Below, piece by piece: positions 1 through 64,000 of a DNA stretch of 64,000 bases (positions are counted from its first letter, which is position 1; each line of letters opens with the position of its first letter). The stretch comes from Rhodospirillales bacterium (GTDB taxonomy: Bacteria; Pseudomonadota; Alphaproteobacteria; UBA828). Both the position numbers and the translations under genes were made by a program. Below the pieces are notes generated by a model. That model ran no database searches. It worked only from the letters and a program-made list of their open reading frames with translations, and had not been told where the DNA came from. The stretch spans positions 31,119-95,118 of the forward strand of contig JAPPMY010000192.1 in NCBI GenBank assembly GCA_028818855.1. Reading direction: 5' to 3'.

Positions 1-145
1 CCTCGGTGGTCATCACGAAGGCGGGCGGCACCGGGAGGCCCGCGTGGCGCATGACGGCGATGCCCCGGGCCTTGCTGCCGACCAGCGCGCGGTCCGGCAG
101 CGCGGCGCCGTCGAGGGGCAGGACCCAACGGCCGATGGTCCCCAC
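1..145 (-). CDS. PEP/pyruvate-binding (PPDK N-terminal, ATP-grasp type) kinase domain protein. Only the 5' part is present; the gene runs off the window.
   Basis: My own minus-strand translation from GTG at 143-145 gives VGTIGRWVLPLDGAALPDRALVGSKARGIAVMRHAGLPVPPAFVMTTE. This matches the conserved N-terminus of PEP synthase/PPDK ATP-binding domains (vGgKa..l..m...GlPVPpgFviTt). It starts 2 nt after the stop of the upstream ORF (148-150), so it is the same operon. Confidence 0.6.
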   Translation of the reverse strand, partial: MGTIGRWVLPLDGAALPDRALVGSKARGIAVMRHAGLPVPPAFVMTTE

Positions 146-147
146 GG

Positions 148-750
148 CTAGTCCTGACGCGTGCGGCCGAGGATGCGCAGCAGGTCTTCGTGAAGCTCGA
201 ACCATACCGTGTGGTAGGAGTCGATCCGCGCGCCGCTGACCCACTCGATGGCGCCATCCTCCGCCTTCTCCAGCGCGGCCTCGAGCTTTTGCGTGTAGAT
301 CGCGAGGCGCGGCAGCCCGGCCGCGAGCGCGCCCAAGACCGCCTCCGCCCGCTCGTGCAGGGCGCCGAGGCGGTCGATCAGGCGATCGTCGTAGTCCTTG
401 TTGGCGTGGTCGTTGAGCACGCTCTCGCCATCGATCTCGATGGTCTGCCACGCGGTCATCAGGGCCTTGAGGTCCCGGTTGATCGTCTCGAAGCGCTCGT
501 GGGCGGCGGCGAAGGCCGCGTCCGCCCGCTGCGCGGCGAACAGCCTGGAATAGGCGCCGTCGAGGGCCACGCGGGCGAGCGGCTGCAGGGTGTAGCCATC
601 GCCGGCGCGCGCCACGCGGCCCGTCCCGACCGCCTCGTCGAGCGCCGCCCGCACGGCGGCAGCGTCGAGCCCGAGCGCGGCGGCGACCGCGACGGCGTCC
701 GCGTGCCTCTTGATCGCGAGGCCGTGGAGGACGAGATAGGCGTCTGCCAT
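148..750 (-). CDS. hypothetical protein (200 aa) in the PEP-utilising operon
   Basis: ORF track 148..750. ATG start and typical high-GC codon usage. Tightly packed between the ligase gene (stop 754) and the PPDK_N gene. I recognise no family motif. Confidence 0.6.
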   Translation of the reverse strand: MADAYLVLHGLAIKRHADAVAVAAALGLDAAAVRAALDEAVGTGRVARAGDGYTLQPLARVALDGAYSRLFAAQRADAAFAAAHERFETINRDLKALMTAWQTIEIDGESVLNDHANKDYDDRLIDRLGALHERAEAVLGALAAGLPRLAIYTQKLEAALEKAEDGAIEWVSGARIDSYHTVWFELHEDLLRILGRTRQD

Positions 751-753
751 CGC

Positions 754-2244
754 TCAGGCGCTCTTCCGCTCGCCGGCCGCTACGGATGCGAGAACACGGT
801 CGCGCACCGCGCGCCTCAGGAGCTTGCCCGCCGCGCTCTTGGGCAGCGCGTCCCAGACCTCGACGCCCTTCGGGCACTTGTAGCCCGCGAGCCTCTCGCG
901 GCAGAAGAGCCGCACGGCCTCCGGGTCGAGGCCGGGCCGGCCGGTGACCACGGCGTGGACGCGATCGCCCCACTTCTCGTCCGGCAAGCCCACGACCGCG
1001 GCCTCGACGACGCCCTCGTGCGCCAGCAGCACGTCCTCGATCTCGCGTGGATAGACGTTGTAGCCGCCGCTGATGAGCATGTCGTTCTTGCGGTCGAGAA
1101 TGTAATAGAAGCCGTCCTCGTCCATGCGGCCGATGTCGCCGGTATGGAGCCAGCCGTTGCGGAAGGCCCTGGCCGTCTCCTCCGGCCGGTTCCAGTAGCG
1201 CGCCATGAGCTGCGTTCCGCGGCAGACGATCTCGCCCCGCTCGCCGGCGGGCACGGGCCGGTCGTCCGCGTCCCAGATCGCCACGTCCACGGTGGTGTAG
1301 GGCCGCCCGCACGAGCCCGTCCGGTCGTGGTCCTCCGGCGCCAGAAAGGTGATGACCATGGGCGATTCCGCCTGCCCGTACGTCTGGGCGAAGACCGGCC
1401 CGAAGCGGGCCATGGCGCGCTCCAGCAGGCTGGGCGCGATGGGCGAGGCGCCGTAGCAGATGCGCTTGAAGCGGAGGTCCGCGCTCTCCAGCGCGGGCTC
1501 CTCCATGATCATCGCCAGCATGGTTGGCACCAGGAACGTGTGGGTCGCGCGCCCCTCTGCGGCCATCTCGACGAAGCCGGCGGCGTCGAAGTGCGGCATG
1601 ATGAGCTGTTGCGCGCCCCGCACCAACGCGGGCAGGAAGAAGGCGCCCGACGCGTGCGCGATGGGCGCTGCGTGGAGGAAGCGGTCGCCCGGCGCGAGGT
1701 CGGGCACCAGGTCCATGAGGAAGGCCGAGAGTTCCGCGGTCTCGCCCAGCGTGGTGAGCGTGACCGCCTTGGGCGCGCCGGTGGTCCCGCCGGTGAAGCC
1801 GAGGCGATAGGGCGCCTCGATTTCACGGTCCACGCGACACGCGCCGCTCGGCCCGCCTTCGATGAGTCGGCGGAGCGCGTCGGTGCCGTAGACCATCGGC
1901 GCGCCGAAGCCATCGGCACCGCCGACGTCGTCGTGGATGAGGCCGCGCGCGCCGCTGTCGCCGAGCTTGTAGCGGTGGTCCTCCGCCCTCTCGCGCACGT
2001 TGAGCGAGACCCGCACGAGGCCCGACTTGGCGAGCGCGTAGTAGGCGATCAGGCAGTCGATCCCGTTGGGCAGCAGCACGCCCACGCGATCGCCCGGCTC
2101 GAAGCCTTCGGCCAGCAGCGCGTTGCCGAGCCGGTCCGTCGCCGCGTCGAAGGCGCGGAAGCTCAGCGTGGTGGCGCCTTCGGTGAGCGCCGGTGCGTCG
2201 CCGTGCATGGCGCCCGCCCGCCGGATGTATTCGCCGATCTGCAT
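754..2244 (-). CDS. AMP-dependent synthetase/ligase (acyl-CoA synthetase family), 496 aa
   Basis: C-terminal 496 aa of ORF 754..3534, starting at MQIGEYIRRAG (start placed by residue count). AMP-binding motifs: GFTGGTTGAPKAV, YGQAES, TGDIGRMDEDGFYYILDRKNDMLISGGYNVYPREIE and a C-terminal PKSAAGKLLRR. Confidence 0.9.
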   Translation of the reverse strand: MQIGEYIRRAGAMHGDAPALTEGATTLSFRAFDAATDRLGNALLAEGFEPGDRVGVLLPNGIDCLIAYYALAKSGLVRVSLNVRERAEDHRYKLGDSGARGLIHDDVGGADGFGAPMVYGTDALRRLIEGGPSGACRVDREIEAPYRLGFTGGTTGAPKAVTLTTLGETAELSAFLMDLVPDLAPGDRFLHAAPIAHASGAFFLPALVRGAQQLIMPHFDAAGFVEMAAEGRATHTFLVPTMLAMIMEEPALESADLRFKRICYGASPIAPSLLERAMARFGPVFAQTYGQAESPMVITFLAPEDHDRTGSCGRPYTTVDVAIWDADDRPVPAGERGEIVCRGTQLMARYWNRPEETARAFRNGWLHTGDIGRMDEDGFYYILDRKNDMLISGGYNVYPREIEDVLLAHEGVVEAAVVGLPDEKWGDRVHAVVTGRPGLDPEAVRLFCRERLAGYKCPKGVEVWDALPKSAAGKLLRRAVRDRVLASVAAGERKSA

Positions 2245-2285
2245 GGAGCCTCGTCGCCCGGACGCGTGGTGGAGGGCGCGCGCCC

Positions 2286-3842
2286 CTAGTCGCGGGGGAG
2301 CGCCGCCAGCTCCTCTGCGCCGAGCGCGGCCCCGCCGCCCTGGATCTTGCGCGCGCGCTCCTGCTCCAGCCGGTACATCTCCTCGGCGCGCGGCGTGTCG
2401 TGGTTGTACTTGAACCAGGTCTCGTCCAGGAACCGGTAGCGGTCGGACCGGGGCGTGAAGGCGCGGACCCGCGCGTTGTACTCCTCCAGCGTCAGCACGC
2501 CCTGGCTGGTGCGGTAGCGGTCGGCCTTGGCGGGCAGCGTGGTGCCGCCGGGGTAGACCGGGCCGCAGGTCGGCACGTAGTCCTCGCCGTCCAGGATCGC
2601 GTAGGGGATCGGCGTGTACATGCGCGTCGGGCCGTTGCCGTGCTGCATCATGCTGTAGGACGAGAGGCGATGGCTCGGCAGCGTCAGCAGCCCCACCAGC
2701 TCGCCCAGGCAGTCGCGGCTGAACTCGTCGTTGAGCAGCGGGCGGAAGCGCTCGGCCCGCTCGTCGATCAGCATCCAGTCCTCGTGGGCGTAGACGCCGG
2801 CGACATGGGCGAGATCCTTGCAGATGCCGAAGTAGGTGAGCGCGCCGGCATCGAGCATCTGGTCGCGGCTCCAGCCGGCGATGCGCTTCCAGAGCCGCGC
2901 CGTCGCCTCCTTGAAGAGCCCGCCCAGCATGCGGAACGTCTCGGTCAGGGTCTCGCGGCTCTCCATCCCCACAGGCACGTGCCCGTCGGTGAGCGGGTCG
3001 GAGGCGTAGAGGCCGACGCCGACAATGCTGTCCGCCCGGAATTCGGGCTCGGACTCGAAGCTCCCCCAGTCGTCCACCAGGTAGAAGTGGCAGTCCTTCA
3101 CCAGCATGGGCACGGTGAGGTTGTTGTAGGGGATGTCCGCCGCCACGTCGTCGAGCCAGGGGAAGTCGCCTTCGCCGAGGTCCATGAATTCGCGGACGAT
3201 CATCTCGACGCCGTCGGCGACCTTGTAGGGGCCGGTGTTGAGCAGGCTGATGCGACTCTCGCAGCTGACCAGGAAGCCGTACTGCGCCGCCGACGCCATG
3301 AACTGGGTCGCGGCGCTGTGGAGCGCATCGCCGGCGGTGCAGCCGTAGGCGTCGGATTCGAAGACCTGGAGCCGGCGCTCGGGCAGGATCTGGCAGCGGT
3401 GGCCGAACTCCTTGTTGGTGATGTGGCCGTCGTTGCGATGCCAGGAGAGCTGCAGGCGCTTCCAGAAGTCCATCAGGTAGACGACGTCCTCGGCGGCGTC
3501 CTGCGGGCGCAGCAGGCCCATGTTGATGAGCCACTCGCGGCCGAGCAGGTAGAAGCCCGGCATCCCCCAGCCCATGGCGCTCTTGCCGGGCGGGCGCCCC
3601 TCGCGCGCGCGGTCGCCGATTTCCTCGGCCGTCATCACGCTCTCGACCTTCCGCAGCAGCGAGGGATAGCGATAGAACGCGTTGAGGTAGGAGAGCAGCA
3701 TGTAGGGGGGCACGGGAAACAGCTTGGATTCCTGCACCGTCCGCGTGACGCAGAGCCAGTAGGTCTCGTCCGTGAAGGTCTGCAGGAGGTTGTTGGTCTC
3801 CAGCAGCTGGGCGTAGGAAAGCCGGGGCGCGCCGACCATCAC
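2286..3842 (-). CDS. conserved hypothetical protein (518 aa), translationally coupled to the swivel-domain protein
   Basis: ORF track 2286..3842. GTG-ATG start overlaps the stop of the upstream gene at 3839-3841. Long, protein-like sequence with no motif I can name. Confidence 0.7.
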   Translation of the reverse strand: MMVGAPRLSYAQLLETNNLLQTFTDETYWLCVTRTVQESKLFPVPPYMLLSYLNAFYRYPSLLRKVESVMTAEEIGDRAREGRPPGKSAMGWGMPGFYLLGREWLINMGLLRPQDAAEDVVYLMDFWKRLQLSWHRNDGHITNKEFGHRCQILPERRLQVFESDAYGCTAGDALHSAATQFMASAAQYGFLVSCESRISLLNTGPYKVADGVEMIVREFMDLGEGDFPWLDDVAADIPYNNLTVPMLVKDCHFYLVDDWGSFESEPEFRADSIVGVGLYASDPLTDGHVPVGMESRETLTETFRMLGGLFKEATARLWKRIAGWSRDQMLDAGALTYFGICKDLAHVAGVYAHEDWMLIDERAERFRPLLNDEFSRDCLGELVGLLTLPSHRLSSYSMMQHGNGPTRMYTPIPYAILDGEDYVPTCGPVYPGGTTLPAKADRYRTSQGVLTLEEYNARVRAFTPRSDRYRFLDETWFKYNHDTPRAEEMYRLEQERARKIQGGGAALGAEELAALPRD

Positions 3843-4591
3843 GGGGCCTCCCGGACCAGCTTCCAGATGTCGGCGGTCATTTCCTCGCCCTTCTGGTAGG
3901 CCTCCGCCGTCTTGGCCGGGGCGGCCGTCTCCATCTCCAGCCGCTGGCCTTCCTTGATCCCGGTGATCCGGGCGTTCATGAAGCAGGGGATGCCGTATTC
4001 CCGCGCCAGGATGCCGAGGTGCGAGCGCACCGTGCCGCCCATGCAGATGATGCCGGTGAACCGCTCGAGGATCGGCGCAGTCAGCGTGCCGCCGGAATCG
4101 TCGATGATGGCGATGGTCTCGGGCGGCACGCCGTCGCCGAGGTAGTGCATGACCTGGCTGCTGGAGCGGACATAGCGCGCCGTCCCCACGGTGTTTCCGC
4201 TAACGCGCATCACGTTGTCGCCGACGCCGCAGAGCGCGCGGCCTTCGGCATCCGGCGCAGCAGAGGGCGCGTCCGGGTGCTCCATGGTCCAGTCGGGGTC
4301 GTCGCCCAGGATGCCCTCGGCGGGCTTGTAGGCCTCGGGCCGCTCGTTCACCGAGATCACGGCGGAGAAGTCGTAGCGGTGGCCGGCGTCGAGCAGCTTC
4401 TTCTCGATCTCCTCGAAATCGGCTGCGGCGATCAGGTCGTAGGACTTGTCGAAGACGAAGCTGTTCCAGTCCACGCCGCTCTCGTCGAGGCGGCGGCGGA
4501 CGAGATCCTTGATCGCGCTGTGGAACGCCTCGACGGTCGGCGAGTTGGCCTGATCGCCGTACTTGTCCGAGTCCACGTATAGCTTGGCCAC
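3839..4591 (-). CDS. PEP-utilising enzyme mobile (phosphohistidine swivel) domain protein, 250 aa
   Basis: C-terminal GGTLTAPILERFTGIICMGGTVRSHLGILAREYGIPCF matches the PEP-utilizers swivel domain, including the phospho-carrier His. GTG start. First gene of the minus-strand operon. Confidence 0.8.
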   Translation of the reverse strand: MAKLYVDSDKYGDQANSPTVEAFHSAIKDLVRRRLDESGVDWNSFVFDKSYDLIAAADFEEIEKKLLDAGHRYDFSAVISVNERPEAYKPAEGILGDDPDWTMEHPDAPSAAPDAEGRALCGVGDNVMRVSGNTVGTARYVRSSSQVMHYLGDGVPPETIAIIDDSGGTLTAPILERFTGIICMGGTVRSHLGILAREYGIPCFMNARITGIKEGQRLEMETAAPAKTAEAYQKGEEMTADIWKLVREAP

Positions 4592-4779
4592 GCTCTCCCC
4601 CGGGGCAGGCTCGCCGCAACGGAGGCGCCAACATGCGGATCGGCCTTTGGGCTGTCAATGCCGGCCCGCCGCAGCGTCCGCCCGCGAGACACACGGCAGT
4701 CCGGAAGCGTCCTTGCGCTCGGCCGGCAGGGCGATGGAGACTGCCGCCCCCGCCTCGCGCGCCCGAAAGGACCCCCGCC

Positions 4780-5568
4780 ATGCCAGCGGAGAGCGATCTC
4801 TCCCACCACCGCATTCTGGTGACCAACGACGACGGCATCCACGCCCGGGGCCTGAGAATCCTCGAGGCGATCGCGCGGGAGATGACGGACGACGTCTGGG
4901 TCGTCGCCCCGGATCACGAAAGGAGCGGCGCCGGCCATTCCATCTCGATGAACGTGCCGATCCGCCTGCGCCAGCTCGGAGACCGGCGCTACGCGGTGGT
5001 CGGCACGCCCACCGACTGCGTGCTCATGGCGATCTACGAGCTGATGCCGGACGACCGGCCCACGGTCCTGCTCTCGGGCATCAATCGCGGCGCCAACATG
5101 GCGGAGGACATGACCTACTCGGGCACCGTCGCGGCGGCGATGGAGGGTACCCTGCTCGGCATTCGCTCGATCGCGCTCAGCCAGGTGTTTGCGATGGGGG
5201 GCGAGGCGCTCTGGGCAACCGCGGAGACCCACGCGCCCGGCGTGATCGGGAAGCTCATGCGCCTGCCGGAGTGGCCTGCCGGCACGCTCGTCAACGTCAA
5301 CTTCCCGGACGCGCCGCCGGAGGCCGTGCGCGGCGTCCTCATCACGAGCCAGGGGCAGAGGCCGCCGGGCTCCTTCACGATCGACCCGCGGATCGATACG
5401 CGCCACGTGCCCTACTTCTGGGTGGAGATCAGCTACAAGGACGGCGAGAAGCACCGCGGGACCGATCTGCACGCGATCCACGAGAACGCGATCTCGGTCT
5501 CGCCGATCCAGCTCGACATGACCAACCACGCATGGCGCGGCCCGTTGACGGAGGCGTTCGCCTCGTGA
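4780..5568 (+). CDS. surE: 5'/3'-nucleotidase SurE
   Basis: Internal ATG (residue 50 of ORF 4633..5568) preceded by GAAAGGA. The N-terminus ILVTNDDGIHARGLRILEAIA followed by VVAPDHERSGAGHSIS is the SurE signature. Confidence 0.9.
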   Translation: MPAESDLSHHRILVTNDDGIHARGLRILEAIAREMTDDVWVVAPDHERSGAGHSISMNVPIRLRQLGDRRYAVVGTPTDCVLMAIYELMPDDRPTVLLSGINRGANMAEDMTYSGTVAAAMEGTLLGIRSIALSQVFAMGGEALWATAETHAPGVIGKLMRLPEWPAGTLVNVNFPDAPPEAVRGVLITSQGQRPPGSFTIDPRIDTRHVPYFWVEISYKDGEKHRGTDLHAIHENAISVSPIQLDMTNHAWRGPLTEAFAS

Positions 5569-5707
5569 TTCCGGTCTCCCGCCGGACAGCGGAGACGGCT
5601 CGCGACCGGGGCTTCGTTTGACACCCCTCGGGGCGCTCACCATACTTCGCGGCAAAATCCGAGCATCTTTTCGTGGCGCCCGCGGCGCGGAACTGAGGGA
5701 GAGGGAG

Positions 5708-7087
5708 ATGACATCATCGTTTGGCGCAATTCGGGCAGGACTGCTGGGAGCAGTGCTCTGCGCAGGCCTCGTGGCCGGCCCGCAACTGGCAAAGGCGGAG
5801 GACACCTTCAAGTTCGGCGGCGTCTTCACGCTGTCGGGCCCGGCGTCGTTCCTCGGCCTCTTCGAGGAAGCGGCCGTCCGGCTCGCCGTCGAGCAGTTCA
5901 TGAAGGGCGACTGCATCGTCGAGGCGGTGCCGCCGCAGCCCTGCGAGGGCGGCGGGCTCAAGATCGGCGACAAGGTCATCCCCATCGAGTGGACGGCCTA
6001 TGACGACGTCTCCGAGGACAAGAAGTCCATCGACGCCGTGATCCGCCTGGTGGAGCAGGACGAGGTCCGGGCGGTCTGGGGCCCCCGGATGAACTCCGCG
6101 CTGCTCTCGGCCGCCTCGATCCTCGATCCGCAGGGCATCATCAGCATCTGCGCGATCTGCTCGAGCCCGGCGATGACCGTGGGCCGCAAGTATGGCCACG
6201 ACATCACCGACACCGGCGTGATCGAGAAGCACGGCATGGGCGAGTTCATCCACGAAACGCCCGAGAGGCTGGCGGAGCACGGCATCGACCCCGCCCTCTT
6301 CGACGGGCGCAAGAAGCTCGGCTTCATCGGCCGCAACGAGCTTTACACCGTGCACGGCTCCATCGGCTGGCAGGAAGCGGTGGAGAAGGGCGGCGGCCGG
6401 TACGAGTACCAGCACGACTGGGCGGTGCTCTATCCCTTCGGCACCACCGACTTCGCGCCCCACGTCGCCAAGCTCGCCGAGCAGGACCCCGACATCGTGC
6501 TCATGGACGCCTACATCTTCCCCGACATGCTGGCGATCATGAACGAGATGAAGAAGCAGGGCCTCAACTACGAGACCGGCGAGATCATCCTGCTCGGCAA
6601 CGACGTGCTGATGCTGCAGATCTTCGTCGACGTGGCCAAGGACCAGGGCATCAACATGTCGTCCGGCTACGTCTGGGGCTGGCAGGAGCACAACCCGGCG
6701 CAGGACGAGGCGACCCTCGCACGCGTCGAGAAGTACGTGCCCATCTACAACGCGAAGTACGGCGACACCGAGGTCGGGAACTCCAGCCCCTTCGATCGCG
6801 GCGCCTACGACGCCGCCATCTGGTTCCTCTACGGCGTGCAGGCCTCGGGCGACCACACCGACAACGACAAGATCGTGGAAGCCTGGCGCAACCTGAAGAT
6901 CAACGGCCTGCGCGGGCCGACGAACGAGTTCTTCACCCGGCCCGATACCGGCGAGAAGACCGGCCAGCTCTTCGCCACCGAGTACATCATCGGCGTGGCG
7001 GACGAGAAGGTCTGGTACACCGGCATCAGCTACCGGGACGAGCTCTTCTACGGGCCGTACGTCTACGGCGACAAGCTGCCGAAGTAG
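5708..7087 (+). CDS. ABC transporter substrate-binding protein, type-1 periplasmic binding fold (Leu/Ile/Val-binding family)
   Basis: Start at residue 31 of ORF 5618..7087, preceded by GGGAGAGGGAG. Signal peptide MTSSFGAIRAGLLGAVLCAGLVAGPQLAKA. FKFGGVFTLSGPASFLG is typical of Peripla_BP_6. It is followed by livHMGF-like genes. Confidence 0.8.
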   Translation: MTSSFGAIRAGLLGAVLCAGLVAGPQLAKAEDTFKFGGVFTLSGPASFLGLFEEAAVRLAVEQFMKGDCIVEAVPPQPCEGGGLKIGDKVIPIEWTAYDDVSEDKKSIDAVIRLVEQDEVRAVWGPRMNSALLSAASILDPQGIISICAICSSPAMTVGRKYGHDITDTGVIEKHGMGEFIHETPERLAEHGIDPALFDGRKKLGFIGRNELYTVHGSIGWQEAVEKGGGRYEYQHDWAVLYPFGTTDFAPHVAKLAEQDPDIVLMDAYIFPDMLAIMNEMKKQGLNYETGEIILLGNDVLMLQIFVDVAKDQGINMSSGYVWGWQEHNPAQDEATLARVEKYVPIYNAKYGDTEVGNSSPFDRGAYDAAIWFLYGVQASGDHTDNDKIVEAWRNLKINGLRGPTNEFFTRPDTGEKTGQLFATEYIIGVADEKVWYTGISYRDELFYGPYVYGDKLPK

Positions 7088-7333
7088 TCCTGCGCAAGGG
7101 ACCGGACGGGTCCGGATCCCGCAGGGTGTGAAGACGGTGGGGCGGCGCGAGCCTGATCGGGCGCGCGCCGCTCCATTGCTTCGCGCTCTCCCACCGTCGC
7201 CGCCTCTCAACGCGCGCCCCGCAGGGTGCCCGCGACGCCCTGCCGCCCTCCCGGCCGTTCGAGCGCCCGGAGCCAGAGCGCTGTTCGACCTGACGGGACC
7301 ACGACGGCCCGAAGGACTCCCACCTCCCCCTGT

Positions 7334-7411
7334 CCCCCTCCTCCCAGGAGGAGGGGGAACGAAGGCGGCGCCAGCCATTTCTCCCTCTCCTCCCCGCCGG
7401 GGAGGAGAGGG
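7334..7411. repeat. Two GC-rich perfect palindromes (REP-like hairpins) in the 430-bp gap between the binding-protein and permease genes
   Basis: 7334-7357 is CCCCCTCCTCC-CA-GGAGGAGGGGG. 7383-7411 is CCCTCTCCTCCCC-GCC-GGGGAGGAGAGGG. Both use the same TCCTCC/GGAGGA core. Confidence 0.5.
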
Positions 7412-7517
7412 CCGGGGTGAGGTGGGGGGTGCCGGGCCGCACCGCGTGCAAATTGAAGCACGTGCGGAGCCGGGCGTGACCACGTCCGGTCGGATGTTGC
7501 TCTAGGGCCGGCCCGCC

Positions 7518-8393
7518 GTGACCGCGTTCGCCCAGCAGCTCATCTACGGCGCCTCCTACGGCATGAACCTTGCCGTGGCGGCGGCGGGCCTCGCCCTCAT
7601 CTTCGGCGTTTACCGGGTCATCAACCTCGCCCACGGGCAGCTCATCATGCTGGGCGGCTTCGTGGCCTACGTGGTCGCGACCCAGCTCGGCACGCACTTC
7701 TTCGTCGGCTTCTTCGCGGCCATGATCGTCATGGGCCTGCTCAGCATCGTGCTGGAGAACGCCGTCTTCCGCTTCCTCCAGCGCCGCCCGCTGACCGACC
7801 AGCTTCTGGCCTCGCTCGGCCTCTACATGGTGCTGGGCACCACCGCGCTCCGCATCTGGGGCGACTTCGAGGCGCGGCCTATCGCCATGCCGGGCGAGGA
7901 CTGGGCGTTGACGGCAGGCGACATCCGCATCGACGGCGCCCGCCTGGTGACCATCGCGATCACGCTCATCCTCTTCGCGCTGCTCTACTTCGTCGTCTAC
8001 CGCACCCACCTGGGGCGGACCATGCGCGCGACCGCGCAGGGCGAGGAGACGGCGGCGCTGATGGGCATCAAGAAGCGCCGGGTGGCGGCAATCGTGTTCT
8101 TCCTCGGCGGCGCGCTCGGCGGCGCTGCCGGCGCCATGCTGGGCGCGCTCTTCAACGTGCGTCCGGACATGGGCTTCCAGCCGCTGCTCATGGCCCTCGT
8201 CATCATCATCTTCGGCGGCATGGGCAGCATCGCGGGCTCCATCGTCGCCGGCCTCATCCTCGGCATCCTCTACAACCTCACGGTCTTCTACGTCGGCTCC
8301 AAGCTGGGCGACCTCGTGCCCTTCCTCGTGCTCCTGGCGATCCTGATGATCCGCCCGCAAGGGCTCTTCGGCCTGCCGGACCGCAACGCATGA
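7518..8393 (+). CDS. livH: branched-chain amino acid ABC transporter permease (LivH-like)
   Basis: ORF track. Polytopic membrane protein of the BPD_transp_2 type (…IIIFGGMGSIAGSIVAGLILG…). Its stop overlaps the next gene's start (ATGA). Confidence 0.85.
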   Translation: MTAFAQQLIYGASYGMNLAVAAAGLALIFGVYRVINLAHGQLIMLGGFVAYVVATQLGTHFFVGFFAAMIVMGLLSIVLENAVFRFLQRRPLTDQLLASLGLYMVLGTTALRIWGDFEARPIAMPGEDWALTAGDIRIDGARLVTIAITLILFALLYFVVYRTHLGRTMRATAQGEETAALMGIKKRRVAAIVFFLGGALGGAAGAMLGALFNVRPDMGFQPLLMALVIIIFGGMGSIAGSIVAGLILGILYNLTVFYVGSKLGDLVPFLVLLAILMIRPQGLFGLPDRNA

Positions 8394-9427
8394 CGACCCT
8401 CCAGGGCATCCGCCTGTCGCTTGGGGGGCGCCGCACGCGGGCCGCGCTCGGCTGGCTCGTGCTGCTCGCCTTCCTCGGCATCCTCTGGGCGACGGTCGAC
8501 AACAACTATCACCTGCGCCTGCTGGTGGGCGCCGGCACGGCGATGATCGCGGTCATCCCCTTCGGGCTGCTCATGGGCCACATGGGCTACCTCGCAATGG
8601 GGCAGGGCGGATTCGTCGGCGTCGGCGCCTACGTGGTCGGCGTGCTCACGGTGCAGCAGTTCGAGTTCGACTTCTGGGCCGCGCTGCCCTGCGCCATCAT
8701 CATCACCAGCGCGCTCGCGTACCTGCTGAGCTATCCGCTGTTCCGGCTGCGCGGCTACCACTTCGCCATCGGCACGCTGGCCGTCGGCCAGCTCCTCTAC
8801 ATCATGTTCGACAGCTGGGAGTGGTTCACCGGCGGCCCGCACGGCACCGCCGGCATCCCCCGGCCGGCCTTCGGCGATTTCATCTTCATCACCAACGCAC
8901 GCTTCCTGATCGTGGTGCTCTTCTTCCTCGTGGTCGCGGCGTTCACCTCGTGGTGGCTCGCGCGCGGCCACGTGGGCCGGGCGCTCAGCGCGATCCGCCA
9001 GGACGAGGACCTCGCTGCTGCGCGCGGCCTCGACGTGTTCCGCTACAAGCAGCTCGTCTTCGTTGTCGCGGCCGGCTTCGCGGGGCTCTCCGGCGCGCTC
9101 TACGCGTCGATGCAGATCGCCATCGACCCCAGCTCGTTCACGATCTGGAGCTCCTTCCAGTACGTGATCTACGTCATCATCGGCGGCTCGGGCACCCTGA
9201 TGGGGCCCGCCATCGGCGTCGTCTTCCTGGTGATCCTCGATCAGCTCATCCAGGACTTCGGCAAGTGGAACCAGATCGTCCTCGGCGGGCTGATTGTGGT
9301 CACGGTCCTGTTCTTCCGGGGCGGGCTCTGGGGCGGCGTCAACCTGCTGTGGGGCTACGCCCTCGATGCCGTGGGCATCAGGCATCGGCTGGCGCAGGCG
9401 CTTGGCGCCGCGACCAAGGGGCATTAG
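8390..9427 (+). CDS. livM: branched-chain amino acid ABC transporter permease (LivM-like)
   Basis: ORF track. Hydrophobic 345-aa protein with a LivM-type segment HVGRALSAIRQDEDLAAARGLDV. Operon position between the LivH-like and LivG-like genes. Confidence 0.85.
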   Translation: MTTLQGIRLSLGGRRTRAALGWLVLLAFLGILWATVDNNYHLRLLVGAGTAMIAVIPFGLLMGHMGYLAMGQGGFVGVGAYVVGVLTVQQFEFDFWAALPCAIIITSALAYLLSYPLFRLRGYHFAIGTLAVGQLLYIMFDSWEWFTGGPHGTAGIPRPAFGDFIFITNARFLIVVLFFLVVAAFTSWWLARGHVGRALSAIRQDEDLAAARGLDVFRYKQLVFVVAAGFAGLSGALYASMQIAIDPSSFTIWSSFQYVIYVIIGGSGTLMGPAIGVVFLVILDQLIQDFGKWNQIVLGGLIVVTVLFFRGGLWGGVNLLWGYALDAVGIRHRLAQALGAATKGH

Positions 9428-9433
9428 CGGCCG

Positions 9434-10183
9434 ATGGACGCCATCCTCGAGGTCCGCAACCTGAGCAAGCGCTTCGGCGGCGTCGAAGCCGTGCGCGACG
9501 TGAGCTTCGACGTGCCGCGCGGCGGCCTCGTCGGCCTGATCGGGCCGAACGGCGCCGGCAAGACCACCTTCGTCAACCTCGTCACCAAGCACGAGACGCC
9601 CGACGCAGGCACGGTGGCGCTCGATTCGAAGCCGATCCACCGTCTGCCGTCCTACAAGGTCGCGCGCAGCGGCCTCAGCCGCACCTATCAGAAGAACCGC
9701 CTCTTCACCGAGGAATCGGTGGAGGAGAACATCAGGACGGCGATGATCTGGGGCGGGCGCCACGGTGGCCGCGACCTCGGCTACCCCGGCTGCGCCGGCG
9801 ACGAGGACGCCCGCACCGACGCGCTGCTCGCGTTCTTCGCGCTGGATTCCGTGCGCGCCAACCTGCCGACGGACCTCAGCCACCTGATGCGCCGCCGCGC
9901 GGAGATCGCCCAGGCGCTGGCGCTCGGCCCCAAGGTCCTCCTGCTCGACGAGCCCTTCGCCGGCTTCAGCCGCGAAGAGTCCTTCGACCTGATCGAGCAC
10001 CTGCGCGAATGCCAGCGGGGCGGCCTCACCATGCTGCTCATCGACCACAACATGGAAGTGGTCATGGACGTCTGCGAATACCTGTTCGTCATGCACCACG
10101 GCGCGCTGCTGGTCTCCGGCACGCCCGACGAGATCCGCGCGAACGAGCAGGTGGTCAGCATCTACCTCGGCGGCGAGCACTGA
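9434..10183 (+). CDS. livG: ABC transporter ATP-binding protein (LivG-like)
   Basis: Walker A GPNGAGKTT, a degenerate signature region and Walker B LLLDEPFAG. Confidence 0.85.
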   Translation: MDAILEVRNLSKRFGGVEAVRDVSFDVPRGGLVGLIGPNGAGKTTFVNLVTKHETPDAGTVALDSKPIHRLPSYKVARSGLSRTYQKNRLFTEESVEENIRTAMIWGGRHGGRDLGYPGCAGDEDARTDALLAFFALDSVRANLPTDLSHLMRRRAEIAQALALGPKVLLLDEPFAGFSREESFDLIEHLRECQRGGLTMLLIDHNMEVVMDVCEYLFVMHHGALLVSGTPDEIRANEQVVSIYLGGEH

Positions 10184-10184
10184 G

Positions 10185-10892
10185 ATGCTGGAGATCGACG
10201 ACCTGACGCTGGCCTACGGCGTGAACCGCGTGGTGCGCGGCGTCAGCATGTCGGTCGGCGAAGGGGAGGTCTGCGCGCTGCTGGGCCCCAACGGCGCGGG
10301 CAAGACCTCGATCCTGCGTGCGATCAGCGGGCTCATGCAGCCCGTCGGCGGGCAGATCACCTTCGAGGGGACGTCGCTCCTCAGGCGCGCGCCCGACAGG
10401 ATCGTGCTGGACGGAATCGCGCACGTGCCCGAAGGGCGGCGGATCTTCCCGGAGATGAGCGTGCTCGACAATCTGCTGGTGGGCGCGACTGTCCACATCC
10501 GCGAGCGGCAGAAGACGCGCGAGCTGATCGAGCGGAACTACGCGATGTTCCCCATCCTCGAGGAGCGCGCCCGGCAGGCGGGCGGCACGCTCTCCGGCGG
10601 CGAGCAGCAGCAGCTCACCATCGCGCGCGGCCTGATGGCGCAGCCCCGGCTGCTCATGGTGGACGAGCCCACGCTGGGGCTCGCGCCCGCCATCATCAAC
10701 ACGCTGGTCGATACCTTCCGCGCGCTCAAGGCGCTCGGGCTCACCATCATCGTCGCCGAGCAGAACGCCGACTTCGCGCTGCGGGTCGCCGACAACGGCG
10801 TCGTCCTCTCCGGCGGGGAGGTCAGCTTCCGCGGTACAGTCGACGCGCTCGGCGATTCGGAGCGGCTGCGCCGCGCCTATCTCGGCGCCTGA
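10185..10892 (+). CDS. livF: ABC transporter ATP-binding protein (LivF-like)
   Basis: Walker A GPNGAGKTS, signature LSGGEQQQL and Walker B LLMVDEPTLGL. Confidence 0.85.
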   Translation: MLEIDDLTLAYGVNRVVRGVSMSVGEGEVCALLGPNGAGKTSILRAISGLMQPVGGQITFEGTSLLRRAPDRIVLDGIAHVPEGRRIFPEMSVLDNLLVGATVHIRERQKTRELIERNYAMFPILEERARQAGGTLSGGEQQQLTIARGLMAQPRLLMVDEPTLGLAPAIINTLVDTFRALKALGLTIIVAEQNADFALRVADNGVVLSGGEVSFRGTVDALGDSERLRRAYLGA

Positions 10893-10927
10893 GCGCCGCC
10901 CGCGTCTCAAGGCAGGAGGGTCGTGTC

Positions 10928-11701
10928 ATGGGCTTCGTGAAAACGCCCGAAGAGGTGAAGCGCATCGAGGCGGTGATGAAGCGGCCGCGCTTCGTCGGCG
11001 CCGAGATGCTGATGCTCGAGTTCCTGACGCGGCCGGAGACCGTCGCCGACGTCCTGCCACCCGGGCTGGAGCCCGTGGCCGAGCCGCTGGTGATCGCCAT
11101 GGTGGGGCGCTGGCGCTCCAACTGCGTGGCCGACTTCGCCGGCGGCGCGCTCTACGTGATGGCCCGGCACGGGGACATCGAGGCGCCCTACGTGCTCTCG
11201 ATGTTCATGGACCAGGATCACGCGATCATCTTCGGGCGCGACCTCTTCGGCGAGCCGAAGAAGCAGGCCACCACGCGCCTGCAGCGGCGCGACGACGTCA
11301 TGCACGGCCACGTGGAGCGCCTCGGCACGCGGGTGATCGAGATCGAGGCGACGCTGCCGACCAGCCGCGGGCCAAGCCGGGAGACGGGCGCCAACTTCAA
11401 CATCAAGGCGCTGCCGTCGTGCACCGGCGCGGGGCTCGAGGACGATCCCGTGCTCACCCTCGCCGAGTTCGACAACCACTTATCGCTGCGGCGGGAGGGA
11501 ACGGGCACGCTCGCGCTCCGCTCCACCGCGCACGACCCGCTGGGCGACATCGAGGTCTGCGAGGTGCGCGGCGCCTCCTACATCGAGGGCGACCTGCTCT
11601 CCACCTGCCGCCCGCTTGCGCGGCTTCCGGCCGATGAGTTCGTGCCCTATCTCTACGGTCGCCTCGACGACTGGTCGCTGCTGGACACCGAGAACGGATA
11701 G
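10928..11701 (+). CDS. acetoacetate decarboxylase (ADC) family protein, paralog 1
   Basis: ATG preceded by GGAGGG. The size (257 aa) and the segments LPPGLEPV…, FGRDLFGEPKK and …NIKALP… resemble the ADC family (PF06314-like). Assignment is by recollection, not by search. Confidence 0.7.
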   Translation: MGFVKTPEEVKRIEAVMKRPRFVGAEMLMLEFLTRPETVADVLPPGLEPVAEPLVIAMVGRWRSNCVADFAGGALYVMARHGDIEAPYVLSMFMDQDHAIIFGRDLFGEPKKQATTRLQRRDDVMHGHVERLGTRVIEIEATLPTSRGPSRETGANFNIKALPSCTGAGLEDDPVLTLAEFDNHLSLRREGTGTLALRSTAHDPLGDIEVCEVRGASYIEGDLLSTCRPLARLPADEFVPYLYGRLDDWSLLDTENG

Positions 11702-11725
11702 GCACGCCTGCGAGGAAACCACGTC

Positions 11726-12514
11726 ATGGACATCGAGAGCTTCAAGCGCCACTTCAGCATGCCGCTGGGCGGCCCGATGTACGCCGCCCCGCCCTATCCC
11801 TTCCGCGGCGTGCAGGACCTGATGATCCGCTACGAGGGCGACAGCGACGCGGTCAGCGAGCTGCTGCCGCCCCACCTGGAGCCCGCCGACGATCCCGTCA
11901 TCTGCACCTCCTGGGCGCGCTGGGTCCCGTTCTCGGCCTTCGGCCCCTATCACGAGGCCTTCGTCATGGTGGACGTGATGCTGGGGGGCACGCGCTACAT
12001 GTATCAGCCGGCGATCCTGGTGGATAACGACATCCCGCTCGGCGCCGGCCGCGAGATCTGGGGCTATGCCAAGAAGATCGCCGTGATCGAGCACAACTGG
12101 GGCGCCGACGCGATGCCCTACATGGAGCAGCTCCTGCTCACGGTGGAGCGGCCGCGCGGGCAGCGCCTGATGACCGCCTCCATGGTGTGCGACCGCAAGG
12201 CATCGCCCGACGAGCTTGCCGAATCGCCGGTGCTCTCCTACCGCCACATCCCGAGCGCGGAGACTGCGGAAAGGCCGAGCGTCTCGGAGCTGGTGCGCCT
12301 CGACGTCACCGGCGCGCTGCGCAAGAGCGCGGACGGCAGCCCCGAGCTCTACGCCGGCCGCGCGGCGCTCACGCTCGCCAGCACCGCCGCCGACTCGTGG
12401 CACCAGCTCGCGCCCGTGCGCATCCTCGGCGGCTTCTTCGCCGTCGTCGACTTCGACCTCGACTTCGGCCGCGTGGTGCACGACTACCTGAAGGACCCGG
12501 CGGTCTGGGGCTAA
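11726..12514 (+). CDS. acetoacetate decarboxylase (ADC) family protein, paralog 2
   Basis: ATG preceded by GAGGAA. The N-terminus PMYAAPPYPFRGVQDLMIRYEGD, then LLPPHLEP, and GAGREIWGYAKK with the family's Lys region. Confidence 0.7.
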   Translation: MDIESFKRHFSMPLGGPMYAAPPYPFRGVQDLMIRYEGDSDAVSELLPPHLEPADDPVICTSWARWVPFSAFGPYHEAFVMVDVMLGGTRYMYQPAILVDNDIPLGAGREIWGYAKKIAVIEHNWGADAMPYMEQLLLTVERPRGQRLMTASMVCDRKASPDELAESPVLSYRHIPSAETAERPSVSELVRLDVTGALRKSADGSPELYAGRAALTLASTAADSWHQLAPVRILGGFFAVVDFDLDFGRVVHDYLKDPAVWG

Positions 12515-13059
12515 CCCTCCGGCTCGATCGGGCACCGCGTCTCTTCGAGCTGGAGCATCGCCAGCATCCGGCCGAAGCCGATGTACTGACCGATCATCAT
12601 CATCAGCTCCAGCGTCTCCGCCTGCGAGAAGTGCCGCCGCAGCTCTTCCATCGCCGCGTCGTCGAAGGCGTGGTGATCGAGCGCCATCTGCTCGGCGAGG
12701 GCGAGCGCCGCCCGCTCGCGCGCCGAGAACGCGGCCCCGGCGGGGTCGTCGACGCCTTGCGCGGCCTCCCGCTCGCTCACGTCGCCGGGCGCGAGGCGCG
12801 CCGCCTTGCAGGTCCTGCAACCGTTGAGGGTCGCGATGCGGAGCCGCACCAGCTCCTTGACGCGGCTCTCGAGAACGCTCGCCGGATCGCTCGCGTGGAA
12901 CGGGTAGTAGAAGGCGAGGTAGCGCTCGAGGATGTCCGGATGCGCCGCGAAGGCCCGGGCGCAGTGGCGCGTGGACCAGTCGCCATCGCCAGCACCGTCG
13001 TGCATGTCCTTGAGGAAGGGCGGCAGGTCTTGCGGGTCGGCGAGCGGCAGTCTGGACAT
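12511..13059 (-). CDS. carboxymuconolactone decarboxylase / AhpD-like family protein
   Basis: ATG at residue 7 of ORF 12511..13077, preceded by GGGGAG. RIATLNGCRTCKAARL carries the CxxC of AhpD/CMD-type proteins. Convergent 4-nt overlap with ADC paralog 2. Confidence 0.7.
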   Translation of the reverse strand: MSRLPLADPQDLPPFLKDMHDGAGDGDWSTRHCARAFAAHPDILERYLAFYYPFHASDPASVLESRVKELVRLRIATLNGCRTCKAARLAPGDVSEREAAQGVDDPAGAAFSARERAALALAEQMALDHHAFDDAAMEELRRHFSQAETLELMMMIGQYIGFGRMLAMLQLEETRCPIEPEG

Positions 13060-13228
13060 GGGCTGTGATCTCCCCAAGGGCAGGTGTCTCCCGGGACACG
13101 TACCGTCAATCGAGGCTGGAGCTTAGCAGAGGACGCGGAGGGATCGCTGAGGCTCGCGCCCATCTCGCGAGTGCCGGGGCGTGCGCGATGGGCTACCATG
13201 ATGCTCCGGATTCCCAGGAGGACGCGCC

Positions 13229-15316
13229 GTGCCCGCCGAGTTCGTTGCCACCGCCTGCCCCCACGACTGCCCGTCCACCTGCGCGCTCGAGGTCGAGCGG
13301 CTCGCGCCGGACCGGATCGGCGCCGTCAGGGGCTCACGGGAGAACGACTACACCTCGGGCGTGATCTGCGCCAAGGTCGCGCGCTATGCCGAACGCGTCC
13401 ACCATCCGGGGCGTCTCGCGCAGCCGCTGCAGCGCACCGGCGAGAAGGGCGCGGGCGAGTTCCGCCCCATCGGCTGGGACGACGCGCTGGACCTGATCGC
13501 CGACGCTTTCGTCCGCGCGGCGGAGAGGCACGGCCGAGAGGCGGTCTGGCCCTACTACTACGCCGGCACCATGGGCCTGGTGCAGCGCGACGGCATCAAC
13601 CGCCTGCGCCACGTGATGAAGTATTCGGGGCAGGACGAGACCATTTGCTCGCGCCTTTCCAGCGACGGCTGGTGGGCCGGGGTCGGCACGTACGTGGGCT
13701 CCGACCCGCGCGAGATGGCGAAGGCGGACCTGATCGTCGTCTGGGGCTGCAATCCGGCGTCCACCCAGGTCAACGTGATGACCCACATCGCCAAGGCGCG
13801 AAAGACGCGGGATGCGGCGCTCGTGGTGGTCGACCCCTACGAGACGCGCACCGCCAGGGTCGCCGATCATCACGTGGCGCTCCGCCCCGGCACGGACGGC
13901 GCGCTCGCCTGCGGCATCATGCACGTGCTCTTCGCAGAGGATTTCGCGGACCGCGACTACCTCGCCCGCTACACCGATCATCCCGAGGCGTTCGAGGCCC
14001 ACCTCGCGAGCCGGACGCCCGAGTGGGCGTCGGCCATCACCGGGATCCCCGCCGCCGAGATCACCGCGCTCGCCCGCATGATCGGCCGCGTCAAGCGCAC
14101 CTACATCCGCCTCGGCTACGGCTTCACACGCTCGCGCAACGGCGCCGCCAACATGCACGCCGCCACCTGCATCGCCGCCGTCACCGGCGCCTGGCAGTAC
14201 GAGGGCGGCGGCGCCATGCACACCAACAAGAGCGTCTACGGCGTCGACGCCACCCTGATCGAGGGGCTGGACGCCCGCGACCGCTCGGTGCGGACGCTCG
14301 ACATGTCGCGCATCGGCCCGGTGCTGACCGGCGATCCCGGCGACCTCGGCGACGGGCCCCCGGTCACCGCCATCGTCATGCAGAACGTCAATCCCGCCGC
14401 CGTGGCGCCGGAATCGGCCAGGGTGCGCGAGGGTCTCGTGCGGGACGACCTCTTCCTCGCCGTGCACGAGCAGTTCATGACCGACACGGCGCGCTATGCT
14501 GACATCGTGCTGCCGGCCACGACCTTCCTGGAGCACGACGACATCTACGTGGGCGGCGGCCACAGCTACCTGCTCATGGGCGCGCAGGTGATCGAGCCCT
14601 ACGCCGAGACCCGTTCCAACCACGACGTCATCCGCGCGCTCGCCGGGCGGCTCGGCGCCGAGCATCCGGGCTTCGACATGACCGCGTGGGAGCTGATCGA
14701 CGCGACGCTCAAGCGCTCCGGCCACCCCGACGCCGCGACGCTCAAGGCCATGCGCTGGAAGGACTGCATGCCGGACTTCGAGTCCGCCCACCACTTGGCC
14801 GGCTTCGGCTGGCCGGACGGGCGCTTTCGCTTCAAGCCGGACTGGGCGCGGATGGGGCCACGCGGGGCGGAGATGCCGGCCTTCCCCGACCACATGGCTG
14901 CGATCGACGCGGCGGATGCCGAGCATCCCTTCCGCCTCGTCACCGCGCCCGCGCACAACTACCTCAACTCCAGCTTCACCGAGACGCCGACCAGCCAGGC
15001 GAAGGAGACGCGCCCCTCCGCCCTCTTCCACCCCGGCGACGCCCGCGACCTCGGCTTCGCCGACGGCGACCGCGTGCGCATCGGCAACCGGCTGGGCTCC
15101 GTCCTGCTCCACGCCCGCGTCGCGAACGGCGGCGCCCGGTCCAACGGCACCAGCAACGGCCAGCAGCGCGGCACGGTGATCGTCGAGAGCATCTGGCCCA
15201 ACACCGCCTTCGAGGAAGGGCTCGGCATCAACACGTTGACGTCCGCCGAGCCCGGCTACCCCAACGGCGGCGCGGTCTTCCACGACACCGCCATCTGGGC
15301 CCGGCCCGCGAACTGA
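13229..15316 (+). CDS. molybdopterin (bis-MGD) oxidoreductase, 695 aa
   Basis: N-terminal 4Fe-4S Mo/W-bisPGD motif ACPHDCPSTCALEV. The length and the C-terminal molydop_binding-like barrel (…RIGNRLGSVLLHARV…) fit this family. Confidence 0.85.
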   Translation: MPAEFVATACPHDCPSTCALEVERLAPDRIGAVRGSRENDYTSGVICAKVARYAERVHHPGRLAQPLQRTGEKGAGEFRPIGWDDALDLIADAFVRAAERHGREAVWPYYYAGTMGLVQRDGINRLRHVMKYSGQDETICSRLSSDGWWAGVGTYVGSDPREMAKADLIVVWGCNPASTQVNVMTHIAKARKTRDAALVVVDPYETRTARVADHHVALRPGTDGALACGIMHVLFAEDFADRDYLARYTDHPEAFEAHLASRTPEWASAITGIPAAEITALARMIGRVKRTYIRLGYGFTRSRNGAANMHAATCIAAVTGAWQYEGGGAMHTNKSVYGVDATLIEGLDARDRSVRTLDMSRIGPVLTGDPGDLGDGPPVTAIVMQNVNPAAVAPESARVREGLVRDDLFLAVHEQFMTDTARYADIVLPATTFLEHDDIYVGGGHSYLLMGAQVIEPYAETRSNHDVIRALAGRLGAEHPGFDMTAWELIDATLKRSGHPDAATLKAMRWKDCMPDFESAHHLAGFGWPDGRFRFKPDWARMGPRGAEMPAFPDHMAAIDAADAEHPFRLVTAPAHNYLNSSFTETPTSQAKETRPSALFHPGDARDLGFADGDRVRIGNRLGSVLLHARVANGGARSNGTSNGQQRGTVIVESIWPNTAFEEGLGINTLTSAEPGYPNGGAVFHDTAIWARPAN

Positions 15317-15382
15317 AGCGCAGGCGCGGATCGCGTTGCGCCTGCTCGACCGCACGACGCCAACCCCGATTCGGTCATTTTG

Positions 15383-15505
15383 CGGGATATTCCGGGATAA
15401 GCCGGGATATAGCGAGACAAAGCGAGACAAAGTGGGATATGGGGCGAGATAAAGTGGGATATTTGGTGGGATAAACCGAGACGAAGCGAGATATCGCGCG
15501 ATTTC
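15383..15505. repeat. Degenerate ~10-bp phased repeat array (GGGATA / GCGAGA(C/T)AA units)
   Basis: The sequence reads cgggatatt ccgggataag ccgggatat agcgagacaa agcgagacaa agtgggatat ggggcgagataa agtgggatat ttggtgggataa accgagacga agcgagatat. It is locally AT-richer than its surroundings. Confidence 0.6.
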
Positions 15506-15682
15506 GTAGTGGGGTCCGGCACCCCGACGAGACGCAAGCCGGCGCGACCGAGGCGGCCCTCCTCGATGACGCCGGCAGGCTCCTCTCGCCCCCGCGAACT
15601 GCGACGGGTTCGCTCACCTGCTGCATGGCGCAATGCTGCCTGACGACGCACGCGCCGTCCACCGCACCATGGTCCGGGTCGC

Positions 15683-15785
15683 GCACGCCCGAAGGGTCGT
15701 GCGCGCAACACATAGAGTCGGCACGCCCGAAGGGTCGTGCGCGCAACACACAGAGTCACGTACGCCCGAAGGGTCGTGCGCGCGG
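15683..15785. repeat. Tandem repeat of ~39 bp, about 2.6 copies, each with an imperfect GAAG-loop hairpin
   Basis: GCACGCCCGAAGGGTCGTGCGCGCAACACA(T/C)AGAGTC occurs at 15683, 15721 and partially at 15760. The CACGCCC-GAAG-GGTCGTG stem has one mismatch. Confidence 0.7.
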
Positions 15786-15988
15786 AATACGGGGTCGCGC
15801 GGATCTGAGTCGCTCCCGCCCGAACGGCCGCGTGCGCCTCATCGAGCGCCTCATCATATGCCTGGACAGCACAATAGTTTGGAACTACACTAAGGTGCGT
15901 TCACACGCCCCCTCCTCCCTGAACCGAGGCTCACCCTCCCACCCGGCAGACGCGCAGCCGTGGTCGAGACCGACGATAGGACGGACAT

Positions 15989-17062
15989 ATGATGCGAACG
16001 ATTACCATGCGCACCATGACAATCCGCGCCGTGGCACTCGCCGCGACGCTCGCCCTGCTCTGCGGCGCGCTCGTGGCGCCGAGCGCGCTCTCGGCCGAGG
16101 ACGGCAAGACCGTCAACATCTACTCCGCCCGCAAGGAAGCGCTGATCCTGCCCATCCTGGAGCGCTTCCGCGACGAGACCGGGATCGAGTTCCACCTGGT
16201 GACCGGCAAGGCCGACGCCCTGCTCAAGCGGCTCGAGCTGGAGGGCGAGGCCTCGCCGGCGGACGTCTTCGTCACGGTGGACGCGGGCAGGCTGCACCGC
16301 GCCAAGGAGGCCGGAGTCCTGCAGCAGATCGCGAGCGAGACCGTCGACGCCGCCGTGCCTGCGCACCTGCGCGATACGGACGGCTACTGGGCCGCGCTCT
16401 CCAAGCGGGCGCGCACCATCATGTACGCGCGCGACCGGGTCGACGCGTCCGCGCTCTCCACTTACGAGGGACTGACGGACGAGGCCTGGCAGGGGCGCAT
16501 CTGCATCCGCTCCTCCGGCAACATCTACAACCAGTCCCTGGTCGCCTCGATGATCGAGGCCAACGGCGCCGAACAGACGCAGGCCTGGGCCGAAGGGATG
16601 GTCGCCAACTTCGCACGCGACCCTGCCGGCGGCGACACCGACCAGCTCCGCGCGGCCGCGGCGGGCGAATGCGACCTCGCGGTTGCCAACACCTATTACT
16701 TCGGCCGCCTCGCGGCGAGCGACAAGGAAGAGGACCGGGCCGTCGCCGCCGCGCTCAGTGTGTTCTGGCCCAACCAGGGCGAGGGCGCGCGCGGCACCCA
16801 CGTGAACGTGAGCGGCGTCGGCATCACGGCCCATGCCCAGAACCGCGACAGCGCGCTTCGCCTGATCGAGTTCCTGGTCTCGCCCGAGGCGCAGACCTGG
16901 TACGCGGAGGTCAACCACGAGTACCCGGTCGTCCCCGGCGTGCCGGTCTCCGAGACGCTCGCCTCCTTCGGCGCCTTCGACGAGGACTCGCTCAACCTGA
17001 CGGTGCTCGGCGTGAACAACCGCCAGGCCGTCGAGCTGATGGACCGCGCCGGCTGGCGCTGA
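15989..17062 (+). CDS. Fe(3+)-type ABC transporter periplasmic substrate-binding protein (FbpA/AfuA-like)
   Basis: Signal peptide, then KTVNIYSARKEALILPILERFRDETGIEFHLVTGKADALLKRLELEGEASPADVFVTVDAG, typical of ferric-iron binding proteins. It is followed by a two-domain permease and an ATPase. A thiamine-type specificity cannot be excluded from sequence alone. Confidence 0.8.
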   Translation: MMRTITMRTMTIRAVALAATLALLCGALVAPSALSAEDGKTVNIYSARKEALILPILERFRDETGIEFHLVTGKADALLKRLELEGEASPADVFVTVDAGRLHRAKEAGVLQQIASETVDAAVPAHLRDTDGYWAALSKRARTIMYARDRVDASALSTYEGLTDEAWQGRICIRSSGNIYNQSLVASMIEANGAEQTQAWAEGMVANFARDPAGGDTDQLRAAAAGECDLAVANTYYFGRLAASDKEEDRAVAAALSVFWPNQGEGARGTHVNVSGVGITAHAQNRDSALRLIEFLVSPEAQTWYAEVNHEYPVVPGVPVSETLASFGAFDEDSLNLTVLGVNNRQAVELMDRAGWR

Positions 17063-17138
17063 GCCCATAACCCCCCGCTCCCGCGGCCTTGCGGGGGCGG
17101 GGCGGGTCCGGCGATAAGACTGGCCTGCACGCCTCGGC

Positions 17139-18803
17139 ATGGTCAGGCCAGCGATGATCGCCTCGTCACCCCTGTCGGCCTCGCGAATCGTGGCGGCGTC
17201 CGCGCCGCTTCTCGCCTTCGTCGTGGCCTTGCCGGTGCTCATCATCGTGGCCTCGGTGTTCGGGAGCGGCAGCGGGGCCACGTGGGGGCACCTGTGGAAC
17301 ACGGTCCTCGCCGACTACGTCGTCAACTCCCTCGTCCTCATGCTGGGCGTGGGCACGCTGACCCTGATCCTGGGCGTGCCCGCCGCCTGGTTCACGGCGG
17401 TCTGCGCGTTTCCGGGGCGCAGGCTCTTCATCTGGCTGCTGCCGCTGCCGCTCGCCTTCCCGGCCTACATCATCGCCTACACCTACACGGGGCTGCTCGA
17501 CTATCCGGGCCCGGTCCAGACCTTCATCCGCGACGTCGCCGGCTGGGGGCGCGGGGACTACTGGTTTCCGCCGATCCGCTCCCTCGGCGGCGCCATCGTC
17601 ATGCTGGGGCTGGTCCTCTACCCCTACGTGTTCCTGCTGGCGCGCGCGGCCTTTCTGGAGCGCTCCGCCGCCACGCTCGAAGTGAGCCGGACGCTCGGCT
17701 ACAGCGTGCGCCGGAGCTTTTTCCGCCTCGCCATCCCGCTGGCGCGCCCGGCCATCGCCACCGGCGTCTCGCTGGCGCTGATGGAGACGCTCGCCGACTA
17801 CGGCACGGTCCAGTACTTCGGCGTCAGCACGTTCACCACCGGGATCTTCCGCACCTTCTACGGCTTCGACGACATCACCGCGGCCTCGCAGCTCTCGGCG
17901 GCGCTGCTGTTCTTCGTCGTCCTGCTCATCTTCATGGAGCGCTACTCGCGCCGCAGGGCCCGCTACGACACGGGCAGCGCCGCCCGCCACGAGCACCGCA
18001 TCCGGCTGAGCGGCGGGCAGGCCGCCTGGGCCTGGGTCTCGTGCCTGCTCCCGGTGGTGCTCGGGTTCGCCCTGCCGGGCGCGGTCCTTCTCAAGTGGAC
18101 GCTCTTCGATGCGGCCTGGGACGGCGGCTCCTTCCTCGCGCTCATCTGGAACTCCTTCTACCTGGCGGCGCTTGCCGCGCTCATCGCCGTCGCCTGCGCC
18201 CTGGTGCTCGGCTACGCGCGGCGCAACCGCAACACGAGGCTGGTGCGCGCGTCCGTCGGCGTCTCCGGCCTCGGCTACGCCATACCCGGCGCCATCGTCG
18301 CCATCGGCGTCATCGTGCCGCTCGCGTGGGTCGACCATCGCCTGATCGACCTCGCGAAGTCCCTGACCGGAGCGCAGATCGGGCTCGTGCTCTCGGGCAG
18401 CATCGTCGCCCTCCTCTTCGCCTACACGGTGAGGTTCCTGGCGATCTCGCTCGGCGCCGTGCAGAGCGGATTGGACAAGATCAAGCCGAGCATTGATCAT
18501 GCGACGCGTTCGCTCGGCCGGCGGCCGATCCGGGTGCTGGCCGAGATCCACGTTCCCCTGATGCGGAGCACGGTGTTGACGGCGTTGCTGATCGTGTTCG
18601 TCGACGTCATGAAGGAGCTGCCGGCGACGCTCATCCTCCGGCCGTTCGACTTCAACACGCTTGCGGTGCGCGCCTACGAGCTCGCCTCCGACGAGCGGCT
18701 GGCGGATGCGGCGGCGCCATCGATCATGATCGTGCTGGTCGGCGTCGTTCCGGTGATCCTGCTGAGCCGCACGATCTCGCGCGGCCACGCGGGCCAGGCA
18801 TAG
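17139..18803 (+). CDS. iron(III)-type ABC transporter permease, duplicated (two-domain) MalFG-type
   Basis: 554-aa polytopic protein with two BPD_transp_1 repeats. The EAA-like loops are RTLGYSVRRSFFRLAIPLARPAI and RSLGRRPIRVLAEIHVPLMRS. Confidence 0.85.
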   Translation: MVRPAMIASSPLSASRIVAASAPLLAFVVALPVLIIVASVFGSGSGATWGHLWNTVLADYVVNSLVLMLGVGTLTLILGVPAAWFTAVCAFPGRRLFIWLLPLPLAFPAYIIAYTYTGLLDYPGPVQTFIRDVAGWGRGDYWFPPIRSLGGAIVMLGLVLYPYVFLLARAAFLERSAATLEVSRTLGYSVRRSFFRLAIPLARPAIATGVSLALMETLADYGTVQYFGVSTFTTGIFRTFYGFDDITAASQLSAALLFFVVLLIFMERYSRRRARYDTGSAARHEHRIRLSGGQAAWAWVSCLLPVVLGFALPGAVLLKWTLFDAAWDGGSFLALIWNSFYLAALAALIAVACALVLGYARRNRNTRLVRASVGVSGLGYAIPGAIVAIGVIVPLAWVDHRLIDLAKSLTGAQIGLVLSGSIVALLFAYTVRFLAISLGAVQSGLDKIKPSIDHATRSLGRRPIRVLAEIHVPLMRSTVLTALLIVFVDVMKELPATLILRPFDFNTLAVRAYELASDERLADAAAPSIMIVLVGVVPVILLSRTISRGHAGQA

Positions 18804-18807
18804 GCCG

Positions 18808-19914
18808 TTGCTGGCGATCGACTCACTAACCCTCGGATACGGCGGCAAGGTGGTGGTGGCGGACGCCTCGTTCACGCTGGCCGCCGGGGAGATCGGGAGC
18901 CTGCTGGGGCCGAGCGGCTGCGGCAAGTCGACCCTGCTGCGCGCAATCGCCGGCTTCGAGCGGCCGCTCGGCGGCACCGTCTCCATGAGCGGCGCGCTTC
19001 TCTCCACGCCGGAGACCGTGGTGGAGCCCGAGCGCCGGCAGATCGGCATGGTGTTTCAGGACGTGGCCCTCTTCCCGCATCTCGACGTCGGCCGCAACAT
19101 CGCCTTCGGGCTGCGCGGGGCGGCGAAGGCGGCGCAGCGCCGCCGGGTCGACGAGCTGCTGGCGCTCTTCGGGCTGGCGGGCTACGGCGAGCGCATGCCG
19201 CACTCGCTCTCCGGCGGCGAGCAGCAGCGCGTGGCGCTGGCGCGGGCGATGGCGCCGAAGCCGGCGCTCCTGCTGATGGACGAGGCGTTCTCCAGCCTCG
19301 ATGCCGAGCTGAGGCAGACCATCGTGCCCGAGGTCAGGCGCATCCTGAAGCACGAGAACATGAGCGCGATCCTGGTCACGCACGACCATGACGAGGCCTT
19401 CGCCATGGCCGATCAGGTGGGCGTCATGGACGCAGGCCGCATCCACCAGTGGGACGAGCCCTACGTGCTCTATCACCTGCCGAACTCGAAGTTCGTGGCG
19501 CAGTTCGTGGGTGAAGGACAACTGATTCAAGCGACGGCGATCGACGAGCGGCGGCTGCGCTCGGTCCTCGGCATCCACAGCGTGCACGCAGGTCACAGCA
19601 TCGAGCCGGGACGCACCGTCGAAATACTGGTCAGGCCCGATGACATCGTTCACGACCACGCCAGCGAGATCATGGGAGAGATCGTGGAGATCTCGTTCCG
19701 CGGATCGCACTATCAGTACCTGACCGCTCTGGAGAATGACGAGCGCCTGCTCTGCATCGCGGAATCGCACCACAAGCACACGGCCGGGGACCGCGTCGAA
19801 CTGCTGCCCAAGCTGGAGCACCTCGTCGTCTTCGACGACGCGGGCGTGGGGACCACCTACGATTCCACCCTGGATACGTTCCTGAGAACGCTCTCCGCCA
19901 AGCCCTTCCCCTGA
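18808..19914 (+). CDS. ABC transporter ATP-binding protein (FbpC/PotA-like, with C-terminal TOBE-type domain)
   Basis: TTG start per the ORF track. Walker A GPSGCGKST, signature LSGGEQQRVALARA and Walker B LLLMDEAFSSLD. Confidence 0.85.
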   Translation: MLAIDSLTLGYGGKVVVADASFTLAAGEIGSLLGPSGCGKSTLLRAIAGFERPLGGTVSMSGALLSTPETVVEPERRQIGMVFQDVALFPHLDVGRNIAFGLRGAAKAAQRRRVDELLALFGLAGYGERMPHSLSGGEQQRVALARAMAPKPALLLMDEAFSSLDAELRQTIVPEVRRILKHENMSAILVTHDHDEAFAMADQVGVMDAGRIHQWDEPYVLYHLPNSKFVAQFVGEGQLIQATAIDERRLRSVLGIHSVHAGHSIEPGRTVEILVRPDDIVHDHASEIMGEIVEISFRGSHYQYLTALENDERLLCIAESHHKHTAGDRVELLPKLEHLVVFDDAGVGTTYDSTLDTFLRTLSAKPFP

Positions 19915-19930
19915 ATCGCGCGGCGAGCGC

Positions 19931-20800
19931 TCAGTCGGAGGCGCGCCTGCCGCCGAACACGCCTGCGATGCCGCCCCGCTCGAACGCGCCGGCAACCTCC
20001 TCCTCGCCCGGGCCGAAGAACCGGCCCGAGATCGTGTCGTCGGCCGCGTCGCTCTGGGCGAATGCGCCCTCCTCCACCGCCATGCCGCGCCACGCCATGT
20101 CGTCCCACGCCTCGCCGCTCTCGGCATTGGCGATACCGGTGAACGCGACGTCGGCGGTCAGTGCCGTCGCCGCGAAGTCGACCGTCACGTCGGCGTCGCC
20201 CAGGACCACCTGGCCGCGGCTGGCGGTTGCCCGCATGTCGCGGCCGATCATCAGGCCCTCCCAGCGGGCAGAGCCGTCGACGGCGCTCGGGTTCTCCTCG
20301 GTCGAGAAGCCGACCGCGTAGCTGATGACCACCGTCGCGCCTTTGTCCGGGTAAATGTCATTGGTGAGCAGGACGGATTCCGACGCGAAGAGGCTGTGGT
20401 CGAGCCAGCCGCCATAGACGTGGACGTCGGCGTATTCGCCGGACCCCCGCTCGACGACCTGGCTCACGCCGCGGCGCTCGCCCAGCAGCTCCAGCTCCAC
20501 GGATTCGACGGAGAAACCGCTCGGCCGGCTGAACCGGGAGAACCCGAACGAGCAGACATCCACGAGGCACCTGACGCCGACCCGTTCGACATCGTCGTCG
20601 CTGCCGAAATAGCCGAGCTGGTCGCCAAACAGAATCGCGTTGGCGCCGCTGACGATGCGCGCGTAGGAAGCCCGCGCCGCTTCATCGGCCGTCGGCGGCG
20701 GTGGTGGCGGCGGTGGCGGCGGATCGGACGAGTGGGTGCAGGCCGCAAGCGCGATTGCGGCCGCCAGCGCCGCGATCGCCTTCGGAAATCCTCTTCTCAT
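19931..20800 (-). CDS. lipoprotein with a TbpB/fHbp-like C-terminal 8-stranded beta-barrel domain (paralog 1)
   Basis: Start at residue 22 of ORF 19931..20863, preceded by GAGGAGGGG. Lipobox IALAAC, then a Pro10 linker. The C-terminus ARWEGLMIGR…VTVDFAA…ISGRFFGPGEEEVAGAFERGGIAGVFGGRR matches the GxFYGP…E.gG.F…GaFGa pattern of surface-lipoprotein barrels. Confidence 0.7.
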   Translation of the reverse strand: MRRGFPKAIAALAAAIALAACTHSSDPPPPPPPPPPTADEAARASYARIVSGANAILFGDQLGYFGSDDDVERVGVRCLVDVCSFGFSRFSRPSGFSVESVELELLGERRGVSQVVERGSGEYADVHVYGGWLDHSLFASESVLLTNDIYPDKGATVVISYAVGFSTEENPSAVDGSARWEGLMIGRDMRATASRGQVVLGDADVTVDFAATALTADVAFTGIANAESGEAWDDMAWRGMAVEEGAFAQSDAADDTISGRFFGPGEEEVAGAFERGGIAGVFGGRRASD

Positions 20801-20876
20801 TCGCCCCTCCTCGGGATCTTCCGCTCCCGGCGGCCAATCGACGGTGCCGGCTGGGACGGACACGGAACGGCGCGGA

Positions 20877-21734
20877 TCACGGCGCGGACGTGCGCCTGCC
20901 GCCGAACGCGCCGGCGATGCCGCCCTGCTCGAAGACGCCGCCGACCTCCTCCTCGCCCGGGCCGTAGAACCGCCCCGAGATCGTGTCGTCCGGGGCGTCC
21001 GTCCTGGCGAAGCCGCCGTCCTCCACCGTCATGCCGTGCCACGCCATGTCGTCATGGAGATCGCCGGTCTCGATATTGACGACGCCGGTGAACGCGACGT
21101 CCGCCGTCAAGCTGTCCGCGGCGAAATCGACCGTCACGTCGGCGTCGCCCCGAATCACCTGGCCCCGGCTGGGCGCGGCGCGCACGTCGCGGCCCAGCAT
21201 CAGGCCCTCCCAGCGGGCCGAGCCCTGGGCGGCGCTCGGGTTCTCCCCTCTGGAGAAGCCGAGCGAATAATTGGAGACGATCGTCGCGCCGTGGTCGGGG
21301 TCGTCGTCGTTGGTGAAGAGGCTCGTTTGCGTGGCGAAGAGGCTGTGCTCGAGCCATCCGCCGAATGCCTCGGCGTCGCCGTAGGTGCCCGACACGTCCT
21401 GCCGGACCAGTATCACGCCGCGGCGCTCGCGAAGCAGCTCCAGCTCCCAGCCGTCCACGCCGAAATTGCTCGCCTTGCTTACGGAGAGGAACCCGATCGC
21501 GCAGCGGTCCTCCTCGCAGGTGGTGTTCACCCGCTCCACCTCGTCGTCGCTCGCGTCGTAGCCGAGCCGGTCGCCGCGCAGCAGCGTGTTCGCGCCGCTG
21601 ACGATGTGCGCGTGTGAAGCCCGTGCCGCTTCGTCGGCCGTCGGCGGCGGTGGTGGCGGCGGATCGGACGAGTGGGTGCAGGCCGCGAGCGCGATGACGA
21701 CCGGCAGCGCGGCGATCGTGAGTCCTGTCCTCAT
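20877..21734 (-). CDS. lipoprotein with a TbpB/fHbp-like C-terminal beta-barrel domain (paralog 2)
   Basis: Start at residue 14 of ORF 20877..21773. Lipobox IALAAC, a Pro7 linker and the C-terminus ISGRFYGPGEEEVGGVFEQGGIAGAFGGRR. Clear tandem paralog of 19931..20800. Confidence 0.7.
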   Translation of the reverse strand: MRTGLTIAALPVVIALAACTHSSDPPPPPPPTADEAARASHAHIVSGANTLLRGDRLGYDASDDEVERVNTTCEEDRCAIGFLSVSKASNFGVDGWELELLRERRGVILVRQDVSGTYGDAEAFGGWLEHSLFATQTSLFTNDDDPDHGATIVSNYSLGFSRGENPSAAQGSARWEGLMLGRDVRAAPSRGQVIRGDADVTVDFAADSLTADVAFTGVVNIETGDLHDDMAWHGMTVEDGGFARTDAPDDTISGRFYGPGEEEVGGVFEQGGIAGAFGGRRTSAP

Positions 21735-21892
21735 CGAGAAGTCTCCCTTTCGCCGAAGCCGGGAACGGCCCACGTCCGGCCACCGAATCGCTCGCTCGAA
21801 GCTAGCCTAAATCATTTGTCGTTCCAATATTCTGTTCGGTTCGCACCCCTATGCCCAATACGTTGCCCCGACCGGCTGCAACCCGCCAACGC

Positions 21893-23464
21893 TCAGCAGC
21901 TCTTCCAGTCCTTCGCCGCCTCCAGCGCCGCCGCCACCTGCAGCACCTTCGCGTCCTCGAAGTGGCGGCCGACGATCATGCAGCCGATGGGCAGGTCGTC
22001 GTGCACGCCGCAGGGCACCGAGACCGCCGGATGCCCGGTCGCGTCGAACTGGCAGGTGTTGTGGATCATGTCGAGCGTACGCACGATGCGCTCCCTGAGC
22101 GGCGCGTCGTTGTCCGGGATCGGCGTCGGCAGGATGGCCGTGCTGGGCATCACCAGCACGTCGCAGGATTGCAGCAGGTCGTCGTAGCTCTGCGTGATCT
22201 GCCCCCGGATGTTCTGCGCCTTGGCGTAGTAGCGGTTGTAGTACTCGGACTGCATGTACTCGCCGAAGAGCAGCACGTACTTCACCATCACGCCCATGTC
22301 GTTGGGCCTGGAGCGCCCGCTCTTCGCCACGTTGTCGAGGAGCTGCGTGTTGTAGAATCCGCGCCAGTTGGTGCCGGTGTTGTTGCCCTTGAGCATGACC
22401 GCCTGCGCGCCCTCGACGCAGATCGGCAGCCACACGTGCAGGGCGTCCTCGTGGCGGGGGTTGGAGACCTCCGTCACCTCGGCGCCGGCGGCCGCCAGCC
22501 GGTCGACGGCGGCGCGCACGCTGTCCGAGACCACCGCATCGCCGGGCGGCAGCCCCGTGTCGCCCCAGCTCTCCTCGCCCGCGCCCTGGTCGAAGCCTTC
22601 CTTCAGCACGCCGATCCTGACGCCCTTGCAGCCCGCATCGAGGCCGGTGACGTAGTCCATGTCGAGCCCCGCCGGGATCAGCCCCCGCTGGCGCGGGTCG
22701 AGCGGGTCCTCGCCTGCGATCGCGGTCAGCATGCGGGCGGTGTTCTCCACCGTGTCCGCCATGGGGCCGAGATGGTCCATGGTCATCTCGATCATCATGG
22801 CGCCGGTGTAGGGCACGAGACCGTAGGTGGGCTTGTGCCCGACGATGCCGCTCCAGCTCGCGGGAATGCGGATCGAGCCGCCCTGGTCGCCTCCGATGCT
22901 CATGTCGATGTCGCCGGCCGCCACGGCGGCGCCGTTGCCGTTCGACGAAGCCCCGGTGGAATGGGTCGGCTTGTGCGGGTTGCGCACGGGCCCGAAGGCG
23001 GACGTGTGGCTGCCGCCGGAGAACGAGCAGTCCTCGCTGTTGGTCTTGCCGAGGATGGTCCCGCCGGCATCCAGCACGCGGGTCACCACGGTGGCGTCGA
23101 TGTCCGGGATGTAGCCTTCCATCCCCTTGGCGCCGTTGATCATGGGGAAGCCCGCGACGCAGATCGCATCCTTGATGCCGACCCGCTTGCCGGCGAGCAC
23201 GCCTTCGCCCGAGCCCTGGATCTCGCCCTTCACGTACCACGCGTTGTAGGGGTCCTCCTCGGGCCCCGGCCGGTAGGAGCCGGCGCGCGGATACTTCACC
23301 GGCGGCTTGCTCTCCTGCATCGCATCGAGGCGGCGGTAGCTCTTCACCGTGCCGGCCATCATCTCGCTGTAGAGGGCGGCTTCCTCGTCGCTCATCGTGA
23401 AGCCGAACGACTCGGCCATCTCCTGGATCTTCGTCGCGCTCGGCGGTACTGGACCTATCGGCAT
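21893..23464 (-). CDS. amidase (amidase-signature family)
   Basis: Start at residue 15 of ORF 21893..23506, preceded by GGGAGAG. AS signature GASSNGNGAAVAAGDIDMSIGGDQGGSIRIPASWSGIVGHKPTYGLVPYTG. Confidence 0.85.
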   Translation of the reverse strand: MPIGPVPPSATKIQEMAESFGFTMSDEEAALYSEMMAGTVKSYRRLDAMQESKPPVKYPRAGSYRPGPEEDPYNAWYVKGEIQGSGEGVLAGKRVGIKDAICVAGFPMINGAKGMEGYIPDIDATVVTRVLDAGGTILGKTNSEDCSFSGGSHTSAFGPVRNPHKPTHSTGASSNGNGAAVAAGDIDMSIGGDQGGSIRIPASWSGIVGHKPTYGLVPYTGAMMIEMTMDHLGPMADTVENTARMLTAIAGEDPLDPRQRGLIPAGLDMDYVTGLDAGCKGVRIGVLKEGFDQGAGEESWGDTGLPPGDAVVSDSVRAAVDRLAAAGAEVTEVSNPRHEDALHVWLPICVEGAQAVMLKGNNTGTNWRGFYNTQLLDNVAKSGRSRPNDMGVMVKYVLLFGEYMQSEYYNRYYAKAQNIRGQITQSYDDLLQSCDVLVMPSTAILPTPIPDNDAPLRERIVRTLDMIHNTCQFDATGHPAVSVPCGVHDDLPIGCMIVGRHFEDAKVLQVAAALEAAKDWKSC

Positions 23465-23961
23465 CCTGCTCTCCCTTGCTTCCCGAGGCCGTTGGGCAGC
23501 GCGCAAACGGCGCCAAGCGGCATTCTAGCCCGCATCTCTCGCCAGGGTCATGGTCTGCGCGGCGACAGGTCTGCGCGGCGCTGTCCGGCTGACAGAGCAG
23601 GAGAATCGCGCAGCGCCCCGGCCCCAGATGGAGACCAAGCCCTGGCCGTCGGTCTCTGCGGTCAACGAGAAGGACGATCCCGGCAACAGATCGCGCTCGT
23701 TCGACCATTGCCCAAGCCCCGACGCAGCGGCCTCTTCGGACGCCACATCCCCGTACGGCCCGGCTGCGAAGGGCAGACCGGCGCCGGTCCTTTGCGCTAC
23801 CGAATCACGTGGGAAGGTTGGCCTCCGCAACCAGACGGATTTTCTGATGGGGTCGATAGGAAATGGTCATCGGCCCGCGCTGCCCACGATGAGCGGTTGA
23901 CTTGGCGCCGCCTCATGGGTCAGGATTTTACCCATAGTGAAATCTTGGGGCGCCGGGGGAC

Positions 23962-24588
23962 ATGGCAAAATCGTCGGACGCGGCTCGGCCGGCAGAGAGC
24001 GACGACCCCCTGGGCAAGCACCTGCGGGACCGCCGCAAGCAGCTCGGACTGACGCTCAAGGAGGTGGCCGACGGCGCCGGCCTCTCGGTCGGCTTCATCT
24101 CCCAGATCGAGCGCGGGCTGAACGCGCCTTCGCTCTCGTCGCTCGCCGCCATCTCCGGCGTGCTGCGCACCCACGTCACCGAGTTCCTGGCCCCGCCCCG
24201 GCCGGACGCGCCCTTCACCCTGATGGGCGAGCGGCGCAGCTTCGCCATCGAGCAGCACGCGCTCCGCTACGAGCGCATTTCCGCGTCCTTCCCCGGCAGC
24301 GTCCTCAACGGCGTCATCATCCACTGGCCGCCGGGCTATCGCTCCGAGTCCATCCGGCACGAGGGCGAGGAGCTGTTCTACATCCTGGAGGGCGCCATCA
24401 CGGTCGAGACCGAGAACGAGAGCACCGTTCTCGAGGCCGGCTCCTCCATCCACTTCAAGTCGACGCGGCGCCATTCGGGCTGGAACCACGGCACGTCGCC
24501 GGCCGTGATCCTGCACGTGTGCACATCGGACATTTTCGGCGACCACAGCAAGCGGCCGCAGGCGGCCGAAACGGAAGAACGAGACTAG
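23962..24588 (+). CDS. XRE-family transcriptional regulator with C-terminal cupin domain
   Basis: HTH_3 segment LRDRRKQLGLTLKEVADGAGLSVGFISQIERGLNAPSLSSL. Cupin_2 segment HEGEELFYILEGAITVETENESTVLEAGSSIHF. Confidence 0.85.
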   Translation: MAKSSDAARPAESDDPLGKHLRDRRKQLGLTLKEVADGAGLSVGFISQIERGLNAPSLSSLAAISGVLRTHVTEFLAPPRPDAPFTLMGERRSFAIEQHALRYERISASFPGSVLNGVIIHWPPGYRSESIRHEGEELFYILEGAITVETENESTVLEAGSSIHFKSTRRHSGWNHGTSPAVILHVCTSDIFGDHSKRPQAAETEERD

Positions 24589-24601
24589 GGAGAACCATGA
24601 C

Positions 24602-26194
24602 ATGAGAACACTGCTGAAACTGCTGTCGGCAGCCTCGCTGGTGGCGGCGCTGGGGGCGATACCCCAGATCGTCCAGGCGGGCGGCGTGCTGCGCCTCGAC
24701 GAGGTCGCGGTCGGCGAGCTCGACCCGGCCAAGGCGACCGACTACGCCGACTCCATCCTGATGTTCAACGTCTACGACACCCTCGTCATCCCGCAGCAGG
24801 GCGCGCCCGGCCACGACCCGCACCTCGCGGCGAGCTGGTCCGGCGAAGGGACGAGCTTCACCTTCACGCTCCGCGACGACGTGACGTTCCAGAGCGGCAA
24901 TCCGCTCACCGCCGACGACGTGGTCTTCTCGCTCGACCGCATGAAGACCATCGGCCAGGGGCTCTCCTACCTGTTCGTGAGCGTGGAAGGCGCCGAGGCG
25001 GTGGATGGGAACACCGTGCGCTTCACCCTCTCCGAGCCTTACGCGCCCTTCGTCTCGTCGCTGGTGCGGCTCCCCATCGTCGACAAGCAGCTCGTCATGG
25101 CCAATCTCGGCGAAGGCGAAGGCGAGATGGGCGACTGGGGCCAGGCCTTCCTCTCGCAGAACGGGGCGGGCACCGGCGCCTACCGCGTCGTCTCCCACAA
25201 CCCGCAGGAAGAGACGGTGATGGAGAAGAGCACCAGCTACTTCCTGCCCATCGCGGACGCGGCACCGGACACGGTGCGGCTTCGCTACGGGCTCGAGGCG
25301 GCCACGGTGCGCACGCTCATCGCTCAGGGCGAGCACGACATCTCCTCGCAGTGGGTGCCGCCGGAGGTGCTGGGCGCGCTTGCCGGCACCGGCGCGCAAC
25401 TGCTGACCGAGGGCGGCGTGACCGGCTTCTACATGAAGCTCAACACGACCAAGCCGCCGCTCGACGACGTGAACTGCCGCCTCGCGCTGGCCAAGGCCTT
25501 CGACTACGAAGGCGGGGTCAAGATCATCGCGGTCACCGACGAGGTCTCGCAGGGGACTCTTTCCACCGGCGCGATCCCGGCTGCGATGCTGGGCGCCAAC
25601 CCGCGCGAGAAGGCGCAGACGCGCGATCTCGATGCGGCGCGGCAGCACCTGGCCGACTGCAAGTACTCGCCGGACGAGTTCGTGCTGGAGCTCACCTGGA
25701 TCGGCGAGGTGCCGCTGGAGGAGCGCTTCGCGCTGCTCATGCAGGCGAACTTCGCGGAGATCGGCATCAACTCCGATATCCGCAGGATCCCGTGGGCGCT
25801 CTTCGCCGAGCAGGTGTCGAACCCGGAGACCACGCCCAACGTCTCGCAGGTCTACGTCACCGCGGTGACCGGCGATACCGACACGCTGCTCTACGGCATG
25901 TACCACTCCAGCGCGGCGGGCACGTGGCAGTCGCCCGAGCACCTCAATGATGCCGAGGTGGACCGCCTGCTGGAGGCCGGGCGCACCGGGGCGACGCCGG
26001 AGGCCCGGCAAGAGGCCTACTCGGCGCTCAATGACAGGCTGATCGCGGTCTCGCCCACCATCTACGCGCACGATTCGCAGTCGGTCTTCGCGGCGTCCAA
26101 CCGGGTCAAGGTGCCGGCGCTGAGCGATCCGGCCATGGCCTTCGGTCTCGACGGCTTCGGCTTCACCTTCCGCCTCATGGAAATGACCGAATAG
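24602..26194 (+). CDS. ABC transporter substrate-binding protein, family 5 (peptide/nickel, DppA-like)
   Basis: Signal peptide MRTLLKLLSAASLVAALGA. 530 aa. SBP_bac_5-type segments (…FTLRDDVTFQSGNPLTADDVVFSLDR…). It precedes two permease genes and two ATPase genes. Confidence 0.85.
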   Translation: MRTLLKLLSAASLVAALGAIPQIVQAGGVLRLDEVAVGELDPAKATDYADSILMFNVYDTLVIPQQGAPGHDPHLAASWSGEGTSFTFTLRDDVTFQSGNPLTADDVVFSLDRMKTIGQGLSYLFVSVEGAEAVDGNTVRFTLSEPYAPFVSSLVRLPIVDKQLVMANLGEGEGEMGDWGQAFLSQNGAGTGAYRVVSHNPQEETVMEKSTSYFLPIADAAPDTVRLRYGLEAATVRTLIAQGEHDISSQWVPPEVLGALAGTGAQLLTEGGVTGFYMKLNTTKPPLDDVNCRLALAKAFDYEGGVKIIAVTDEVSQGTLSTGAIPAAMLGANPREKAQTRDLDAARQHLADCKYSPDEFVLELTWIGEVPLEERFALLMQANFAEIGINSDIRRIPWALFAEQVSNPETTPNVSQVYVTAVTGDTDTLLYGMYHSSAAGTWQSPEHLNDAEVDRLLEAGRTGATPEARQEAYSALNDRLIAVSPTIYAHDSQSVFAASNRVKVPALSDPAMAFGLDGFGFTFRLMEMTE

Positions 26195-26262
26195 CCGAGC
26201 AGACTTCCGCGGCGGGGCGGGCATGCTGTCGATCTGCCCGCCCCGTCGTTTAGAATCGGGTC

Positions 26263-27288
26263 GTGACGCCGACGATCCTCATCTTTGCGCGGCGGCTCGG
26301 GACCTCCTGCATCGTCCTGCTGGGGGTCTCGATGCTGATCTTCGCCATCGCCCGGGTGATCCCGGGCGATCCGGCGCGCATTGCGCTGGGGCCCAGCGCC
26401 ACCGCAGACCAGGTCGAGAAGCTGCGGGCCGAGCTTCGCCTCGACGAGCCCATCACCACCCAGTACGGGCACTTCCTGAGCGAGCTTGCGCAGGGCGACC
26501 TCGGCATCTCGCTCTACACCAACCGGCCCGTGGTGGTGGACATCGCGCAGTTCCTGCCCGCCACGCTGGAGCTGATCTTCGTCGCCGGCGCGATGATGAT
26601 CGCGATCGGACTGCCGCTCGGCATTGCCTCCGCGCGTTACCGGGGCACCTGGATCGACAACTCCATCCGCATGGTGGCCCTGCTCGGCGTGTCCGCGCCG
26701 AGCTTCGTCTGGGCCGTGATCCTGATGCTGTTGTTCGCGTACTTCCTGCCGCTCTTCCCCATCGCGGGCCGCATCTCGGACACCTTCGCCATCCAGCCGG
26801 TCACGAACTTCCTGCTGCTGGATACGCTGATCGCCGGCAACCTCGCGGCCTTCGGCAACGCTGCCTGGCACATCATCCTGCCGGCCTTCGCGCTGGCACT
26901 CTCGGGCATCGGTCAGACGGCGCGGCTCACCCGCGCCAACATGGTGGAGACCTACGACAAGCCCTTCATCGAGATGGCGCGCTCCTACGGCGTGCCCGAC
27001 CGCCGGATCGCGCGGCGCTACGCCTTCAAGCCGTCGCTGATCCCGGCGCTCACCATCATCGGGCTCGACTTCGCGGCCATGCTCGGCAACGCCTTTCTCG
27101 TCGAGGCGGTGTTCGCCTGGCCCGGCCTCTCGCGCTACGGCGTCTCGGTCATCCTGCGCAAGGACCTGGATGCCATCGTCGGCACGGTGCTCATCATCTC
27201 GGCGACCTTCCTCATCATGAACCTCATCGTCGATGTGCTGGTCACCTTCATCAACCCGCGCATCCGCTACGCGCGAGGGCGCTCATGA
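26263..27288 (+). CDS. ABC transporter permease (DppB-like)
   Basis: GTG start per the ORF track. The N-terminus RRLGTSCIVLLGVSMLIFAIARVIPGDPARIALG is typical of DppB/OppB-type permeases. Confidence 0.85.
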   Translation: MTPTILIFARRLGTSCIVLLGVSMLIFAIARVIPGDPARIALGPSATADQVEKLRAELRLDEPITTQYGHFLSELAQGDLGISLYTNRPVVVDIAQFLPATLELIFVAGAMMIAIGLPLGIASARYRGTWIDNSIRMVALLGVSAPSFVWAVILMLLFAYFLPLFPIAGRISDTFAIQPVTNFLLLDTLIAGNLAAFGNAAWHIILPAFALALSGIGQTARLTRANMVETYDKPFIEMARSYGVPDRRIARRYAFKPSLIPALTIIGLDFAAMLGNAFLVEAVFAWPGLSRYGVSVILRKDLDAIVGTVLIISATFLIMNLIVDVLVTFINPRIRYARGRS

Positions 27289-28118
27289 GGCGCGCCGCCG
27301 CGATCCTGGTCTCGAACCCGCTCTCGCTGCTGGGGCTGATCCTGGTCGGCATCATCCTGATCTGCGCCGTCTTCGCGGACTTCATCGCGCCGTTTCCTGA
27401 GCACCGCGGCGCCGTCGTGGACTTCGCCAACTTCAACCAGGCGCCCAGGTGGCCGCACCTGATGGGGACGGACCTCGTCGGCCGCGACCTCTTCAGCCGC
27501 GTCATCTACGCCTACCGCATATCGCTGATCCTGGGCGTCGTGGTGCTCGGCATCGCGGTGCCGGTGGGCGTGACGGTCGGGCTGATCGCCGGCTACTTCG
27601 GCCGCTACACCGAGTTCGCGCTGATGCGCGTCACCGACGTCTTTCTCTCCATCCCGCCGCTGGTGCTCGCGATGTCGATCATGGGCGTGCTGGAGCCGAC
27701 GCTCATCAACGGCATGCTGGCGGTCACCGCGATGTGGTGGCCCTGGTACGCGCGGCTCGTCTACAACATGACGCGGGGCGAGAAGGAGGAAGGCTACGTG
27801 CTGGCCGCCGAGCTGATCGGCGCATCCCGGCTGCACGTGATCTTCCGCGAGATCCTGCCCAACTGCTTCCCCTCCATCATCACCAAGATGACGCTCGACC
27901 TCGGCTTCATCATCCTGATCGCGTCCTCGCTCTCCTTCCTCGGCCTCGGCGTCCAGCCGCCGACGCCGGACCTCGGCTCGATGGTGGCGGACGGCGCCAA
28001 GTACCTGCCCGATTCCTGGTGGCTCACCATCTTCCCGAGCCTCGCGATCCTGGTCGCGGTGTTCGGCTTCAACCTCATCGGCGACGCGCTCCGCGAGCTG
28101 TTCGGGGCGGATCAATGA
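27285..28118 (+). CDS. ABC transporter permease (DppC-like)
   Basis: Residue 355 onward of ORF 26223..28118 (MRRAAAILVSNPLSLLGLILVG…). ATGA overlap with the upstream stop. GTDLVGRDLFSRVIYAYRISL is the DppC/OppC hallmark. Confidence 0.85.
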   Translation: MRRAAAILVSNPLSLLGLILVGIILICAVFADFIAPFPEHRGAVVDFANFNQAPRWPHLMGTDLVGRDLFSRVIYAYRISLILGVVVLGIAVPVGVTVGLIAGYFGRYTEFALMRVTDVFLSIPPLVLAMSIMGVLEPTLINGMLAVTAMWWPWYARLVYNMTRGEKEEGYVLAAELIGASRLHVIFREILPNCFPSIITKMTLDLGFIILIASSLSFLGLGVQPPTPDLGSMVADGAKYLPDSWWLTIFPSLAILVAVFGFNLIGDALRELFGADQ

Positions 28119-28996
28119 GCGTGCCGACCCTCGACATCCAGGACCTCAGACTGGGCTTCCGGACCTACGAGGCCTACGTCGAGGTGCTGCACGGCATCTC
28201 GCTCACCATCCGGCCGGGCGAGCGGGTGGCGCTGGTGGGCGAGTCCGGCTCGGGCAAGTCGGTCACCGCCCGTATCGTTCTGGGTCTGCTGCAGCTCCTG
28301 CGCTCGGCGCGGATCTCCGGCAGCGTGGTCTTCGAGGGGCGCGATCTCGACCGGCTCTCGGCGCGGGAGCGCCAGCGGTTGCGGGGCACGCGCATGACCA
28401 TGGTGTTCCAGGACCCGACGTCCTCGCTCAATCCGGTCTACCGCATCGGAACCCAGTTCCACGAGGTGCTGAGGCGGGCCGAGCCCGGAATCAGCGAGGC
28501 CGCCGCCCGCGAGCGCGCGGCGCACATGCTCATGGAGGTCTCCATCGACGACCCGGACCGGGTCTTCGAATCGTACGCCTTCCAGCTCTCGGGCGGGATG
28601 AACCAGCGGGTGATGATCGCGATGGCGCTCGCCAACGAGCCCGCGCTGCTGATCGCCGACGAGCCGGGCACCGCGCTCGACGTGACGGTGCAGGCGCAGA
28701 CGCTGAAGCTGATGCGCGAGCTGGTCGAGCATCACCACACGTCGGTGCTGTTCATCTCCCACAACCTCGGCGTCGTGCGCGAGTTCGCGGACCGCGTCTA
28801 CGTCATCTACAAGGGCCGCATCGTCGAGCAGGGGCCGTGCGCGTCCGTCTTCGAGCAGCCGGGCCACGCGTACACGCGCGCGCTCATGGCGGCCGTGCCC
28901 CGCATCACCGGCGGCGGGCTGCCGGACATCGGCGACGAGCCGCGCGACTTCTCGGAGCCGCTCGTCGTCCACGCAGCGAGCGGAGGCGCGCCATGA
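28115..28996 (+). CDS. ABC transporter ATP-binding protein (DppD-like)
   Basis: Residue 223 onward of ORF 27449..28996. Walker A GESGSGKS, signature LSGGMNQRVMIAMAL and Walker B LLIADEPGTALD. Confidence 0.85.
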   Translation: MSVPTLDIQDLRLGFRTYEAYVEVLHGISLTIRPGERVALVGESGSGKSVTARIVLGLLQLLRSARISGSVVFEGRDLDRLSARERQRLRGTRMTMVFQDPTSSLNPVYRIGTQFHEVLRRAEPGISEAAARERAAHMLMEVSIDDPDRVFESYAFQLSGGMNQRVMIAMALANEPALLIADEPGTALDVTVQAQTLKLMRELVEHHHTSVLFISHNLGVVREFADRVYVIYKGRIVEQGPCASVFEQPGHAYTRALMAAVPRITGGGLPDIGDEPRDFSEPLVVHAASGGAP

Positions 28997-29805
28997 GCCC
29001 GCCGCTGCTGGAGGTGCACAATCTCTCCAAGGTCTTCCGGCTGGAGGACCGCGAGATCCCCGCCCTGCTGGAAGTCTCGTTCGCCGTGAGCGCCGGCGAG
29101 TGCCTCGCCATCGTGGGCGAGTCGGGTGCCGGCAAGAGCACGGTCGCCAACCTCATCCTCGGCGTCTATCCGCCGTCGTCGGGCGATATCCTGATGCACG
29201 GCGCGCCCCTGCCGCCCCGGCGCGGCCGCGAGCACCGGCGCGCGATCCAGCTCGTGCAGCAGAACCCGCTGTCGAGCCTCAACCCGAAGCGCACCGTCGG
29301 CGCCTCGCTCCGCCTCGCGCTCGACGTGCACCGCATCGGCGAGCGCCACGAGCGGCCGGAGATCGTGGCGACGCTGCTGGAGGAAGTGGGCCTCCCCGCC
29401 GAGTTCGCGCGGCGCTATCCGGCGGCGCTTTCCGGCGGGCAGCGCCAGCGCGTCGCGGTCGCCCGCGCGCTCACCTGCCGCTCGGAGCTGGTGGTGCTGG
29501 ACGAGCCCACGTCCTCGCTCGACGTGCTGGTGCAGGCGCGCGTGCTCCGGCTGCTGGAGGAGCTGCGGCCGAGGCGCGGCCTCACCTACCTCTTCATCAC
29601 CCACGACCTTTCGGTCGTGCGCAACTTCGCGGACCGCGTCGCGGTGTTCGAGAAGGGGCGCCTCATCGAGATCGGCGTGACCGAGGCCCTGTTCGCGGCA
29701 CCCCGGCATCCCTACACGCGCCGCCTCATTAGCGCCGTCCCCGTCGTCACCCGCGAAGAAGAAGCGATGCGGGACGCGCTGGCGGAGGGGGAGTTCCGGC
29801 AATGA
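28993..29805 (+). CDS. ABC transporter ATP-binding protein (DppF-like)
   Basis: Residue 53 onward of ORF 28837..29805. Walker A GESGAGKST, signature LSGGQRQRVAVARAL and Walker B LVVLDEPTSSLD. Confidence 0.85.
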   Translation: MSPPLLEVHNLSKVFRLEDREIPALLEVSFAVSAGECLAIVGESGAGKSTVANLILGVYPPSSGDILMHGAPLPPRRGREHRRAIQLVQQNPLSSLNPKRTVGASLRLALDVHRIGERHERPEIVATLLEEVGLPAEFARRYPAALSGGQRQRVAVARALTCRSELVVLDEPTSSLDVLVQARVLRLLEELRPRRGLTYLFITHDLSVVRNFADRVAVFEKGRLIEIGVTEALFAAPRHPYTRRLISAVPVVTREEEAMRDALAEGEFRQ

Positions 29806-29854
29806 GCGCGCGCTCGTTTCCCACGCCTTTCCAGCCCACTCAGGGAGTCCATTG

Positions 29855-31930
29855 ATGCCCGCGAAATCCATCCGCGTCGCGACCGACGTCGGCGGCACGT
29901 TCACCGACCTCCTGGTCTTCGAGTCCGACGCGGCAACCGGCGAGGCCCGCGTCCGCAGCGCCAAGAGCGACACCACGCCCGGCGGCTACGAGGAAGGCGT
30001 GTTCGACGTCATGGCGAAGGCGGGCGTGGAGGCGGACTCGGTGGGCTTCCTCGCCCACGGCACGACCGTCGTCATCAACGCGCTGACCGAGCGCACCGGC
30101 GTGCGAGTCGGCCTCGTCACGACCCAGGGCTTCCGCGACACGCTGGAGATCGCGCGCGGCAACCGGCCCGACTTCTTCAACCTGCACTACCGGAAGCCCG
30201 AGCCCTTCGTGCCGCGGCGCCTCCGCCGCGAGCTGCCCGGCCGCATCGATTACCACGGCAACGAGATGCAGCCCCTCGACCTCTCGCCGCTGCCAGCGAT
30301 CGTCGCGGACTTCCAGGCCGAGGGCGTGGAGGCGGTCGCGATCTGCTTCATCCACTCCTACGCGAACCCGTCGCACGAGGAGCGCGCGCTGGCGGAGCTT
30401 GCCCGCCTCTGGCCCGGGGTCTCGGCCATCTCGTCGCACCAGATCACGCGCGAGTGGCGCGAGTACGAGCGCACCAGCACCGCCGTGCTGTCGGCCTACG
30501 TGCAGCCGGTGGCGGAGCGCTACCTGCAGCGCCTCGACGCCGGCCTCGCCGAGAAGGGCTTCGGCGGCGGCCTCTACATCATGCAGTCCAACTGCGGCGT
30601 CGATTCCGTGGGCACCGTCTCGCGCATCCCCATCACGATGGTGGAATCGGGGCCGGCGTCCGGCGTCTGGGGCGCGGCCGAGCTGGGCCGGCTCATCGGC
30701 GAGCCCAACGTGCTGGCCCTCGATATCGGCGGCACCACCGCCAAGTGCTCGCTGGTCGAGGACGCGGACGTCAGGATCAAGACCGACTACTGGATCGGCC
30801 GCAGCCGCGCCACCGCGGGCTACCCGATCATGGTCCCGGTCGTCGACCTGGTGGAGATCGGCAACGGCGGCGGCTCCATCGCCTGGGTCGACGACTTCGG
30901 CAAGCTGCGCGTGGGCCCCCGCTCCGCAGGCGCCGCGCCGGGGCCTGCGGCCTACGGGCGGGGCGGCACCGAGGCCACCACGACCGACGCCAACCTCTGG
31001 CTCGGCCGCATCAACCGCGACTACTTCTGCGGCGGCACGGTGGAGGCCGACATGGATGCCGTGCAGAAGGCCATCGAGGCGGTGGGCGCGCGCCTCGGCG
31101 TCGATGCCGACGAGGCGGCCCGCGGCATCGTGCGCATCGCCAACAACAACATGGTGAACGCGCTGAAGCTGGTCTCCGTCAACCGCGGCTTCGATCCGCG
31201 CGACTTCACCCTGATCGCCTTCGGCGGCGGCGGCGCAATGCACGCGGTCGCGCTGGCGCAGGAACTCGGCGTCACCAAGGTGGTGGTGCCGGCCGATGCC
31301 TCGGTGTTCTCCGCCTGGGGCATGATGATGTCCGACCTCAGGCGCGACGACGTCCTCACCCTGCTCGTCGATCTCACGGCCGGGAACGCCTCCGCCATCG
31401 AGGCCGCGTTCGGCGAGGCGGAGGCGCGCGCGCGGGGCCGCTTCGCCGCCGAAGGCATCGCGGCCTCGCAGGTCAGGCTCGCGCGCCTCGGCAAGTTCCG
31501 CTACCAGAACCAGGAGCACACCACGGAGGTGCCGCTGGAGGGGGGCCCGATCACGGCGGCCGGCGTCGCCGCTATCGAGGCCGCCTTCCACGAGACCTAC
31601 GAGCGCGAGTACACCTACAGGCTGGATGCGCCGGTGGAGATGGTGGGCCTCCACGTCATCGCCACGGTCGACATCGGCAAGCTCACCATGACCCGGCACG
31701 AGGTGACGGGACGCGCGCTCGCCGACGCGCAGAAGGGCACGCGCCGCGTCGACTACGCGCTCGAGGGCCGGCACGAGGCCGCGATCTACGACGGCGAGCG
31801 GCTGGAGCCCGGCATGGCCTTCGACGGCCCCGCCATCGTGGAGGACCCCGGCACCACGGTCGTGGTTCACCCCGGTAGCCACGCAGAGATGGACGGCTAC
31901 GGCAATATCCGCATTCTTATCCGCAACTGA
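29855..31930 (+). CDS. hydantoinase/oxoprolinase A-type subunit (HyuA family)
   Basis: ATG 7 nt after AGGGAG. The N-terminus IRVATDVGGTFTDLLVF and the internal LALDIGGTTAKCSLV are the two ASKHA ATPase motifs of Hydantoinase_A. Confidence 0.85.
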   Translation: MPAKSIRVATDVGGTFTDLLVFESDAATGEARVRSAKSDTTPGGYEEGVFDVMAKAGVEADSVGFLAHGTTVVINALTERTGVRVGLVTTQGFRDTLEIARGNRPDFFNLHYRKPEPFVPRRLRRELPGRIDYHGNEMQPLDLSPLPAIVADFQAEGVEAVAICFIHSYANPSHEERALAELARLWPGVSAISSHQITREWREYERTSTAVLSAYVQPVAERYLQRLDAGLAEKGFGGGLYIMQSNCGVDSVGTVSRIPITMVESGPASGVWGAAELGRLIGEPNVLALDIGGTTAKCSLVEDADVRIKTDYWIGRSRATAGYPIMVPVVDLVEIGNGGGSIAWVDDFGKLRVGPRSAGAAPGPAAYGRGGTEATTTDANLWLGRINRDYFCGGTVEADMDAVQKAIEAVGARLGVDADEAARGIVRIANNNMVNALKLVSVNRGFDPRDFTLIAFGGGGAMHAVALAQELGVTKVVVPADASVFSAWGMMMSDLRRDDVLTLLVDLTAGNASAIEAAFGEAEARARGRFAAEGIAASQVRLARLGKFRYQNQEHTTEVPLEGGPITAAGVAAIEAAFHETYEREYTYRLDAPVEMVGLHVIATVDIGKLTMTRHEVTGRALADAQKGTRRVDYALEGRHEAAIYDGERLEPGMAFDGPAIVEDPGTTVVVHPGSHAEMDGYGNIRILIRN

Positions 31931-31949
31931 GCGAGCAGGCGGCAGCATC

Positions 31950-33635
31950 ATGAATACGACGGCGACGGCAAACGCGATCACCAACGACCCGATCACCCTG
32001 GAGATCATTCAGAACTCGCTGCAGAGCGCGGCCGACGAGATGTTCGCCGCCATGAAGAAGACGGCGATGAGCTCGATCATCTACGAAGTGCTCGACATGG
32101 GCACCGGGATCACCGACGCGAAGGGCGAGATCGCCTGCTCCGGCGCCGGCATTCCGGCCTTCGTCGGCGTGCTCGACAAGGCAGTGACGGTAATCGTCGA
32201 GAAGTTCGACGCGCCGGGCGCCGTCGAGCCCGGCGACGTCTTCGTCACCAACGACCCCTACTACGGTGGGGTCACGCACCTGAACGACATCGTTGTCGTC
32301 ATGCCGGTCTTCGCCGAGGGCCGGATCATCGCCTGGACCGCGAACATCGCGCACAACTCCGACGTGGGCGGCATGGCGCCGGGCTCGCTCACCGGCGAGG
32401 CGACGGAGATCTTTCAGGAGGGGCTCAGGCTGCCCGCCGTCAAGATGATCTCCCGCGGCGAGCCGATCCAGCCGGTGCTGGAGATCATCAAGGTCAACTC
32501 GCGCATGCCGGACGTGCTCGAAGGCGACGTCTGGGCCGCCATCGCGTCCGTCCGCATCGGCACCGCGCGGCTCGTGGAGATCGCGGAGAAGTACGGCGCC
32601 GCCACCTTCGAGCAGGCGATGACCTCCTTCATGGACTATGGCGAGCGGGTCTCGCGGTCCGCGCTCAAGACGCTGCCCAAGGGCACCTTCACGCTCGCCG
32701 AGGAGCAGGACGACGGCCAGGTCTTCAACGTCACCATCACCATCGCGGACGACGAGTTCCTCGTCGACCTGCGCGACAACCCGGACCAGGCGACCAACCC
32801 CGTCAACACCAGCCGGGACGGCGTGATGGTGGCGGCGCAGATGATCTTCAAGTCGCTGACCGACCCCTACTCGCCCTGCAACGCGGGCTCCTTCCGCCCC
32901 ATCCGCCTGCTGACGCGCGAGGGCTCGGTGTTCCACGCGAGCGAGCCCGCGCCCATCGGCTTCTATTACGAGATCGACCTCCGCGTGTACGACGTCATGT
33001 GGCGCTGCCTCGCCCAGCACATGCCGGACCTGCTGGCGGCCGGTCACTTCGCCTCGGTGTGCGGCACCTTCATCGGCGGCATCCACCCCGACACCGGCCG
33101 CCAGTACACCATCATCGAGCCGCAGCTCGGCGGCTGGGGCGGCCGCGAGGGGATGGACGGCAACACCGCCATGTTCTGCGGCTTCCACGGCGAGACCTTC
33201 AACTGCCCGGCCGAGGTCAACGAGGCCCGCAACGGGCTCTACGTCGACCAGATGGCGCTCAACCTGGAGCCCGGCGGCGAGGGCGAGTTCACCGGCGGGC
33301 GCGGCATCGTCATGGACTACCGCGTGCGCGCCGACGACGGTTTCCTCACCATGGGCTACACGCGCTCGAAGTACCCCGCCTGGGCGCTCGACGGCGGCAA
33401 CGAGGGCTCGCCCAACTACGTGGACTTCATCCCGCGCGAGGGCGAGCGCCAGCGCTTCGCCTTCGTCTCCGGCCTCAAGACGCAGCGGGACGACGTGATC
33501 CGCGTCGTCACCGGCAACGGCGGCGGCTTCGGCGATCCGAAGAAGCGCGACCCCGAGCGCGTGCGCCGCGACGTGAGCAACGGCCTCATCAGCGCCGAAC
33601 GCGCGCGGGAGGTCTACGGCGTGACAGTCGAGTAA
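31950..33635 (+). CDS. hydantoinase B/oxoprolinase-type subunit (HyuB family)
   Basis: DPITLEIIQNSLQSAADEMFAAMKKTAMSSIIYEVLD and FVTNDPYYGGVTHLNDI are the classic Hydantoinase_B N-terminal motifs. Confidence 0.85.
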   Translation: MNTTATANAITNDPITLEIIQNSLQSAADEMFAAMKKTAMSSIIYEVLDMGTGITDAKGEIACSGAGIPAFVGVLDKAVTVIVEKFDAPGAVEPGDVFVTNDPYYGGVTHLNDIVVVMPVFAEGRIIAWTANIAHNSDVGGMAPGSLTGEATEIFQEGLRLPAVKMISRGEPIQPVLEIIKVNSRMPDVLEGDVWAAIASVRIGTARLVEIAEKYGAATFEQAMTSFMDYGERVSRSALKTLPKGTFTLAEEQDDGQVFNVTITIADDEFLVDLRDNPDQATNPVNTSRDGVMVAAQMIFKSLTDPYSPCNAGSFRPIRLLTREGSVFHASEPAPIGFYYEIDLRVYDVMWRCLAQHMPDLLAAGHFASVCGTFIGGIHPDTGRQYTIIEPQLGGWGGREGMDGNTAMFCGFHGETFNCPAEVNEARNGLYVDQMALNLEPGGEGEFTGGRGIVMDYRVRADDGFLTMGYTRSKYPAWALDGGNEGSPNYVDFIPREGERQRFAFVSGLKTQRDDVIRVVTGNGGGFGDPKKRDPERVRRDVSNGLISAERAREVYGVTVE

Positions 33636-33670
33636 ATCGAGACAGACGATCCAGACAACGGGAGGACCGC

Positions 33671-34480
33671 ATGAAGGCCAACGCCCCCCTCAAGCTCATG
33701 TACCTCAACCCGGTCGGTACCGATGCCTACGATGCCGTCTTCGCCGAGATGGCGCGCAGCTACAAGCTGCCCGGCACGGAGGTCCACATCACCTGCCTGG
33801 CCGACCCGGGCGGGAGCTTCACCCACATCGAGTACCGCTCCTACGAGACCATCGTCTCGCGCGGAATCATCCAGGCGACGCGGCAGGCGGCGCGCGAGGG
33901 CTTCGATGCGCTCGCCATCGGCTGCTTCTACGACACGGCGCTGCACGATGCCCGCGAGGTCTCCGGCGAGATGATCGTGACCGCGCCCTGCCTCGCCTCC
34001 TGCGAGATCGCGGCGAGCCTCGCCAACCGCTTCGGCATCATCGTGGGCCGCCGCAAGTGGGTGAACCAGATGAACGCCGTCGCCCGCGAGCACGGCTACG
34101 GCGAGCGCCTCTCGGGCTTCTACCACGTGGAGCTTGGCGTGAACGACTTCCAGGCCGATCACGCGGAGACCGAGCGCCGCCTGGTCGCGGCAGGACGCAA
34201 GGCGGTGGAGGAGGACTACGCGGAAGCGCTCATCCTCGGCTGCACGCTGGAGATCGGCTTCTACAAGGAGGTCGAGAAGGCCGTGGGCGTGCCGGTCATC
34301 GACCCCTCCATCGCAGCGATGAAGCGCGCCGAGTACGCCGCCAATCTCAAGCGCCAGTGCGGCTGGGTGCCGAGCCGCATGTGGTCCTGCGAGGCGCCGC
34401 CGGAGGAAGAGATCGCGCGCTTCGGCGGCTTCGACAACGGCGACGCCTTCGCCCAGCGCCTGGTGGTCGAGGCGGAGTAA
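33671..34480 (+). CDS. Asp/Glu/hydantoin racemase family protein
   Basis: Residue 225 onward of ORF 32999..34480, with ATG preceded by GGAGGA. The two active-site Cys contexts are AIGCFYD and ILGCTLE. Confidence 0.8.
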   Translation: MKANAPLKLMYLNPVGTDAYDAVFAEMARSYKLPGTEVHITCLADPGGSFTHIEYRSYETIVSRGIIQATRQAAREGFDALAIGCFYDTALHDAREVSGEMIVTAPCLASCEIAASLANRFGIIVGRRKWVNQMNAVAREHGYGERLSGFYHVELGVNDFQADHAETERRLVAAGRKAVEEDYAEALILGCTLEIGFYKEVEKAVGVPVIDPSIAAMKRAEYAANLKRQCGWVPSRMWSCEAPPEEEIARFGGFDNGDAFAQRLVVEAE

Positions 34481-34532
34481 GGGCAGCGCGCCACTCCGCC
34501 TCTGCGAAGGCCACGTCGGTTCTGCGCGTGGC

Positions 34533-35156
34533 CTATGCACTCAGGCCGACGACCTGGCGACGGTGAGCGGACTGCCGCGCCGCCGTCAGGAGAAAGCGGG
34601 CCACTGCTGCGCGAGAGATGGAGCCACCGCCCTCGGGAAGCGCACCTTCGGCCTGGCGGTACGCGGTCGAGGCGTCGTCGGTGAGAAAGCCCGTCCGCGC
34701 GATCGTCCAATCGAGGCTGGAGGCGCAGATCAGCTCCTCCATGCGGCGCGCCTCCTGCACGACGCTCCGCACGAGCCCCCTCAAGGCACGGTCGCGCAGC
34801 CTGCCGCTCGGGAACAGCAGCGCCGACGAAGTCACCAGGAGCCTGTCGACGTCGCTTCCCTCCATGGCGCCGACAATCGCGCGTGCGGAATCGGAATAGA
34901 CGGCGGCGGCAGCCTTCGTCGGCCGGCGCGGCCCCAGCGTGGAGATCACCACGTCGTGGCCGGGCAGGAGCGCCGCCAGAACCCTCGGGTCGCAAGCGCT
35001 CCCGACGCGAACGTCCAGCCGCTCATGGCTGAGATCGGCGAGCTTCCCTTCGGCGCGCACCAGCGCGGTCACCCTGTCGCCGGCGCCGAGCGCGCCGACA
35101 AGGACCTTCCGCCCGGTTCTCCCGCTGGCGCCCAGCAAAACGATGTTCACACGCAC
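34533..35156 (-). CDS. NAD(P)H-binding (atypical SDR / NmrA-BVR-B-like) protein
   Basis: GTG start. The Rossmann motif IVLLGASGRTGRKVL lies at the N-terminus. 207 aa. Confidence 0.75.
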   Translation of the reverse strand: MRVNIVLLGASGRTGRKVLVGALGAGDRVTALVRAEGKLADLSHERLDVRVGSACDPRVLAALLPGHDVVISTLGPRRPTKAAAAVYSDSARAIVGAMEGSDVDRLLVTSSALLFPSGRLRDRALRGLVRSVVQEARRMEELICASSLDWTIARTGFLTDDASTAYRQAEGALPEGGGSISRAAVARFLLTAARQSAHRRQVVGLSA

Positions 35157-35338
35157 TCCGTCAAGCGTTGCGGAGACCGTCCGGCATCAAGTCCAGCGTC
35201 CACGCCTGCCCGCCCGGAAGCCACCTTGTGCATCAGCAGGCGGTCGCCCTTGATCTCGAAGGCGATTGTGTCTCCTTCGCGCAGGTCCGCTGCCTCCCGA
35301 ACGGGCTTGGGGATCGTCGTCCGACCGCGTGACCGGAT
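35147..35338 (-). pseudogene. AbrB/SpoVT-type antitoxin remnant (no start codon, N-terminus missing)
   Basis: My own translation of the open frame between TAG (35339-35341) and TGA (35147-35149) gives IRSRGRTTIPKPVREAADLREGDTIAFEIKGDRLLMHKV…. This is the looped-hinge-helix core of AbrB/MazE-type antitoxins. There is no ATG/GTG before the domain. Confidence 0.45.
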
Positions 35339-35419
35339 CTAGGCGACTTGCATCCGCCCGCTCCCTCGCTACCTGGAGTGTGTGGTTATCCAGGATAGCC
35401 CAAGACGCGGCGGCGCGGA

Positions 35420-35640
35420 CTCCATGACCAGCGGCGACGTCCTCGCCGCCAACGGCCACCTGCACGGCCTGCTGCGGGAGTCGCTGGCGCAAGCGGCGGG
35501 TTGAGGGCGGCGCGTGCCCGCGCCGGGTTCGCCACCCTCAGGCTGCACCTGCTCAAGTTCAGCGCCCGCGTCATCGAAAAGGCCACCAGCGTCCACCTCA
35601 CGTCGGCCTGCCCGAACAGCTCAAGTCTGTTCGTGAGTTT
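35420..35640 (+). pseudogene. IS1380-family-like transposase C-terminal remnant (frameshifted); boundaries approximate
   Basis: The two frames read …GDVLAANGHLHGLLRESLAQAAG and …ATLRLHLLKFSARVIEKATSVHLTSACP. These resemble the C-terminal …aaYnL…lR… / LRlrLLKigArv…v.l.sa.P end of IS1380-type DDE transposases. Assignment is by recollection only. Confidence 0.4.
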
Positions 35641-35992
35641 TCGATATCCTGCTTTCGATCCTATACAACTGCTCGCTAATGCGAGTAACATCATCCTTTA
35701 GCTGTGACAACTCATGAGTAATGTTGGACTCCAAATCAATTGTGCGGCCCATGAGCGGTGCTACTCTGGATTCAAGAAGTGAGAGTTGGGCATACATTTG
35801 ATTTGTTCTGCTTTCAACTGACCTGACATGATTTAGCAGGGTCTTAACTATTTCTTCTATGTCTTCTTTGAGCGAAAGAATCCACTCTCTTGTGTATGTA
35901 TCAGACGTGTCTATTCGCTTCATTATATTGTCGCGTAGCTGATCTAGACGCTCCTGAAGGTCTTCGGGCTTTAGGGGATTGTGTCCAGGCAT
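35621..35992 (-). CDS. small coiled-coil hypothetical protein (123 aa) in a low-GC islet
   Basis: ATG at residue 22 of ORF 35621..36055, preceded by AAGGAGAAATAAA. Heptad-rich sequence (…LQERLDQLRDNIMKRID…LSQLKDDVTRISEQLYRIESRISK). GC is markedly lower than in the flanks. Confidence 0.55.
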   Translation of the reverse strand: MPGHNPLKPEDLQERLDQLRDNIMKRIDTSDTYTREWILSLKEDIEEIVKTLLNHVRSVESRTNQMYAQLSLLESRVAPLMGRTIDLESNITHELSQLKDDVTRISEQLYRIESRISKTHEQT

Positions 35993-36496
35993 TTTATTTC
36001 TCCTTGCAGACTGGGGATTGATGTAGCGGCAAGCATTCACAACTCGTCTTAACATTTGGACGCTCGGCTTGGCGTTGGATGCGCTGCTCCCGGGCTACTA
36101 GCCCGGATTATTCATGGCGGGTCTGATTTTGGAGTGGCCGACGTAGCGTAGAGCGTGGCCATCGGATAGAAGTTCGTTGTCGAAGCGTCTTCTTCTCCGA
36201 ACAACGAATCCGCCACGCCCGCCACGGCCGACGATGGCCCTCTCTCCTTCGATCTAGCAAGCGTCCAACGCAAGAAAATTGAGCACCGCCTTCGATGGCG
36301 GCCTGATCGCATCGGGGGGGGGGAGCGTTCGGGCCACGATGATCCGGTATGGTCAGATAGCTCTTAATTATAGCGGATAACACTATACAGGATAACGCCA
36401 CGGCTCGCACGGCTGGCAGTCGCGGCCGCATTCGGCGAAAATGCGGGTGAAGCGGGATGACGCGGGCGCACCGTCCGCAGGGGGAGAGAAGCGGGT

Positions 36497-37765
36497 ATGG
36501 ACATCATCTTGAAGAACGCGCTCGTGGCGCACGAGGACAAGCCCGTGCGCGCGGCCGATATCGCCATCGAGGGCGAGCGCATCGTGGCGGTCGAACCGGG
36601 GATCACGGCAGACGCCGGCGAGACGATCGACTGCGCGGGCCGGCTCGTCTCGGGCCCGCTGATCGACCCGCACGTCCATCTCGACGCGGTGCTGACCGCG
36701 AACCTGGAGCCCAACGTCTCCGGCACGCTACACGAGGGCATCGCCAATTGGGGCCGGCAGAAGGAGATCCGCGACCTCGAATCGGTGAAGGCGCGCGCCA
36801 AGCAGGCGATCGACTGGGAGGTCGCGCAGGGCGCGGGCTTCATCCGCACCCATGCCGATACCTCGGACGAGGGCCAGCTCTCCATGCAGGCCCTGCTTGA
36901 AGTGAAGGACGAGGTGAGCGACCGGGTCGACCTGCAGATCGTGGCGTTTCCGCAGGACGGCATTCACTCCCACCCGGGCGGCCCGGCGCTTTTCCTCCGT
37001 GCGCTCGACATGGGGCCGGACGTGATCGGCGGCATCCCCCACAACGAGGCGACGCGGGAGGCGGGCGTCGCCAGCCTCAAGCTGATCTTCGACGAGGCGG
37101 AGAAGCGGGGGCTCTTGATCGACGCGCACTGCGACGAGGTCGACGACCCCAACTCGCGCTTCACCGAGGTGATGGCGCACGAGACCTATTACCGCGGCAT
37201 GCAGGGCCGGGTGACCGCGAGCCACTGCGCGGCCATGCACTCCTACGCCAACGCCTACGCCTTCCGGCTCTTCGGCTGGCTCGAGCGGGGCGGGCTCAAC
37301 GTCATCGCCAACCCCTTCGACAACCTGATCCTACTGGCGCGGGAGGACACCTACCCCAAGCGCCGCGCGATGACGCGGGTGAAGGAGCTGTGGCAGGCCG
37401 GGATCACCGTCGGCATCGGCCACGATTCGATCATGGACCCGTGGTATCCGCTCGGGCGCGGCGACATGGTGCAGGCGGCCTCGTTCGCGCTCCACGTCTG
37501 CCAGATGTCGGGCACGGCGGAGATCGACGCCTGCTTCGACATGGTCACCTGGAAGAACGCCGCGATCCTGGCGCTGGAGGACTACGGCGTGGCGCCCGGC
37601 TGCCGCGCCGACCTCGCGGTGTTCGACGCCTCCAGCAAGGCGGACGTGCTGCGCATCAACCCGGCGTGCACCCACGTGTTCAAGCGCGGCAGACTGGTCG
37701 CCGCGACCACGCCTGCGAGCCGGACGGTGATGGGCGGGGCGGTCGACCTCACGCTCGGCAACTGA
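36497..37765 (+). CDS. amidohydrolase, cytosine deaminase / AtzC-like subfamily
   Basis: The N-terminus IILKNALV…IAIEGERIVAV…GRLVSGPLIDPHVHLDAVL carries the HxH metal motif. 422 aa. Confidence 0.8.
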   Translation: MDIILKNALVAHEDKPVRAADIAIEGERIVAVEPGITADAGETIDCAGRLVSGPLIDPHVHLDAVLTANLEPNVSGTLHEGIANWGRQKEIRDLESVKARAKQAIDWEVAQGAGFIRTHADTSDEGQLSMQALLEVKDEVSDRVDLQIVAFPQDGIHSHPGGPALFLRALDMGPDVIGGIPHNEATREAGVASLKLIFDEAEKRGLLIDAHCDEVDDPNSRFTEVMAHETYYRGMQGRVTASHCAAMHSYANAYAFRLFGWLERGGLNVIANPFDNLILLAREDTYPKRRAMTRVKELWQAGITVGIGHDSIMDPWYPLGRGDMVQAASFALHVCQMSGTAEIDACFDMVTWKNAAILALEDYGVAPGCRADLAVFDASSKADVLRINPACTHVFKRGRLVAATTPASRTVMGGAVDLTLGN

Positions 37766-37798
37766 GCGCGGCGTATCGGTAACTCGGGAGAGACGATC

Positions 37799-39577
37799 AT
37801 GCAGACCTACAACGCGCCGCTTCGCGACATGCGCTTCGTGCTCAACGAGCTTCTCGACGTGGGTGAGCTGGCCACGCTGCCGGGTTACGAGGACGCCACG
37901 CCCGACGTGATCGACGCGATGATCGAGGAAGGCGCCAAGCTCTGCGAGAACACGCTGCTGCCGCTCAACCGCCCCGCGGACGAGGAGGGCTGCCACTACG
38001 AGAACGGCGTGGTGCGCACGCCCGCCGGCTACAAGGAGGCCTACAGGACCTTCGTGGATGCCGGCTGGACCGGGGTCACCATGTCGCCGGACTACGGCGG
38101 CAAGGGGCTGCCCCAGACCATCAGCATGGTCTTCGACGAGATGGTGTGCTCGACCAACCTCGCCTTCGGCGTCTATCCCCTGCTCTCCAACGGCGCCGCC
38201 TCGGTGATCGAGCTGCACGCGGCGGAGGCGCTCAAGCAGGCCTATCTGCCCCGGCTGGGCGATGGCACCTGGAGCGGCACCATGTGCCTGACCGAGCCCC
38301 ATTGCGGGACGGACCTGGGCCTCATCCGCACCAAGGCGGTGCCGAAGGGGGACGGCCGCTACGCGATCTCCGGCACCAAGATCTTCATCTCCGCCGGCGA
38401 GCATGACCTCACCGAGAACATCGTCCACCTCGTGCTGGCGAAGCTGCCGGATGCGCCGGCGGGTGTGCGCGGCATCAGCCTCTTCCTGGTGCCCAAGCGC
38501 AGGCTCAAGGACGACGGCACCGCCGGCCCTGCCAACGGCGTCTCCTGCGGCTCGATCGAGGAGAAGATGGGCATCCACGGCTCGGCCACCTGCGTGATGC
38601 ACTTCGACGAGGCCGAGGGCTACCTGATCGGCGCGCCGCACAAGGGCCTGCGCTGCATGTTCACGATGATGAACGGCGCCCGCCTCGGCGTCGGGTTCCA
38701 GGGCCTGGGGCTGGGCGAGACCGCCTATCAGAGCGCCACGGCCTACGCGAAGGACCGCCGCCAGGGGCGCGGGCTCAAGGGCGCCGAGGAGCCGGAGGCG
38801 GCAGCGGACCCGATCATCGTCCACCCCGACGTGCGCCGCATGCTGCTCACCCAGCGCGCGATCAACGAGGGTGCGCGCGCGCTTGCCTACTGGACGGCGC
38901 TCCAGCTCGACATCTCGCGCAGCCACGAGGACGCCTCGGTGCGCGAAGATGCGGACGAGCTGGTGCAGCTGATGACGCCGATCATCAAGGCCTTCTTCAC
39001 CGACTACGGCTTCGAGGCCACCAACCTCGCCGTCCAGGTCCACGGCGGCCACGGCTACATCCGCGAGCACGGCATGGAGCAGCTCGTGCGCGATGCGCGG
39101 ATCAGCCAGATCTACGAGGGTGCGAACGGCATCCAGGCGCTCGACCTGGTGGGGCGCAAGCTGCCGAGCCGTGCCGGGCGTTACCTGCGCCACTTCTTCC
39201 ACCCCGCCGTCGCCTTCATCGAAGAGAACAAGGACGACCCCGAACTCGCCGACATCGTGGGCCCCGTGGGCAAGGCGCTCGGCAAGCTGCAGACGGCGAC
39301 GCTGGTCGTCGCGCAACGCGGCCTCGGCGATCCCGAGGAGGCCGGTGCTGCGGCCTCCGATTATCTCAGGATGTTCGGGCTCGTGGCGGTCGGCTACATG
39401 TGGTGCCAGATGGCGAAGCTCGCCCGCGACAAGCAGAACGGCGACGCCTTCTACGCCACCAAGCTCAAGACCGCCCGCTTCTACGTGCAGAAGATCCTGC
39501 CGGACAGCGCCGGGCTCTTCCTCAAGATCATGGCGGGCAAGGGCACCGTCATGGCCCACGGCGCGGAGGAGTTCTGA
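37799..39577 (+). CDS. long acyl-CoA dehydrogenase (DmdC/AidB-like, about 590 aa class)
   Basis: N-terminal MQTYNAPLRDMRFVLNELLDV…, plus CLTEPHCGTDLGLIRTKA and QVHGGHGYIREHGMEQLVRDARISQIYEGANGIQALDLVGRKL. Confidence 0.85.
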   Translation: MQTYNAPLRDMRFVLNELLDVGELATLPGYEDATPDVIDAMIEEGAKLCENTLLPLNRPADEEGCHYENGVVRTPAGYKEAYRTFVDAGWTGVTMSPDYGGKGLPQTISMVFDEMVCSTNLAFGVYPLLSNGAASVIELHAAEALKQAYLPRLGDGTWSGTMCLTEPHCGTDLGLIRTKAVPKGDGRYAISGTKIFISAGEHDLTENIVHLVLAKLPDAPAGVRGISLFLVPKRRLKDDGTAGPANGVSCGSIEEKMGIHGSATCVMHFDEAEGYLIGAPHKGLRCMFTMMNGARLGVGFQGLGLGETAYQSATAYAKDRRQGRGLKGAEEPEAAADPIIVHPDVRRMLLTQRAINEGARALAYWTALQLDISRSHEDASVREDADELVQLMTPIIKAFFTDYGFEATNLAVQVHGGHGYIREHGMEQLVRDARISQIYEGANGIQALDLVGRKLPSRAGRYLRHFFHPAVAFIEENKDDPELADIVGPVGKALGKLQTATLVVAQRGLGDPEEAGAAASDYLRMFGLVAVGYMWCQMAKLARDKQNGDAFYATKLKTARFYVQKILPDSAGLFLKIMAGKGTVMAHGAEEF

Positions 39578-39597
39578 GCGGCGGAGACGCGGCAGCC

Positions 39598-40443
39598 GTG
39601 ACCGAGACCCTCACCCTCGACCGGCTCGCGGGCCGCATCGCCGACGGCGCCATGGTGGCGCTGCCGCCTGACTATTCCTTCGTGCCGATGGCGGCGGTGC
39701 GCGCGCTGGTGCGGCGGGGCCTACGCAACCTGCAGGTCGTCACCGTGCCGCAGGCGGGCATCGCCGCGGACATCCTGATCGGCGCGGGCTGCGTCGCCAC
39801 CATCGAGACCGCGGCGGTGAGCCTCGGCGAGCTTGGCAACGCGCCCCGCTTCGCCGCAGCGGTGGAAGGCGGTCGGCTCGCGATCCGCGACTCCACCTGT
39901 CCAGCGATCCACGCCGCGCTGCAGGCGGGCGAGAAGGGCGTCCCCTTCATGCCGTTGCGGGGCCTCATCGGCTCCGACCTGCTGCGCGTGCGCCCGGACT
40001 GGCAGGTGATCGACAACCCGCTGACGGACGGCGGCGATCCCATCGTCCTGCTGCCGGCGCTCAAGCCCGATGTCGCGCTCTTCCACGCGCCTTACGCCGA
40101 CGAGCACGGCAACGTCTGGCTTGGCGCGCGCCGCGAGCTGGTGACCATGGCCCACGCGGCGAGGGAGACTCTCGTCACCGTCGAGGAGGTGCGGCCGGGC
40201 GACCTGCTCGCCGACGAGACGCTGGCGGCGGGCACCCTGCCCGCGCTCTACGTCACGGCGCTGGCGGAAGCCCCGCGCGGCGCCTGGCCCCTCGGTCTCG
40301 CCGGGCGCTACGAGGCCGACCGCGCCCATCTCGCCGACTACGCCAGGCGCGCGGCAAGCGAGGAGGGCTTCGCGGCCTACTGCGCCGAGCACGTGATGGC
40401 CGCCGGGACGGACGAGGCCACCGCCGCCTGCGCCGCCGAATGA
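39598..40443 (+). CDS. CoA-transferase subunit A-like (glutaconate/3-oxoacid CoA-transferase family)
   Basis: GTG at residue 67 of ORF 39400..40443, with GGAGA upstream. Family-like segments are MVALPPDYSFVPMAAVRALVRRG and FMPLRGLIGSDLL. Its stop overlaps the start of subunit B. Confidence 0.7.
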   Translation: MTETLTLDRLAGRIADGAMVALPPDYSFVPMAAVRALVRRGLRNLQVVTVPQAGIAADILIGAGCVATIETAAVSLGELGNAPRFAAAVEGGRLAIRDSTCPAIHAALQAGEKGVPFMPLRGLIGSDLLRVRPDWQVIDNPLTDGGDPIVLLPALKPDVALFHAPYADEHGNVWLGARRELVTMAHAARETLVTVEEVRPGDLLADETLAAGTLPALYVTALAEAPRGAWPLGLAGRYEADRAHLADYARRAASEEGFAAYCAEHVMAAGTDEATAACAAE

Positions 40444-41177
40444 GCCCGGCGACGACCGCGCTCCTCATCGACGTCATCGCCGGGATGCTGGAGGGCCTCG
40501 GCCGCGTCGCGGTCGGCGCCTCCTCACCCATACCCGCCGCAGCCGCCATGCTCGCGCGCGAGCGCGGCGGCGGCCGGCCCGCGATCAGCCTGCTCGGCGC
40601 CCAGGCCGGGAGCGACATGACCGACGGCGGGCGGGAGCTATTCGACCGCGCGGGCCAGGGGCGCATCGACGCCTTCTTCCTGGGCGGCGTGCAGATCGAC
40701 GGCGGCGCCAACATCAACCTCGTCGGCACCGGCCCGCATCCGGCGGCGGACAAGCGCTTCCCCGGCTCCTACGGCTCGGCCTACCTCTACTTCGTGGTGC
40801 CCCGCGTGATCCTTTTCCGGGGCGAGCACACGCCGCGCACGCTAGTACGCAAGGTGGATTTCGTGAGCGCGCCGGGGACCAGCCCGCCGGAGGTCTACCG
40901 GCCGGGCGGGCCTTACGCGCTGGTGACGGGGCGCTGCGTCTTTCGCTTCGATGGGGCGCGGGGGCGCTTCCGCCTCGCCTCGCTGCACCCCGGCCACGAC
41001 CTCGACGACGTGCGCGCCGCCACGGGCTTCGACTTCGATTGCGACGAAGACCCGCCCACGACGGCCACCCCGAGCGACGAGACGATGGCGCTGATACGCG
41101 GGCCCATCGGCAAGGCGCTCGCCGAACTCTACCCCCGCTTCGCCGCCGCCTTGCTCGACGGCAAGAGGGCGACGTAG
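40440..41177 (+). CDS. CoA-transferase subunit B-like
   Basis: ORF track. The segment FFLGGVQIDGGANINL…FPGSYGSAYLYFVVPRVILF resembles the beta subunits of class I CoA-transferases. Coupled to subunit A. Confidence 0.65.
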   Translation: MSPATTALLIDVIAGMLEGLGRVAVGASSPIPAAAAMLARERGGGRPAISLLGAQAGSDMTDGGRELFDRAGQGRIDAFFLGGVQIDGGANINLVGTGPHPAADKRFPGSYGSAYLYFVVPRVILFRGEHTPRTLVRKVDFVSAPGTSPPEVYRPGGPYALVTGRCVFRFDGARGRFRLASLHPGHDLDDVRAATGFDFDCDEDPPTTATPSDETMALIRGPIGKALAELYPRFAAALLDGKRAT

Positions 41178-41220
41178 CAGCCCCCATCTCGATATCCCTC
41201 AGGCGCTGCGCGCTCGCTCC

Positions 41221-41690
41221 GCTAGCCCGTATTTTAGATTTCGACAACTTGCGTCAGTTCGATAGTGCACTGTAATAGCGCGGTAAATTACCTTCCTTTG
41301 GGAGCCGGGGATCAGTTTTTGCAGAACCGGTCATCAAACCGAATTCGATGTTTTTCAGTGTGCCGACGATCGCGGGCTCCAAGTGGCGATGGATGACCGT
41401 CTTCGTACCTGCCGGCAACTTTCGTGCGGTCGCGCGGGGTGACGGCGATGAGAACAGCAGCAGTCCGACCCGTCCATGGTGAAGCCGTTTCGGGAACAGG
41501 CGGTTCACCTGGAGGCGCCATTGCGCGCCAAGCGATCGAATGCGGCAGCTGACGAGTGTCGGTCGTACCGTGGCGAACGGGGCTATTCTAATGTATCGGG
41601 CTTCGTTTCCAATCCCTCAGGAGTTGTCTGCCCCACAACTCGTCGTTCCAGCGACCGGTAGCGTTGCGACAATAAGTTTGAGGTGGCCAC
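41221..41690 (+). repeat. Unclassified ~470-bp non-coding element, copy A (left flank of the RiPP island)
   Basis: It aligns without gaps to 61715-62184 (offset 20494). By my hand count 72 mismatches occur in the first 420 nt. Both copies start with GCTAGCCCG(T/G)ATTT. The most conserved block is 41548-41626. Confidence 0.7.
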
Positions 41691-41905
41691 AAGCGCCAGG
41701 GTTGGAAGACATGGCTCCCGGCGGCAGCGATTCGTAGGGTGGCGAGGAACAGCCGCTAGCGTGGTTTCCGCCAGCGTGCGTGGTGTATCCCTTCTCGTAC
41801 CCGGTGACGGCTTGGAACGGCACCCGGGATCGCGCGCTCAGCCTGTATCTCCGACCCTGTGTGGATCCGACATGGATCCATCCTGATGCCCTGTAGAGCG
41901 CGGAG

Positions 41906-42205
41906 GTGCAAGCGGAGGCTCCATCCGCACCGCAGAGCCTGGTGGCGACGCCGGGCGACCGCGCGGTGACGCTGGCCTGGCAGGCGCCGGCGAGCGACGG
42001 CGGCGCCTCGATCAGCGGCTATCAATACCGCTCTGTCGAAGGCACCTCGTTGCCGAACGACACGGCTTGGGCATCGGTCGGGACCGACCTGACGATTACG
42101 GTGAGCGGGCTTGCGGACGCACAGCCCCACATATTTCAGGTGCGGGCGGTCAACCGGGTGGGTCCGGGCGCCCAGAGCGAAACGGCTGCGACGGTTCTGG
42201 AGTTG
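41906..42205 (+). pseudogene. fibronectin type III domain fragment (orphan, no N-terminal context)
   Basis: The first ~100 aa of ORF 41906..42586 read PSAPQSLVATPGDRAVTLAWQAPASDGGASISGYQYRSVEG…HIFQVRAVNRVGPGAQS, a canonical FN3 repeat. An in-frame stop lies just upstream. The rest of the ORF is read-through across the HigA remnant. Confidence 0.4.
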
Positions 42206-42326
42206 CCCCTGTTGTCGGTGGATGTTGATCGGCGCGCAGGTTGGACGCCGATCGGTGCCCTAACTCGTTGGTTTTACATGATACAGCGGGGTCAAGGTTG
42301 GGCGCCGAACAACAATCGAGCACGTC

Positions 42327-42509
42327 ATGGAAACCCGCGGCTATCGCCAGAAGGACCTCGCCGCCGTCATCGGCTCGCAGCCGCACGCCTCGGAGGTGCT
42401 GAACCGCCGCCGTCCCCTGAGCTTGCCGATGATCCGGGCGCTTTCGGCGCAATGGGATCTTCCGGCCGACACGTTGGTGCGCGAGTACGATCTGGCGACG
42501 ACCAGTTAA
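42327..42509 (+). pseudogene. HigA-type (XRE HTH) antitoxin C-terminal remnant
   Basis: METRGYRQKDLAAVIGSQPHASEVLNRRRPLSLPMIRALSAQWDLPADTLV matches the C-terminal HTH of HigA-family antitoxins (…qKDLA..iGs.s.vSevLnGkRpLt…ir.L…lgiPae.L). The usual ~60-aa N-terminal part is absent, and a stop lies about 15 codons upstream. Confidence 0.5.
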
Positions 42510-42596
42510 GCGGGTGTTGGCATGGCGGCTTGCGATGGAGTCGCACGGAGCCGGGAAGAATTCAACCGTGTGAGTTACATGAGTAAATCAGGGTTC

Positions 42597-42799
42597 TCAC
42601 GCCGAGCCCGAAGGCGTTTTCGCTAAACTGCGCAGGAAGTCGAACCAGGAGTCTCTGCCCCGGACGCGCCGATCGCCATGCCTCAATCCCCGTGCCGGCC
42701 CCCGCGCTCGCTGCAAGATATTGCGGGTCATCCTTGGCGTAATAACCATCCTTCTCATAGTAGGTGACGCCCTACGCCGACGACGATGTAGTCCCACAT
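42597..42799 (-). pseudogene. MobF/TrwC-TraI-type conjugative relaxase N-terminal remnant (frameshifted, truncated); approximate
   Basis: One minus-strand frame gives TYYEKDGYYAKDDPQ (compare F TraI NYYTDKDNYYVLG). The adjacent frame (ORF 42597..42824) gives …GLRHGDRRVRGRDSWFDFLRSLAKTPSG (compare LGLqGsVdkdvFtrLLeGrlPdG). At least two frameshifts, then truncation. Confidence 0.35.
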
Positions 42800-42999
42800 C
42801 ACGACCTCTTCGTCTCGCCCGCACATGGCTCCATGGGTGCCGCGACCACGTGGCGTACCCACCGGCTCGTTATCTTGCATAACATGAGAGATTGGGCGGG
42901 CCTCTGGCCCGTGTATTTCTCATTGCTTGACCGCATCCTCTCGCTAGGGGCAATTGATGCCGATACTGCAGAGTCTCCTGAATGGACTGAGAGGCCGCC

Positions 43000-45432
43000 A
43001 TGGCGGAGGTTAGGACCGAGCCAAGCGGCTTGGGTACCGGAGCGGTTGCAGGCGGCAGGCCAATCCAGCCGTCGCTCTGGGGCGTCCTCCCCCACTTCCT
43101 GCCGCTCCTGATCTTCCCGCTGATCGTCAACGCCGCCATGCAGGGCAGCTGGTGGATCGCGGCGCCGTTCGTCTTCTTCATGCTGACGGGGCCGCTGGAC
43201 AACGCGTTCGGCGCGGACGAGCGCAACATGGATCCGAAGAGGACGCCGGAAGGCCGGTTGTTTGTGTACAACCTGCCGGTCTGGCTGTGGGCGTTCCTCT
43301 GGCCGGCGACGTTCGCGTTCACCCTCTGGCATATTCTCGTCGTCGGCCACTTGGCGTTGTGGGAAGGCGCGCTGATGGCGGTGGTGTTGGCGGGCGAGGC
43401 CCAGGCGGTGTTCATCGTCGGCCACGAACTGGTCCACCGTCGCGCGACGTGGGAGCGCCGCCTCGGCGAGTTCTTGCTGGCCTCGGCCTCCTACCCGCAC
43501 TACGCCACGGAGCACGTTTACATTCACCATGCGCTCGTCGGCACGCCACTGGACGTGGGCTCGGCGCCCAAGGGCGAGAGCATCTGGCGCTACTTCCCGC
43601 GGGAACTGGCGAGCAACATTCTCGGCGCCTGGCGGGTTTCCCGCGAGCGGCTGGCGCGGCGCGGCCACCCGGTCTGGCACTACTCGAATCCCTTCTGGCG
43701 CTACGCTATCGCGACCGCCTTCTGGTACGCGCTGATCTACTGGATGGGCGATTGGTGGGCGATTCTGATCTTCGCCGTGCTCTGCCTCGGCGTCGTCTTT
43801 TCGATGAAGATCAGCAACTACATCCAGCACTACGGGCTGCGCCGGATCCGCCTGCCCAACGGCAAGTTCGAGAAGGTCCGGCCGCGCCATTCCTGGAGCG
43901 CCAACCGCAGGTTCAGCAACTGGATGTTCTACAACATGCAGCGTCATCCGGATCATCACGCCGTGGCGAGCCGGCAGTACGCGCTGTTGCAACACCATGG
44001 CGAGGACGAATCGCCGCAACTGCCGGGAAGCTACGCCAAGCTGTTCAATCTGGCGGTGCGTCCGAAGCGCTGGTTCGAGACGATGGACCCGCTGGTCGAC
44101 CAGTGGCGGGCGCATTTCTACCCCGAGATCGACGACTGGAGCGCCTACGACAGCGCTGTGGCCGAGGCGCGGCCGGAGGCCTTCGACGCGATTGTCGAGA
44201 TCTTCGGCGCATCGCCGCGCCTCGCCGGGGCGATCGAGCGAAACCCGGAGCTTCTCGACAGTCTGCAGGACAAGGAATTCACCGATCTCGACCTCCCGAG
44301 CGGGTTCGGTCCGGATCCACAATTCGAGGCGACTGCCCGTCGCGGCCTCGCCCGCCTCTACTGGACGCACGAGTTCGGCGTTGCGGACATGAAGGAGCAG
44401 ATCGCCGAGACCCCGGCGCAGGACGCGCGCGATGCGGCGGACGCCGTGCGCAACTGGTCCAACGACAAGGCCATTCAGATCGGCATGCACACCCTGCGCG
44501 GCAACCTCACGCCGATCGAGGCGGGCGTGGCGCTCGCCAACGTGGCCGAGGCCGCGATCGCCGTCGTCCTGTCGGCGGTCGCGGAGGATGTCGCCGATCG
44601 TCGCGGCCCACTGGACCAGGCCGGTATCGCGGCGATCGTGCTCGGCGACCTGGCGAGCGGCGAGATGGCGCCCGGCGCCGCGCTCGACGTGGTGTTCGTG
44701 CACGACGGCGGCGCGGCGAGCGATCACGCGGCGCTCATCCGCCGCTTCCGCGACGCCCTCCGCGCCCTGTCGCGCGCCAGTCTGGTGTTCGCGCCGATCG
44801 CGCGCGGCGGAAATGCAAGAGCCGCCCTGTCGCTCGCGGACCTGGCCGAACGCGGCAGCAGCGCAGGCGACACCGACGCGCTCCTGGAACTCACGCGCGC
44901 CCGTTGCGTTTTCACCTGCGGCGATGCCGGGATCGGGGAACGGTTCGACGAGGCCCGGCGCGACCTCCTCTCCCGCGGCGGCGGACGCGACGCGCTCATC
45001 GCCGCGCTGCGCCGGGCCGGCGGCGGCACGGCCGCGCCTGGCCTCGCGTCCATCGACGAGATGAAGGGCGGCCTCGGGGACGTGGAACGCGCCGCCCGGT
45101 TGCTGCAACTGACTCACGCCGCGGATGCCGCAGACGCCTCGGACGATCCGGCACCCAGCGCGGCCTCGGTGTTTCAGGCTGCCATGGCGCGCGGATCGGC
45201 TCCCGTCGAGGCTGTGGAGCAACTCGCGGAGGCCGCGACGATGTGGCGCACCCTGCGGGGTATCCTGCGGCTGGTGGCGGAAGACGCCGCCAAGGCCGAG
45301 GCGGCATCGGACAAGGTCAAGACCGTCATCGCGCGGTCCGCCGGAATTGATGACTTCGACACGCTGACCGCCACGATTCGCGACACGGCATCCGCGGCCG
45401 CAACCGGCGTCGCGACCGTGTCGAGAGAATAG
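43000..45432 (+). CDS. fusion protein: AlkB-like integral-membrane di-iron hydroxylase/desaturase domain + GlnE-like nucleotidyltransferase domain (810 aa)
   Basis: N-terminal half has the His boxes HELVHR, EHVYIHH and NYIQHYGL plus HSWS…RHPDHH of the alkane-1-monooxygenase/FA_desaturase family. The C-terminal half (…RNWSNDKAIQIGMHTLRGNLTPIEAG…AAIVLGDLASGEMAPGAALDVVFVHD…) aligns to the glutamine-synthetase adenylyltransferase repeat. Confidence 0.8.
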   Translation: MAEVRTEPSGLGTGAVAGGRPIQPSLWGVLPHFLPLLIFPLIVNAAMQGSWWIAAPFVFFMLTGPLDNAFGADERNMDPKRTPEGRLFVYNLPVWLWAFLWPATFAFTLWHILVVGHLALWEGALMAVVLAGEAQAVFIVGHELVHRRATWERRLGEFLLASASYPHYATEHVYIHHALVGTPLDVGSAPKGESIWRYFPRELASNILGAWRVSRERLARRGHPVWHYSNPFWRYAIATAFWYALIYWMGDWWAILIFAVLCLGVVFSMKISNYIQHYGLRRIRLPNGKFEKVRPRHSWSANRRFSNWMFYNMQRHPDHHAVASRQYALLQHHGEDESPQLPGSYAKLFNLAVRPKRWFETMDPLVDQWRAHFYPEIDDWSAYDSAVAEARPEAFDAIVEIFGASPRLAGAIERNPELLDSLQDKEFTDLDLPSGFGPDPQFEATARRGLARLYWTHEFGVADMKEQIAETPAQDARDAADAVRNWSNDKAIQIGMHTLRGNLTPIEAGVALANVAEAAIAVVLSAVAEDVADRRGPLDQAGIAAIVLGDLASGEMAPGAALDVVFVHDGGAASDHAALIRRFRDALRALSRASLVFAPIARGGNARAALSLADLAERGSSAGDTDALLELTRARCVFTCGDAGIGERFDEARRDLLSRGGGRDALIAALRRAGGGTAAPGLASIDEMKGGLGDVERAARLLQLTHAADAADASDDPAPSAASVFQAAMARGSAPVEAVEQLAEAATMWRTLRGILRLVAEDAAKAEAASDKVKTVIARSAGIDDFDTLTATIRDTASAAATGVATVSRE

Positions 45433-45445
45433 CGCCTCTCACGCG

Positions 45446-46351
45446 CTAAGTGTTTTCCGGTTTTTCCGCGCAGTAGCGAGCGAGTTCGAAGCATCCGTCG
45501 CGCCACGCCATGGAGAGCGTCTGCAGCTGATCCATGAGCATGCGGTGGCGCTCGGTTGACATGCCGCCGAACCAAAGCATGAAAAGCAGCCGATAGGCGT
45601 ACTCGAGAAGGCGTATGTTGCCCTCGTCCTTCCCGCCGAATCCGTCGACTTCAATGACCGTCAAGCCCGATTCACGCAGCCGTTCTGCGTAGCTGGACCG
45701 GCTCTCCAAACTTCGTATCAACCAATGCCGGCATAACGGCTCGATGTACCTCTTGTGCAGATCGGCCGGCACGCCGTCGCACTGCGCCCAATCCATCGCC
45801 ACGATCCGTCCGCCGGGCTTGAGGATCCTGGCGACCTCCCGCAGGAACTGTCCCCGGTCGCCATAGTGGCAGGCACTCTCGATATTGGTGACGACGTCGA
45901 TCGAGCCGTCGGCAAACGGCAGATGTTGCGAGCAATCCCCGTACGTGAAGCCGATCCGGTCATCCAGACCCGCATCGCGGACCTTCTTCTCCGCGATTTC
46001 CAGTTGCGGCCGGCAGATGTTGACGCCCGTGACCGTGCATCCGCGTGTCTTCACCAGATGCATGGCCGTCCCGCCAATCCCGCATCCCGCATCCACCACG
46101 TGATCGCCTGCGCCGATCGCGGCGGGCGCCACGATGACGTCGATCATCCGCACCACGGCCCGCGCGAGTCCGGCCGAGTCCGCGAGGGACTCGCCCTCTT
46201 CGGGACATTCGCCATCCTCGAACAGCCCGAAGTGAATGTGATCGGGGTTCCATCCCCTGATGTAAAAGCCCGGGGTCGCTTCGCCGTAATACTGTGCGAC
46301 TGCTTGATCGTGATCCGATACGGACGACTCGTGGAGCGTGTTCATCGTCAA
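45446..46351 (-). CDS. class I SAM-dependent methyltransferase (MT1)
   Basis: Motif I VVDAGCGIGGTAMHL and post-I/II motifs (…FADGSIDVVTNIESACHY…ILKPGGRIV). Paralogous to 50130..50996. Confidence 0.85.
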   Translation of the reverse strand: MTMNTLHESSVSDHDQAVAQYYGEATPGFYIRGWNPDHIHFGLFEDGECPEEGESLADSAGLARAVVRMIDVIVAPAAIGAGDHVVDAGCGIGGTAMHLVKTRGCTVTGVNICRPQLEIAEKKVRDAGLDDRIGFTYGDCSQHLPFADGSIDVVTNIESACHYGDRGQFLREVARILKPGGRIVAMDWAQCDGVPADLHKRYIEPLCRHWLIRSLESRSSYAERLRESGLTVIEVDGFGGKDEGNIRLLEYAYRLLFMLWFGGMSTERHRMLMDQLQTLSMAWRDGCFELARYCAEKPENT

Positions 46352-46445
46352 CTCTATTCCAAGACAATGAAGTTTATGCTACGTTGCGATCTCAACTGAT
46401 GTCAATAAACACGACGGCCTATCGGCGACACAAACAACGAGTATT

Positions 46446-46505
46446 GTGCATCTCCATGCACTTGTTTCGCACCGAATCGTAGTGATGGACTACGCGTTTG
46501 TGCAT
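46446..46505. promoter_or_regulatory. Candidate operator in the MT1/YcaO divergent promoter: GTGCAT-N4-ATGCAC inverted repeat plus a third TTGTGCAT half-site
   Basis: 46446-46461 reads GTGCATCTCCATGCAC. TTGTGCAT recurs at 46498-46505. It lies in a locally AT-rich 180-bp intergenic region. No regulator gene was identified. Confidence 0.3.
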
Positions 46506-46531
46506 CGGCACCGCGTTCGCCAGGAGGAGCG

Positions 46532-48943
46532 TTGCGGCTTCGCACGCTCGACCGATCGCGTGCCCCGCGTGCCGACCCGCTTCGTCTAGGACCGTCGGGC
46601 TCCACGCAGGCCATGGCTGAGAAGGCGCCGCCGCTCGCCGATGCGCGACGCGGCATCCTGACGAAGACCACCCCCGCCGAGCGTGGCGCGATCGACCTGC
46701 CGGCGCTGACGCCGCATCTCGAGTACCGCCCGATCGGCGACGACGAGGTGCTTCTGGTATCGGACTCCTTCAACACGTTGCTGCGCGGCCGGATTCACTG
46801 TGACCTCCTGCCGCTGCTCGACGGCGGGCGCTTGCAGGACGAGATCGTCGCCGCGCTCGCCGGCACCTACGCGGCCGCCGATGTGCGCCGCGCGCTCGCG
46901 TCGCTGGTGTCGCGGGGCTATGTCGTCTCCGGCGCGCACGCGATGGAGCGGAGCCGGGCGGCTTACTGGTCCGCGCTCGGCGCCTCGCCGCGCTTTGCTG
47001 AGGAGCGGCTGGGCGCGGCCGGGGTGGCGATCGAGGGCGACGACGGCCGCCTCGCCCGGCTGCTCGCCGCCATGGGCGTCGCCACGGGCCGAGACGACCC
47101 GGCCCTCTCCGTCACGGTCTGCGCCGACTATCTGGAGGAGCGGCACGAGGCGCTCAACCGGCGCCATATCGCCGCCTGCGCGCCCTGGATGCTGGTCCGG
47201 CCCAGGGGCACGCAGCCCCTCTTCGGCCCCGTGTTCCGGCCGGCGGAGAACGGCCCGTGCTGGGCCTGCCTCGCCTATCGCCTGCAGGGCCACCGGGAGG
47301 TCCACACTTTCCTGCGCAACCGCGGCGGCGAGGAAGCGGCCTTCGTGCCCTTCGCCGCGGAGCCTGCGGTCCTCGATGCGGTCTGCGGCATCGCCGCCGC
47401 CGAGATCGCCAAATGGCTGGTGCTCGACGCCGCGGCTCCGCTCCACGAACGGGCGATCTCGCTGGACGTCGCGCGCCTCAGGTGCGAGCACCACCCGGCG
47501 ACGCGCCGGCCGCAATGCCCCGCCTGCGGCGACGCCGCACTCTACCGCGCCGACCGGCCGGCGCAGCCGGTGCGGCTGCAGCCGAGCCCTAAGGCCACGC
47601 GCAACAGCGGCGGCGTGCGTGCGGTCTCGCCGGAAGAGACCCTCGCCACCTATCGCCACCTGATCAGCCCCGTCAGCGGGATCGTGACCTGGGTCGCGCG
47701 CACCACCGACGAGACCGACCCGTGGCTGCACGTTCACTGGGCGGGCAGCAATCTGGCGCTGCGAATCAAGAGCCTGAGCTCGCTCAGGCGCAGCCTGCGG
47801 AGCAAGAGCGCCGGCAAGGGGAGCACGGCGGGGCAGTCCGAGGTGAGCGCGCTCTGCGAGGCGATCGAGCGCTACTCCAGCGCCTGCCACGGCGACGAGA
47901 TTCGCTGCCGGCGGCGCTTCTCGGACTTTCTGGCTGCCGGAGAGGCGGCGGCGATCCACCCCAACGACGTGCAGCTCTTCAGCGAACGCCAGCTGGACCA
48001 CGCGGACGAGATCAACGCGCGCGGCCATCCCTACAACGTTGTGCCCCCCCGTTTCGATGCGGAGAGGGAGACGGACTGGTCGCCGGTGTGGTCGCTGAGC
48101 GAGGACCGGCAGCGCTACCTGCCGACGGCCATGCTCTACGGCATGACGCCGGAGCAGCGCGGGCCTGCGGGCCTCTGGGCGGATTCCAACGGCTGCTCCG
48201 CCGGCAACACGCTGGAGGAAGCGATCCTTCAGGGGTTCTTCGAGCTGGTCGAGCGCGATGCCTTCGCCGTCTGGTGGTACAACCGGCTGCGCCTGCCGGG
48301 CGTGGACCTGGAGAGCTTCGGCGACGACTATCTCGCTTCCGCCCGGGATTACTACGCGGGCCACGAGCGCGACATGTGGGTGCTGGACGTGACCGGCGAT
48401 CTCGGCATCCCCGCCTTCGTCGCGCTCTCGCGCCGCAGCGATGGCGGGACCGAGGACATCATCTACGGCGCCGGCGCCCACACCGACCCCCATATCGCCG
48501 CCTTGCGCGCGGTGTGCGAGATGAACCAGTGCCTGACCTGGGTCCCGCGCCCGGGCGACGGCGACGCGCGCTACGAGGTGGACGATCCCATGTGCCTCCG
48601 GTGGTGGAAGACCGGCACGCTCACCGACAACCCTCATCTGGCGCCGGCGCCCGGCGCCGCCCTGCGCGGCGCGGCGGACTATCCCGTTCCCGATACAGAG
48701 GACATGCGGGAGGACGTCGAGCGCTGCCGCGCCCTGGTCGAGGCCAGGGGCATGGAGTTCCTGGTGCTGGACCAGACGCGGCCCGACATCGGCATGCCGG
48801 TGGTGCGGGTCATCGTGCCGGGCCTGCGCCACTTCTGGGGGCGCTTCGCGCCGGGGCGCCTCTACGACGTGCCGGTCGCGCTGGGCTGGCGCGAGTGCCC
48901 GCTCGCAGAGGCCGACCTCAACCCCGTCCCGGTCATCGCGTGA
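46532..48943 (+). CDS. fused E1-like (SagC/docking-type) + YcaO cyclodehydratase (TOMM-type azoline synthetase)
   Basis: TTG at 46532 lies 4-5 nt after AGGAGGA; an alternative ATG is at 46613. The N-terminal half is cyclodehydratase-docking-like (…LEYRPIGDDEVLLVSDSFNTLLRG…CPACGD). The C-terminal half has YcaO hallmarks SAGKGSTAGQSEVSALCEAIERYS, …NGCSAGNTLEEAILQGFFELVERDA… and a Pro-rich C-terminus DLNPVPVIA. Confidence 0.85.
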   Translation: MRLRTLDRSRAPRADPLRLGPSGSTQAMAEKAPPLADARRGILTKTTPAERGAIDLPALTPHLEYRPIGDDEVLLVSDSFNTLLRGRIHCDLLPLLDGGRLQDEIVAALAGTYAAADVRRALASLVSRGYVVSGAHAMERSRAAYWSALGASPRFAEERLGAAGVAIEGDDGRLARLLAAMGVATGRDDPALSVTVCADYLEERHEALNRRHIAACAPWMLVRPRGTQPLFGPVFRPAENGPCWACLAYRLQGHREVHTFLRNRGGEEAAFVPFAAEPAVLDAVCGIAAAEIAKWLVLDAAAPLHERAISLDVARLRCEHHPATRRPQCPACGDAALYRADRPAQPVRLQPSPKATRNSGGVRAVSPEETLATYRHLISPVSGIVTWVARTTDETDPWLHVHWAGSNLALRIKSLSSLRRSLRSKSAGKGSTAGQSEVSALCEAIERYSSACHGDEIRCRRRFSDFLAAGEAAAIHPNDVQLFSERQLDHADEINARGHPYNVVPPRFDAERETDWSPVWSLSEDRQRYLPTAMLYGMTPEQRGPAGLWADSNGCSAGNTLEEAILQGFFELVERDAFAVWWYNRLRLPGVDLESFGDDYLASARDYYAGHERDMWVLDVTGDLGIPAFVALSRRSDGGTEDIIYGAGAHTDPHIAALRAVCEMNQCLTWVPRPGDGDARYEVDDPMCLRWWKTGTLTDNPHLAPAPGAALRGAADYPVPDTEDMREDVERCRALVEARGMEFLVLDQTRPDIGMPVVRVIVPGLRHFWGRFAPGRLYDVPVALGWRECPLAEADLNPVPVIA

Positions 48944-48952
48944 GGGAGCACC

Positions 48953-50167
48953 ATGAACCTTGAGCAGCAACGGGCCGCCAGCGAGGCGCTTCTCGCGCAA
49001 GAGGCGGACTCCCTTGGCGCGCTGCTGGCACAGCTCAGGGACCGCATCTCTCCCGTGCTGATCGGCGGCGCGCAATGGCGGGCGCTGCTGGATCGCGCTG
49101 GAGATCTGCCGCCGACCCTGGGCGCCTTTCCGTTCGGCTTCGAGCTGCCGCTGCACGAGGATAGGCCGGGGGCGGACCTTGGCGTCTCGGTGGTCGGCGG
49201 GACGCGAGCGGCGGCGTTCTACGAGGAACAGGGGCGATGCCAGGACGCGAACTCGACCGCGGCCGGCATCGCCCGGCTGCTTCACGAGACCGAGCCCGAG
49301 GACTCTCCGCTCCGCCAGGTCGTGGGCCGGAAGATGATGCTCGAATACGACGTGGAATCCGCGCCGGGCGGCACCCATCCGGACCCGGGCATCTTCCTGC
49401 GGCCGGCGGAGCGGCCGATCTTCGGTGACGGCGACAGCCGCCGGAGCCAAGACATCGGCGTCGTGCTGGAGGCGATCGTTTCAGCCGCCGGATGGCAAAC
49501 CGATAGCGCCGAGCGGCGCGTGATCGAGCAGGTACACCGGGCGCAAGGGAGGGGCGTTCGGATCGAGTCCTTCGGCGTGTTTCCCGCGCGCGAGCGTGCG
49601 ATCCGACTGGCGGTAACGGGCTTTCGCACCTCGCGCGACGTCGTGGCGTTTCTGGAAAGCGCCGGCTGGTCGGGGTCGCATTCGCGCGCCGGCGCCGCCG
49701 TGTCGCGATTCGAGGACCGCAACGCCTTCGTCAGCACGGGGGTCCATTTCGATGTCCATGCCGACGGCCTGGGCCCGACGCTGGGCCTGAGCTTCCTTGC
49801 CAAGGAGCGTGTGGCGAACGACCCCCGCTACTGGGTGGACAGCCCCCGTCTGTGGGCGCCGTTCCTGGACGGCTTGCGCGAGGGTGGTCTTGCCGTTCCG
49901 GACAAGCTGTCGGCGCTGGCCGGCTGGTCGTCGGGCGTCGAAACCCTGTTCGGCGCGGGCGGCCCGTACGTGCTCATGCGGGGCATTCACCACGTCAAGC
50001 TCGTGCTCGGCGGCGACCGCATCGAGCAGGTCAAGGGCTATGTCTACTTTCTCATCTGCGCCTGGCCGCAGGGTGGGCAATCCGCCACACGTAGCCGCGC
50101 GGGCGTTGCGACGCGTTTCGTACCTGGTCCTATCCGGGCTTCGCGCCGGACACGAGGTGATAGGTGA
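48953..50167 (+). CDS. hypothetical protein (404 aa), second gene of the YcaO operon
   Basis: ORF track. It starts 7 nt after the YcaO stop. The 3' end overlaps the convergent MT2 gene by ~38 nt. I recognise no family motif. Confidence 0.6.
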   Translation: MNLEQQRAASEALLAQEADSLGALLAQLRDRISPVLIGGAQWRALLDRAGDLPPTLGAFPFGFELPLHEDRPGADLGVSVVGGTRAAAFYEEQGRCQDANSTAAGIARLLHETEPEDSPLRQVVGRKMMLEYDVESAPGGTHPDPGIFLRPAERPIFGDGDSRRSQDIGVVLEAIVSAAGWQTDSAERRVIEQVHRAQGRGVRIESFGVFPARERAIRLAVTGFRTSRDVVAFLESAGWSGSHSRAGAAVSRFEDRNAFVSTGVHFDVHADGLGPTLGLSFLAKERVANDPRYWVDSPRLWAPFLDGLREGGLAVPDKLSALAGWSSGVETLFGAGGPYVLMRGIHHVKLVLGGDRIEQVKGYVYFLICAWPQGGQSATRSRAGVATRFVPGPIRASRRTRGDR

Positions 50168-50996
50168 ACACGCCTTCCCGCAAGCCCTGATCGTAGTTGA
50201 CCGTCGCCTCCATGAACTCCTGGGATGCACTGTTCACCCCGCCCGACGGCGACGTCAGAAAGGTGAACAGCAGCCACCCCTTGCTGATCCGCTCCGTGGA
50301 CGCCGCCGCTTCGGTGGAAAGGTCCTGCTCCTTGATTCCTTCGAATCCCGCCTCCTCCATGGTCGCGAGCACGTCGCGCCACGGTTCCAGCGGCAGCATG
50401 CGCCAGCCCCGCTGCGCGATGGCGTGAGCCTCTTCCTGGGCCTCTGACAGCGGCGCGCCGCTCCGCAGCCCTTCCAGTGCCTGCCAGCGGCCCCCCGGCT
50501 TGAGCACACGGTGCACGCCCTGCAGGTAGGCGAGCTTGTCCGGCGCATAGCAGAACGATTCGTGGTTTAGCACCGTGTCGAAGCAAGCGTCGAGGAAGGG
50601 CAAGTCCATGAAGTCGCCGTAGCGGAACTCGACCAGGTCGCCGACCCCGCGCCGTTGCGCGTGCTCCGTCGCCACGGCGACATGAGGCTCGCAGATGGTC
50701 ATACCGGTGACGTGAACGCCGTATTGCTCCGCCAGCCAGATCGCCGTGCCGCCGACGCCGCAACCGGCATCCAGGAAGCGACGGCCGGGCTCGAGGGCGC
50801 ACCCCTGCACCAGCGTGCGGTTGGCGCGAACCAGGGCTTCCTGGTCGGTTGTCGTGTCCGGCCCCCACAGGCCGAAGTGACAGGCCAGGAGATCGCCGCC
50901 GAACTTCTCCATCCGCTCGGTCAGCGCGGCGTAGTGCTCGGCGACGGAGGTTTCCGTCTCCGCGTCGCTCTCGGGCAGTTGCTGCGCGCTGCTCAT
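50130..50996 (-). CDS. class I SAM-dependent methyltransferase (MT2)
   Basis: ATG at residue 23 of ORF 50130..51062 forms an ATGA overlap with the FAD-oxidase stop. Motif I FLDAGCGVGGTAIWL; …FLDACFDTVLNHESFCY…VLKPGGRW. Confidence 0.85.
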   Translation of the reverse strand: MSSAQQLPESDAETETSVAEHYAALTERMEKFGGDLLACHFGLWGPDTTTDQEALVRANRTLVQGCALEPGRRFLDAGCGVGGTAIWLAEQYGVHVTGMTICEPHVAVATEHAQRRGVGDLVEFRYGDFMDLPFLDACFDTVLNHESFCYAPDKLAYLQGVHRVLKPGGRWQALEGLRSGAPLSEAQEEAHAIAQRGWRMLPLEPWRDVLATMEEAGFEGIKEQDLSTEAAASTERISKGWLLFTFLTSPSGGVNSASQEFMEATVNYDQGLREGVFTYHLVSGAKPG

Positions 50997-52300
50997 GGAC
51001 CTTCTCCGAATGGCATGCCTTGCGCTCGGAACACCCGACCGGGATCGAACGCCTCCTTCCACCCCAGCCCCGTCTCGAAGGCCTCGCCGTAGTGTTGCTC
51101 CCAGTCCGTGCGCCCGTATCCCACGTGGCCGGAGAGATAGCTCTTTCCGCCGAGGTCGACGAGCGTTCTGCCGATCTCCCGCAGCCTTCCGGCCAGCTCG
51201 TCTGCCCTGGCGTGGTCATCCAGCACGGCGAGGATCGAGTACGAGAGCATGCGCTCTCCCGTCGGATGCATGAAGAGCGGGGCATCGAGCGCATCGGTCC
51301 TGATCGGGTATACCCCGGTCCAGCTGCGCGGCGAGCGCGGCACCCATTGCGGGTCCAGCCACGGCTGGAGGAGGAGCGTTCGCAGCGTCTCCCAGGGCAT
51401 GAACCAGTCGCGCCACGGGTGGAAATTCGTCGACGCGAAGCCGGTCTTCGGAAACATCTGGGCGTGCCCGACTTCGGTCGTGTCCCAGACGATCGCCATC
51501 CGGTCGTATCCCAGCCCGTGGAGCACCCGATCGTGGTCGATCATCTCGTCGTACTCGACCCCGGCGCGAAGAATGAACCGCTTGTCGTGGGAGCGGCTCT
51601 CCGCCCGCAGGTGGTCGAAACGGCCATCGTCGACGACCTGCTCCAGGTCGCGCGCGAAGCGATCGACATCGTAGTAGCGAAGCTCGTACTGCCGGATGCG
51701 CTTGCCAGCCCTGCGCAGCCTGATCCACGCCTCGGTGATGATGCCGAACTGTCCCTGCCCGCCCCTCACGGCATCGAACAGGCCGCTGTTCCGGGTGGAC
51801 GAGCAGCGCACGCGCTCGCCGCTGCCGGTCACCACGTCGAGCTGCTCGACCTGCCCGATCTGCATCCCGTAGCGATGCGAGGTGGACCCCAGCCCGCCGG
51901 CCGAGAGCGTTCCGCCCACGGTCACCTCTGCGATGTCCGCCAGCACCCGCGGCAGCCGCCCGGTCCCGTGCAGGGCGTCCACGACGCTCCCCCACAGCGC
52001 GCCGCCTTGCGCGCGCACCAGCTCCCGCCCCAGGGGCTGGACCCGGTCGAGCCGCATCGTGTCGAGCACCAGGTCGCCGTCGGTGAGGCATTGGCCGCCC
52101 TGGGAGTGCCCGCCCCCGCGAACGGCCAGGCGGATGCCGTCCCGCGCGGCCATGCGGACGATGCGCGCCACCTCCCCGGCGCTTTCCGGCATGGCCACCG
52201 CGTCCGGCGCTTGCCGCCGCATTCGGCTGAAGTCGTACGACCGTGCCTCACGGTCCTCCCGGTTCGTGCTCAGGCGCGGCACGAGGCCCTGCTCGGTCAT
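50993..52300 (-). CDS. FAD-binding PCMH-type oxidoreductase (FAD_binding_4, cytokinin-dehydrogenase-like C-terminus)
   Basis: PDAVAMPESAGEVARIVRMAARDGIRLAVRGGGHSQGGQCLTDGDLVLDTMRLDRV is the FAD_binding_4 core. 435 aa. Confidence 0.85.
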   Translation of the reverse strand: MTEQGLVPRLSTNREDREARSYDFSRMRRQAPDAVAMPESAGEVARIVRMAARDGIRLAVRGGGHSQGGQCLTDGDLVLDTMRLDRVQPLGRELVRAQGGALWGSVVDALHGTGRLPRVLADIAEVTVGGTLSAGGLGSTSHRYGMQIGQVEQLDVVTGSGERVRCSSTRNSGLFDAVRGGQGQFGIITEAWIRLRRAGKRIRQYELRYYDVDRFARDLEQVVDDGRFDHLRAESRSHDKRFILRAGVEYDEMIDHDRVLHGLGYDRMAIVWDTTEVGHAQMFPKTGFASTNFHPWRDWFMPWETLRTLLLQPWLDPQWVPRSPRSWTGVYPIRTDALDAPLFMHPTGERMLSYSILAVLDDHARADELAGRLREIGRTLVDLGGKSYLSGHVGYGRTDWEQHYGEAFETGLGWKEAFDPGRVFRAQGMPFGEGP

Positions 52301-52334
52301 CCCTGGCCGGACGCCTCCGATTCCGGCGCTTCGC

Positions 52335-54713
52335 TCAATCGGACCGGTCGACGGCTACCGCAGTCGCGCCTCGCGCGGACCCGGTGCGCCGGTCCGTGGC
52401 CATCAGCAGAGGCGGCAGGATCAGGAGGTCGGCGGCAAGCGCGAAGGCGATGATCAGCGCCGTGAGCAGGCCGACCTGCGCGGTGGGAATGAACGGGGAC
52501 GCCAGCAGGATCAGGAAGCCCGCAACCAGCACGGCGGTGGTCGTGAACACCGCGCGGCCCACGGTCTCGAACGCGTAGCGCACCGCCTCGTCCGGCGCGT
52601 AGCCGTGCTCGCGCCGCGCACGCCGGTACTTGCTGAGGAAGTGCACCGTGTCGTCCACGACGATTCCGATCGTCATGGCCACCACCACCGACAGCGAGGT
52701 GCCGACCTCTCCCACCGCCAGCCCCCAGATGCCGAAACCGATCACGGCGGGGACGAAATTGGGCACGAGGCTTATCAGGCCGAGCCTGAGCGAGCGGAAC
52801 GCGATGAGGAGAAGCAGGGAAATGCCGCCCAGCACGATCATGGTACCGATCAGCATCGCCCGTATGTTGCGTTGCCCGATATGCGCGAACAGCAGGGCGG
52901 GCCCCGAGCCCTCGGCGCTCACGATGTGCGGCGTGTTGCCCTCCAGCCACGCCTCCGCCCGCGCGTTCAGATCCAGCACCTCGGCCGACGACAGGGTCTT
53001 CGCCGTCACAGTCACGCGTGTTGCCGACTTGTCGATATCGATCCGGTTGTTGAGATCGAGGCCGAAGGGAAGCGAGAGCTCGTAAAGCAGCAGGTACTGC
53101 GACGCGAGATCGTGCTCTTCGGGCAGGTTGTAGGCCTCCGGATCGTCGCCGTGCATGGTCTTGTTGAGCTGCCGGAAGGTATCGGTGATGACCGTGACGT
53201 GCCGCGTTTCTGGCTGGGCCCGGTACCAATCCGCGAAGGCCGACACGTCTGCGAGGAAGGCGGGGTTGCTGACTTCGCCGGGCCCGGCCGAGGCGAGCGA
53301 GTATTCCAGCACGGTGTTCCCGCTCAGGTGCTTGTCCAGGAAATCCGTGTCCTGGCGAAACTCGACGCTCTCGTCGAAGAAGTGCACCAGAACGTCGTTC
53401 AGGTCGTTGCGCGGGACGGCCGCCGCCATCGCGGCCACGACCACCGCCGAGCCGAGCAGCAGCACCCAGCGCCGGCGCACCACGAACTCCGCGATTTGCC
53501 CCATGAGCCGGTCTTCGCGGCTGACGGCCTTCGGCGGGCGCGCCGGCATCAGCGAGAGCGCTGCCGGCAGGAAGGTCACCGTGAGCAGGAACGAGGCGAT
53601 GATGCCGAAGGCGACGAAGGTGCCGAGGTGACGGTGCGGCGGCACCTCGGAGAAGTTCATGGCGAGGAAGCCCAGCGTCGTGGTCAGGCTCGCCAGGAAG
53701 ACCGGATAGAGATTGACCCGGACCGATTCGACGATGGCCTCATTCTTCGTGTCGCCTGCCTGGAGGCGCTGCTGAATCGTCACCACCAGGTGGACGCAGT
53801 TGGCCACGACGATCATCAGCACGATGGTGGGCGCCGGCGCCGTGGGCGCGGACAGCGGCAGGCCGGCCCAGCCGCCCAGCCCCATCGCGACCACCATGGA
53901 GGAGCAGATGACGCTCCCGGTCGCCATCACGCCGGAGAAGGTCCGCGTGAGAAGGCCGAAGATCAGCGCCATGATCGCCATGCTCACCGGCAGGAAGATC
54001 ATCTGACTGTCGACCGACGCCTCGGTGAAGACGTGGTTGACCATCACCGTCCCGACCAGCCGGACGTCGATGCCGGCGAAGCGCTCCTCCGTCTCGGCAG
54101 CGAGGCTGCGCGAGAATTCGGCGATTTCGGGGATCGTGACGGTCTGGTCCTCTTCAGGCAGCTCGATGGTGACGTTGACCGCGCTCACGCCACCGTCGCG
54201 GGCCAGGACGTTGCCGGCGAGCCGCGGGTCCGCCAGGGCGATAGCGCGGATGCGGGAGCGTTCCTCCGCATCGCCCACGGCCGTCGGATCCACGAGGTCG
54301 CGCACGACCAGGTCGTCGCCGTCCGCCATCGTGTGCTGGAAGTTCGCGATGGAATCGACGCGCCGCGAATAGGGCGTCTCCCACGCGCGCTCGGTCAGCC
54401 AGATCGCGGCCTCAAGCGCCTGTTCCGACGTGGCGTCGCCATCGTCGGGAACGATCATGAAGAGGACGTTGTGGCTCTTGCCGTAGGTGTCTTCCAGCGA
54501 TTCGAGCGCGATCAGCTCGGGATTGTCCTCGCTGAAGAAGATGCGGTAATCGGTGGAGAACTTGAGAAACAGGCCGCCGGCCGCGAACAGGATGACCAGG
54601 GCCATCGAGCCGGCGATGATCGGCCAGCGATACGCGACCACCCACTCGGCGTATCGCGTCTCAAAGGGCCGCGCCGCGCTAGGGGAGGTGTCTGCCATCG
54701 ACGAAGCCGCCAT
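52335..54713 (-). CDS. MMPL/RND-superfamily exporter (792 aa)
   Basis: Two 6-TM bundles each follow a large periplasmic loop. The family-like N-terminus is …YRWPIIAGSMALVILFAAGGLFLKFSTDYRIFFSEDNPEL…. An alternative ATG is at 54698. Confidence 0.85.
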   Translation of the reverse strand: MAASSMADTSPSAARPFETRYAEWVVAYRWPIIAGSMALVILFAAGGLFLKFSTDYRIFFSEDNPELIALESLEDTYGKSHNVLFMIVPDDGDATSEQALEAAIWLTERAWETPYSRRVDSIANFQHTMADGDDLVVRDLVDPTAVGDAEERSRIRAIALADPRLAGNVLARDGGVSAVNVTIELPEEDQTVTIPEIAEFSRSLAAETEERFAGIDVRLVGTVMVNHVFTEASVDSQMIFLPVSMAIMALIFGLLTRTFSGVMATGSVICSSMVVAMGLGGWAGLPLSAPTAPAPTIVLMIVVANCVHLVVTIQQRLQAGDTKNEAIVESVRVNLYPVFLASLTTTLGFLAMNFSEVPPHRHLGTFVAFGIIASFLLTVTFLPAALSLMPARPPKAVSREDRLMGQIAEFVVRRRWVLLLGSAVVVAAMAAAVPRNDLNDVLVHFFDESVEFRQDTDFLDKHLSGNTVLEYSLASAGPGEVSNPAFLADVSAFADWYRAQPETRHVTVITDTFRQLNKTMHGDDPEAYNLPEEHDLASQYLLLYELSLPFGLDLNNRIDIDKSATRVTVTAKTLSSAEVLDLNARAEAWLEGNTPHIVSAEGSGPALLFAHIGQRNIRAMLIGTMIVLGGISLLLLIAFRSLRLGLISLVPNFVPAVIGFGIWGLAVGEVGTSLSVVVAMTIGIVVDDTVHFLSKYRRARREHGYAPDEAVRYAFETVGRAVFTTTAVLVAGFLILLASPFIPTAQVGLLTALIIAFALAADLLILPPLLMATDRRTGSARGATAVAVDRSD

Positions 54714-54911
54714 GTAGCAGCGCCAGGGGCGGTCTCGGAAAACCGCCCCTGTTCAGCCTATGGCGTGGCAGCCGCGCAGAAAACCAGACCATGATCCGCA
54801 ACCAACAGTCTCCAGGCGCGGGAAGGCGCTATTCACGCCCCCACGCCGGGAGACACCGCATATCATCGGTTCGGTCCGGGCCGCGCGAGCCCGTGGCCGG
54901 GCCCGTCTCGT

Positions 54912-55166
54912 TCAGAGGCCGCAGCAGCAGAGGCCCGCGGAGATCGCCTCGAGCTGCTCTTCGTTCAACTGCGCCTGAGGCGGCAGCGCCAGATGGACGG
55001 TCTGCATGTCGCTCTCGTGCACCTGGATCTCGATGTTGTCGGGGATCGTAATGCCGAATTCCTCGTGCATGACGCCCTTGGGATCCGACACGAGCCGGCT
55101 CCGGAACTCGGAATCCTCGACCGCCTTCTCCGTGAGATGGACGCGAATCTCTTCTGCAGACTTCAT
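54912..55166 (-). CDS. NHLP (nitrile-hydratase-like leader peptide) family RiPP precursor, 84 aa; predicted core LCCCGL
   Basis: ATG at residue 27 of ORF 54912..55244, 9 nt after GGAGGA. The leader MKSAEEIRVHLTEKAVEDSEFRSRLVSDPKGVMHEEFGITIPDNIEIQVHESDMQTVHLALPP fits the NHLP pattern. It ends in LNEEQLEAISAG (double-Gly-type site), followed by LCCCGL and the stop. Confidence 0.85.
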   Translation of the reverse strand: MKSAEEIRVHLTEKAVEDSEFRSRLVSDPKGVMHEEFGITIPDNIEIQVHESDMQTVHLALPPQAQLNEEQLEAISAGLCCCGL

Positions 55167-55560
55167 GGCCTTAGTTCCTCCATCGTGAGTCTCGGGGCAT
55201 GTAAGCGAGGCAGCGTTCGGCCGCGCTATGCCGACCTGTTCCACGTCTTATTGAAAGGAGCATCCCGAATCCAGAATTTTTTTTGTTGGGTCGGTATAAG
55301 AAAAGCATATGACCCCCCTGAAAAGGTCCAACCATTCCCTAATGGGCCGGCGCGGCGACATCGCCTTCGATCGGGGCTTCGAACCCGCGAGGGCCCGGTC
55401 GCCGCAGGGGATGTGGCGCCTCGCGACCATGCCGGCGCCGGTGACAGAAGCGGTCGAGGCGGGTATAGCAGACTGTCGTGACTCTCGTCGGGTCGGGCGT
55501 ACAGCCTGACCGCAGAGCGGCTGGAGACCGGCCGCACACGGCCAGAATGGACTGCAACCG

Positions 55561-56451
55561 GTGTTCACCAACCCGTTTCGAGACGAAGCCGCCGCCAGCC
55601 GGAACGAGCGCCAGCAGCTCGATCACTTGCTGCGCATCACCGCGCCCCACGAACGCATCATCCTGGTCGGCATCGCAGTGGTGTTGGTGGGGTTCGTGGC
55701 GTGGGCCTTTTTCGGCAGCATAGAGCGTGGCGTCACCCTCGACGGGGTCCTGATCGAGCCTGGCGCCCGTCACGAGGCGATCTCGTCCGAACCCGGCCAC
55801 CTCGTGGAGTTTCTGGTCTCTCCCGGGGACCGCGTCGCGGCCGGGGAGCCGATCGCACGGCAGACGGTTCCCGAGCTGGACCGCGAGGAGGCTGCCCTGC
55901 TCGAACGGGTTGCCCTGCTCGAGACGGAAGCCAGAGAGGCTGGCGCGGACAGCGATGCCTTGCGCCCTCTGCTGGACCAGGCACGCTCTGCATTGCTGCA
56001 GATGGAGGCGCGCCGCAGCGCGAGGGCGGCCATCGTCAGCACGAGCGGCGGCCAGATCGCGGCCCTCGGCGCCGCGCCCGGGGACTACCTGCCGGCGGGG
56101 ACGGCCGTCGCCCTGCTGCGCGAGGCGGCGGATGCGCCGCCCGAGGCAGTGCTGCGGGTTGCACCGGACGACGCGCAGCGCATCCGGCCGGGCATGCGGG
56201 CGTCGGTCAAGGTGGAGACAACCGAGGGCGAGCTGCGTCGGCTGGAGGGAACGGTCGCATCCGTCGCCGCCGGGCCGGTGCCGCGCTGGCTAGCGCCGTT
56301 GCTGCCGGCGGCGGCAGAACCCGGGCATCGGGTCGCAATCGCCCTCGACGAGGCGCCCGCCCCTGCCGTGCCGGACGGCACGCCCTGCCGGGTCCGTATC
56401 GAGCTCGGCCGGGACGCGCCGGCCGCGCTGCTCGCCCTCGGGCCATCCTGA
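55561..56451 (+). CDS. HlyD-family secretion adaptor (NHLP bacteriocin system type)
   Basis: GTG start per the ORF track. The N-terminus FTNPFRDEAAASRNERQQLDHLLRITAPHERIILVGIAVVLVGFVAWAFFG fits the lFR.eAl…LD.ll.vt.p pattern. Coiled-coil middle region. Its stop abuts the next ATG. Confidence 0.8.
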   Translation: MFTNPFRDEAAASRNERQQLDHLLRITAPHERIILVGIAVVLVGFVAWAFFGSIERGVTLDGVLIEPGARHEAISSEPGHLVEFLVSPGDRVAAGEPIARQTVPELDREEAALLERVALLETEAREAGADSDALRPLLDQARSALLQMEARRSARAAIVSTSGGQIAALGAAPGDYLPAGTAVALLREAADAPPEAVLRVAPDDAQRIRPGMRASVKVETTEGELRRLEGTVASVAAGPVPRWLAPLLPAAAEPGHRVAIALDEAPAPAVPDGTPCRVRIELGRDAPAALLALGPS

Positions 56452-58674
56452 ATGCTCCGGCGCGGCGCGAAAGGGCCGGCGGACGCGGATAAGAAGCCGA
56501 CGGCGGAGCCCGTGAAGCGGCGCGTGACCACGCCGCTCCTGCTGCAGATGCACGCGACCGAGTGCGGCGCCGCGTGCCTCGGCAGCGTGCTTGCCTTCTT
56601 CGGGCGCTGGGTGCCGCTCACCGAGCTGCGCGTCAAGTGCGAGGTCAGCCGGGACGGCTCCAGCGCCGCCGGCATCGCGCGGGCAGCCAGGCATTTCGGC
56701 CTCGAGTGCTCCGGCCGCAGCGTGACCCTGAACCAGCTCAGGAAACTGCCGCTGCCACTCATCCTGTTCTGGGACTTCAACCACTTCCTCATTCTGGAAG
56801 GGTTCGATCGCAATCGGTTCTATCTCAACGATCCGTCCACGGGCCGCCGGTCGCTCTCCGAGAAGGAGTTCAGCCAGGGGTTCACCGGGGTCGCGCTGCA
56901 ATTCAAGCCCGGTCCGGACTTCGAGCGCGGCGGCGCGCGCCCCAACATCCTGCAACGGCTCCCGTTCTGGCTCGGCGGCACCGGGGGCACGCTGGCCTAC
57001 ACGGTCGCGTGCGGCTTGATGCTGGCCATCCTGGCGCTGGCGACGCCGGCGCTGCTCGCCATCTTCGTGGACCGCGTGCTGGGGGAGAACGAGCCCTGGA
57101 CGGCGCTCGTGGCCGGCACCATGGTTGCCGCCGCCGCTCTCGTGTACGGCCTTACCTGGCTCAAGAGGCGTTGCCTGCAGCGCCTGTCCGTCAAGATTTC
57201 GGTAACGGCCGGGAATCGCTGCATGTCCCAGCTGCTGCGATTGCCGGTGGATTTCTTCAGTCACCGGCTGGTCGGCGAGCTGACGGGGCGCGTGCTGTCC
57301 GTCGACAGGATCGCCAAGGGTGTCTCCGAGCACTTACTGTCGCTCCTGATCGAAGTCGTGATGAGCGTGGTGTTTCTGGCCGCCATGCTCGCCTTCGATC
57401 CAGTCCTGGGATTGATCGTGTTGGGCCTTGCGGTGGTGAACGGGGCGCTCGTGCGCATCCTCACGCGCATCCGCACCGACAAGAGCCATGCCCTGCGGCG
57501 CGAGCAGGGGCTCCTGGTGGGTGTCGGCACCCTGATGGTGCATCAGACGGACACCCTGCGGATGACCGCCTCCGACGATCGCTTCTTCAACCGCTGGAGC
57601 GGCCATCAGGCGCGCGAGCTGATCGCGCGCCAGCGCTTCGCCGAGATCGGTCACATCAACGCGGCATTGCCGGGCCTCTTCATGGTCCTGGGAAACGCGG
57701 CGGTGCTGACCTTCGGCGCGACCCAGGTCATGGCCGGCGAGCTGACCCTGGGCATGCTGGTGGGCTTCTACATCGTGGCGTCCATGTTCCTGGCGCCGGT
57801 GGCGCGCTTGGTCGAGTTCGCCGACGAGCGTCAGGCGCTCGAGGCCGACATGCAGCGCCTCGACGACATCACGAAGAGCCCGGACGAAGCGGGAGCGGAC
57901 GAGCGGCCGCCGTCTTCGGACGCCATCGCCACGTTCAACGGCCGGCTGCAACTGGCCGGCCGGGTGGAACTGCGCGACGTGACCTTCGGCTACAACCGGG
58001 CGCGCCCGCCGCTAATCAAGGACTTCAGCTTGACCATCAAGCCGGGGCAGCGGGTCGCGGTGGTGGGCCCCAGCGGATCCGGCAAGTCGACGGTGTCGCG
58101 CCTGGTTTCCGGCATCTACGAGCCCTGGTCCGGCGACATCCTGTTCGACGGCTCCCCGCGCGACGACATTCCCGGCGACGTTCTATCGCGCTCGCTCTCG
58201 ATGGTGGATCAGCACGTCTCCCTCTTCTCCGCGACCGTGCGCGACAACATCACCTTGTGGAATCCCTCGGTCCCCGACGACAGCGTGGTCGCCGCGGCCA
58301 GGGACGCCTGCATCCACGACGAAATCCTCAGCCGGCCGCTGGGCTACGCGACGCCGGTGGACGAGGACGGGGGCAACTTCAGCGGCGGCCAGCGGCAACG
58401 GCTGGAGATCGCCCGTGCGCTGGTGGGCAACCCGACGGTGCTGGTCCTGGACGAGGCCACTAGCGCGCTCGATGCCGCGACAGAGGAGCGCGTCGACGAT
58501 GCGCTGCGGCGGCGGGGGGTGAGCTGCCTGATCGTCGCGCACCGGCTGAGCACGATCCGGGACTGCGACCAGATCATCGTTCTCGACAAGGGCGAGGAAG
58601 TGCAGCGCGGCACCCACGACGAACTGATGGCGGACGAAGCCGGCGCCTACTACCGGCTCGTCAAGGCGGGCTGA
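56452..58674 (+). CDS. bacteriocin-type ABC exporter with N-terminal C39 peptidase domain (peptidase/permease/ATPase)
   Basis: C39 domain LLQMHATECGAACLGSVL (catalytic Cys) … FWDFNHFLILEG (His). Six TM segments. Walker A GPSGSGKST, signature FSGGQRQRLEIARAL and Walker B VLVLDEATSALD. Confidence 0.9.
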   Translation: MLRRGAKGPADADKKPTAEPVKRRVTTPLLLQMHATECGAACLGSVLAFFGRWVPLTELRVKCEVSRDGSSAAGIARAARHFGLECSGRSVTLNQLRKLPLPLILFWDFNHFLILEGFDRNRFYLNDPSTGRRSLSEKEFSQGFTGVALQFKPGPDFERGGARPNILQRLPFWLGGTGGTLAYTVACGLMLAILALATPALLAIFVDRVLGENEPWTALVAGTMVAAAALVYGLTWLKRRCLQRLSVKISVTAGNRCMSQLLRLPVDFFSHRLVGELTGRVLSVDRIAKGVSEHLLSLLIEVVMSVVFLAAMLAFDPVLGLIVLGLAVVNGALVRILTRIRTDKSHALRREQGLLVGVGTLMVHQTDTLRMTASDDRFFNRWSGHQARELIARQRFAEIGHINAALPGLFMVLGNAAVLTFGATQVMAGELTLGMLVGFYIVASMFLAPVARLVEFADERQALEADMQRLDDITKSPDEAGADERPPSSDAIATFNGRLQLAGRVELRDVTFGYNRARPPLIKDFSLTIKPGQRVAVVGPSGSGKSTVSRLVSGIYEPWSGDILFDGSPRDDIPGDVLSRSLSMVDQHVSLFSATVRDNITLWNPSVPDDSVVAAARDACIHDEILSRPLGYATPVDEDGGNFSGGQRQRLEIARALVGNPTVLVLDEATSALDAATEERVDDALRRRGVSCLIVAHRLSTIRDCDQIIVLDKGEEVQRGTHDELMADEAGAYYRLVKAG

Positions 58675-58678
58675 CCCG

Positions 58679-61600
58679 ATGGCGACGGCGGAACCCGGCG
58701 CGCTCGCCCGGCTCGCAGCCGAGGCCGGGACGCCCGTGCCCTGCGCCGGCAATCTGCCGCTTGACATGGGCGATCCGCAGTTTGCCTGGTTCGTCGACGA
58801 GGGCGCAGTGGACCTCTTCCTCGTCGAGTATCGGGAGGGGGTCGAGCATGCGGCGCCGCAACACCTGCTGCGCGCCGATTCCGGCCGCCTGCTGCCGGGT
58901 GTCGCGCCGCAGGCTGAGCACACCACGCTCCGCCTGATCGCAAAGGGATTGCCGGGCACCGTGCTGCGGCGCCTCCCGGTCGCGAGCCTCGATGCGGTCG
59001 ACAGCACAGAACTGGCGGCGCACGTGGATGCGTGGATCATGGACATGTCTGCCATGCTCGTCCGCGACGTCGCGAACTCCCCGCGCGCGGAAATCTTCAT
59101 CGAGCCGGGCGAGGCGCCCGCGGCGAGCAGCGGCACGCTCGCAGCCCGGCGGGGCGTAGTGTGGGTGACGGTGGCGAAGGGCACGGGACTCTTTCTCGGT
59201 CTCATCGATGCGGTGGAGAGCAGTGTGGACGGCGGGGCCGCGCCGGCCGATATCCCGCTCACGACGATGACTTGGCTCGCGCTGTCGGAAGCGCTGCTAC
59301 TTTCCGCCCGATCCTCCGAGACGCTCGCCGAGGAGGGCAAGCTGCTTCCCGCCCTCGCGGGCTTCCATGAAGTGGCGTTCGACCTGGAACGGCTCAACCG
59401 CAGCCTTGCGGTCGTCGACCAGGCGAACCTGGAACGCGCACGCGCGACCAACCGCCGCGCCGACGAGGACAACGCGCGGCATCGCCTGTTCAACCTCTAT
59501 GGCCTGGCCAGAGACGTGGAAGCCGGGGCCGGCGATACGGCGCTGCGCGACGCGCTGCGAACGATTGGGCGCCACGAGGGGATCGATTTCAAGTGGCCGG
59601 CGGTGACGGAGGCGTCCGATCCCGTCGCCCTCCTCGGCGATGTCCTGGATGCCTCCGGTGTGCGCGCCCGCCGCGTGCGCCTCGCCCGGGACGACAGGTG
59701 GTGGATCGGCAATTCCGGTGCGATGCTGGCGTTCCGAGAAGACGACGGGCGCCCCGTGGCGCTGCTGCCGGGCGTGCTGGGCCGCTACCGGGAGGTCGAT
59801 CCCCGCGACGGGCGCAGCAAACGCATCACGGCCAGGCGCGCCGAATCGCTCCGCACCGAGGCGTGGTTGTTCTATCAGCCGCTCACGGCCGCGAGCGCCG
59901 GATTGCGGGATCTGTTCCGGCTCGCGCAAAAGGGGCTCGGCGTCGAGGTCGCGCGCTTCGTCGCGGCCGGGCTTCTGGGCGGTCTCGTCATGCTCTTGCC
60001 GGCCATCGTGCTCGGTTTCGTCGCGGACGACGTCATCCCGGGCGGCGAAGCCGGCCCGCTGTACGCGGTGACCGCCGTGCTGGTCGCGGTCGCCCTGATT
60101 GGGGCGCTGCTGCACGTCCTGCAGGGATTCGCCCTGATGCGGATCGAGGGACGGGTTGCGTCGCGGGCCGAAGCCGCGTTCTGGGATCGTCTGCTCCGGC
60201 TCCCTCCGAGCTTTCTCCATCGCTATCCGGCCGGCGATCTCGCCATGCGGGGCATGACCTTCCAGAACCTGCGCGACGCCGTGCACGGCGTAGTTGCCAA
60301 CGCCGTGCTCTCGGTCGCCTTCCTGCTGCCCGCATTCATCCTCATCGTCTTCTACGACGCGACGCTGGCCGGCATCGCCGCAGCCTTCGGCCTGGTTTCC
60401 CTGATCGTGACGGTGGCCCTCGGTCTCAGGCAGATCCCGCCGCACGGCATCGTGTTGCGTGCCACGCATCGCCTGGCCGGCCGGCTCTTCCAACTCATCA
60501 ACGGCATTTCCACGCTCCGCGTCGAGGGCGCCGAAGGCTCGGCGTTCGCGGTCTGGGCGCGGGACTATCGCGACCAGAAGCATGCGGAGCTGCAACGCGG
60601 CGCCTTCGAAGGGCATCTGCAGGCGCTCAGCGCCGCGCTGCCGCTGGTGGCGGGCGCCGTGCTGCTCGTCGCCGTGACGCTGCCGGACGACAGGACGATC
60701 GCGATCGGCGACTTCCTCGTGGTCTACACCATGTTCATGGTGTTTCAGGCAGCGGTGGCGCGGCTCGGCGCATCGTTCGGCGCCGTCGCGGCCATCATGC
60801 CGGCGCTGGATCAGGTCCGGCCGTTGCTCGCCGAAGCCCCGGAGACGAGCGCCGAGGGAGAACCCGTGGAGACGCTGGGCGGCGACATCGCCTTCGACCA
60901 CGTCAGCTTTCGCTACAACCCCGACGGGCCGCTGATCCTCGATGACGTCTCGATTCGCGCGCGCCCCGGCGAGTTCGTCGCCATCGCCGGTGAATCGGGA
61001 GCCGGCAAGAGCACGCTGTTCCGCCTTGCCCTCGGCCTGGACGAGCCGTCCGGCGGCGCGGTGTATTACGACGGCCGCGACCTCAGGCACCTCAACGTCA
61101 AGCAGGTGCGCCGGCGCATCGGCGCGGTGCCGCAGGCCGTGCAGCTGCACCCGGAAGACGTGTGGGACAACATCGTCGGCGACCACGAGGACGCGACCGA
61201 GGAGGATGCCTGGCGGGCCGCCCGGCTCGCGGCTGTCGACAAGGAGATAGCGGCGATGCCCATGGGGATGCTGACCTGCGTGGGCGCCAGCGCCAGCGTC
61301 ACCTCGGGAGGCGAGAGCCAGCGCATCGTCATCGCCCACGCGCTGCTGCGCAACCCCCGCATCCTGCTGCTGGACGAGGCGACGAATTGGCTCGACAACG
61401 ACAGCCAAGCCAGGGTCATGCAGAACCTGGGCCAGCTAACGTCGACGCGGATCGTCATCGCCCACCGCCTCTCCACGCTGCGCCAGGCGGATCGCATCTA
61501 CGTGATGCAGGCCGGAAGGGTGGTCGACGAAGGGTCCTATGCGGATCTGGTCGAGCGCGAGGGCGTCTTTCGAAATCTGGTTCGCCGGCAGCTAGTCTGA
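58679..61600 (+). CDS. second ABC exporter subunit (permease/ATPase) with a long N-terminal cNMP-binding-like region, NHLP export-system type
   Basis: 973 aa. N-terminal FAWFVDEGAVDLFLVEYREG…. TM domain. Walker A GESGAGKST, a degenerate signature TSGGESQRIVIAHAL and Walker B ILLLDEATNWLD. Confidence 0.85.
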   Translation: MATAEPGALARLAAEAGTPVPCAGNLPLDMGDPQFAWFVDEGAVDLFLVEYREGVEHAAPQHLLRADSGRLLPGVAPQAEHTTLRLIAKGLPGTVLRRLPVASLDAVDSTELAAHVDAWIMDMSAMLVRDVANSPRAEIFIEPGEAPAASSGTLAARRGVVWVTVAKGTGLFLGLIDAVESSVDGGAAPADIPLTTMTWLALSEALLLSARSSETLAEEGKLLPALAGFHEVAFDLERLNRSLAVVDQANLERARATNRRADEDNARHRLFNLYGLARDVEAGAGDTALRDALRTIGRHEGIDFKWPAVTEASDPVALLGDVLDASGVRARRVRLARDDRWWIGNSGAMLAFREDDGRPVALLPGVLGRYREVDPRDGRSKRITARRAESLRTEAWLFYQPLTAASAGLRDLFRLAQKGLGVEVARFVAAGLLGGLVMLLPAIVLGFVADDVIPGGEAGPLYAVTAVLVAVALIGALLHVLQGFALMRIEGRVASRAEAAFWDRLLRLPPSFLHRYPAGDLAMRGMTFQNLRDAVHGVVANAVLSVAFLLPAFILIVFYDATLAGIAAAFGLVSLIVTVALGLRQIPPHGIVLRATHRLAGRLFQLINGISTLRVEGAEGSAFAVWARDYRDQKHAELQRGAFEGHLQALSAALPLVAGAVLLVAVTLPDDRTIAIGDFLVVYTMFMVFQAAVARLGASFGAVAAIMPALDQVRPLLAEAPETSAEGEPVETLGGDIAFDHVSFRYNPDGPLILDDVSIRARPGEFVAIAGESGAGKSTLFRLALGLDEPSGGAVYYDGRDLRHLNVKQVRRRIGAVPQAVQLHPEDVWDNIVGDHEDATEEDAWRAARLAAVDKEIAAMPMGMLTCVGASASVTSGGESQRIVIAHALLRNPRILLLDEATNWLDNDSQARVMQNLGQLTSTRIVIAHRLSTLRQADRIYVMQAGRVVDEGSYADLVEREGVFRNLVRRQLV

Positions 61601-61649
61601 CCGGCCACCGGGCACGCGTGAGATTGGACCGGCGTCGGACACGAGCCCG

Positions 61650-61719
61650 CGTTCGGGTCTGGAGAAGTGCCGCATGCATGATTGCGACCCTGCTTGATCG
61701 TCTTACCCACCGTTGCTAG
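61650..61719 (+). pseudogene. IS21-family IstB helper ATPase fragment, cut off at the repeat boundary (approximate)
   Basis: The frame of ORF 61162..61719 ends …VWRSAACMIATLLDRLTHRC*. The LDRLtHrc motif normally continues (HI.e.g.eSyR…). Here TAG (61717-61719) belongs to the first bases of repeat copy B. Confidence 0.4.
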
Positions 61720-62184
61720 CCCGGATTTCAGATATCGGCAACTTGGCTCAGTTCCATAGTGCATTGCAATAAAACAGTAAATCGCCTTCGTTTGGGAGTC
61801 CAGGAACGCGTGTTGCAGGACCGGTCACCAAATCGAATTCGATGTTTTTTAGTGTGTCGACGATCACGGGCTCCAAGTGGCGGCAGATGACCGTCTTCGC
61901 ACCTGTCGGCAACTTTCGTGCGGTCGCGCGGGGCGACGGCGATGAGGCCGGCACGTGTCCACCCCGTCCAGGGTAAAGCCGGGCAGGGAACGGGCGGCTC
62001 ACCGGGAGGCGCCATCGCCCGCAAAGCGACCGGATTGGCCCGCTGACGAGTGTCGGTCGTACCGTGGCGAACGGGGCTACTCTACCGTATCGGGCTTCGT
62101 TTCCAATCCCTCCGGAGTTGCCAGACCCACAATTGGCCGTTCCAGCGATCGGTCAGGATGCGCGGACGAGCTTGAGGTGGTCGG
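61715..62184 (+). repeat. Unclassified ~470-bp non-coding element, copy B (right flank of the RiPP island)
   Basis: Ungapped alignment to 41221-41690 in the same orientation. The conserved block 62042-62120 includes the hairpin CCGTGGCGAACGG. Confidence 0.7.
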
Positions 62185-62418
62185 AGAGCGCTCCTGTTCA
62201 ACGATGCGACCTCTCGGGGAATCTGCGGGCTACGCGGGATGCCTACTCTCGAGCGGTCCTCGGTTGCGATGGCGTAACCGGGCCGATGTCCCCTCAGGCC
62301 TGGGGAGAGAGGTCGGCTCCGGAGTCGTGGATTGCGATCGGTGATCGCGATCGTTTCCCGACGATTGCGAAGCCGCGCCGGCAGAGGTCTCGGCTGATGC
62401 AGCCTTCGGCTGTCAGCG

Positions 62419-62745
62419 TTGCAATCAGTTCCGGTGTCGGGGCAAATTCCTCAAGGATCACGAGTTCGAATTCCAGTGTGGGCTTTACGTCATGCCCCTT
62501 CCCCGTGCAGGTCCTCTGTGACAGCTTGGCGGACCTCTTCGGCAGTTACGAGACCCGGAGATAGTGGAGGCAGAATAATCTTGAAGCACGGTTATCTCGT
62601 GGGCATCGCATCGAAGGGCCTTTCTGTAGAACCGCGAGGAGCTGGATTTGCGCCACGCTACGCCGGTGTCGATGTGATCACAATAGTAGGAGCATTGACA
62701 GAACTGGGATTGGACATGCGTGCATCGTTCGAAAATCTGGAGTAA
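62419..62745 (+). pseudogene. trypsin-like (S1) serine peptidase C-terminal remnant
   Basis: ORF 62419..62745 contains TRPGDSGGRIILKHGYLVGIASKG (active-site GDSGG at 62557-62571, plus the G.LvGI.S.G strand). The His/Asp-bearing N-terminal part is not in frame upstream. Confidence 0.45.
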
Positions 62746-62841
62746 ATGCATGCGGTTCGAGGTATCTCGCTTTATAAATTGTAATGTGCGCGGTGCGACG
62801 GACTACTGTCCATGAAAAATGGTTGCGTAACGACGTGGAAA

Positions 62842-63478
62842 TTATTCGCTTCCATTGTCGTCAACCTCCTTCCAAAGCTTAAATCTGAATTGGACATCAA
62901 TGCGATTCTCTATTTGCTGGGGCGTGGCACCTGATCGGTTTACGTAATATGCCCAAATGAAGGACATTGTTTCCGGATTTCGAGCCGCATGGTAGTCTAA
63001 CGTAAACTTTGCCACGTTCGTCAAAATCAAGTAGCACTCCATTGGTTTGGTGGCTATCTCCATATTGATTTAGGCCCCATGGAAAAATGAAGTCAGTGTT
63101 GCCTTCGGTAATCTTGTAGTGAACAGTGGTCAATGTAGGGAGTCCGACGAATCCAATATTGTGGTCGTATACTTGACAATTTTGCTGCAAATAAAACCAC
63201 CCGATATCGTACGATGGTTTCGGAAATGCATCTAACATATTCTTCCTAAAGTCGGATCTATTTGCGATATTTGAGGCGATTTCATCGACGCCAACATCTG
63301 TCTCCGCTAACCCCGAAAGGGTCCCCAGCCTGTCTCTCATCAATCTAACTTCGCGAAGCAGATCTTCCGCCTCATGTTGGGAGTGCTTTGCATTAGTTAC
63401 GGAATCTTTTGCTTCTGTGGTAGTATTGAAGATCGTCTCCGCCGCCGCCGAATATGCTTCTTGATAGGCTTTGGTCAC
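62842..63478 (-). pseudogene. low-GC hypothetical gene split by one frameshift (ORFs 62897..63478 and 62842..63063)
   Basis: Both frames look protein-like up to and after about 62985-62995 (…DFDERGKVYVRL / DYHAARNPETMSFIWAYYVNR…). The N-terminus is coiled-coil-like. A sequencing error cannot be excluded. Confidence 0.45.
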
Positions 63479-63604
63479 GATGGGCGTAGCTGGATACGCC
63501 GGAGATGTTGGGGGAATCGACCGAATGGGTTGAGAGGACGTTGAGGGCTATGGCGGTGGGCTGACCAGGGGGCATGTTTGTGGCTCTGTCTGTCTCGTTC
63601 ATTT

Positions 63605-63985
63605 CTAAAGCGCACAATTCCCGGCCTCGGAATTGCATACGGTCGGTAGCTCTGCAGTTTCATGGTGTACCCTCCGTCGGCACCATCGGAGGGACCGGGC
63701 GGATGTGCCGGTGGCAGTTGGCTCCATGGTGCCGGACACCGTGGCAATCAGCTTCAACAACGTGGCGGACTGACTTGCCTCCGTCGACTGGCTCGACAGA
63801 CCGTCTTCGATCTCGCGCAGCGATGCCGCGCCCGAGAGTTGGCCGTAAAGCAGCGCCAGAAACTGATCGCGCGTGCGAAGCCGGCGAACCCGACGGTCCG
63901 GACCGTGCCGTGACACGGCATCGTCGAACGCCGCCCACGGAATGTGCTTCGTCAACTGATGAAAGACGCTATTCTGGTGCTGCAT
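63605..63985 (-). mobile_element. IS4-family (DUF4372-type N-terminus) transposase, N-terminal part only
   Basis: ATG at 63985 is preceded by GGAGG. MQHQNSVFHQLTKHIPWAAFDDAVSRHGPDRRVRRLRTRDQFLALLYGQLSGAASLREIEDGL matches the conserved DUF4372 N-terminus. Similarity fades after about 75 aa. The ORF ends where the low-GC DNA begins, and no DDE domain is present. Confidence 0.5.
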
Positions 63986-64000
63986 GACATTGACCTCCGT

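Follow-up and report, generated by a model that had tools for sequence, protein, structure and literature searches.

The window (the whole 64-kb stretch of DNA analysed) contains an intact and complete RiPP cluster of twelve genes, spanning positions 43000-61600, in which an NHLP-leader precursor and a fused E1-like/YcaO protein are combined with the NHLP export trio. Judged by published core and leader motifs, rather than by direct alignment to the published SrpC, SrpE and SrpI, the cluster is assigned to the srp type (sponge-derived RiPP proteusin, 'LCCC-motif'), as an LCCCGx subtype. It is quite probable that the cluster as a whole directs the synthesis and export of a tailored tris-thiazol(in)e peptide.

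The genes were identified by Pfam and NCBIfam profile HMMs with curated cut-offs, which are exceeded by the precursor, the YcaO and docking domains, and the C39-peptidase/ABC exporter. All eleven ORFs listed in the first-pass annotation are present where it placed them, but its 5' limit was too short and missed a conserved AlkB-like/GlnE-like gene at 43000-45432. The co-localisation of the eleven genes stands, while their division into three transcription units does not, about five being counted instead. The identical gene set occurs in dozens of independent genomes, and therefore the arrangement is not due to chance.

Relationship to the srp family

The srp family was reportedly described by Nguyen et al. 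in JACS in 2021. The gene combination and core of the window, which had been thought possibly uncatalogued and atypical, belong to a published srp, or LCCC-motif, proteusin family found widely in sponge microbiomes (bioRxiv 10.1101/2023.06.09.544420, PMC11832590, PMC9426513). A genome scan gave 320 related loci; the best 80 of these are all in MAGs, from many phyla, and several of the 80 are from records naming sponge-associated taxa. As in srp (SrpE precursor, SrpC YcaO, SrpI brominase; PMC10858898, PMC10286304), there are an 84-aa NHLP precursor with ...EEQLEAxSAG before an X-C-C-C core, a fused RRE/E1-like/YcaO cyclodehydratase and PCAT-type exporters, and the loci lie in MAGs of many phyla. 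Moreover, loci that carry LCCCW, the core published for SrpE, are directly homologous to that of the window, and the YcaO proteins of these orthologous loci are 64-80% identical to the window's.

Among the related loci the accessory genes follow the core subtype, and the window copy is a distinct srp subtype. Its core is LCCCGL instead of LCCCW, so that the C-terminal Trp is absent. Unlike srp with SrpI, no flavin-dependent brominase or halogenase was found among the scanned genes of the 64-kb window, which has instead two class-I methyltransferases and a cytokinin-dehydrogenase-like FAD oxidase. Also absent from the window is a 433-aa NHLP-domain fusion protein, which occurs in 29 of the 31 LCCCW-only loci.

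The LCCC-motif proteusin families of sponge MAG surveys (PMC11832590; the srp-like GCFs of PMC9426513; the clade 3 precursors of bioRxiv 10.1101/2023.06.09.544420) share the architecture of the window. PMC11832590 ascribes to these BGCs 'several genes of unknown function'. Conserved genes left unannotated in these surveys are here read as encoding an AlkB-type oxygenase/GlnE-like fusion and a protein of predicted ABBA fold.

Precursor, export genes and a possible role of the product

The SrpE-like NHLP (proteusin) precursor of 84 aa is encoded on the minus strand at 54912-55166, with an ATG start and a GGAGG ribosome-binding site. Its earlier reading as NHLP-type is supported by the NHLP leader model TIGR03793 (67.4 bits, cut-off 50.9). 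Read directly, the leader end is ...LNEEQLEAISAG and the C-terminal end is ...EEQLEAISAG-LCCCGL, the core being encoded by positions 54915-54932. The precursor of one related locus (L001) is identical, and those of most others show 57-77% identity, with XCCC cores followed by 0-2 aa. The three contiguous Cys are the sole invariant part of the core across the related loci.

Divergent from the precursor gene, the plus strand carries genes for a short HlyD-type membrane-fusion adaptor (55561-56451), a C39-peptidase/ABC exporter (PCAT; 56452-58674) and a second ABC permease/ATPase subunit, ABC2 (58679-61600). The match to the export-trio models is partial. The C39-ABC protein is above the cut-off (TIGR03796, 891.6 bits against 853.3; Peptidase_C39, 2e-32), and its catalytic Cys, His and Asp motifs (QMHATECG, NHF, NDP) are intact. 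For the other two proteins the trio models are the top matches but lie below the cut-offs: TIGR03794 gives 93 bits (cut-off 156) for HlyD, which also matches HlyD_3 at 5e-8, and TIGR03797 gives 688 bits for ABC2, slightly under 709.4. The TIGR03797 region of ABC2 spans residues 287-972 and is preceded by about 286 additional residues. The suggested cNMP-binding-like N-terminus was not borne out, as the N-terminal 290 aa have neither a Pfam match at E ≤ 10 nor a meaningful PDB sequence match.

The NHLP/Nif11 TOMM systems, with their HlyD, C39-ABC and ABC trio, are said to have been described by Haft, Basu and Mitchell in 2010. With these systems (TIGR03793/03794/03796/03797) the window shares the leader family, a double-Gly-type cleavage site and the three-component exporter, but its core is far shorter (6 aa), its HlyD and ABC2 are under the equivalog cut-offs, and it has an additional MMPL exporter. 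The latter, an MMPL/HAE3-type RND transporter (hydrophobe/amphiphile exporter) encoded on the minus strand at 52335-54713, directly downstream of the precursor, matches Pfam MMPL at 1.3e-29, with a sterol-sensing domain, and TIGR00921 at 3e-49, under the cut-off. It is found in 16 of the 17 [LM]CCCGx loci.

The product may be a metal-binding small molecule and not an antibiotic-like toxin, that is, a ribosomal analogue of poly-thiazoline siderophores that is exported by the MMPL protein for common use within the sponge holobiont. Such a role would be compatible with the biosynthetic scheme, but is considered unlikely. Yersiniabactin and pyochelin bind metal through contiguous thiazolines, and MMPL exporters serve siderophore export in mycobacteria; in the present family, the invariant Cys are the expected thiazolines, and an MMPL-type exporter adjoins the precursor. 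Moreover, the srp family is spread over phyla, and in sponges its precursor genes, of 252 bp, show high transcription levels in various phyla (bioRxiv 10.1101/2023.06.09.544420). On the other hand, the loci inspected revealed no TonB-dependent receptor, no uptake system and no metal-responsive regulator.

Two conserved core genes of the family

The added gene at 43000-45432 (plus strand) encodes an 810-aa fusion of an N-terminal AlkB-type di-iron alkane-1-monooxygenase-like domain and a C-terminal GlnE adenylyltransferase-like domain (Pfam FA_desaturase 1.8e-24, GlnE 1.5e-10). Profile comparison with the PDB gave AlkB (8F6T, E = 1e-62; 8SBB, E = 2e-52) and GlnE (3K7D, E = 7e-18), and Foldseek matched 1V4A, 3K7D and 8F6T. 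The AlkB identity is supported by the 8F6T match together with the invariant His boxes (HELVHR, EHVYIHH, NYIQHYGL, QRHPDHH). In the GlnE-like domain, which is probably non-catalytic, the DxD motif of nucleotidyltransferases has degenerated and reads AxD in the window.

This fusion belongs to the conserved core of the srp-type family. Of 81 related loci, 61, representing many phyla, have a homolog that satisfies the identity and coverage filters, mostly directly upstream of YcaO, and the order AlkB/GlnE fusion, YcaO, ABBA is kept across phyla. It is therefore improbable that the gene is a mere neighbour from lipid or alkane metabolism and that the cluster comprises only the eleven genes first listed. 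Such a reading could draw on the adjoining acyl-CoA dehydrogenase and CoA-transferase genes of fatty-acid metabolism, on the 'fatty acid desaturase' label of the homologs in public annotation, and on the orientation in the window, where the gene is convergent with the methyltransferase gene MT1 and not in a co-oriented arrangement with YcaO, MT1 lying between them on the opposite strand. However, the metabolic neighbours change from locus to locus, each of the top 120 homologs has this two-domain architecture and a length of about 800 aa, and in one locus (L083) the gene overlaps the start of YcaO by 4 bp.

The second conserved core gene encodes a 404-aa protein (48953-50167, plus strand). The first-pass annotation listed it as unknown, and there are zero matches in Pfam and NCBIfam, but a fold could be found. 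The AF2 model (pLDDT 90.3, pTM 0.89) has five beta-beta-alpha-alpha repeats, and all 50 of the 50 PDB matches listed by Foldseek are ABBA prenyltransferases (DMATS, PriB, EpzP, LimF, PagF, KgpF), with E values of 2e-6 to 7e-4, TM scores of 0.36-0.55 and 8-18% identity. From this model and these uniform matches, an ABBA, prenyltransferase-like fold is predicted, the match being at the fold level only. There are 523 homologs, and 1278 cluster representatives at E ≤ 1e-3. The homologs are 372-379 aa long, and the window ORF has an extra C-terminal extension of 25 aa, which overlaps the 3' end of the second methyltransferase gene, MT2. Because LCCCGL has no aromatic acceptor, any prenylation would be non-canonical.

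The linear N-/C-capped cyanobactins (aeruginosamides, muscoride A) are very short azol(in)e peptides, the termini of which carry caps added by ABBA-fold prenyltransferases and by methyltransferases. They offer a working analogy for the ABBA protein and two methyltransferases acting on a six-residue thiazoline peptide. In contrast, they have a leader family, proteases and a heterocyclase lineage that bear no relation to those of the window, and sequence similarity of the window ABBA protein to cyanobactin F-family enzymes is undetectable.

Cyclodehydratase

The SrpC-like fusion protein (46532-48943, plus strand) is an E1-like/YcaO fusion, as first described (TIGR03604, 266 bits, cut-off 219; TIGR03882, 150 bits, cut-off 36.9; Pfam YcaO, 6e-94), with an N-terminal winged-helix RRE (PF21084 wHTH). 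The RRE, E1-like docking and YcaO domains occupy residues ~60-131, 217-385 and 427-800, respectively, and the C-terminus, ...NPVPVIA, is PxPxP-like. Since the homologs are 776-790 aa long, the true start may lie about 27 codons downstream of the annotated one.

Thioamidation and amidine formation are reactions known for YcaO enzymes, and the McrA thioamidation YcaO model TIGR03266 matches at 1e-36, though far under its cut-off. That the window enzyme makes thioamides or amidines rather than azolines is nevertheless very improbable: the top match above cut-off is the SagD/TOMM cyclodehydratase model, accompanied by the fused E1-like docking domain, no TfuA or sulfur-transfer gene was found in Pfam/NCBIfam scans of the window genes, and the Cys-rich core disfavours such products. 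Moreover, thiazoline formation has been demonstrated for the homologous SrpC (PMC10286304), which makes three thiazolines out of the three Cys in the LCCCW core (PMC10858898, PMC10286304). Recognition of an NHLP leader by a YcaO that puts azolines in the core is also seen in the proteusin systems mpr (MprE/MprC/MprD, from a methanotroph; PMC12455567) and nostatin A (PMC11583998), both outside sponges. In mpr, however, mprD is co-expressed with the YcaO gene mprC, the cores are longer and varied, and SrpE leaders are rejected by MprC (PMC12455567).

Accessory tailoring genes

MT1 (45446-46351, minus strand) is a class-I SAM methyltransferase resembling RebM, MitM and sarcosine-dimethylglycine methyltransferases (Methyltransf_11, 6e-22; NF041675, 3e-27, under the cut-off; PDB 3BUS, 6e-30; MitM, 7e-26). 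Of the 17 [LM]CCCGx loci 15 have it, against none of 31 LCCCW-only loci, and it is accessory to the subtypes with non-Trp cores. MT2 (50130-50996, minus strand; 288 aa) is of the same class (Methyltransf_11, 1e-21; PDB 6UV6, 2e-26; MitM, 3e-25; LahSB, 1e-11) and is 27% identical to MT1 (BLASTP, E = 1e-30). A longer ORF at 50044-51294 was rejected as the MT2 frame, being a shadow ORF.

The FAD oxidase (50993-52300, minus strand) belongs to the VAO/PCMH family and is nearest to cytokinin dehydrogenases (FAD_binding_4, 1.6e-29; weak Cytokin-bind; PDB cytokinin dehydrogenases, 1.5e-41 and below; EncM, 5e-25). The ATGA overlap reported between its stop and the MT2 start was confirmed base by base, and by this overlap MT2 is predicted to be translationally coupled to it. 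The oxidase gene occurs in 11 of 17 [LM]CCCGx and 4 of 7 LxCC[LV] loci, and was not found in LCCCW, WCCCGx or RCCC loci in the related-locus comparison. It is thus accessory, occurring only with cores whose last residue is aliphatic or aromatic (LCCCG[LIVF], LxCC[LV]).

Proposed pathway and integrity of the locus

By homology to the SrpC/SrpE experiments, the precursor leader would be bound by the RRE/E1-like part of the fusion protein, and the YcaO domain, with ATP, would convert the three contiguous Cys of LCCCGL to thiazolines. Family membership and intact catalytic motifs suggest that C39-ABC/ABC2/HlyD would cleave after ...EAISAG and then export the product. A very small thiazol(in)e peptide, as the first-pass annotation proposed, remains the most likely product and matches the published SrpC thiazolines on LCCCW (PMC10858898, PMC10286304).

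The -2 Da oxidation also proposed lacks its canonical enzyme, a SagB/McbC-type dehydrogenase; no nitroreductase-type (FMN azoline) dehydrogenase was found among the window genes scanned. Given this absence, the AlkB-type membrane di-iron oxygenase is the candidate oxidant and, from fold and synteny, may carry out thiazoline-to-thiazole desaturation or hydroxylation. Against this, the reactions known for AlkB enzymes are hydroxylations of alkanes and methyl groups, while oxidation of peptides or azolines is not known for them, and a rubredoxin partner was not found in the cluster. From fold and synteny, too, the protein of predicted ABBA fold may transfer a prenyl or alkyl group, and both conserved enzymes may act on the CCC-derived part. 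The two methyltransferases and the FAD oxidase would add subtype-specific tailoring. A membrane-bound oxygenase, putative prenyl transfer and an MMPL/HAE3 exporter beside the precursor point to a product that is likely a small, lipophilic, end-capped tris-thiazol(in)e hexapeptide, any further tailoring being tentative.

That the locus is a relic, decaying or silent and without product, as the short HlyD and the 25-aa extension of the ABBA-like ORF relative to its 97%-identical relative might hint, is hardly credible, because all twelve ORFs are full length with catalytic motifs intact, their GC3 (0.78-0.91) is typical for expressed genes of the source genome, the same structure is kept in a relative with 95-100% identical cluster proteins, and the family is conserved at 45-80% identity across phyla.

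The precursor and the YcaO protein

The precursor gene (54912-55166, minus strand) encodes 84 aa and scores 67.4 bits against TIGR03793, above the curated cut-off of 50.9, which upholds the NHLP-type precursor read from the sequence in the first-pass annotation. It also matches Pfam NHase_alpha (5.6e-10) and is preceded by a GGAGG ribosome-binding site. Read directly, the protein runs MKSAEEIRVHL...LNEEQLEAISAG-LCCCGL, with a double-Gly-type junction between the leader end ...EAISAG and the short Cys-rich core LCCCGL; this junction is kept in most of the 81 related loci described below. The segment LNEEQLEAISAG of the leader fits the LxxEEQL recognition motif of the SrpE type.

The fused E1-like/YcaO protein that had been claimed (46532-48943, plus strand; 803 aa) is likewise recovered by both of its models, at 266 bits against a cut-off of 219 for TIGR03604 and 150 bits against 36.9 for TIGR03882, and by Pfam YcaO (6e-94). 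Its N-terminus is a winged-helix RRE (wHTH PF21084 at its cut-off, and a weak PqqD match), and its C-terminus carries an NPVPV motif. The protein is 64-80% identical to the YcaO proteins of related loci whose core is LCCCW. It would appear, then, that the window holds a SrpC-type YcaO together with a SrpE-type leader, a likeness that is indirect in that it is drawn through the LCCCW loci and not from the published Srp sequences. No nitroreductase-family match, as would mark an FMN azoline dehydrogenase of the SagB/McbC type, is seen in the cluster or the flanking genes scanned.

Relation to the published srp clusters

The srp clusters, sponge-derived proteusin loci, were reportedly first described by Nguyen et al. 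(JACS 2021). A literature search on the names SrpB, SrpD, SrpF, SrpG and SrpH gave nothing relevant. The published core of the precursor SrpE is LCCCW; the YcaO SrpC turns its three Cys into thiazolines by cyclodehydration, and SrpI adds bromine to the Trp at its C-terminus (PMC10858898, PMC10286304). Srp-like families are also mentioned in PMC9426513, and in two sponge species no BGC genes across phyla were transcribed more highly than the precursor genes of about 252 bp (bioRxiv 10.1101/2023.06.09.544420). The suspicion that the gene combination in the window might be uncatalogued is therefore wrong at the family level, because the LCCCW core of the orthologous loci is the published SrpE core and srp-like families have been reported. 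The srp family is already known and its core chemistry has been demonstrated for a homolog; the existence of the cluster is no discovery and would come as no surprise to a specialist.

The window locus nevertheless departs from srp in the strict sense. The strict core is LCCCW with its C-terminal Trp, whereas that of the window is LCCCGL. Strict srp clusters also carry the flavin-dependent Trp-6 brominase SrpI, whereas motif and Pfam scans, as distinct from an alignment with SrpI, reveal no such enzyme in the window: the brominase motif WxWxIP occurs in no real ORF of the window or the fetched loci, only in three short spurious ORFs, and Trp_halogenase has no Pfam match among the window genes scanned. 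The tailoring set differs as well, consisting of two methyltransferases and a cytokinin-dehydrogenase-like FAD oxidase. Because of the lack of a halogenase and the grouping of 81 loci by core type, the window locus is assigned to a brominase-free LCCCGx subtype of the srp family.

Core types and tailoring genes in related loci

A scan of 185,579 species-representative genomes yielded 320 related loci. The best 80 of the 320 are all from metagenome-assembled genomes, and are distributed among Alpha- and Gammaproteobacteria, Nitrospirales, Nitrospinota, Nitrospirota, Binatia, Thermodesulfobacteriota, Acidobacteriota and Opitutales; they include Ca. Poriferihabitaceae and Ca. Porisulfidus, the names of which mark sponge association. 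The window proteins were compared with the related loci by tblastn, and the precursors were then extracted. By sequence, the related loci belong to a single family: their precursors share an almost unchanging leader end, ...EEQLEA[IV][SA]AG, and the core pattern is always X-C-C-C plus 0-2 residues. LCCCW is the most frequent core (38 precursors), followed by LCCCG[ILVF] (18), RCCC (7), MCCCGI (6), WCCCG[NTQ] (5), LCCCL/V (4) and LSCCL (3).

For counts of accessory genes, 81 non-redundant loci were sorted by core type. The genes counted were those for the class-I methyltransferases MT1 (45446-46351, minus strand, in the window) and MT2 (50130-50996, minus strand), the FAD oxidase (50993-52300, minus strand) and a 433-aa fusion protein. 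The [LM]CCCGx loci (n = 17) have MT1 in 15, MT2 in 12, the FAD oxidase in 11 and the 433-aa fusion in one. Among the loci with LCCCW only (n = 31), MT1, MT2 and the FAD oxidase are all at zero and the 433-aa fusion is found in 29. The fusion is at zero in the remaining types: LxCC[LV] (n = 7; MT1 0, MT2 5, FAD oxidase 4), WCCCGx only (n = 3; MT1 3, MT2 3, FAD oxidase 0) and RCCC (n = 6; MT1 3, MT2 5, FAD oxidase 0). By these counts, the FAD oxidase is confined to loci whose core terminates in an aliphatic or aromatic residue; its closest resemblance is to cytokinin dehydrogenases (E = 1.5e-41). MT1 and MT2 are 27% identical to each other and resemble small-molecule methyltransferases such as RebM and MitM.

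The 433-aa protein (3847-5148, plus strand, in the related locus L083) has homologs in about 40 related loci (such as L035, L039 and L057), occurs in nearly all loci of the LCCCW type, and is absent from the window. Its N-terminal domain shares homology with the NHLP leader (35-45% identity when compared with the window precursor; NHase_alpha, 3e-5); to this is joined a domain of about 350 aa in which squalene-hopene-cyclase-like repeats (QxxDGSWPE) are weakly discernible. It is unusual for a leader-like domain to be joined to a putative enzyme. Several genomes have two srp-type precursors with unlike cores no farther than about 10 kb from the anchor gene (L024, L049, L061, L063, L067 and L082, with two each; also L021, L022 and L051), e.g., LCCCW with MCCCGI, or WCCCGx with LCCCW. 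This suggests either that several cores are served by one set of enzymes or that clusters are nested.

The AlkB/GlnE fusion gene

Beside MT1 lies a gene (43000-45432, plus strand) for an 810-aa protein that, by family profile against the PDB, His motifs and fold match, is a fusion of AlkB-like and GlnE-like parts. Residues ~50-370 match the alkane-1-monooxygenase AlkB (8F6T, E = 1e-62; 8SBB, E = 2e-52, both with the family profile). The eight-to-nine-His di-iron motif of the AlkB family (HELxHK/R, EHxxxHH, NYxxHYGL, LQRHxDHH) is present, and the four motifs concerned, HELVHR, EHVYIHH, NYIQHYGL and QRHPDHH, are invariant in 16 family members. Since the membrane domain is poor in the AF2 model of the fusion (pLDDT 30-70), the AlkB assignment is based on sequence profile and His boxes instead. 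Residues ~460-800 match GlnE adenylyltransferase domains (3K7D, E = 7e-18; Foldseek 1V4A, TM 0.69). The catalytic, metal-binding G-x(n)-D-x-D motif of this part is degenerate: its first Asp is replaced by Ala in the window and is variable in the family at large, so that the GlnE-like domain is unlikely to be a nucleotidyltransferase. Neither the fusion nor the cluster genes contain a rubredoxin or ferredoxin domain that might serve as a partner, the fused domain being GlnE-like.

A homolog of the fusion occurs in 61 of the 81 related loci, usually directly upstream of the YcaO gene, and in L083 it overlaps the YcaO start by 4 bp. On these grounds the AlkB/GlnE gene belongs to the cluster. In the window, MT1 lies between it and the YcaO gene. 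To our knowledge, AlkB chemistry on peptides has no precedent.

The ABBA-fold protein

The protein of 404 aa encoded at 48953-50167 (plus strand) has 523 homologs of 372-384 aa (46-97% identity) and no Pfam domain. Two homolog contexts show the same cluster, and an FA_desaturase/GlnE fusion lies just upstream in both. The AF2 model (pLDDT 90.3) contains five beta-beta-alpha-alpha repeats (PT-barrel), and all 50 of the 50 PDB matches listed by Foldseek are ABBA prenyltransferases (E 2e-6 to 7e-4, probability 1.00), with a sequence identity of only 8-18%. The prenyltransferase families Trp_DMAT, PTase_Orf2 and cyanobactin F have no Pfam or NCBIfam match in the window protein or in 10 distant relatives. 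The protein is thus predicted to have the ABBA fold, an assignment made at the level of fold only. Seven residues (K127, R213, R215, R343, H346, H347 and Y363) are invariant and located on the barrel strands of the model. The LCCCGL core has no aromatic residue, and hence no aromatic acceptor.

The ABBA-like family comprises 1278 cluster representatives at E <= 1e-3 in 1.84 billion. One distant homolog, P0323 (6195-9095 in locus L086; also in L087), lies in another NHLP cluster, which holds a JmjC_2/cupin enzyme, the same PCAT trio and a precursor ending ...GVAGG-SNDQWTDYSNW. From its presence in this different cluster, the ABBA-like family would seem to partner NHLP precursors in general, and not YcaO systems alone. 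The window ORF (404 aa) reads through 25 extra residues, overlapping the 3' end of MT2 by 38 bp; the 97%-identical homolog P0001 and all the others are of about 372-384 aa.

Proposed biosynthetic scheme

Published srp work has centred on the brominase and the YcaO, whereas in the 81-locus comparison it is the AlkB-type oxygenase fusion and the ABBA-fold protein that are conserved with the YcaO. By homology to the system of the SrpC experiments, the YcaO would form three thiazolines on CCC in a leader-guided, ATP-dependent reaction. The AlkB-like di-iron enzyme may oxidise the invariant CCC-derived part, either desaturating it to thiazoles or hydroxylating it, the ABBA protein may transfer a prenyl or alkyl group to a non-aromatic site, and MT1, MT2 and the FAD oxidase may tailor termini or side groups in the LCCCGx subtype, while the MMPL pump could handle a lipophilic product; these roles are suggested by fold, synteny and the lack of alternatives. 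The PCAT trio, from its family membership and intact motifs, would cut after ...SAG and export the product.

Alternatives to this scheme differ in how well they survive. That the product is a metallophore is compatible with it, as this concerns function and would fit the same biosynthetic steps. That the YcaO performs thioamide or amidine chemistry is argued against by its best model, which is of the SagD type, by the lack of TfuA and by the SrpC precedent. That the locus is a dead remnant is argued against by the intactness of all genes and by a relative with 95-100% identical cluster proteins that keeps the same structure. That the AlkB-like gene is a mere neighbour is contradicted by its cross-phylum synteny.

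A wider proposal, which we regard as rather doubtful in its entirety, is that the trio of YcaO, AlkB-type/pseudo-GlnE and ABBA proteins, and not the brominase-centred pathway studied so far, is the conserved engine of the family. The AlkB-like enzyme would modify the peptide, for instance by an O2-dependent thiazoline-to-thiazole desaturation replacing the missing FMN dehydrogenase, and the ABBA protein would alkylate a non-aromatic position, giving a membrane-active or metal-binding lipidated tris-thiazole to be exported by the MMPL pump. If true, modification of a ribosomal peptide would be a first for the AlkB family, and a lipidated tris-thiazole could explain the retention and strong expression of the locus in unrelated sponge symbionts.

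In sponge microbiomes, few biosynthetic loci are as widely shared or as highly transcribed as clusters of the srp type. The window demonstrates the existence of a brominase-free LCCCGx subtype of the family that has a tailoring set of its own. The conserved genes are candidates for steps still missing from the pathway, namely an oxidation that does without an FMN dehydrogenase and possibly a lipidation; together with the corrected cluster boundary, their annotation at the fold level makes the nature of the mature srp product easier to test. Exact masses to be sought in sponge metabolomes follow from the LCCCGL scheme: the calculated [M+H]+ values are 611.235 for LCCCGL, 557.203 for its tris-thiazoline and 551.156 for its tris-thiazole, to which each methyl would add 14.016, each prenyl 68.063 and each oxygen 15.995.

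Export genes, gene calls and extent of the cluster

Of the export trio that had been claimed, the C39-peptidase ABC protein (56452-58674, plus strand) retains the catalytic Cys, His and Asp motifs and exceeds the cut-off of its model (TIGR03796, 891.6 bits vs 853.3). The other two fall below theirs, the second ABC subunit, ABC2 (58679-61600, plus strand), only just (TIGR03797, 688 vs 709.4) and the short HlyD (55561-56451, plus strand) by more (TIGR03794, 92.9 vs 156.2); each model is still the best match of its own protein. The label "cNMP-binding-like" given to the N-terminus of ABC2 is unsupported, since Pfam gives nothing for its first 290 residues even at E <= 10, and a PDB sequence search gives only a spurious match. 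Profile HMMs do agree with the FAD_binding_4 oxidase and the two class-I methyltransferases, and the MMPL/HAE3 transporter (52335-54713, minus strand) is confirmed.

An ORF was found at the coordinates of each of the eleven genes that the first-pass annotation had placed within 45446-61600, and the ATGA overlap of oxidase stop and MT2 start was verified base by base. With a window G+C of ~69%, shadow ORFs are common. A gene call based on GC3 retains ten of the eleven genes; the one lost is MT2, which at its 3' end runs into the extended ABBA ORF. The true frame of MT2 has 288 aa and lies at 50130-50996 (minus strand); a 416-aa ORF overlapping it (50044-51294, minus strand) was also considered as MT2 and rejected as a shadow ORF with no family match.

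The cluster includes the AlkB/GlnE gene in addition, and the corrected boundary is a useful output of the analysis. The flanks at 41.2-43.0 kb and 61.6-64 kb hold no recognisable cluster genes. Across the window, nothing was detected in Rfam or tRNA scans, and promoter and terminator scans gave counts at chance level, which are uninformative. Directly downstream of ABC2, in 61600-64000, the G+C drops from ~0.69 to 0.55, and the high-GC3 signature disappears from the ORFs, none of which matches a family; this stretch may be the edge of a foreign insertion or non-coding. On the other side, a 226-aa ORF (41906-42586, plus strand) with a fibronectin type III domain (6e-7) sits between CoA-transferase genes and the cluster and is not conserved in related loci. 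The remainder of the window, 1-41200, carries ordinary metabolism and transport genes, among them SurE, a branched-chain amino-acid ABC system, two acetoacetate decarboxylase-family genes, a molybdopterin oxidoreductase, an amidase, hydantoinase A and B, an amidohydrolase, an acyl-CoA dehydrogenase and CoA-transferase subunits.

Follow-up and report, generated by a model that had tools for sequence, protein, structure and literature searches.

A probable SrpE-family proteusin precursor with an LCCCGL core in an srp-type gene cluster of a Rhodospirillales bacterium

The locus raises the question of what a small gene ending shortly after three consecutive cysteine codons encodes, and what its neighbors could make of the encoded peptide. 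The whole stretch of DNA that was analysed, hereafter the window, is 64 kb long and the gene lies on its minus strand (54912..55166). As judged from sequence, it very probably encodes an SrpE-family proteusin (NHLP) precursor of 84 aa, placed in a complete srp-type RiPP cluster which extends from ~43.0 to 61.6 kb.

In detail, the translation of 54912-55166 (-) is MKSAEEIRVHLTEKAVEDSEFRSRLVSDPKGVMHEEFGITIPDNIEIQVHESDMQTVHLALPPQAQLNEEQLEAISAGLCCCGL, followed by the stop codon. Its C-terminus consists of LNEEQLEAISAG and then LCCCGL, with residues 1-78 forming the leader and residues 79-84 the core. The minus strand ends with the codons ctc tgc tgc tgc ggc ctc tga, and the three TGC codons of Cys80-82 correspond to GCAGCAGCA on the plus strand at 54921-54929. 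The leader carries the L(X)4L motif LNEEQL at positions -12 to -7 (L67 to L72) and Ala-Gly at -2/-1. In the preliminary description these codons had been read directly from the minus strand; I at -4 and L at both -7 and -12 were given there as the hydrophobic residues, and Ala as the residue at -2. The translation bears out all of these readings. A GGAGGA Shine-Dalgarno sequence is located 9 nt 5′ of the ATG.

The protein matches the NCBIfam model of NHLP leaders (TIGR03793; cutoff 50.9) with 68.2 bits, and PF02979 (cutoff 27.2) with 40.3 bits. Positions 3-77 of the 77 positions of the TIGR03793 model cover residues 5-78 of the precursor, and the model stops on Gly78. This score above the cutoff, together with the conserved homologues, indicates that the ORF is more than a chance one. 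A scan of the whole 64-kb window showed that the precursor is the sole recognisable gene with CCC near its stop, and no further precursor copy was found there. The identical gene is present on 7 public metagenome contigs.

The 120 homologues listed show 60-98% identity to the window precursor. Nearly all of them are 83-91 aa long with a C-terminus of the form AG-LCCC(G)(X), and the AG-LCCC junction is kept, with small variations, in 120 out of the 120. Hundreds of relatives have AG-LCCC and then a tail of 0-2 residues. G78, C81, and C82 are invariant in an alignment of 25 sequences. The sole recurrent replacement of a core Cys is Ser, found at the first Cys (LSCC variants) and also heterocyclisable, and the AG before the core is nearly invariant among the listed homologues, SG being rare. 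An alignment with the NHLP family, proposed in the preliminary description as a means to fix the cleavage site, predicts it after Ala-Gly, where the TIGR03793 model ends and where the junction with LCCC is kept across relatives. All of the 80 best related loci come from MAGs, many of which bear the names or bin labels of sponge symbionts (Poriferihabitaceae, Porisulfidus, SB06xx, and COS/RHO), and related clusters are spread over at least 8 sponge-symbiont phyla.

Clusters of this kind were reportedly described by Nguyen et al. in JACS 2021 as srp (sponge-derived RiPP proteusin), with SrpE as the precursor, SrpC as the YcaO enzyme, and SrpI as a Trp-6-brominase. Some of the cluster genes in the window may already have been annotated in that paper. 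The core of SrpE is LCCCW, in which SrpC turns the three Cys into thiazolines (PMC10858898, PMC10286304), and SrpI then brominates the Trp. The window precursor is about 59-63% identical to the LCCCW precursors, and for the leaders the value is ~60-63%. Its QLNEEQL is in the same register as the published NLTEEQL of SrpE (residues 66-72), the NHLP leaders are of equal length with L(X)4L at 67-72 and AG, and both cores start with L-C-C-C. The likeness extends to an orthologous fused YcaO and to the same PT-barrel, AlkB-like fusion, C39-ABC/ABC2 and RND neighbors. The relatives appear to come almost entirely from sponge-symbiont MAGs of many phyla. On the other hand, the window core ends with Gly-Leu and not Trp, halogenase and NHLP-cyclase fusion are lacking, and there are two methyltransferases and a CKX-like FAD oxidase which are missing from loci with LCCCW only. 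The window holds a real, uncharacterised variant of the known srp family, and the CCC core is not a new kind of thing. The preliminary description had taken so short a core to be unusual, but srp BGCs with short cores have been published from 2021 on.

A full-text literature search for LCCCG-type core strings gave unrelated matches only, and thus the LCCCGx variant is unnamed in searchable text. The accessible part of a 2025 survey presents a conserved "LCCC" motif with diverse ends in sponge proteusin BGC families (PMC11832590). As far as their accessible parts go, the sponge proteusin surveys (PMC11832590; PMC9426513, 2022; bioRxiv 10.1101/2023.06.09.544420) contain no biochemical or functional dissection, no link between tail type and tailoring genes, and no fold for the genes of unknown function. 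In the sponge metatranscriptomes of the last of them (bioRxiv 10.1101/2023.06.09.544420), the precursor genes of ~252 bp show the highest transcription within these clusters.

The SrpC orthologue of the window (46532..48943, +) is a fused winged-helix (RRE-like)/E1-like/YcaO cyclodehydratase. It matches TIGR03604 (266 bits) and TIGR03882 (150 bits), both above the curated cutoffs, as well as PF02624 (315 bits) and the winged helix PF21084. The ORF as listed has 803 aa; the true start is likely at 46613, giving 776 aa, as suggested by a 97%-identical relative. The protein is 61-79% identical to the YcaOs of related loci, and 61-72% over ~770 aa to those of the LCCCW/halogenase loci. By analogy with SrpE, the three core Cys of the window peptide are very likely converted to thiazoline rings, the cyclisation of all three being extrapolated from the LCCCW homologue at a leader identity of ~63%; even that homologue came out as a mixture of partly modified products on co-expression in E. 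coli (PMC10286304). The preliminary description had proposed precisely a core with three contiguous Cys forming thiazol(in)es and a cut at Ala-Gly. The end of the NHLP HMM, the conserved AG-LCCC junction, the adjacent YcaO fusion, and the biochemistry of SrpE and SrpC (PMC10858898, PMC10286304) all support it. The search for an FMN azoline dehydrogenase of the SagB/McbC type gave no match in the cluster ORFs, nor is one conserved among the 80 loci; the sole cluster oxidase in this check was the FAD_binding_4 protein.

The genes for export and leader cleavage are located side by side on the plus strand, divergent from the precursor. The first, directly divergent from it, encodes an NHLP-system HlyD-type membrane fusion protein (55561..56451, +), with TIGR03794 as its best match, below the cutoff with 92.9 bits, and PF13437. 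The second is an NHLP-family C39 peptidase/permease/ATPase ABC exporter (56452..58674, +) with 891.6 bits to TIGR03796 (cutoff 853.3) and a PF03412 domain. Its sequence includes ATECGAACLG and FNHFLILEG, confirming both the C39 Cys (ECGAAC) and His (NHFLIL) that had been pointed out in the partner ABC protein, and its N-terminal domain aligns with the double-glycine peptidase LahT150 (PDB 6MPZ, E=1.5e-38), keeping the Cys, His, and Asp contexts. The third is a second NHLP bacteriocin export ABC permease/ATPase subunit (58679..61600, +), whose best match is TIGR03797 with 688 bits, under the 709 cutoff. LahT150 excises the modified SrpE core (PMC10858898, PMC10286304). From its sequence, the C39-ABC exporter of the window is the putative leader-cleaving transporter, with the cut predicted after Ala-Gly. 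Directly downstream of the precursor and on the same strand, as in related loci, lies an MMPL/HAE3 RND transporter of HpnN-like type (52335..54698, -; TIGR00921, TIGR03480, PF03176) with a sterol-sensing domain.

The same strand continues with a FAD-linked oxidase of PCMH/VAO type (50993..52300, -; PF01565, 102.8 bits). Only its residues 5-225 find relatives among cytokinin dehydrogenases (CKX, E=1.5e-41) and EncM (E=5e-25), to which its FAD domain is nearest. A cut of the Gly-X tail by this CKX-like enzyme, leaving a C-terminal amide, was considered and rejected as a general function, as the gene is also found beside the Gly-less cores LCCCF and LCCCL (loci L017 and L018). The stop of the oxidase gene is overlapped by 4 nt by the start of MT2 (50130..50996, -), the last gene of the precursor operon, which encodes a SAM-dependent methyltransferase of 288 aa belonging to class I families; its match to the thiopurine S-methyltransferase (TPMT) family, with 28.7 bits, is above the Pfam cutoff. 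MT2 is a paralogue of MT1 (45446..46345, -; 299 aa), a second SAM-dependent methyltransferase. The solved structures closest to MT1 are RebM-like 3bus, MitM, and a glucose O-MT, and the gene is specific to the subtypes without a C-terminal Trp.

At the border of the cluster, an 810-aa protein (43000..45432, +; PF00487, PF03710) consists of an AlkB-type membrane di-iron hydroxylase fused to a GlnE-like helical/nucleotidyltransferase-like region. The best solved match of the AlkB domain is the alkane 1-monooxygenase PDB 8f6t (E=1e-50). Across 26 orthologues all four AlkB His motifs are invariant, whereas the NTase motif region is not conserved; an active adenylyltransferase in the GlnE-like part is weakened as a candidate by the lack of conservation of the G-x-D-x-D region. 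The fusion occurs in 47 of 81 loci and is found across all srp subtypes.

ORF clustering of the 80 best related loci shows how these genes are distributed in respect to the core, with 19 LCCCGx loci set against 32 LCCCW loci. Halogenase and NHLP-cyclase fusion genes are found in 15 and 21 of the LCCCW loci, respectively, and in none of the LCCCGx ones. On the contrary, methyltransferases are present in 14 and the FAD oxidase in 12 of the 19 LCCCGx loci, each against 1 out of 32 for LCCCW. The single exception (L038) bears an LCCCGI precursor as well. LCCCG-aliphatic cores are accompanied by the methyltransferase and FAD oxidase genes, which the loci with LCCCW only lack. The distribution divides the srp family into subtypes whose tailoring enzymes vary together with the core tail. 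A tblastn search with the PF04820 halogenase of an LCCCW locus found none in the 64-kb window. Common to all subtypes are the LahT-like C39 ABC exporter set, the HpnN-like RND pump, the AlkB-like fusion, and the protein encoded next to the YcaO.

This last gene (48953..50167, +) encodes a "hypothetical" protein of 404 aa. Its relatives have 379 aa, and a 2-bp indel in the window extends the ORF by ~25 disordered residues. It has 523 homologues, all of them unnamed, and gave no Pfam or NCBIfam match. The AF2 model (pLDDT 91.4, pTM 0.88) shows five beta-beta pairs alternating with alpha-alpha pairs, that is, the ten-strand antiparallel alpha-alpha-beta-beta barrel of the ABBA prenyltransferases, with conserved charged (basic and acidic) and aromatic residues placed on the strands. 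The top 50 Foldseek matches in the PDB are all ABBA prenyltransferases (probability 1.00, E from 2e-6 to 1e-4, TM 0.4-0.55), and PagF, the cyanobactin F-type prenyltransferase, is match 46. Identity to the solved ABBA prenyltransferases is ~10-18%. Since phmmer and a 121-sequence profile returned noise only from the PDB sequences, the assignment is one of predicted fold, and the neighbor of the YcaO is predicted to be a PT-barrel (prenyltransferase-like) protein. The accessible follow-up papers and surveys on srp make no mention of a PT-barrel fold or a prenyl link. The roles of MT1, MT2, the FAD oxidase, the PT-barrel protein, and the AlkB fusion are putative, deduced from family or fold only.

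A pathway that would fit these genes begins with the translation of the 84-aa peptide, the relatives of which are the most transcribed cluster genes in sponges. The NHLP leader and its L(X)4L (L67 to L72) would recruit the fused RRE/E1-like/YcaO enzyme, and ATP-driven cyclodehydration of Cys80, Cys81, and Cys82 would give three contiguous thiazolines, as in the LCCCW homologue. In place of the Trp bromination, the two class I SAM methyltransferases and the CKX-like FAD oxidase may then act on the core, the oxidase and MT2 sharing an operon with the precursor and RND pump genes. At best guess, the oxidase would convert thiazoline to thiazole or carry out some other C-H/C-N oxidation, and the methyl groups would be placed on O, N, or S. 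The PT-barrel protein and the AlkB-like fusion would probably add or modify a hydrophobic group, as their fold and motifs suggest. The LahT-like C39 domain would cut after Ala77-Gly78, and before further tailoring the product would be Leu-Thz-Thz-Thz-Gly-Leu with [M+H]+ 557.203. The ABC/HlyD set, along with the HpnN-like RND pump, would carry this hydrophobic hexapeptide out of the cell.

Judging by the conserved accessory genes, the exported product should be hydrophobic and may be lipid-like. It is conceivable, albeit tentative, that the whole srp family, the window variant included, makes a prenylated or lipid-decorated mini-azoline peptide rather than a plain tris-thiazoline. In this model the PT-barrel protein would alkylate the core, and the AlkB-like enzyme would hydroxylate the terminal methyl of the added group or of Leu79. 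The HpnN-like RND pump, with LolA-like or outer-membrane partners elsewhere, would deliver the product to the outer envelope. The tail cassettes would be modular: Trp with brominase and NHLP-cyclase fusion in the one, and in the other, that of the window, Gly-aliphatic (or aliphatic, or no tail) with two methyltransferases and the CKX-like FAD oxidase.

A different fate of the cysteines, rather unlikely in itself, would leave some of them uncyclised. A Cys thiol, the C-terminal carboxylate, or the N-terminus would be prenylated by the PT-barrel protein and then methylated, resulting in a lipopeptide anchored in the membrane, with a loose parallel in CaaX or Rab CC(XX) processing. The AlkB-like enzyme would modify the lipid tail, and the product would reach the outer membrane through the HpnN-like RND pump. 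The confident PT-barrel fold of the universally conserved YcaO neighbor, with its conserved residues on barrel strands, is in favor of this, as are the invariant AlkB His motifs, the hopanoid-transporter-like RND pump adjoining the precursor, the LolA-like proteins of related loci, and the match of MT2 to the thiopurine S-methyltransferases. It also agrees with the co-expression of SrpE and SrpC in E. coli, which gave mixtures of partly modified products (PMC10286304). Nevertheless, the publications assign all three Cys to thiazolines (PMC10858898, PMC10286304), the likeness to PT-barrels is structural, with TM 0.4-0.55 and no sequence match to a solved prenyltransferase, and the 80 loci share no conserved prenyl-diphosphate synthase gene. 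The Ser replacing the first Cys in some relatives suits an azoline better than S-alkylation.

Contiguous thiazoline nitrogens and uncyclised thiols are plausible soft-metal ligands. The preliminary description had speculated on a metallophore-like role. In such a reading, an exported tris-thiazol(in)e or thiol peptide would chelate Cu, Zn, or Fe and capture the metal for symbiont or host, comparable to thiazoline-rich siderophores or methanobactins. The presence of the cluster in at least 8 sponge-symbiont phyla and its high expression would fit such a "public good". However, ORF clustering of the 80 loci gave this speculation no support: TonB-dependent receptors, periplasmic binding proteins, importers, and metal-responsive regulators are all absent from the conserved families, and the conserved transport genes are exporters only (C39-ABC, ABC2, HlyD, RND/MMPL, and LolA-like with DUF1302-like). 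Among the annotated cluster ORFs of the window there are no MbnB/MbnC-type or siderophore-type genes, and the variable tails (W, GI, L, or none), together with bromination or methylation, give no hint of a conserved metal site. A metallophore is improbable.

Cleavage elsewhere, with a mature peptide longer than 6 residues or a modified protein that keeps its leader as the product, is most improbable: double-glycine sites do not usually have Ala at -2, but the NHLP model ends at G78, the hydrophobic residues at -12/-7/-4 and the Gly at -1 fit the double-glycine consensus, the near-invariant AG (rarely SG) is followed by the sole hypervariable part of the sequence, the dedicated C39 transporter is a close relative of LahT, and the literature takes LCCCW as the core (PMC10858898, PMC10286304).

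For a mini-azoline peptide on which a PT-barrel protein and methyltransferases act together, the nearest precedent is found in the short linear peptides of cyanobactin type and plantazolicin. Aeruginosamides, muscorides, and plantazolicin are very short or linear peptides of contiguous azol(in)es, with termini capped by ABBA-type prenyltransferases and/or SAM methyltransferases. They have non-NHLP leaders, PatA/PatG-type proteases instead of a C39 exporter, and other producers. The cyanobactin F-type prenyltransferases resemble the PT-barrel protein of the window in fold only and not in sequence. The Mpr proteusins (MprE/MprC/MprD) and nostatin A share the NHLP-leader-guided heterocyclisation of core Cys/Ser by a YcaO, and when LCCCW is attached as the core to their own leader, MprC/MprD can process it too (PMC10286304). 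They differ in the dedicated azoline oxidase (MprD) and the longer cores. For the YcaO step, one leader cannot stand in for the other, as the SrpE leader fails with MprC.

Few biosynthetic loci of sponge microbiomes are as widespread and as highly transcribed as the srp clusters, and the published work on them is centred on the LCCCW-type brominase. The division of tails and tailoring genes, and a PT-barrel protein encoded beside an intact AlkB-type hydroxylase, lead to testable predictions for the missing chemistry in the form of exact masses and enzyme-substrate pairs.

In the respective search for RNA features, the tRNA and Rfam scans of the 64-kb window returned nothing. No sigma-70 promoter was found in the scan around the precursor, and a single terminator-like site there was within chance expectation. 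The intergenic region from the precursor to the RND gene (54714..54911, -) is predicted to form a structured RNA (folding of 202 nt, z=-4.37). Its first 80 nt alone gave z=+0.75, and the post-stop hairpins of several loci were indistinguishable from shuffled sequences. A GC-rich stem-loop begins ~7 nt past the stop codon of the precursor, and in most of 12 related loci a stem-loop is found at the same position with a different sequence.

The gene at 54912-55166 (-) encodes an 84-aa peptide, MKSAEE...QLNEEQLEAISAGLCCCGL followed by the stop codon, with a GGAGGA ribosome-binding site 9 nt upstream of its ATG. A longer ORF initiated at a GTG (to 55244) finds no support among the homologues, all of which begin at the MKSAEE/MQSAEE position. 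The Cys triplet of the LCCCGL core is written as TGC TGC TGC, that is, GCAGCAGCA of the plus strand at 54921-54929, exactly where the preliminary description had placed it, and in the whole window no other recognisable gene has CCC before its stop. The peptide scores 68.2 bits against TIGR03793, the curated NHLP-leader model (cutoff 50.9). The final position of this model falls on Gly78, and the model thus sets the leader/core boundary after Ala-Gly, as had been proposed, with the hydrophobic residues claimed for the leader indeed found at -4 (Ile), -7 (Leu) and -12 (Leu). The observation on the precursor is therefore confirmed. The search for further copies which had been suggested gave none in the 64-kb window (tblastn).

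The precursor belongs to the published srp family of sponge-derived proteusins, and its short CCC core thus holds little surprise. A very short triple-Cys core and its tris-thiazoline conversion are already documented there. The SrpE core is LCCCW, its C-terminal Trp is 6-brominated by SrpI, a leader-dependent flavin halogenase docking on an L(X)4L motif (NLTEEQL, residues 66-72), and the modified core is released by the peptidase LahT150; the YcaO enzyme SrpC, which forms the three thiazolines, behaved poorly in E. coli and gave partly modified mixtures (PMC10858898, PMC10286304). The same positions of the precursor studied here read QLNEEQL. A preprint (bioRxiv 10.1101/2023.06.09.544420) reports that a single precursor gene of ~252 bp dominates the transcription of these clusters in sponge metatranscriptomes, and that 191 closely related precursors across phyla include 116 beside YcaO genes and 66 beside halogenases. 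A 2025 survey (PMC11832590) describes sponge proteusin clusters as containing two transporters, a YcaO gene, the precursor and several unknown genes, with an 'LCCC' motif common to the precursors and diverse ends. The natural end product and function of srp are still called cryptic in the literature.

The gene cluster is compact and occupies about 43.0-61.6 kb. Directly 3' of the precursor lie an HpnN/HAE3-like MMPL RND pump (52335-54698 (-)), resembling hopanoid transporters, a FAD_binding_4 oxidase (50993-52300 (-)) and the SAM methyltransferase MT2 (50130-50996 (-)), with a 4-nt overlap between its start and the end of the oxidase gene; together with the precursor they look like one operon. 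In most loci examined (window 54714-54911 (-), and related loci L001-L014, L046 and L050), a GC-rich stem-loop occurs 6-15 nt past the precursor stop. Its sequence differs among loci and its statistical support is uneven (z -5.3 to +0.75); it may be an attenuator or a transcript-stabilising hairpin between precursor and pump. Divergent from the precursor are HlyD (55561-56451 (+)), a C39-peptidase ABC exporter (56452-58674 (+), TIGR03796 above cutoff) and a second ABC subunit (58679-61600 (+)). The C39 domain of the exporter aligns to LahT150 (PDB 6MPZ, E=1.5e-38) and the contexts of its catalytic Cys, His and Asp are intact, in agreement with the Cys and His noted earlier. The left part consists of an 810-aa fusion protein (43000-45432), a second SAM methyltransferase, MT1 (45446-46345 (-)), a fused winged-helix/E1-like/YcaO cyclodehydratase (46613-48943; TIGR03882 and TIGR03604) and, translationally adjacent to the latter, a 404-aa ORF (48953-50167) without family match. 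The rest of the window holds ordinary metabolism, i.e., hydantoinase/oxoprolinase, amidase, peptide ABC importers, acyl-CoA dehydrogenase and CoA transferases.

Compared with the published srp system, two defining features are missing, namely the halogenase SrpI and a core ending in Trp, and a consistent alternative tailoring set is found in their place; the window is thus a new srp variant and not a plain member. No halogenase was detectable across the 64 kb. All ORFs of 80 related loci and the window were clustered and tabulated by core type, with 19 loci of LCCCG-x (including the window) and 32 with LCCCW only. Methyltransferases accompany 14/19 LCCCG-x loci and 1/32 LCCCW-only loci, and the FAD oxidase 12/19 and 1/32; the Trp halogenase (PF04820) was found in 0/19 and 15/32, and a fusion of an NHLP domain with a squalene-hopene-cyclase-like protein in 0/19 and 21/32, all these fractions being lower bounds because contig ends and the 10-kb flank cause part of the absences. 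The halogenase and the fusion are confined to loci with a Trp-ending core. The sole LCCCW locus with methyltransferases and oxidase (L038) also holds an LCCCGI precursor, and its halogenase adjoins the LCCCW one. The LCCC, L[CS]CC-x and WCCCG-x types have methyltransferases as well, and the FAD oxidase is also seen with LCCCF and LCCCL. The window is a bromination-free srp subtype, in which tail residues and tailoring genes have been exchanged together.

The NHLP-cyclase fusion (e.g., L012:1366-2700 (+)), missing from the window, is about 445-460 aa long, with orthologues in 27 loci with LCCCW precursors. Its N-terminus is NHLP-like (PF02979, 26.5 bits, just below the 27.2 cutoff) and is joined to an alpha/alpha-toroid domain resembling squalene-hopene cyclases (PF13243, 26.8 bits).

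In a search of 5.8 billion proteins, 556 relatives of the precursor were found. The best 120 of them are nearly all 83-91 aa long with 60-98% identity, and most often carry LCCCGI (63) or LCCCW (16) after AG; other endings are LCCCGV/L/A/F, WCCCG[NTS], LSCCL, LCCC[LFVM], LCCCG and LCCC. In an alignment of 25 sequences, G78, C81 and C82 never vary and L79 hardly does. Where a core Cys is recurrently replaced, it is always by Ser. Leader identity follows core type (window 69-77% to LCCCG[IV] loci vs 59-63% to LCCCW loci). Two precursors with different tails lie a few kb apart in several loci, i.e., MCCCGI and LCCCW in L026, L034-L037, L040 and L041, WCCCGN and LCCCW in L012, and LCCCGI and LCCCW in L038. 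The subtypes can thus coexist, perhaps sharing the YcaO and PT-barrel enzymes.

The latter enzyme is the 404-aa ORF, present in 64/81 loci of all core types. None of its 523 homologues is named or has Pfam domains, and no sequence-level similarity to solved prenyltransferases was found. Its AlphaFold2 model (121 sequences; pLDDT 91.4, pTM 0.88) alternates alpha-alpha pairs with five beta-beta hairpins, and the best 50 Foldseek matches in the PDB belong without exception to the ABBA/PT-barrel prenyltransferases, including EpzP, FamD1, PriB, IptA, AmbP3, NphB, TleC, DMATS and PagF (probability 1.00, E 2e-6 to 1e-4, TM 0.4-0.55). The model thus points to a PT-barrel (ABBA) fold, an assignment which does not imply prenyltransferase activity. 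Conserved residues (including E64, D75, K127, E131, R218, D267, R343, H346, H347, K349, K361 and Y363) are enriched on the strands (46% vs 26% overall), as would be expected of a site inside the predicted barrel. The accessible srp literature makes no mention of a prenyltransferase. Compared with a public contig of 97% identity, the gene has 2 bp inserted at 50085-50167. It thereby loses its stop codon, gains ~25 residues predicted by AlphaFold as disordered, and overlaps MT2 at its end; this may reflect genuine variation or a fault of the assembly.

The 810-aa protein fuses an AlkB-type alkane-1-monooxygenase domain (closest solved structure PDB 8f6t, E=1e-50) with a GlnE-like region. All four AlkB motifs (HE..H, EH..HH, NY.QHYG and QRH.DHH) are invariant across 26 orthologues, in which conservation does not extend to the nucleotidyltransferase motif of the GlnE-like region. 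Notable by-products of the analysis are the co-variation of tail and tailoring genes and these PT-barrel and AlkB-like enzymes common to the whole family, which suggest that the cryptic srp products carry more decoration than currently described.

In many LCCCW and MCCCGI loci, LolA-like (PF17131) and DUF1302-like outer-membrane proteins (L063:10460-11344, L060:7469-8773 and orthologues), absent from the subtype of the window, lie beside the RND pump. Genes for a UbiA prenyltransferase, an MFS protein and an MpaB/Lcp-like oxygenase are near MCCCGI loci.

The main proposal of the preliminary description, a six-residue triple-Cys core bearing thiazol(in)es after a cut at AG, is supported. By homology to the experimental systems, the YcaO enzyme would turn Cys80-82 into thiazolines under guidance of the leader, and the LahT-type C39 domain would remove the leader at AG during export. 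The gene content suggests that this subtype relies on methylation(s) and an FAD-dependent oxidation in place of bromination, that prenyl-type alkylation and AlkB-type hydroxylation may be family-wide, and that a small, very hydrophobic peptide is probably passed to the RND lipid-type exporter. A metallophore role for the exported peptide, as raised earlier, is chemically possible but improbable, since no uptake or metal-related gene conserved with the cluster was found in the clustered ORFs of the 80 loci and the window. The computed [M+H]+ of the core is 611.235 unmodified, 557.203 as tris-thiazoline and 551.156 as tris-thiazole, with increments of 14.016 per methyl and 68.063 per C5 prenyl.

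Among 185,579 species genomes scanned, 389 precursor loci were found. The best 80 of these come exclusively from MAGs, many of them named or binned as sponge symbionts, and cover Alpha- and Gammaproteobacteria, Nitrospirota, Thermodesulfobacteriota, Acidobacteriota, Binatia, Latescibacterota and Gemmatimonadota; Nitrospinae appear among the relatives from the protein search. An identical precursor is found on seven public metagenome contigs, one of which (103.8 kb) carries the same cluster with protein identity of 95-100%. GC3 is 0.80-0.91 in the cluster genes (43000-61600) vs 0.93-0.97 in the upstream housekeeping genes (1-40000). This lower GC3 and the spread over at least eight phyla fit a horizontal acquisition of the cluster.

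Lower-GC DNA borders the cluster and, like an IS4-type transposase fragment at the right end of the window, is a further sign of such an acquisition. At 61600-64000, GC falls from about 0.69 to 0.52-0.64 and convincing genes are absent; a 126-aa ORF (63605-63985 (-)) matches weakly the N-terminus of IS4-family transposases (26.8 bits, far below cutoff), and may be what is left of a mobile element at this border. Low-GC stretches without high-GC3 ORFs also occur at 35500-37000 (0.59) and at 41177-43000 (0.63), the latter being the left border of the cluster and including an ORF (41906-42586) with a weak fibronectin-III match.
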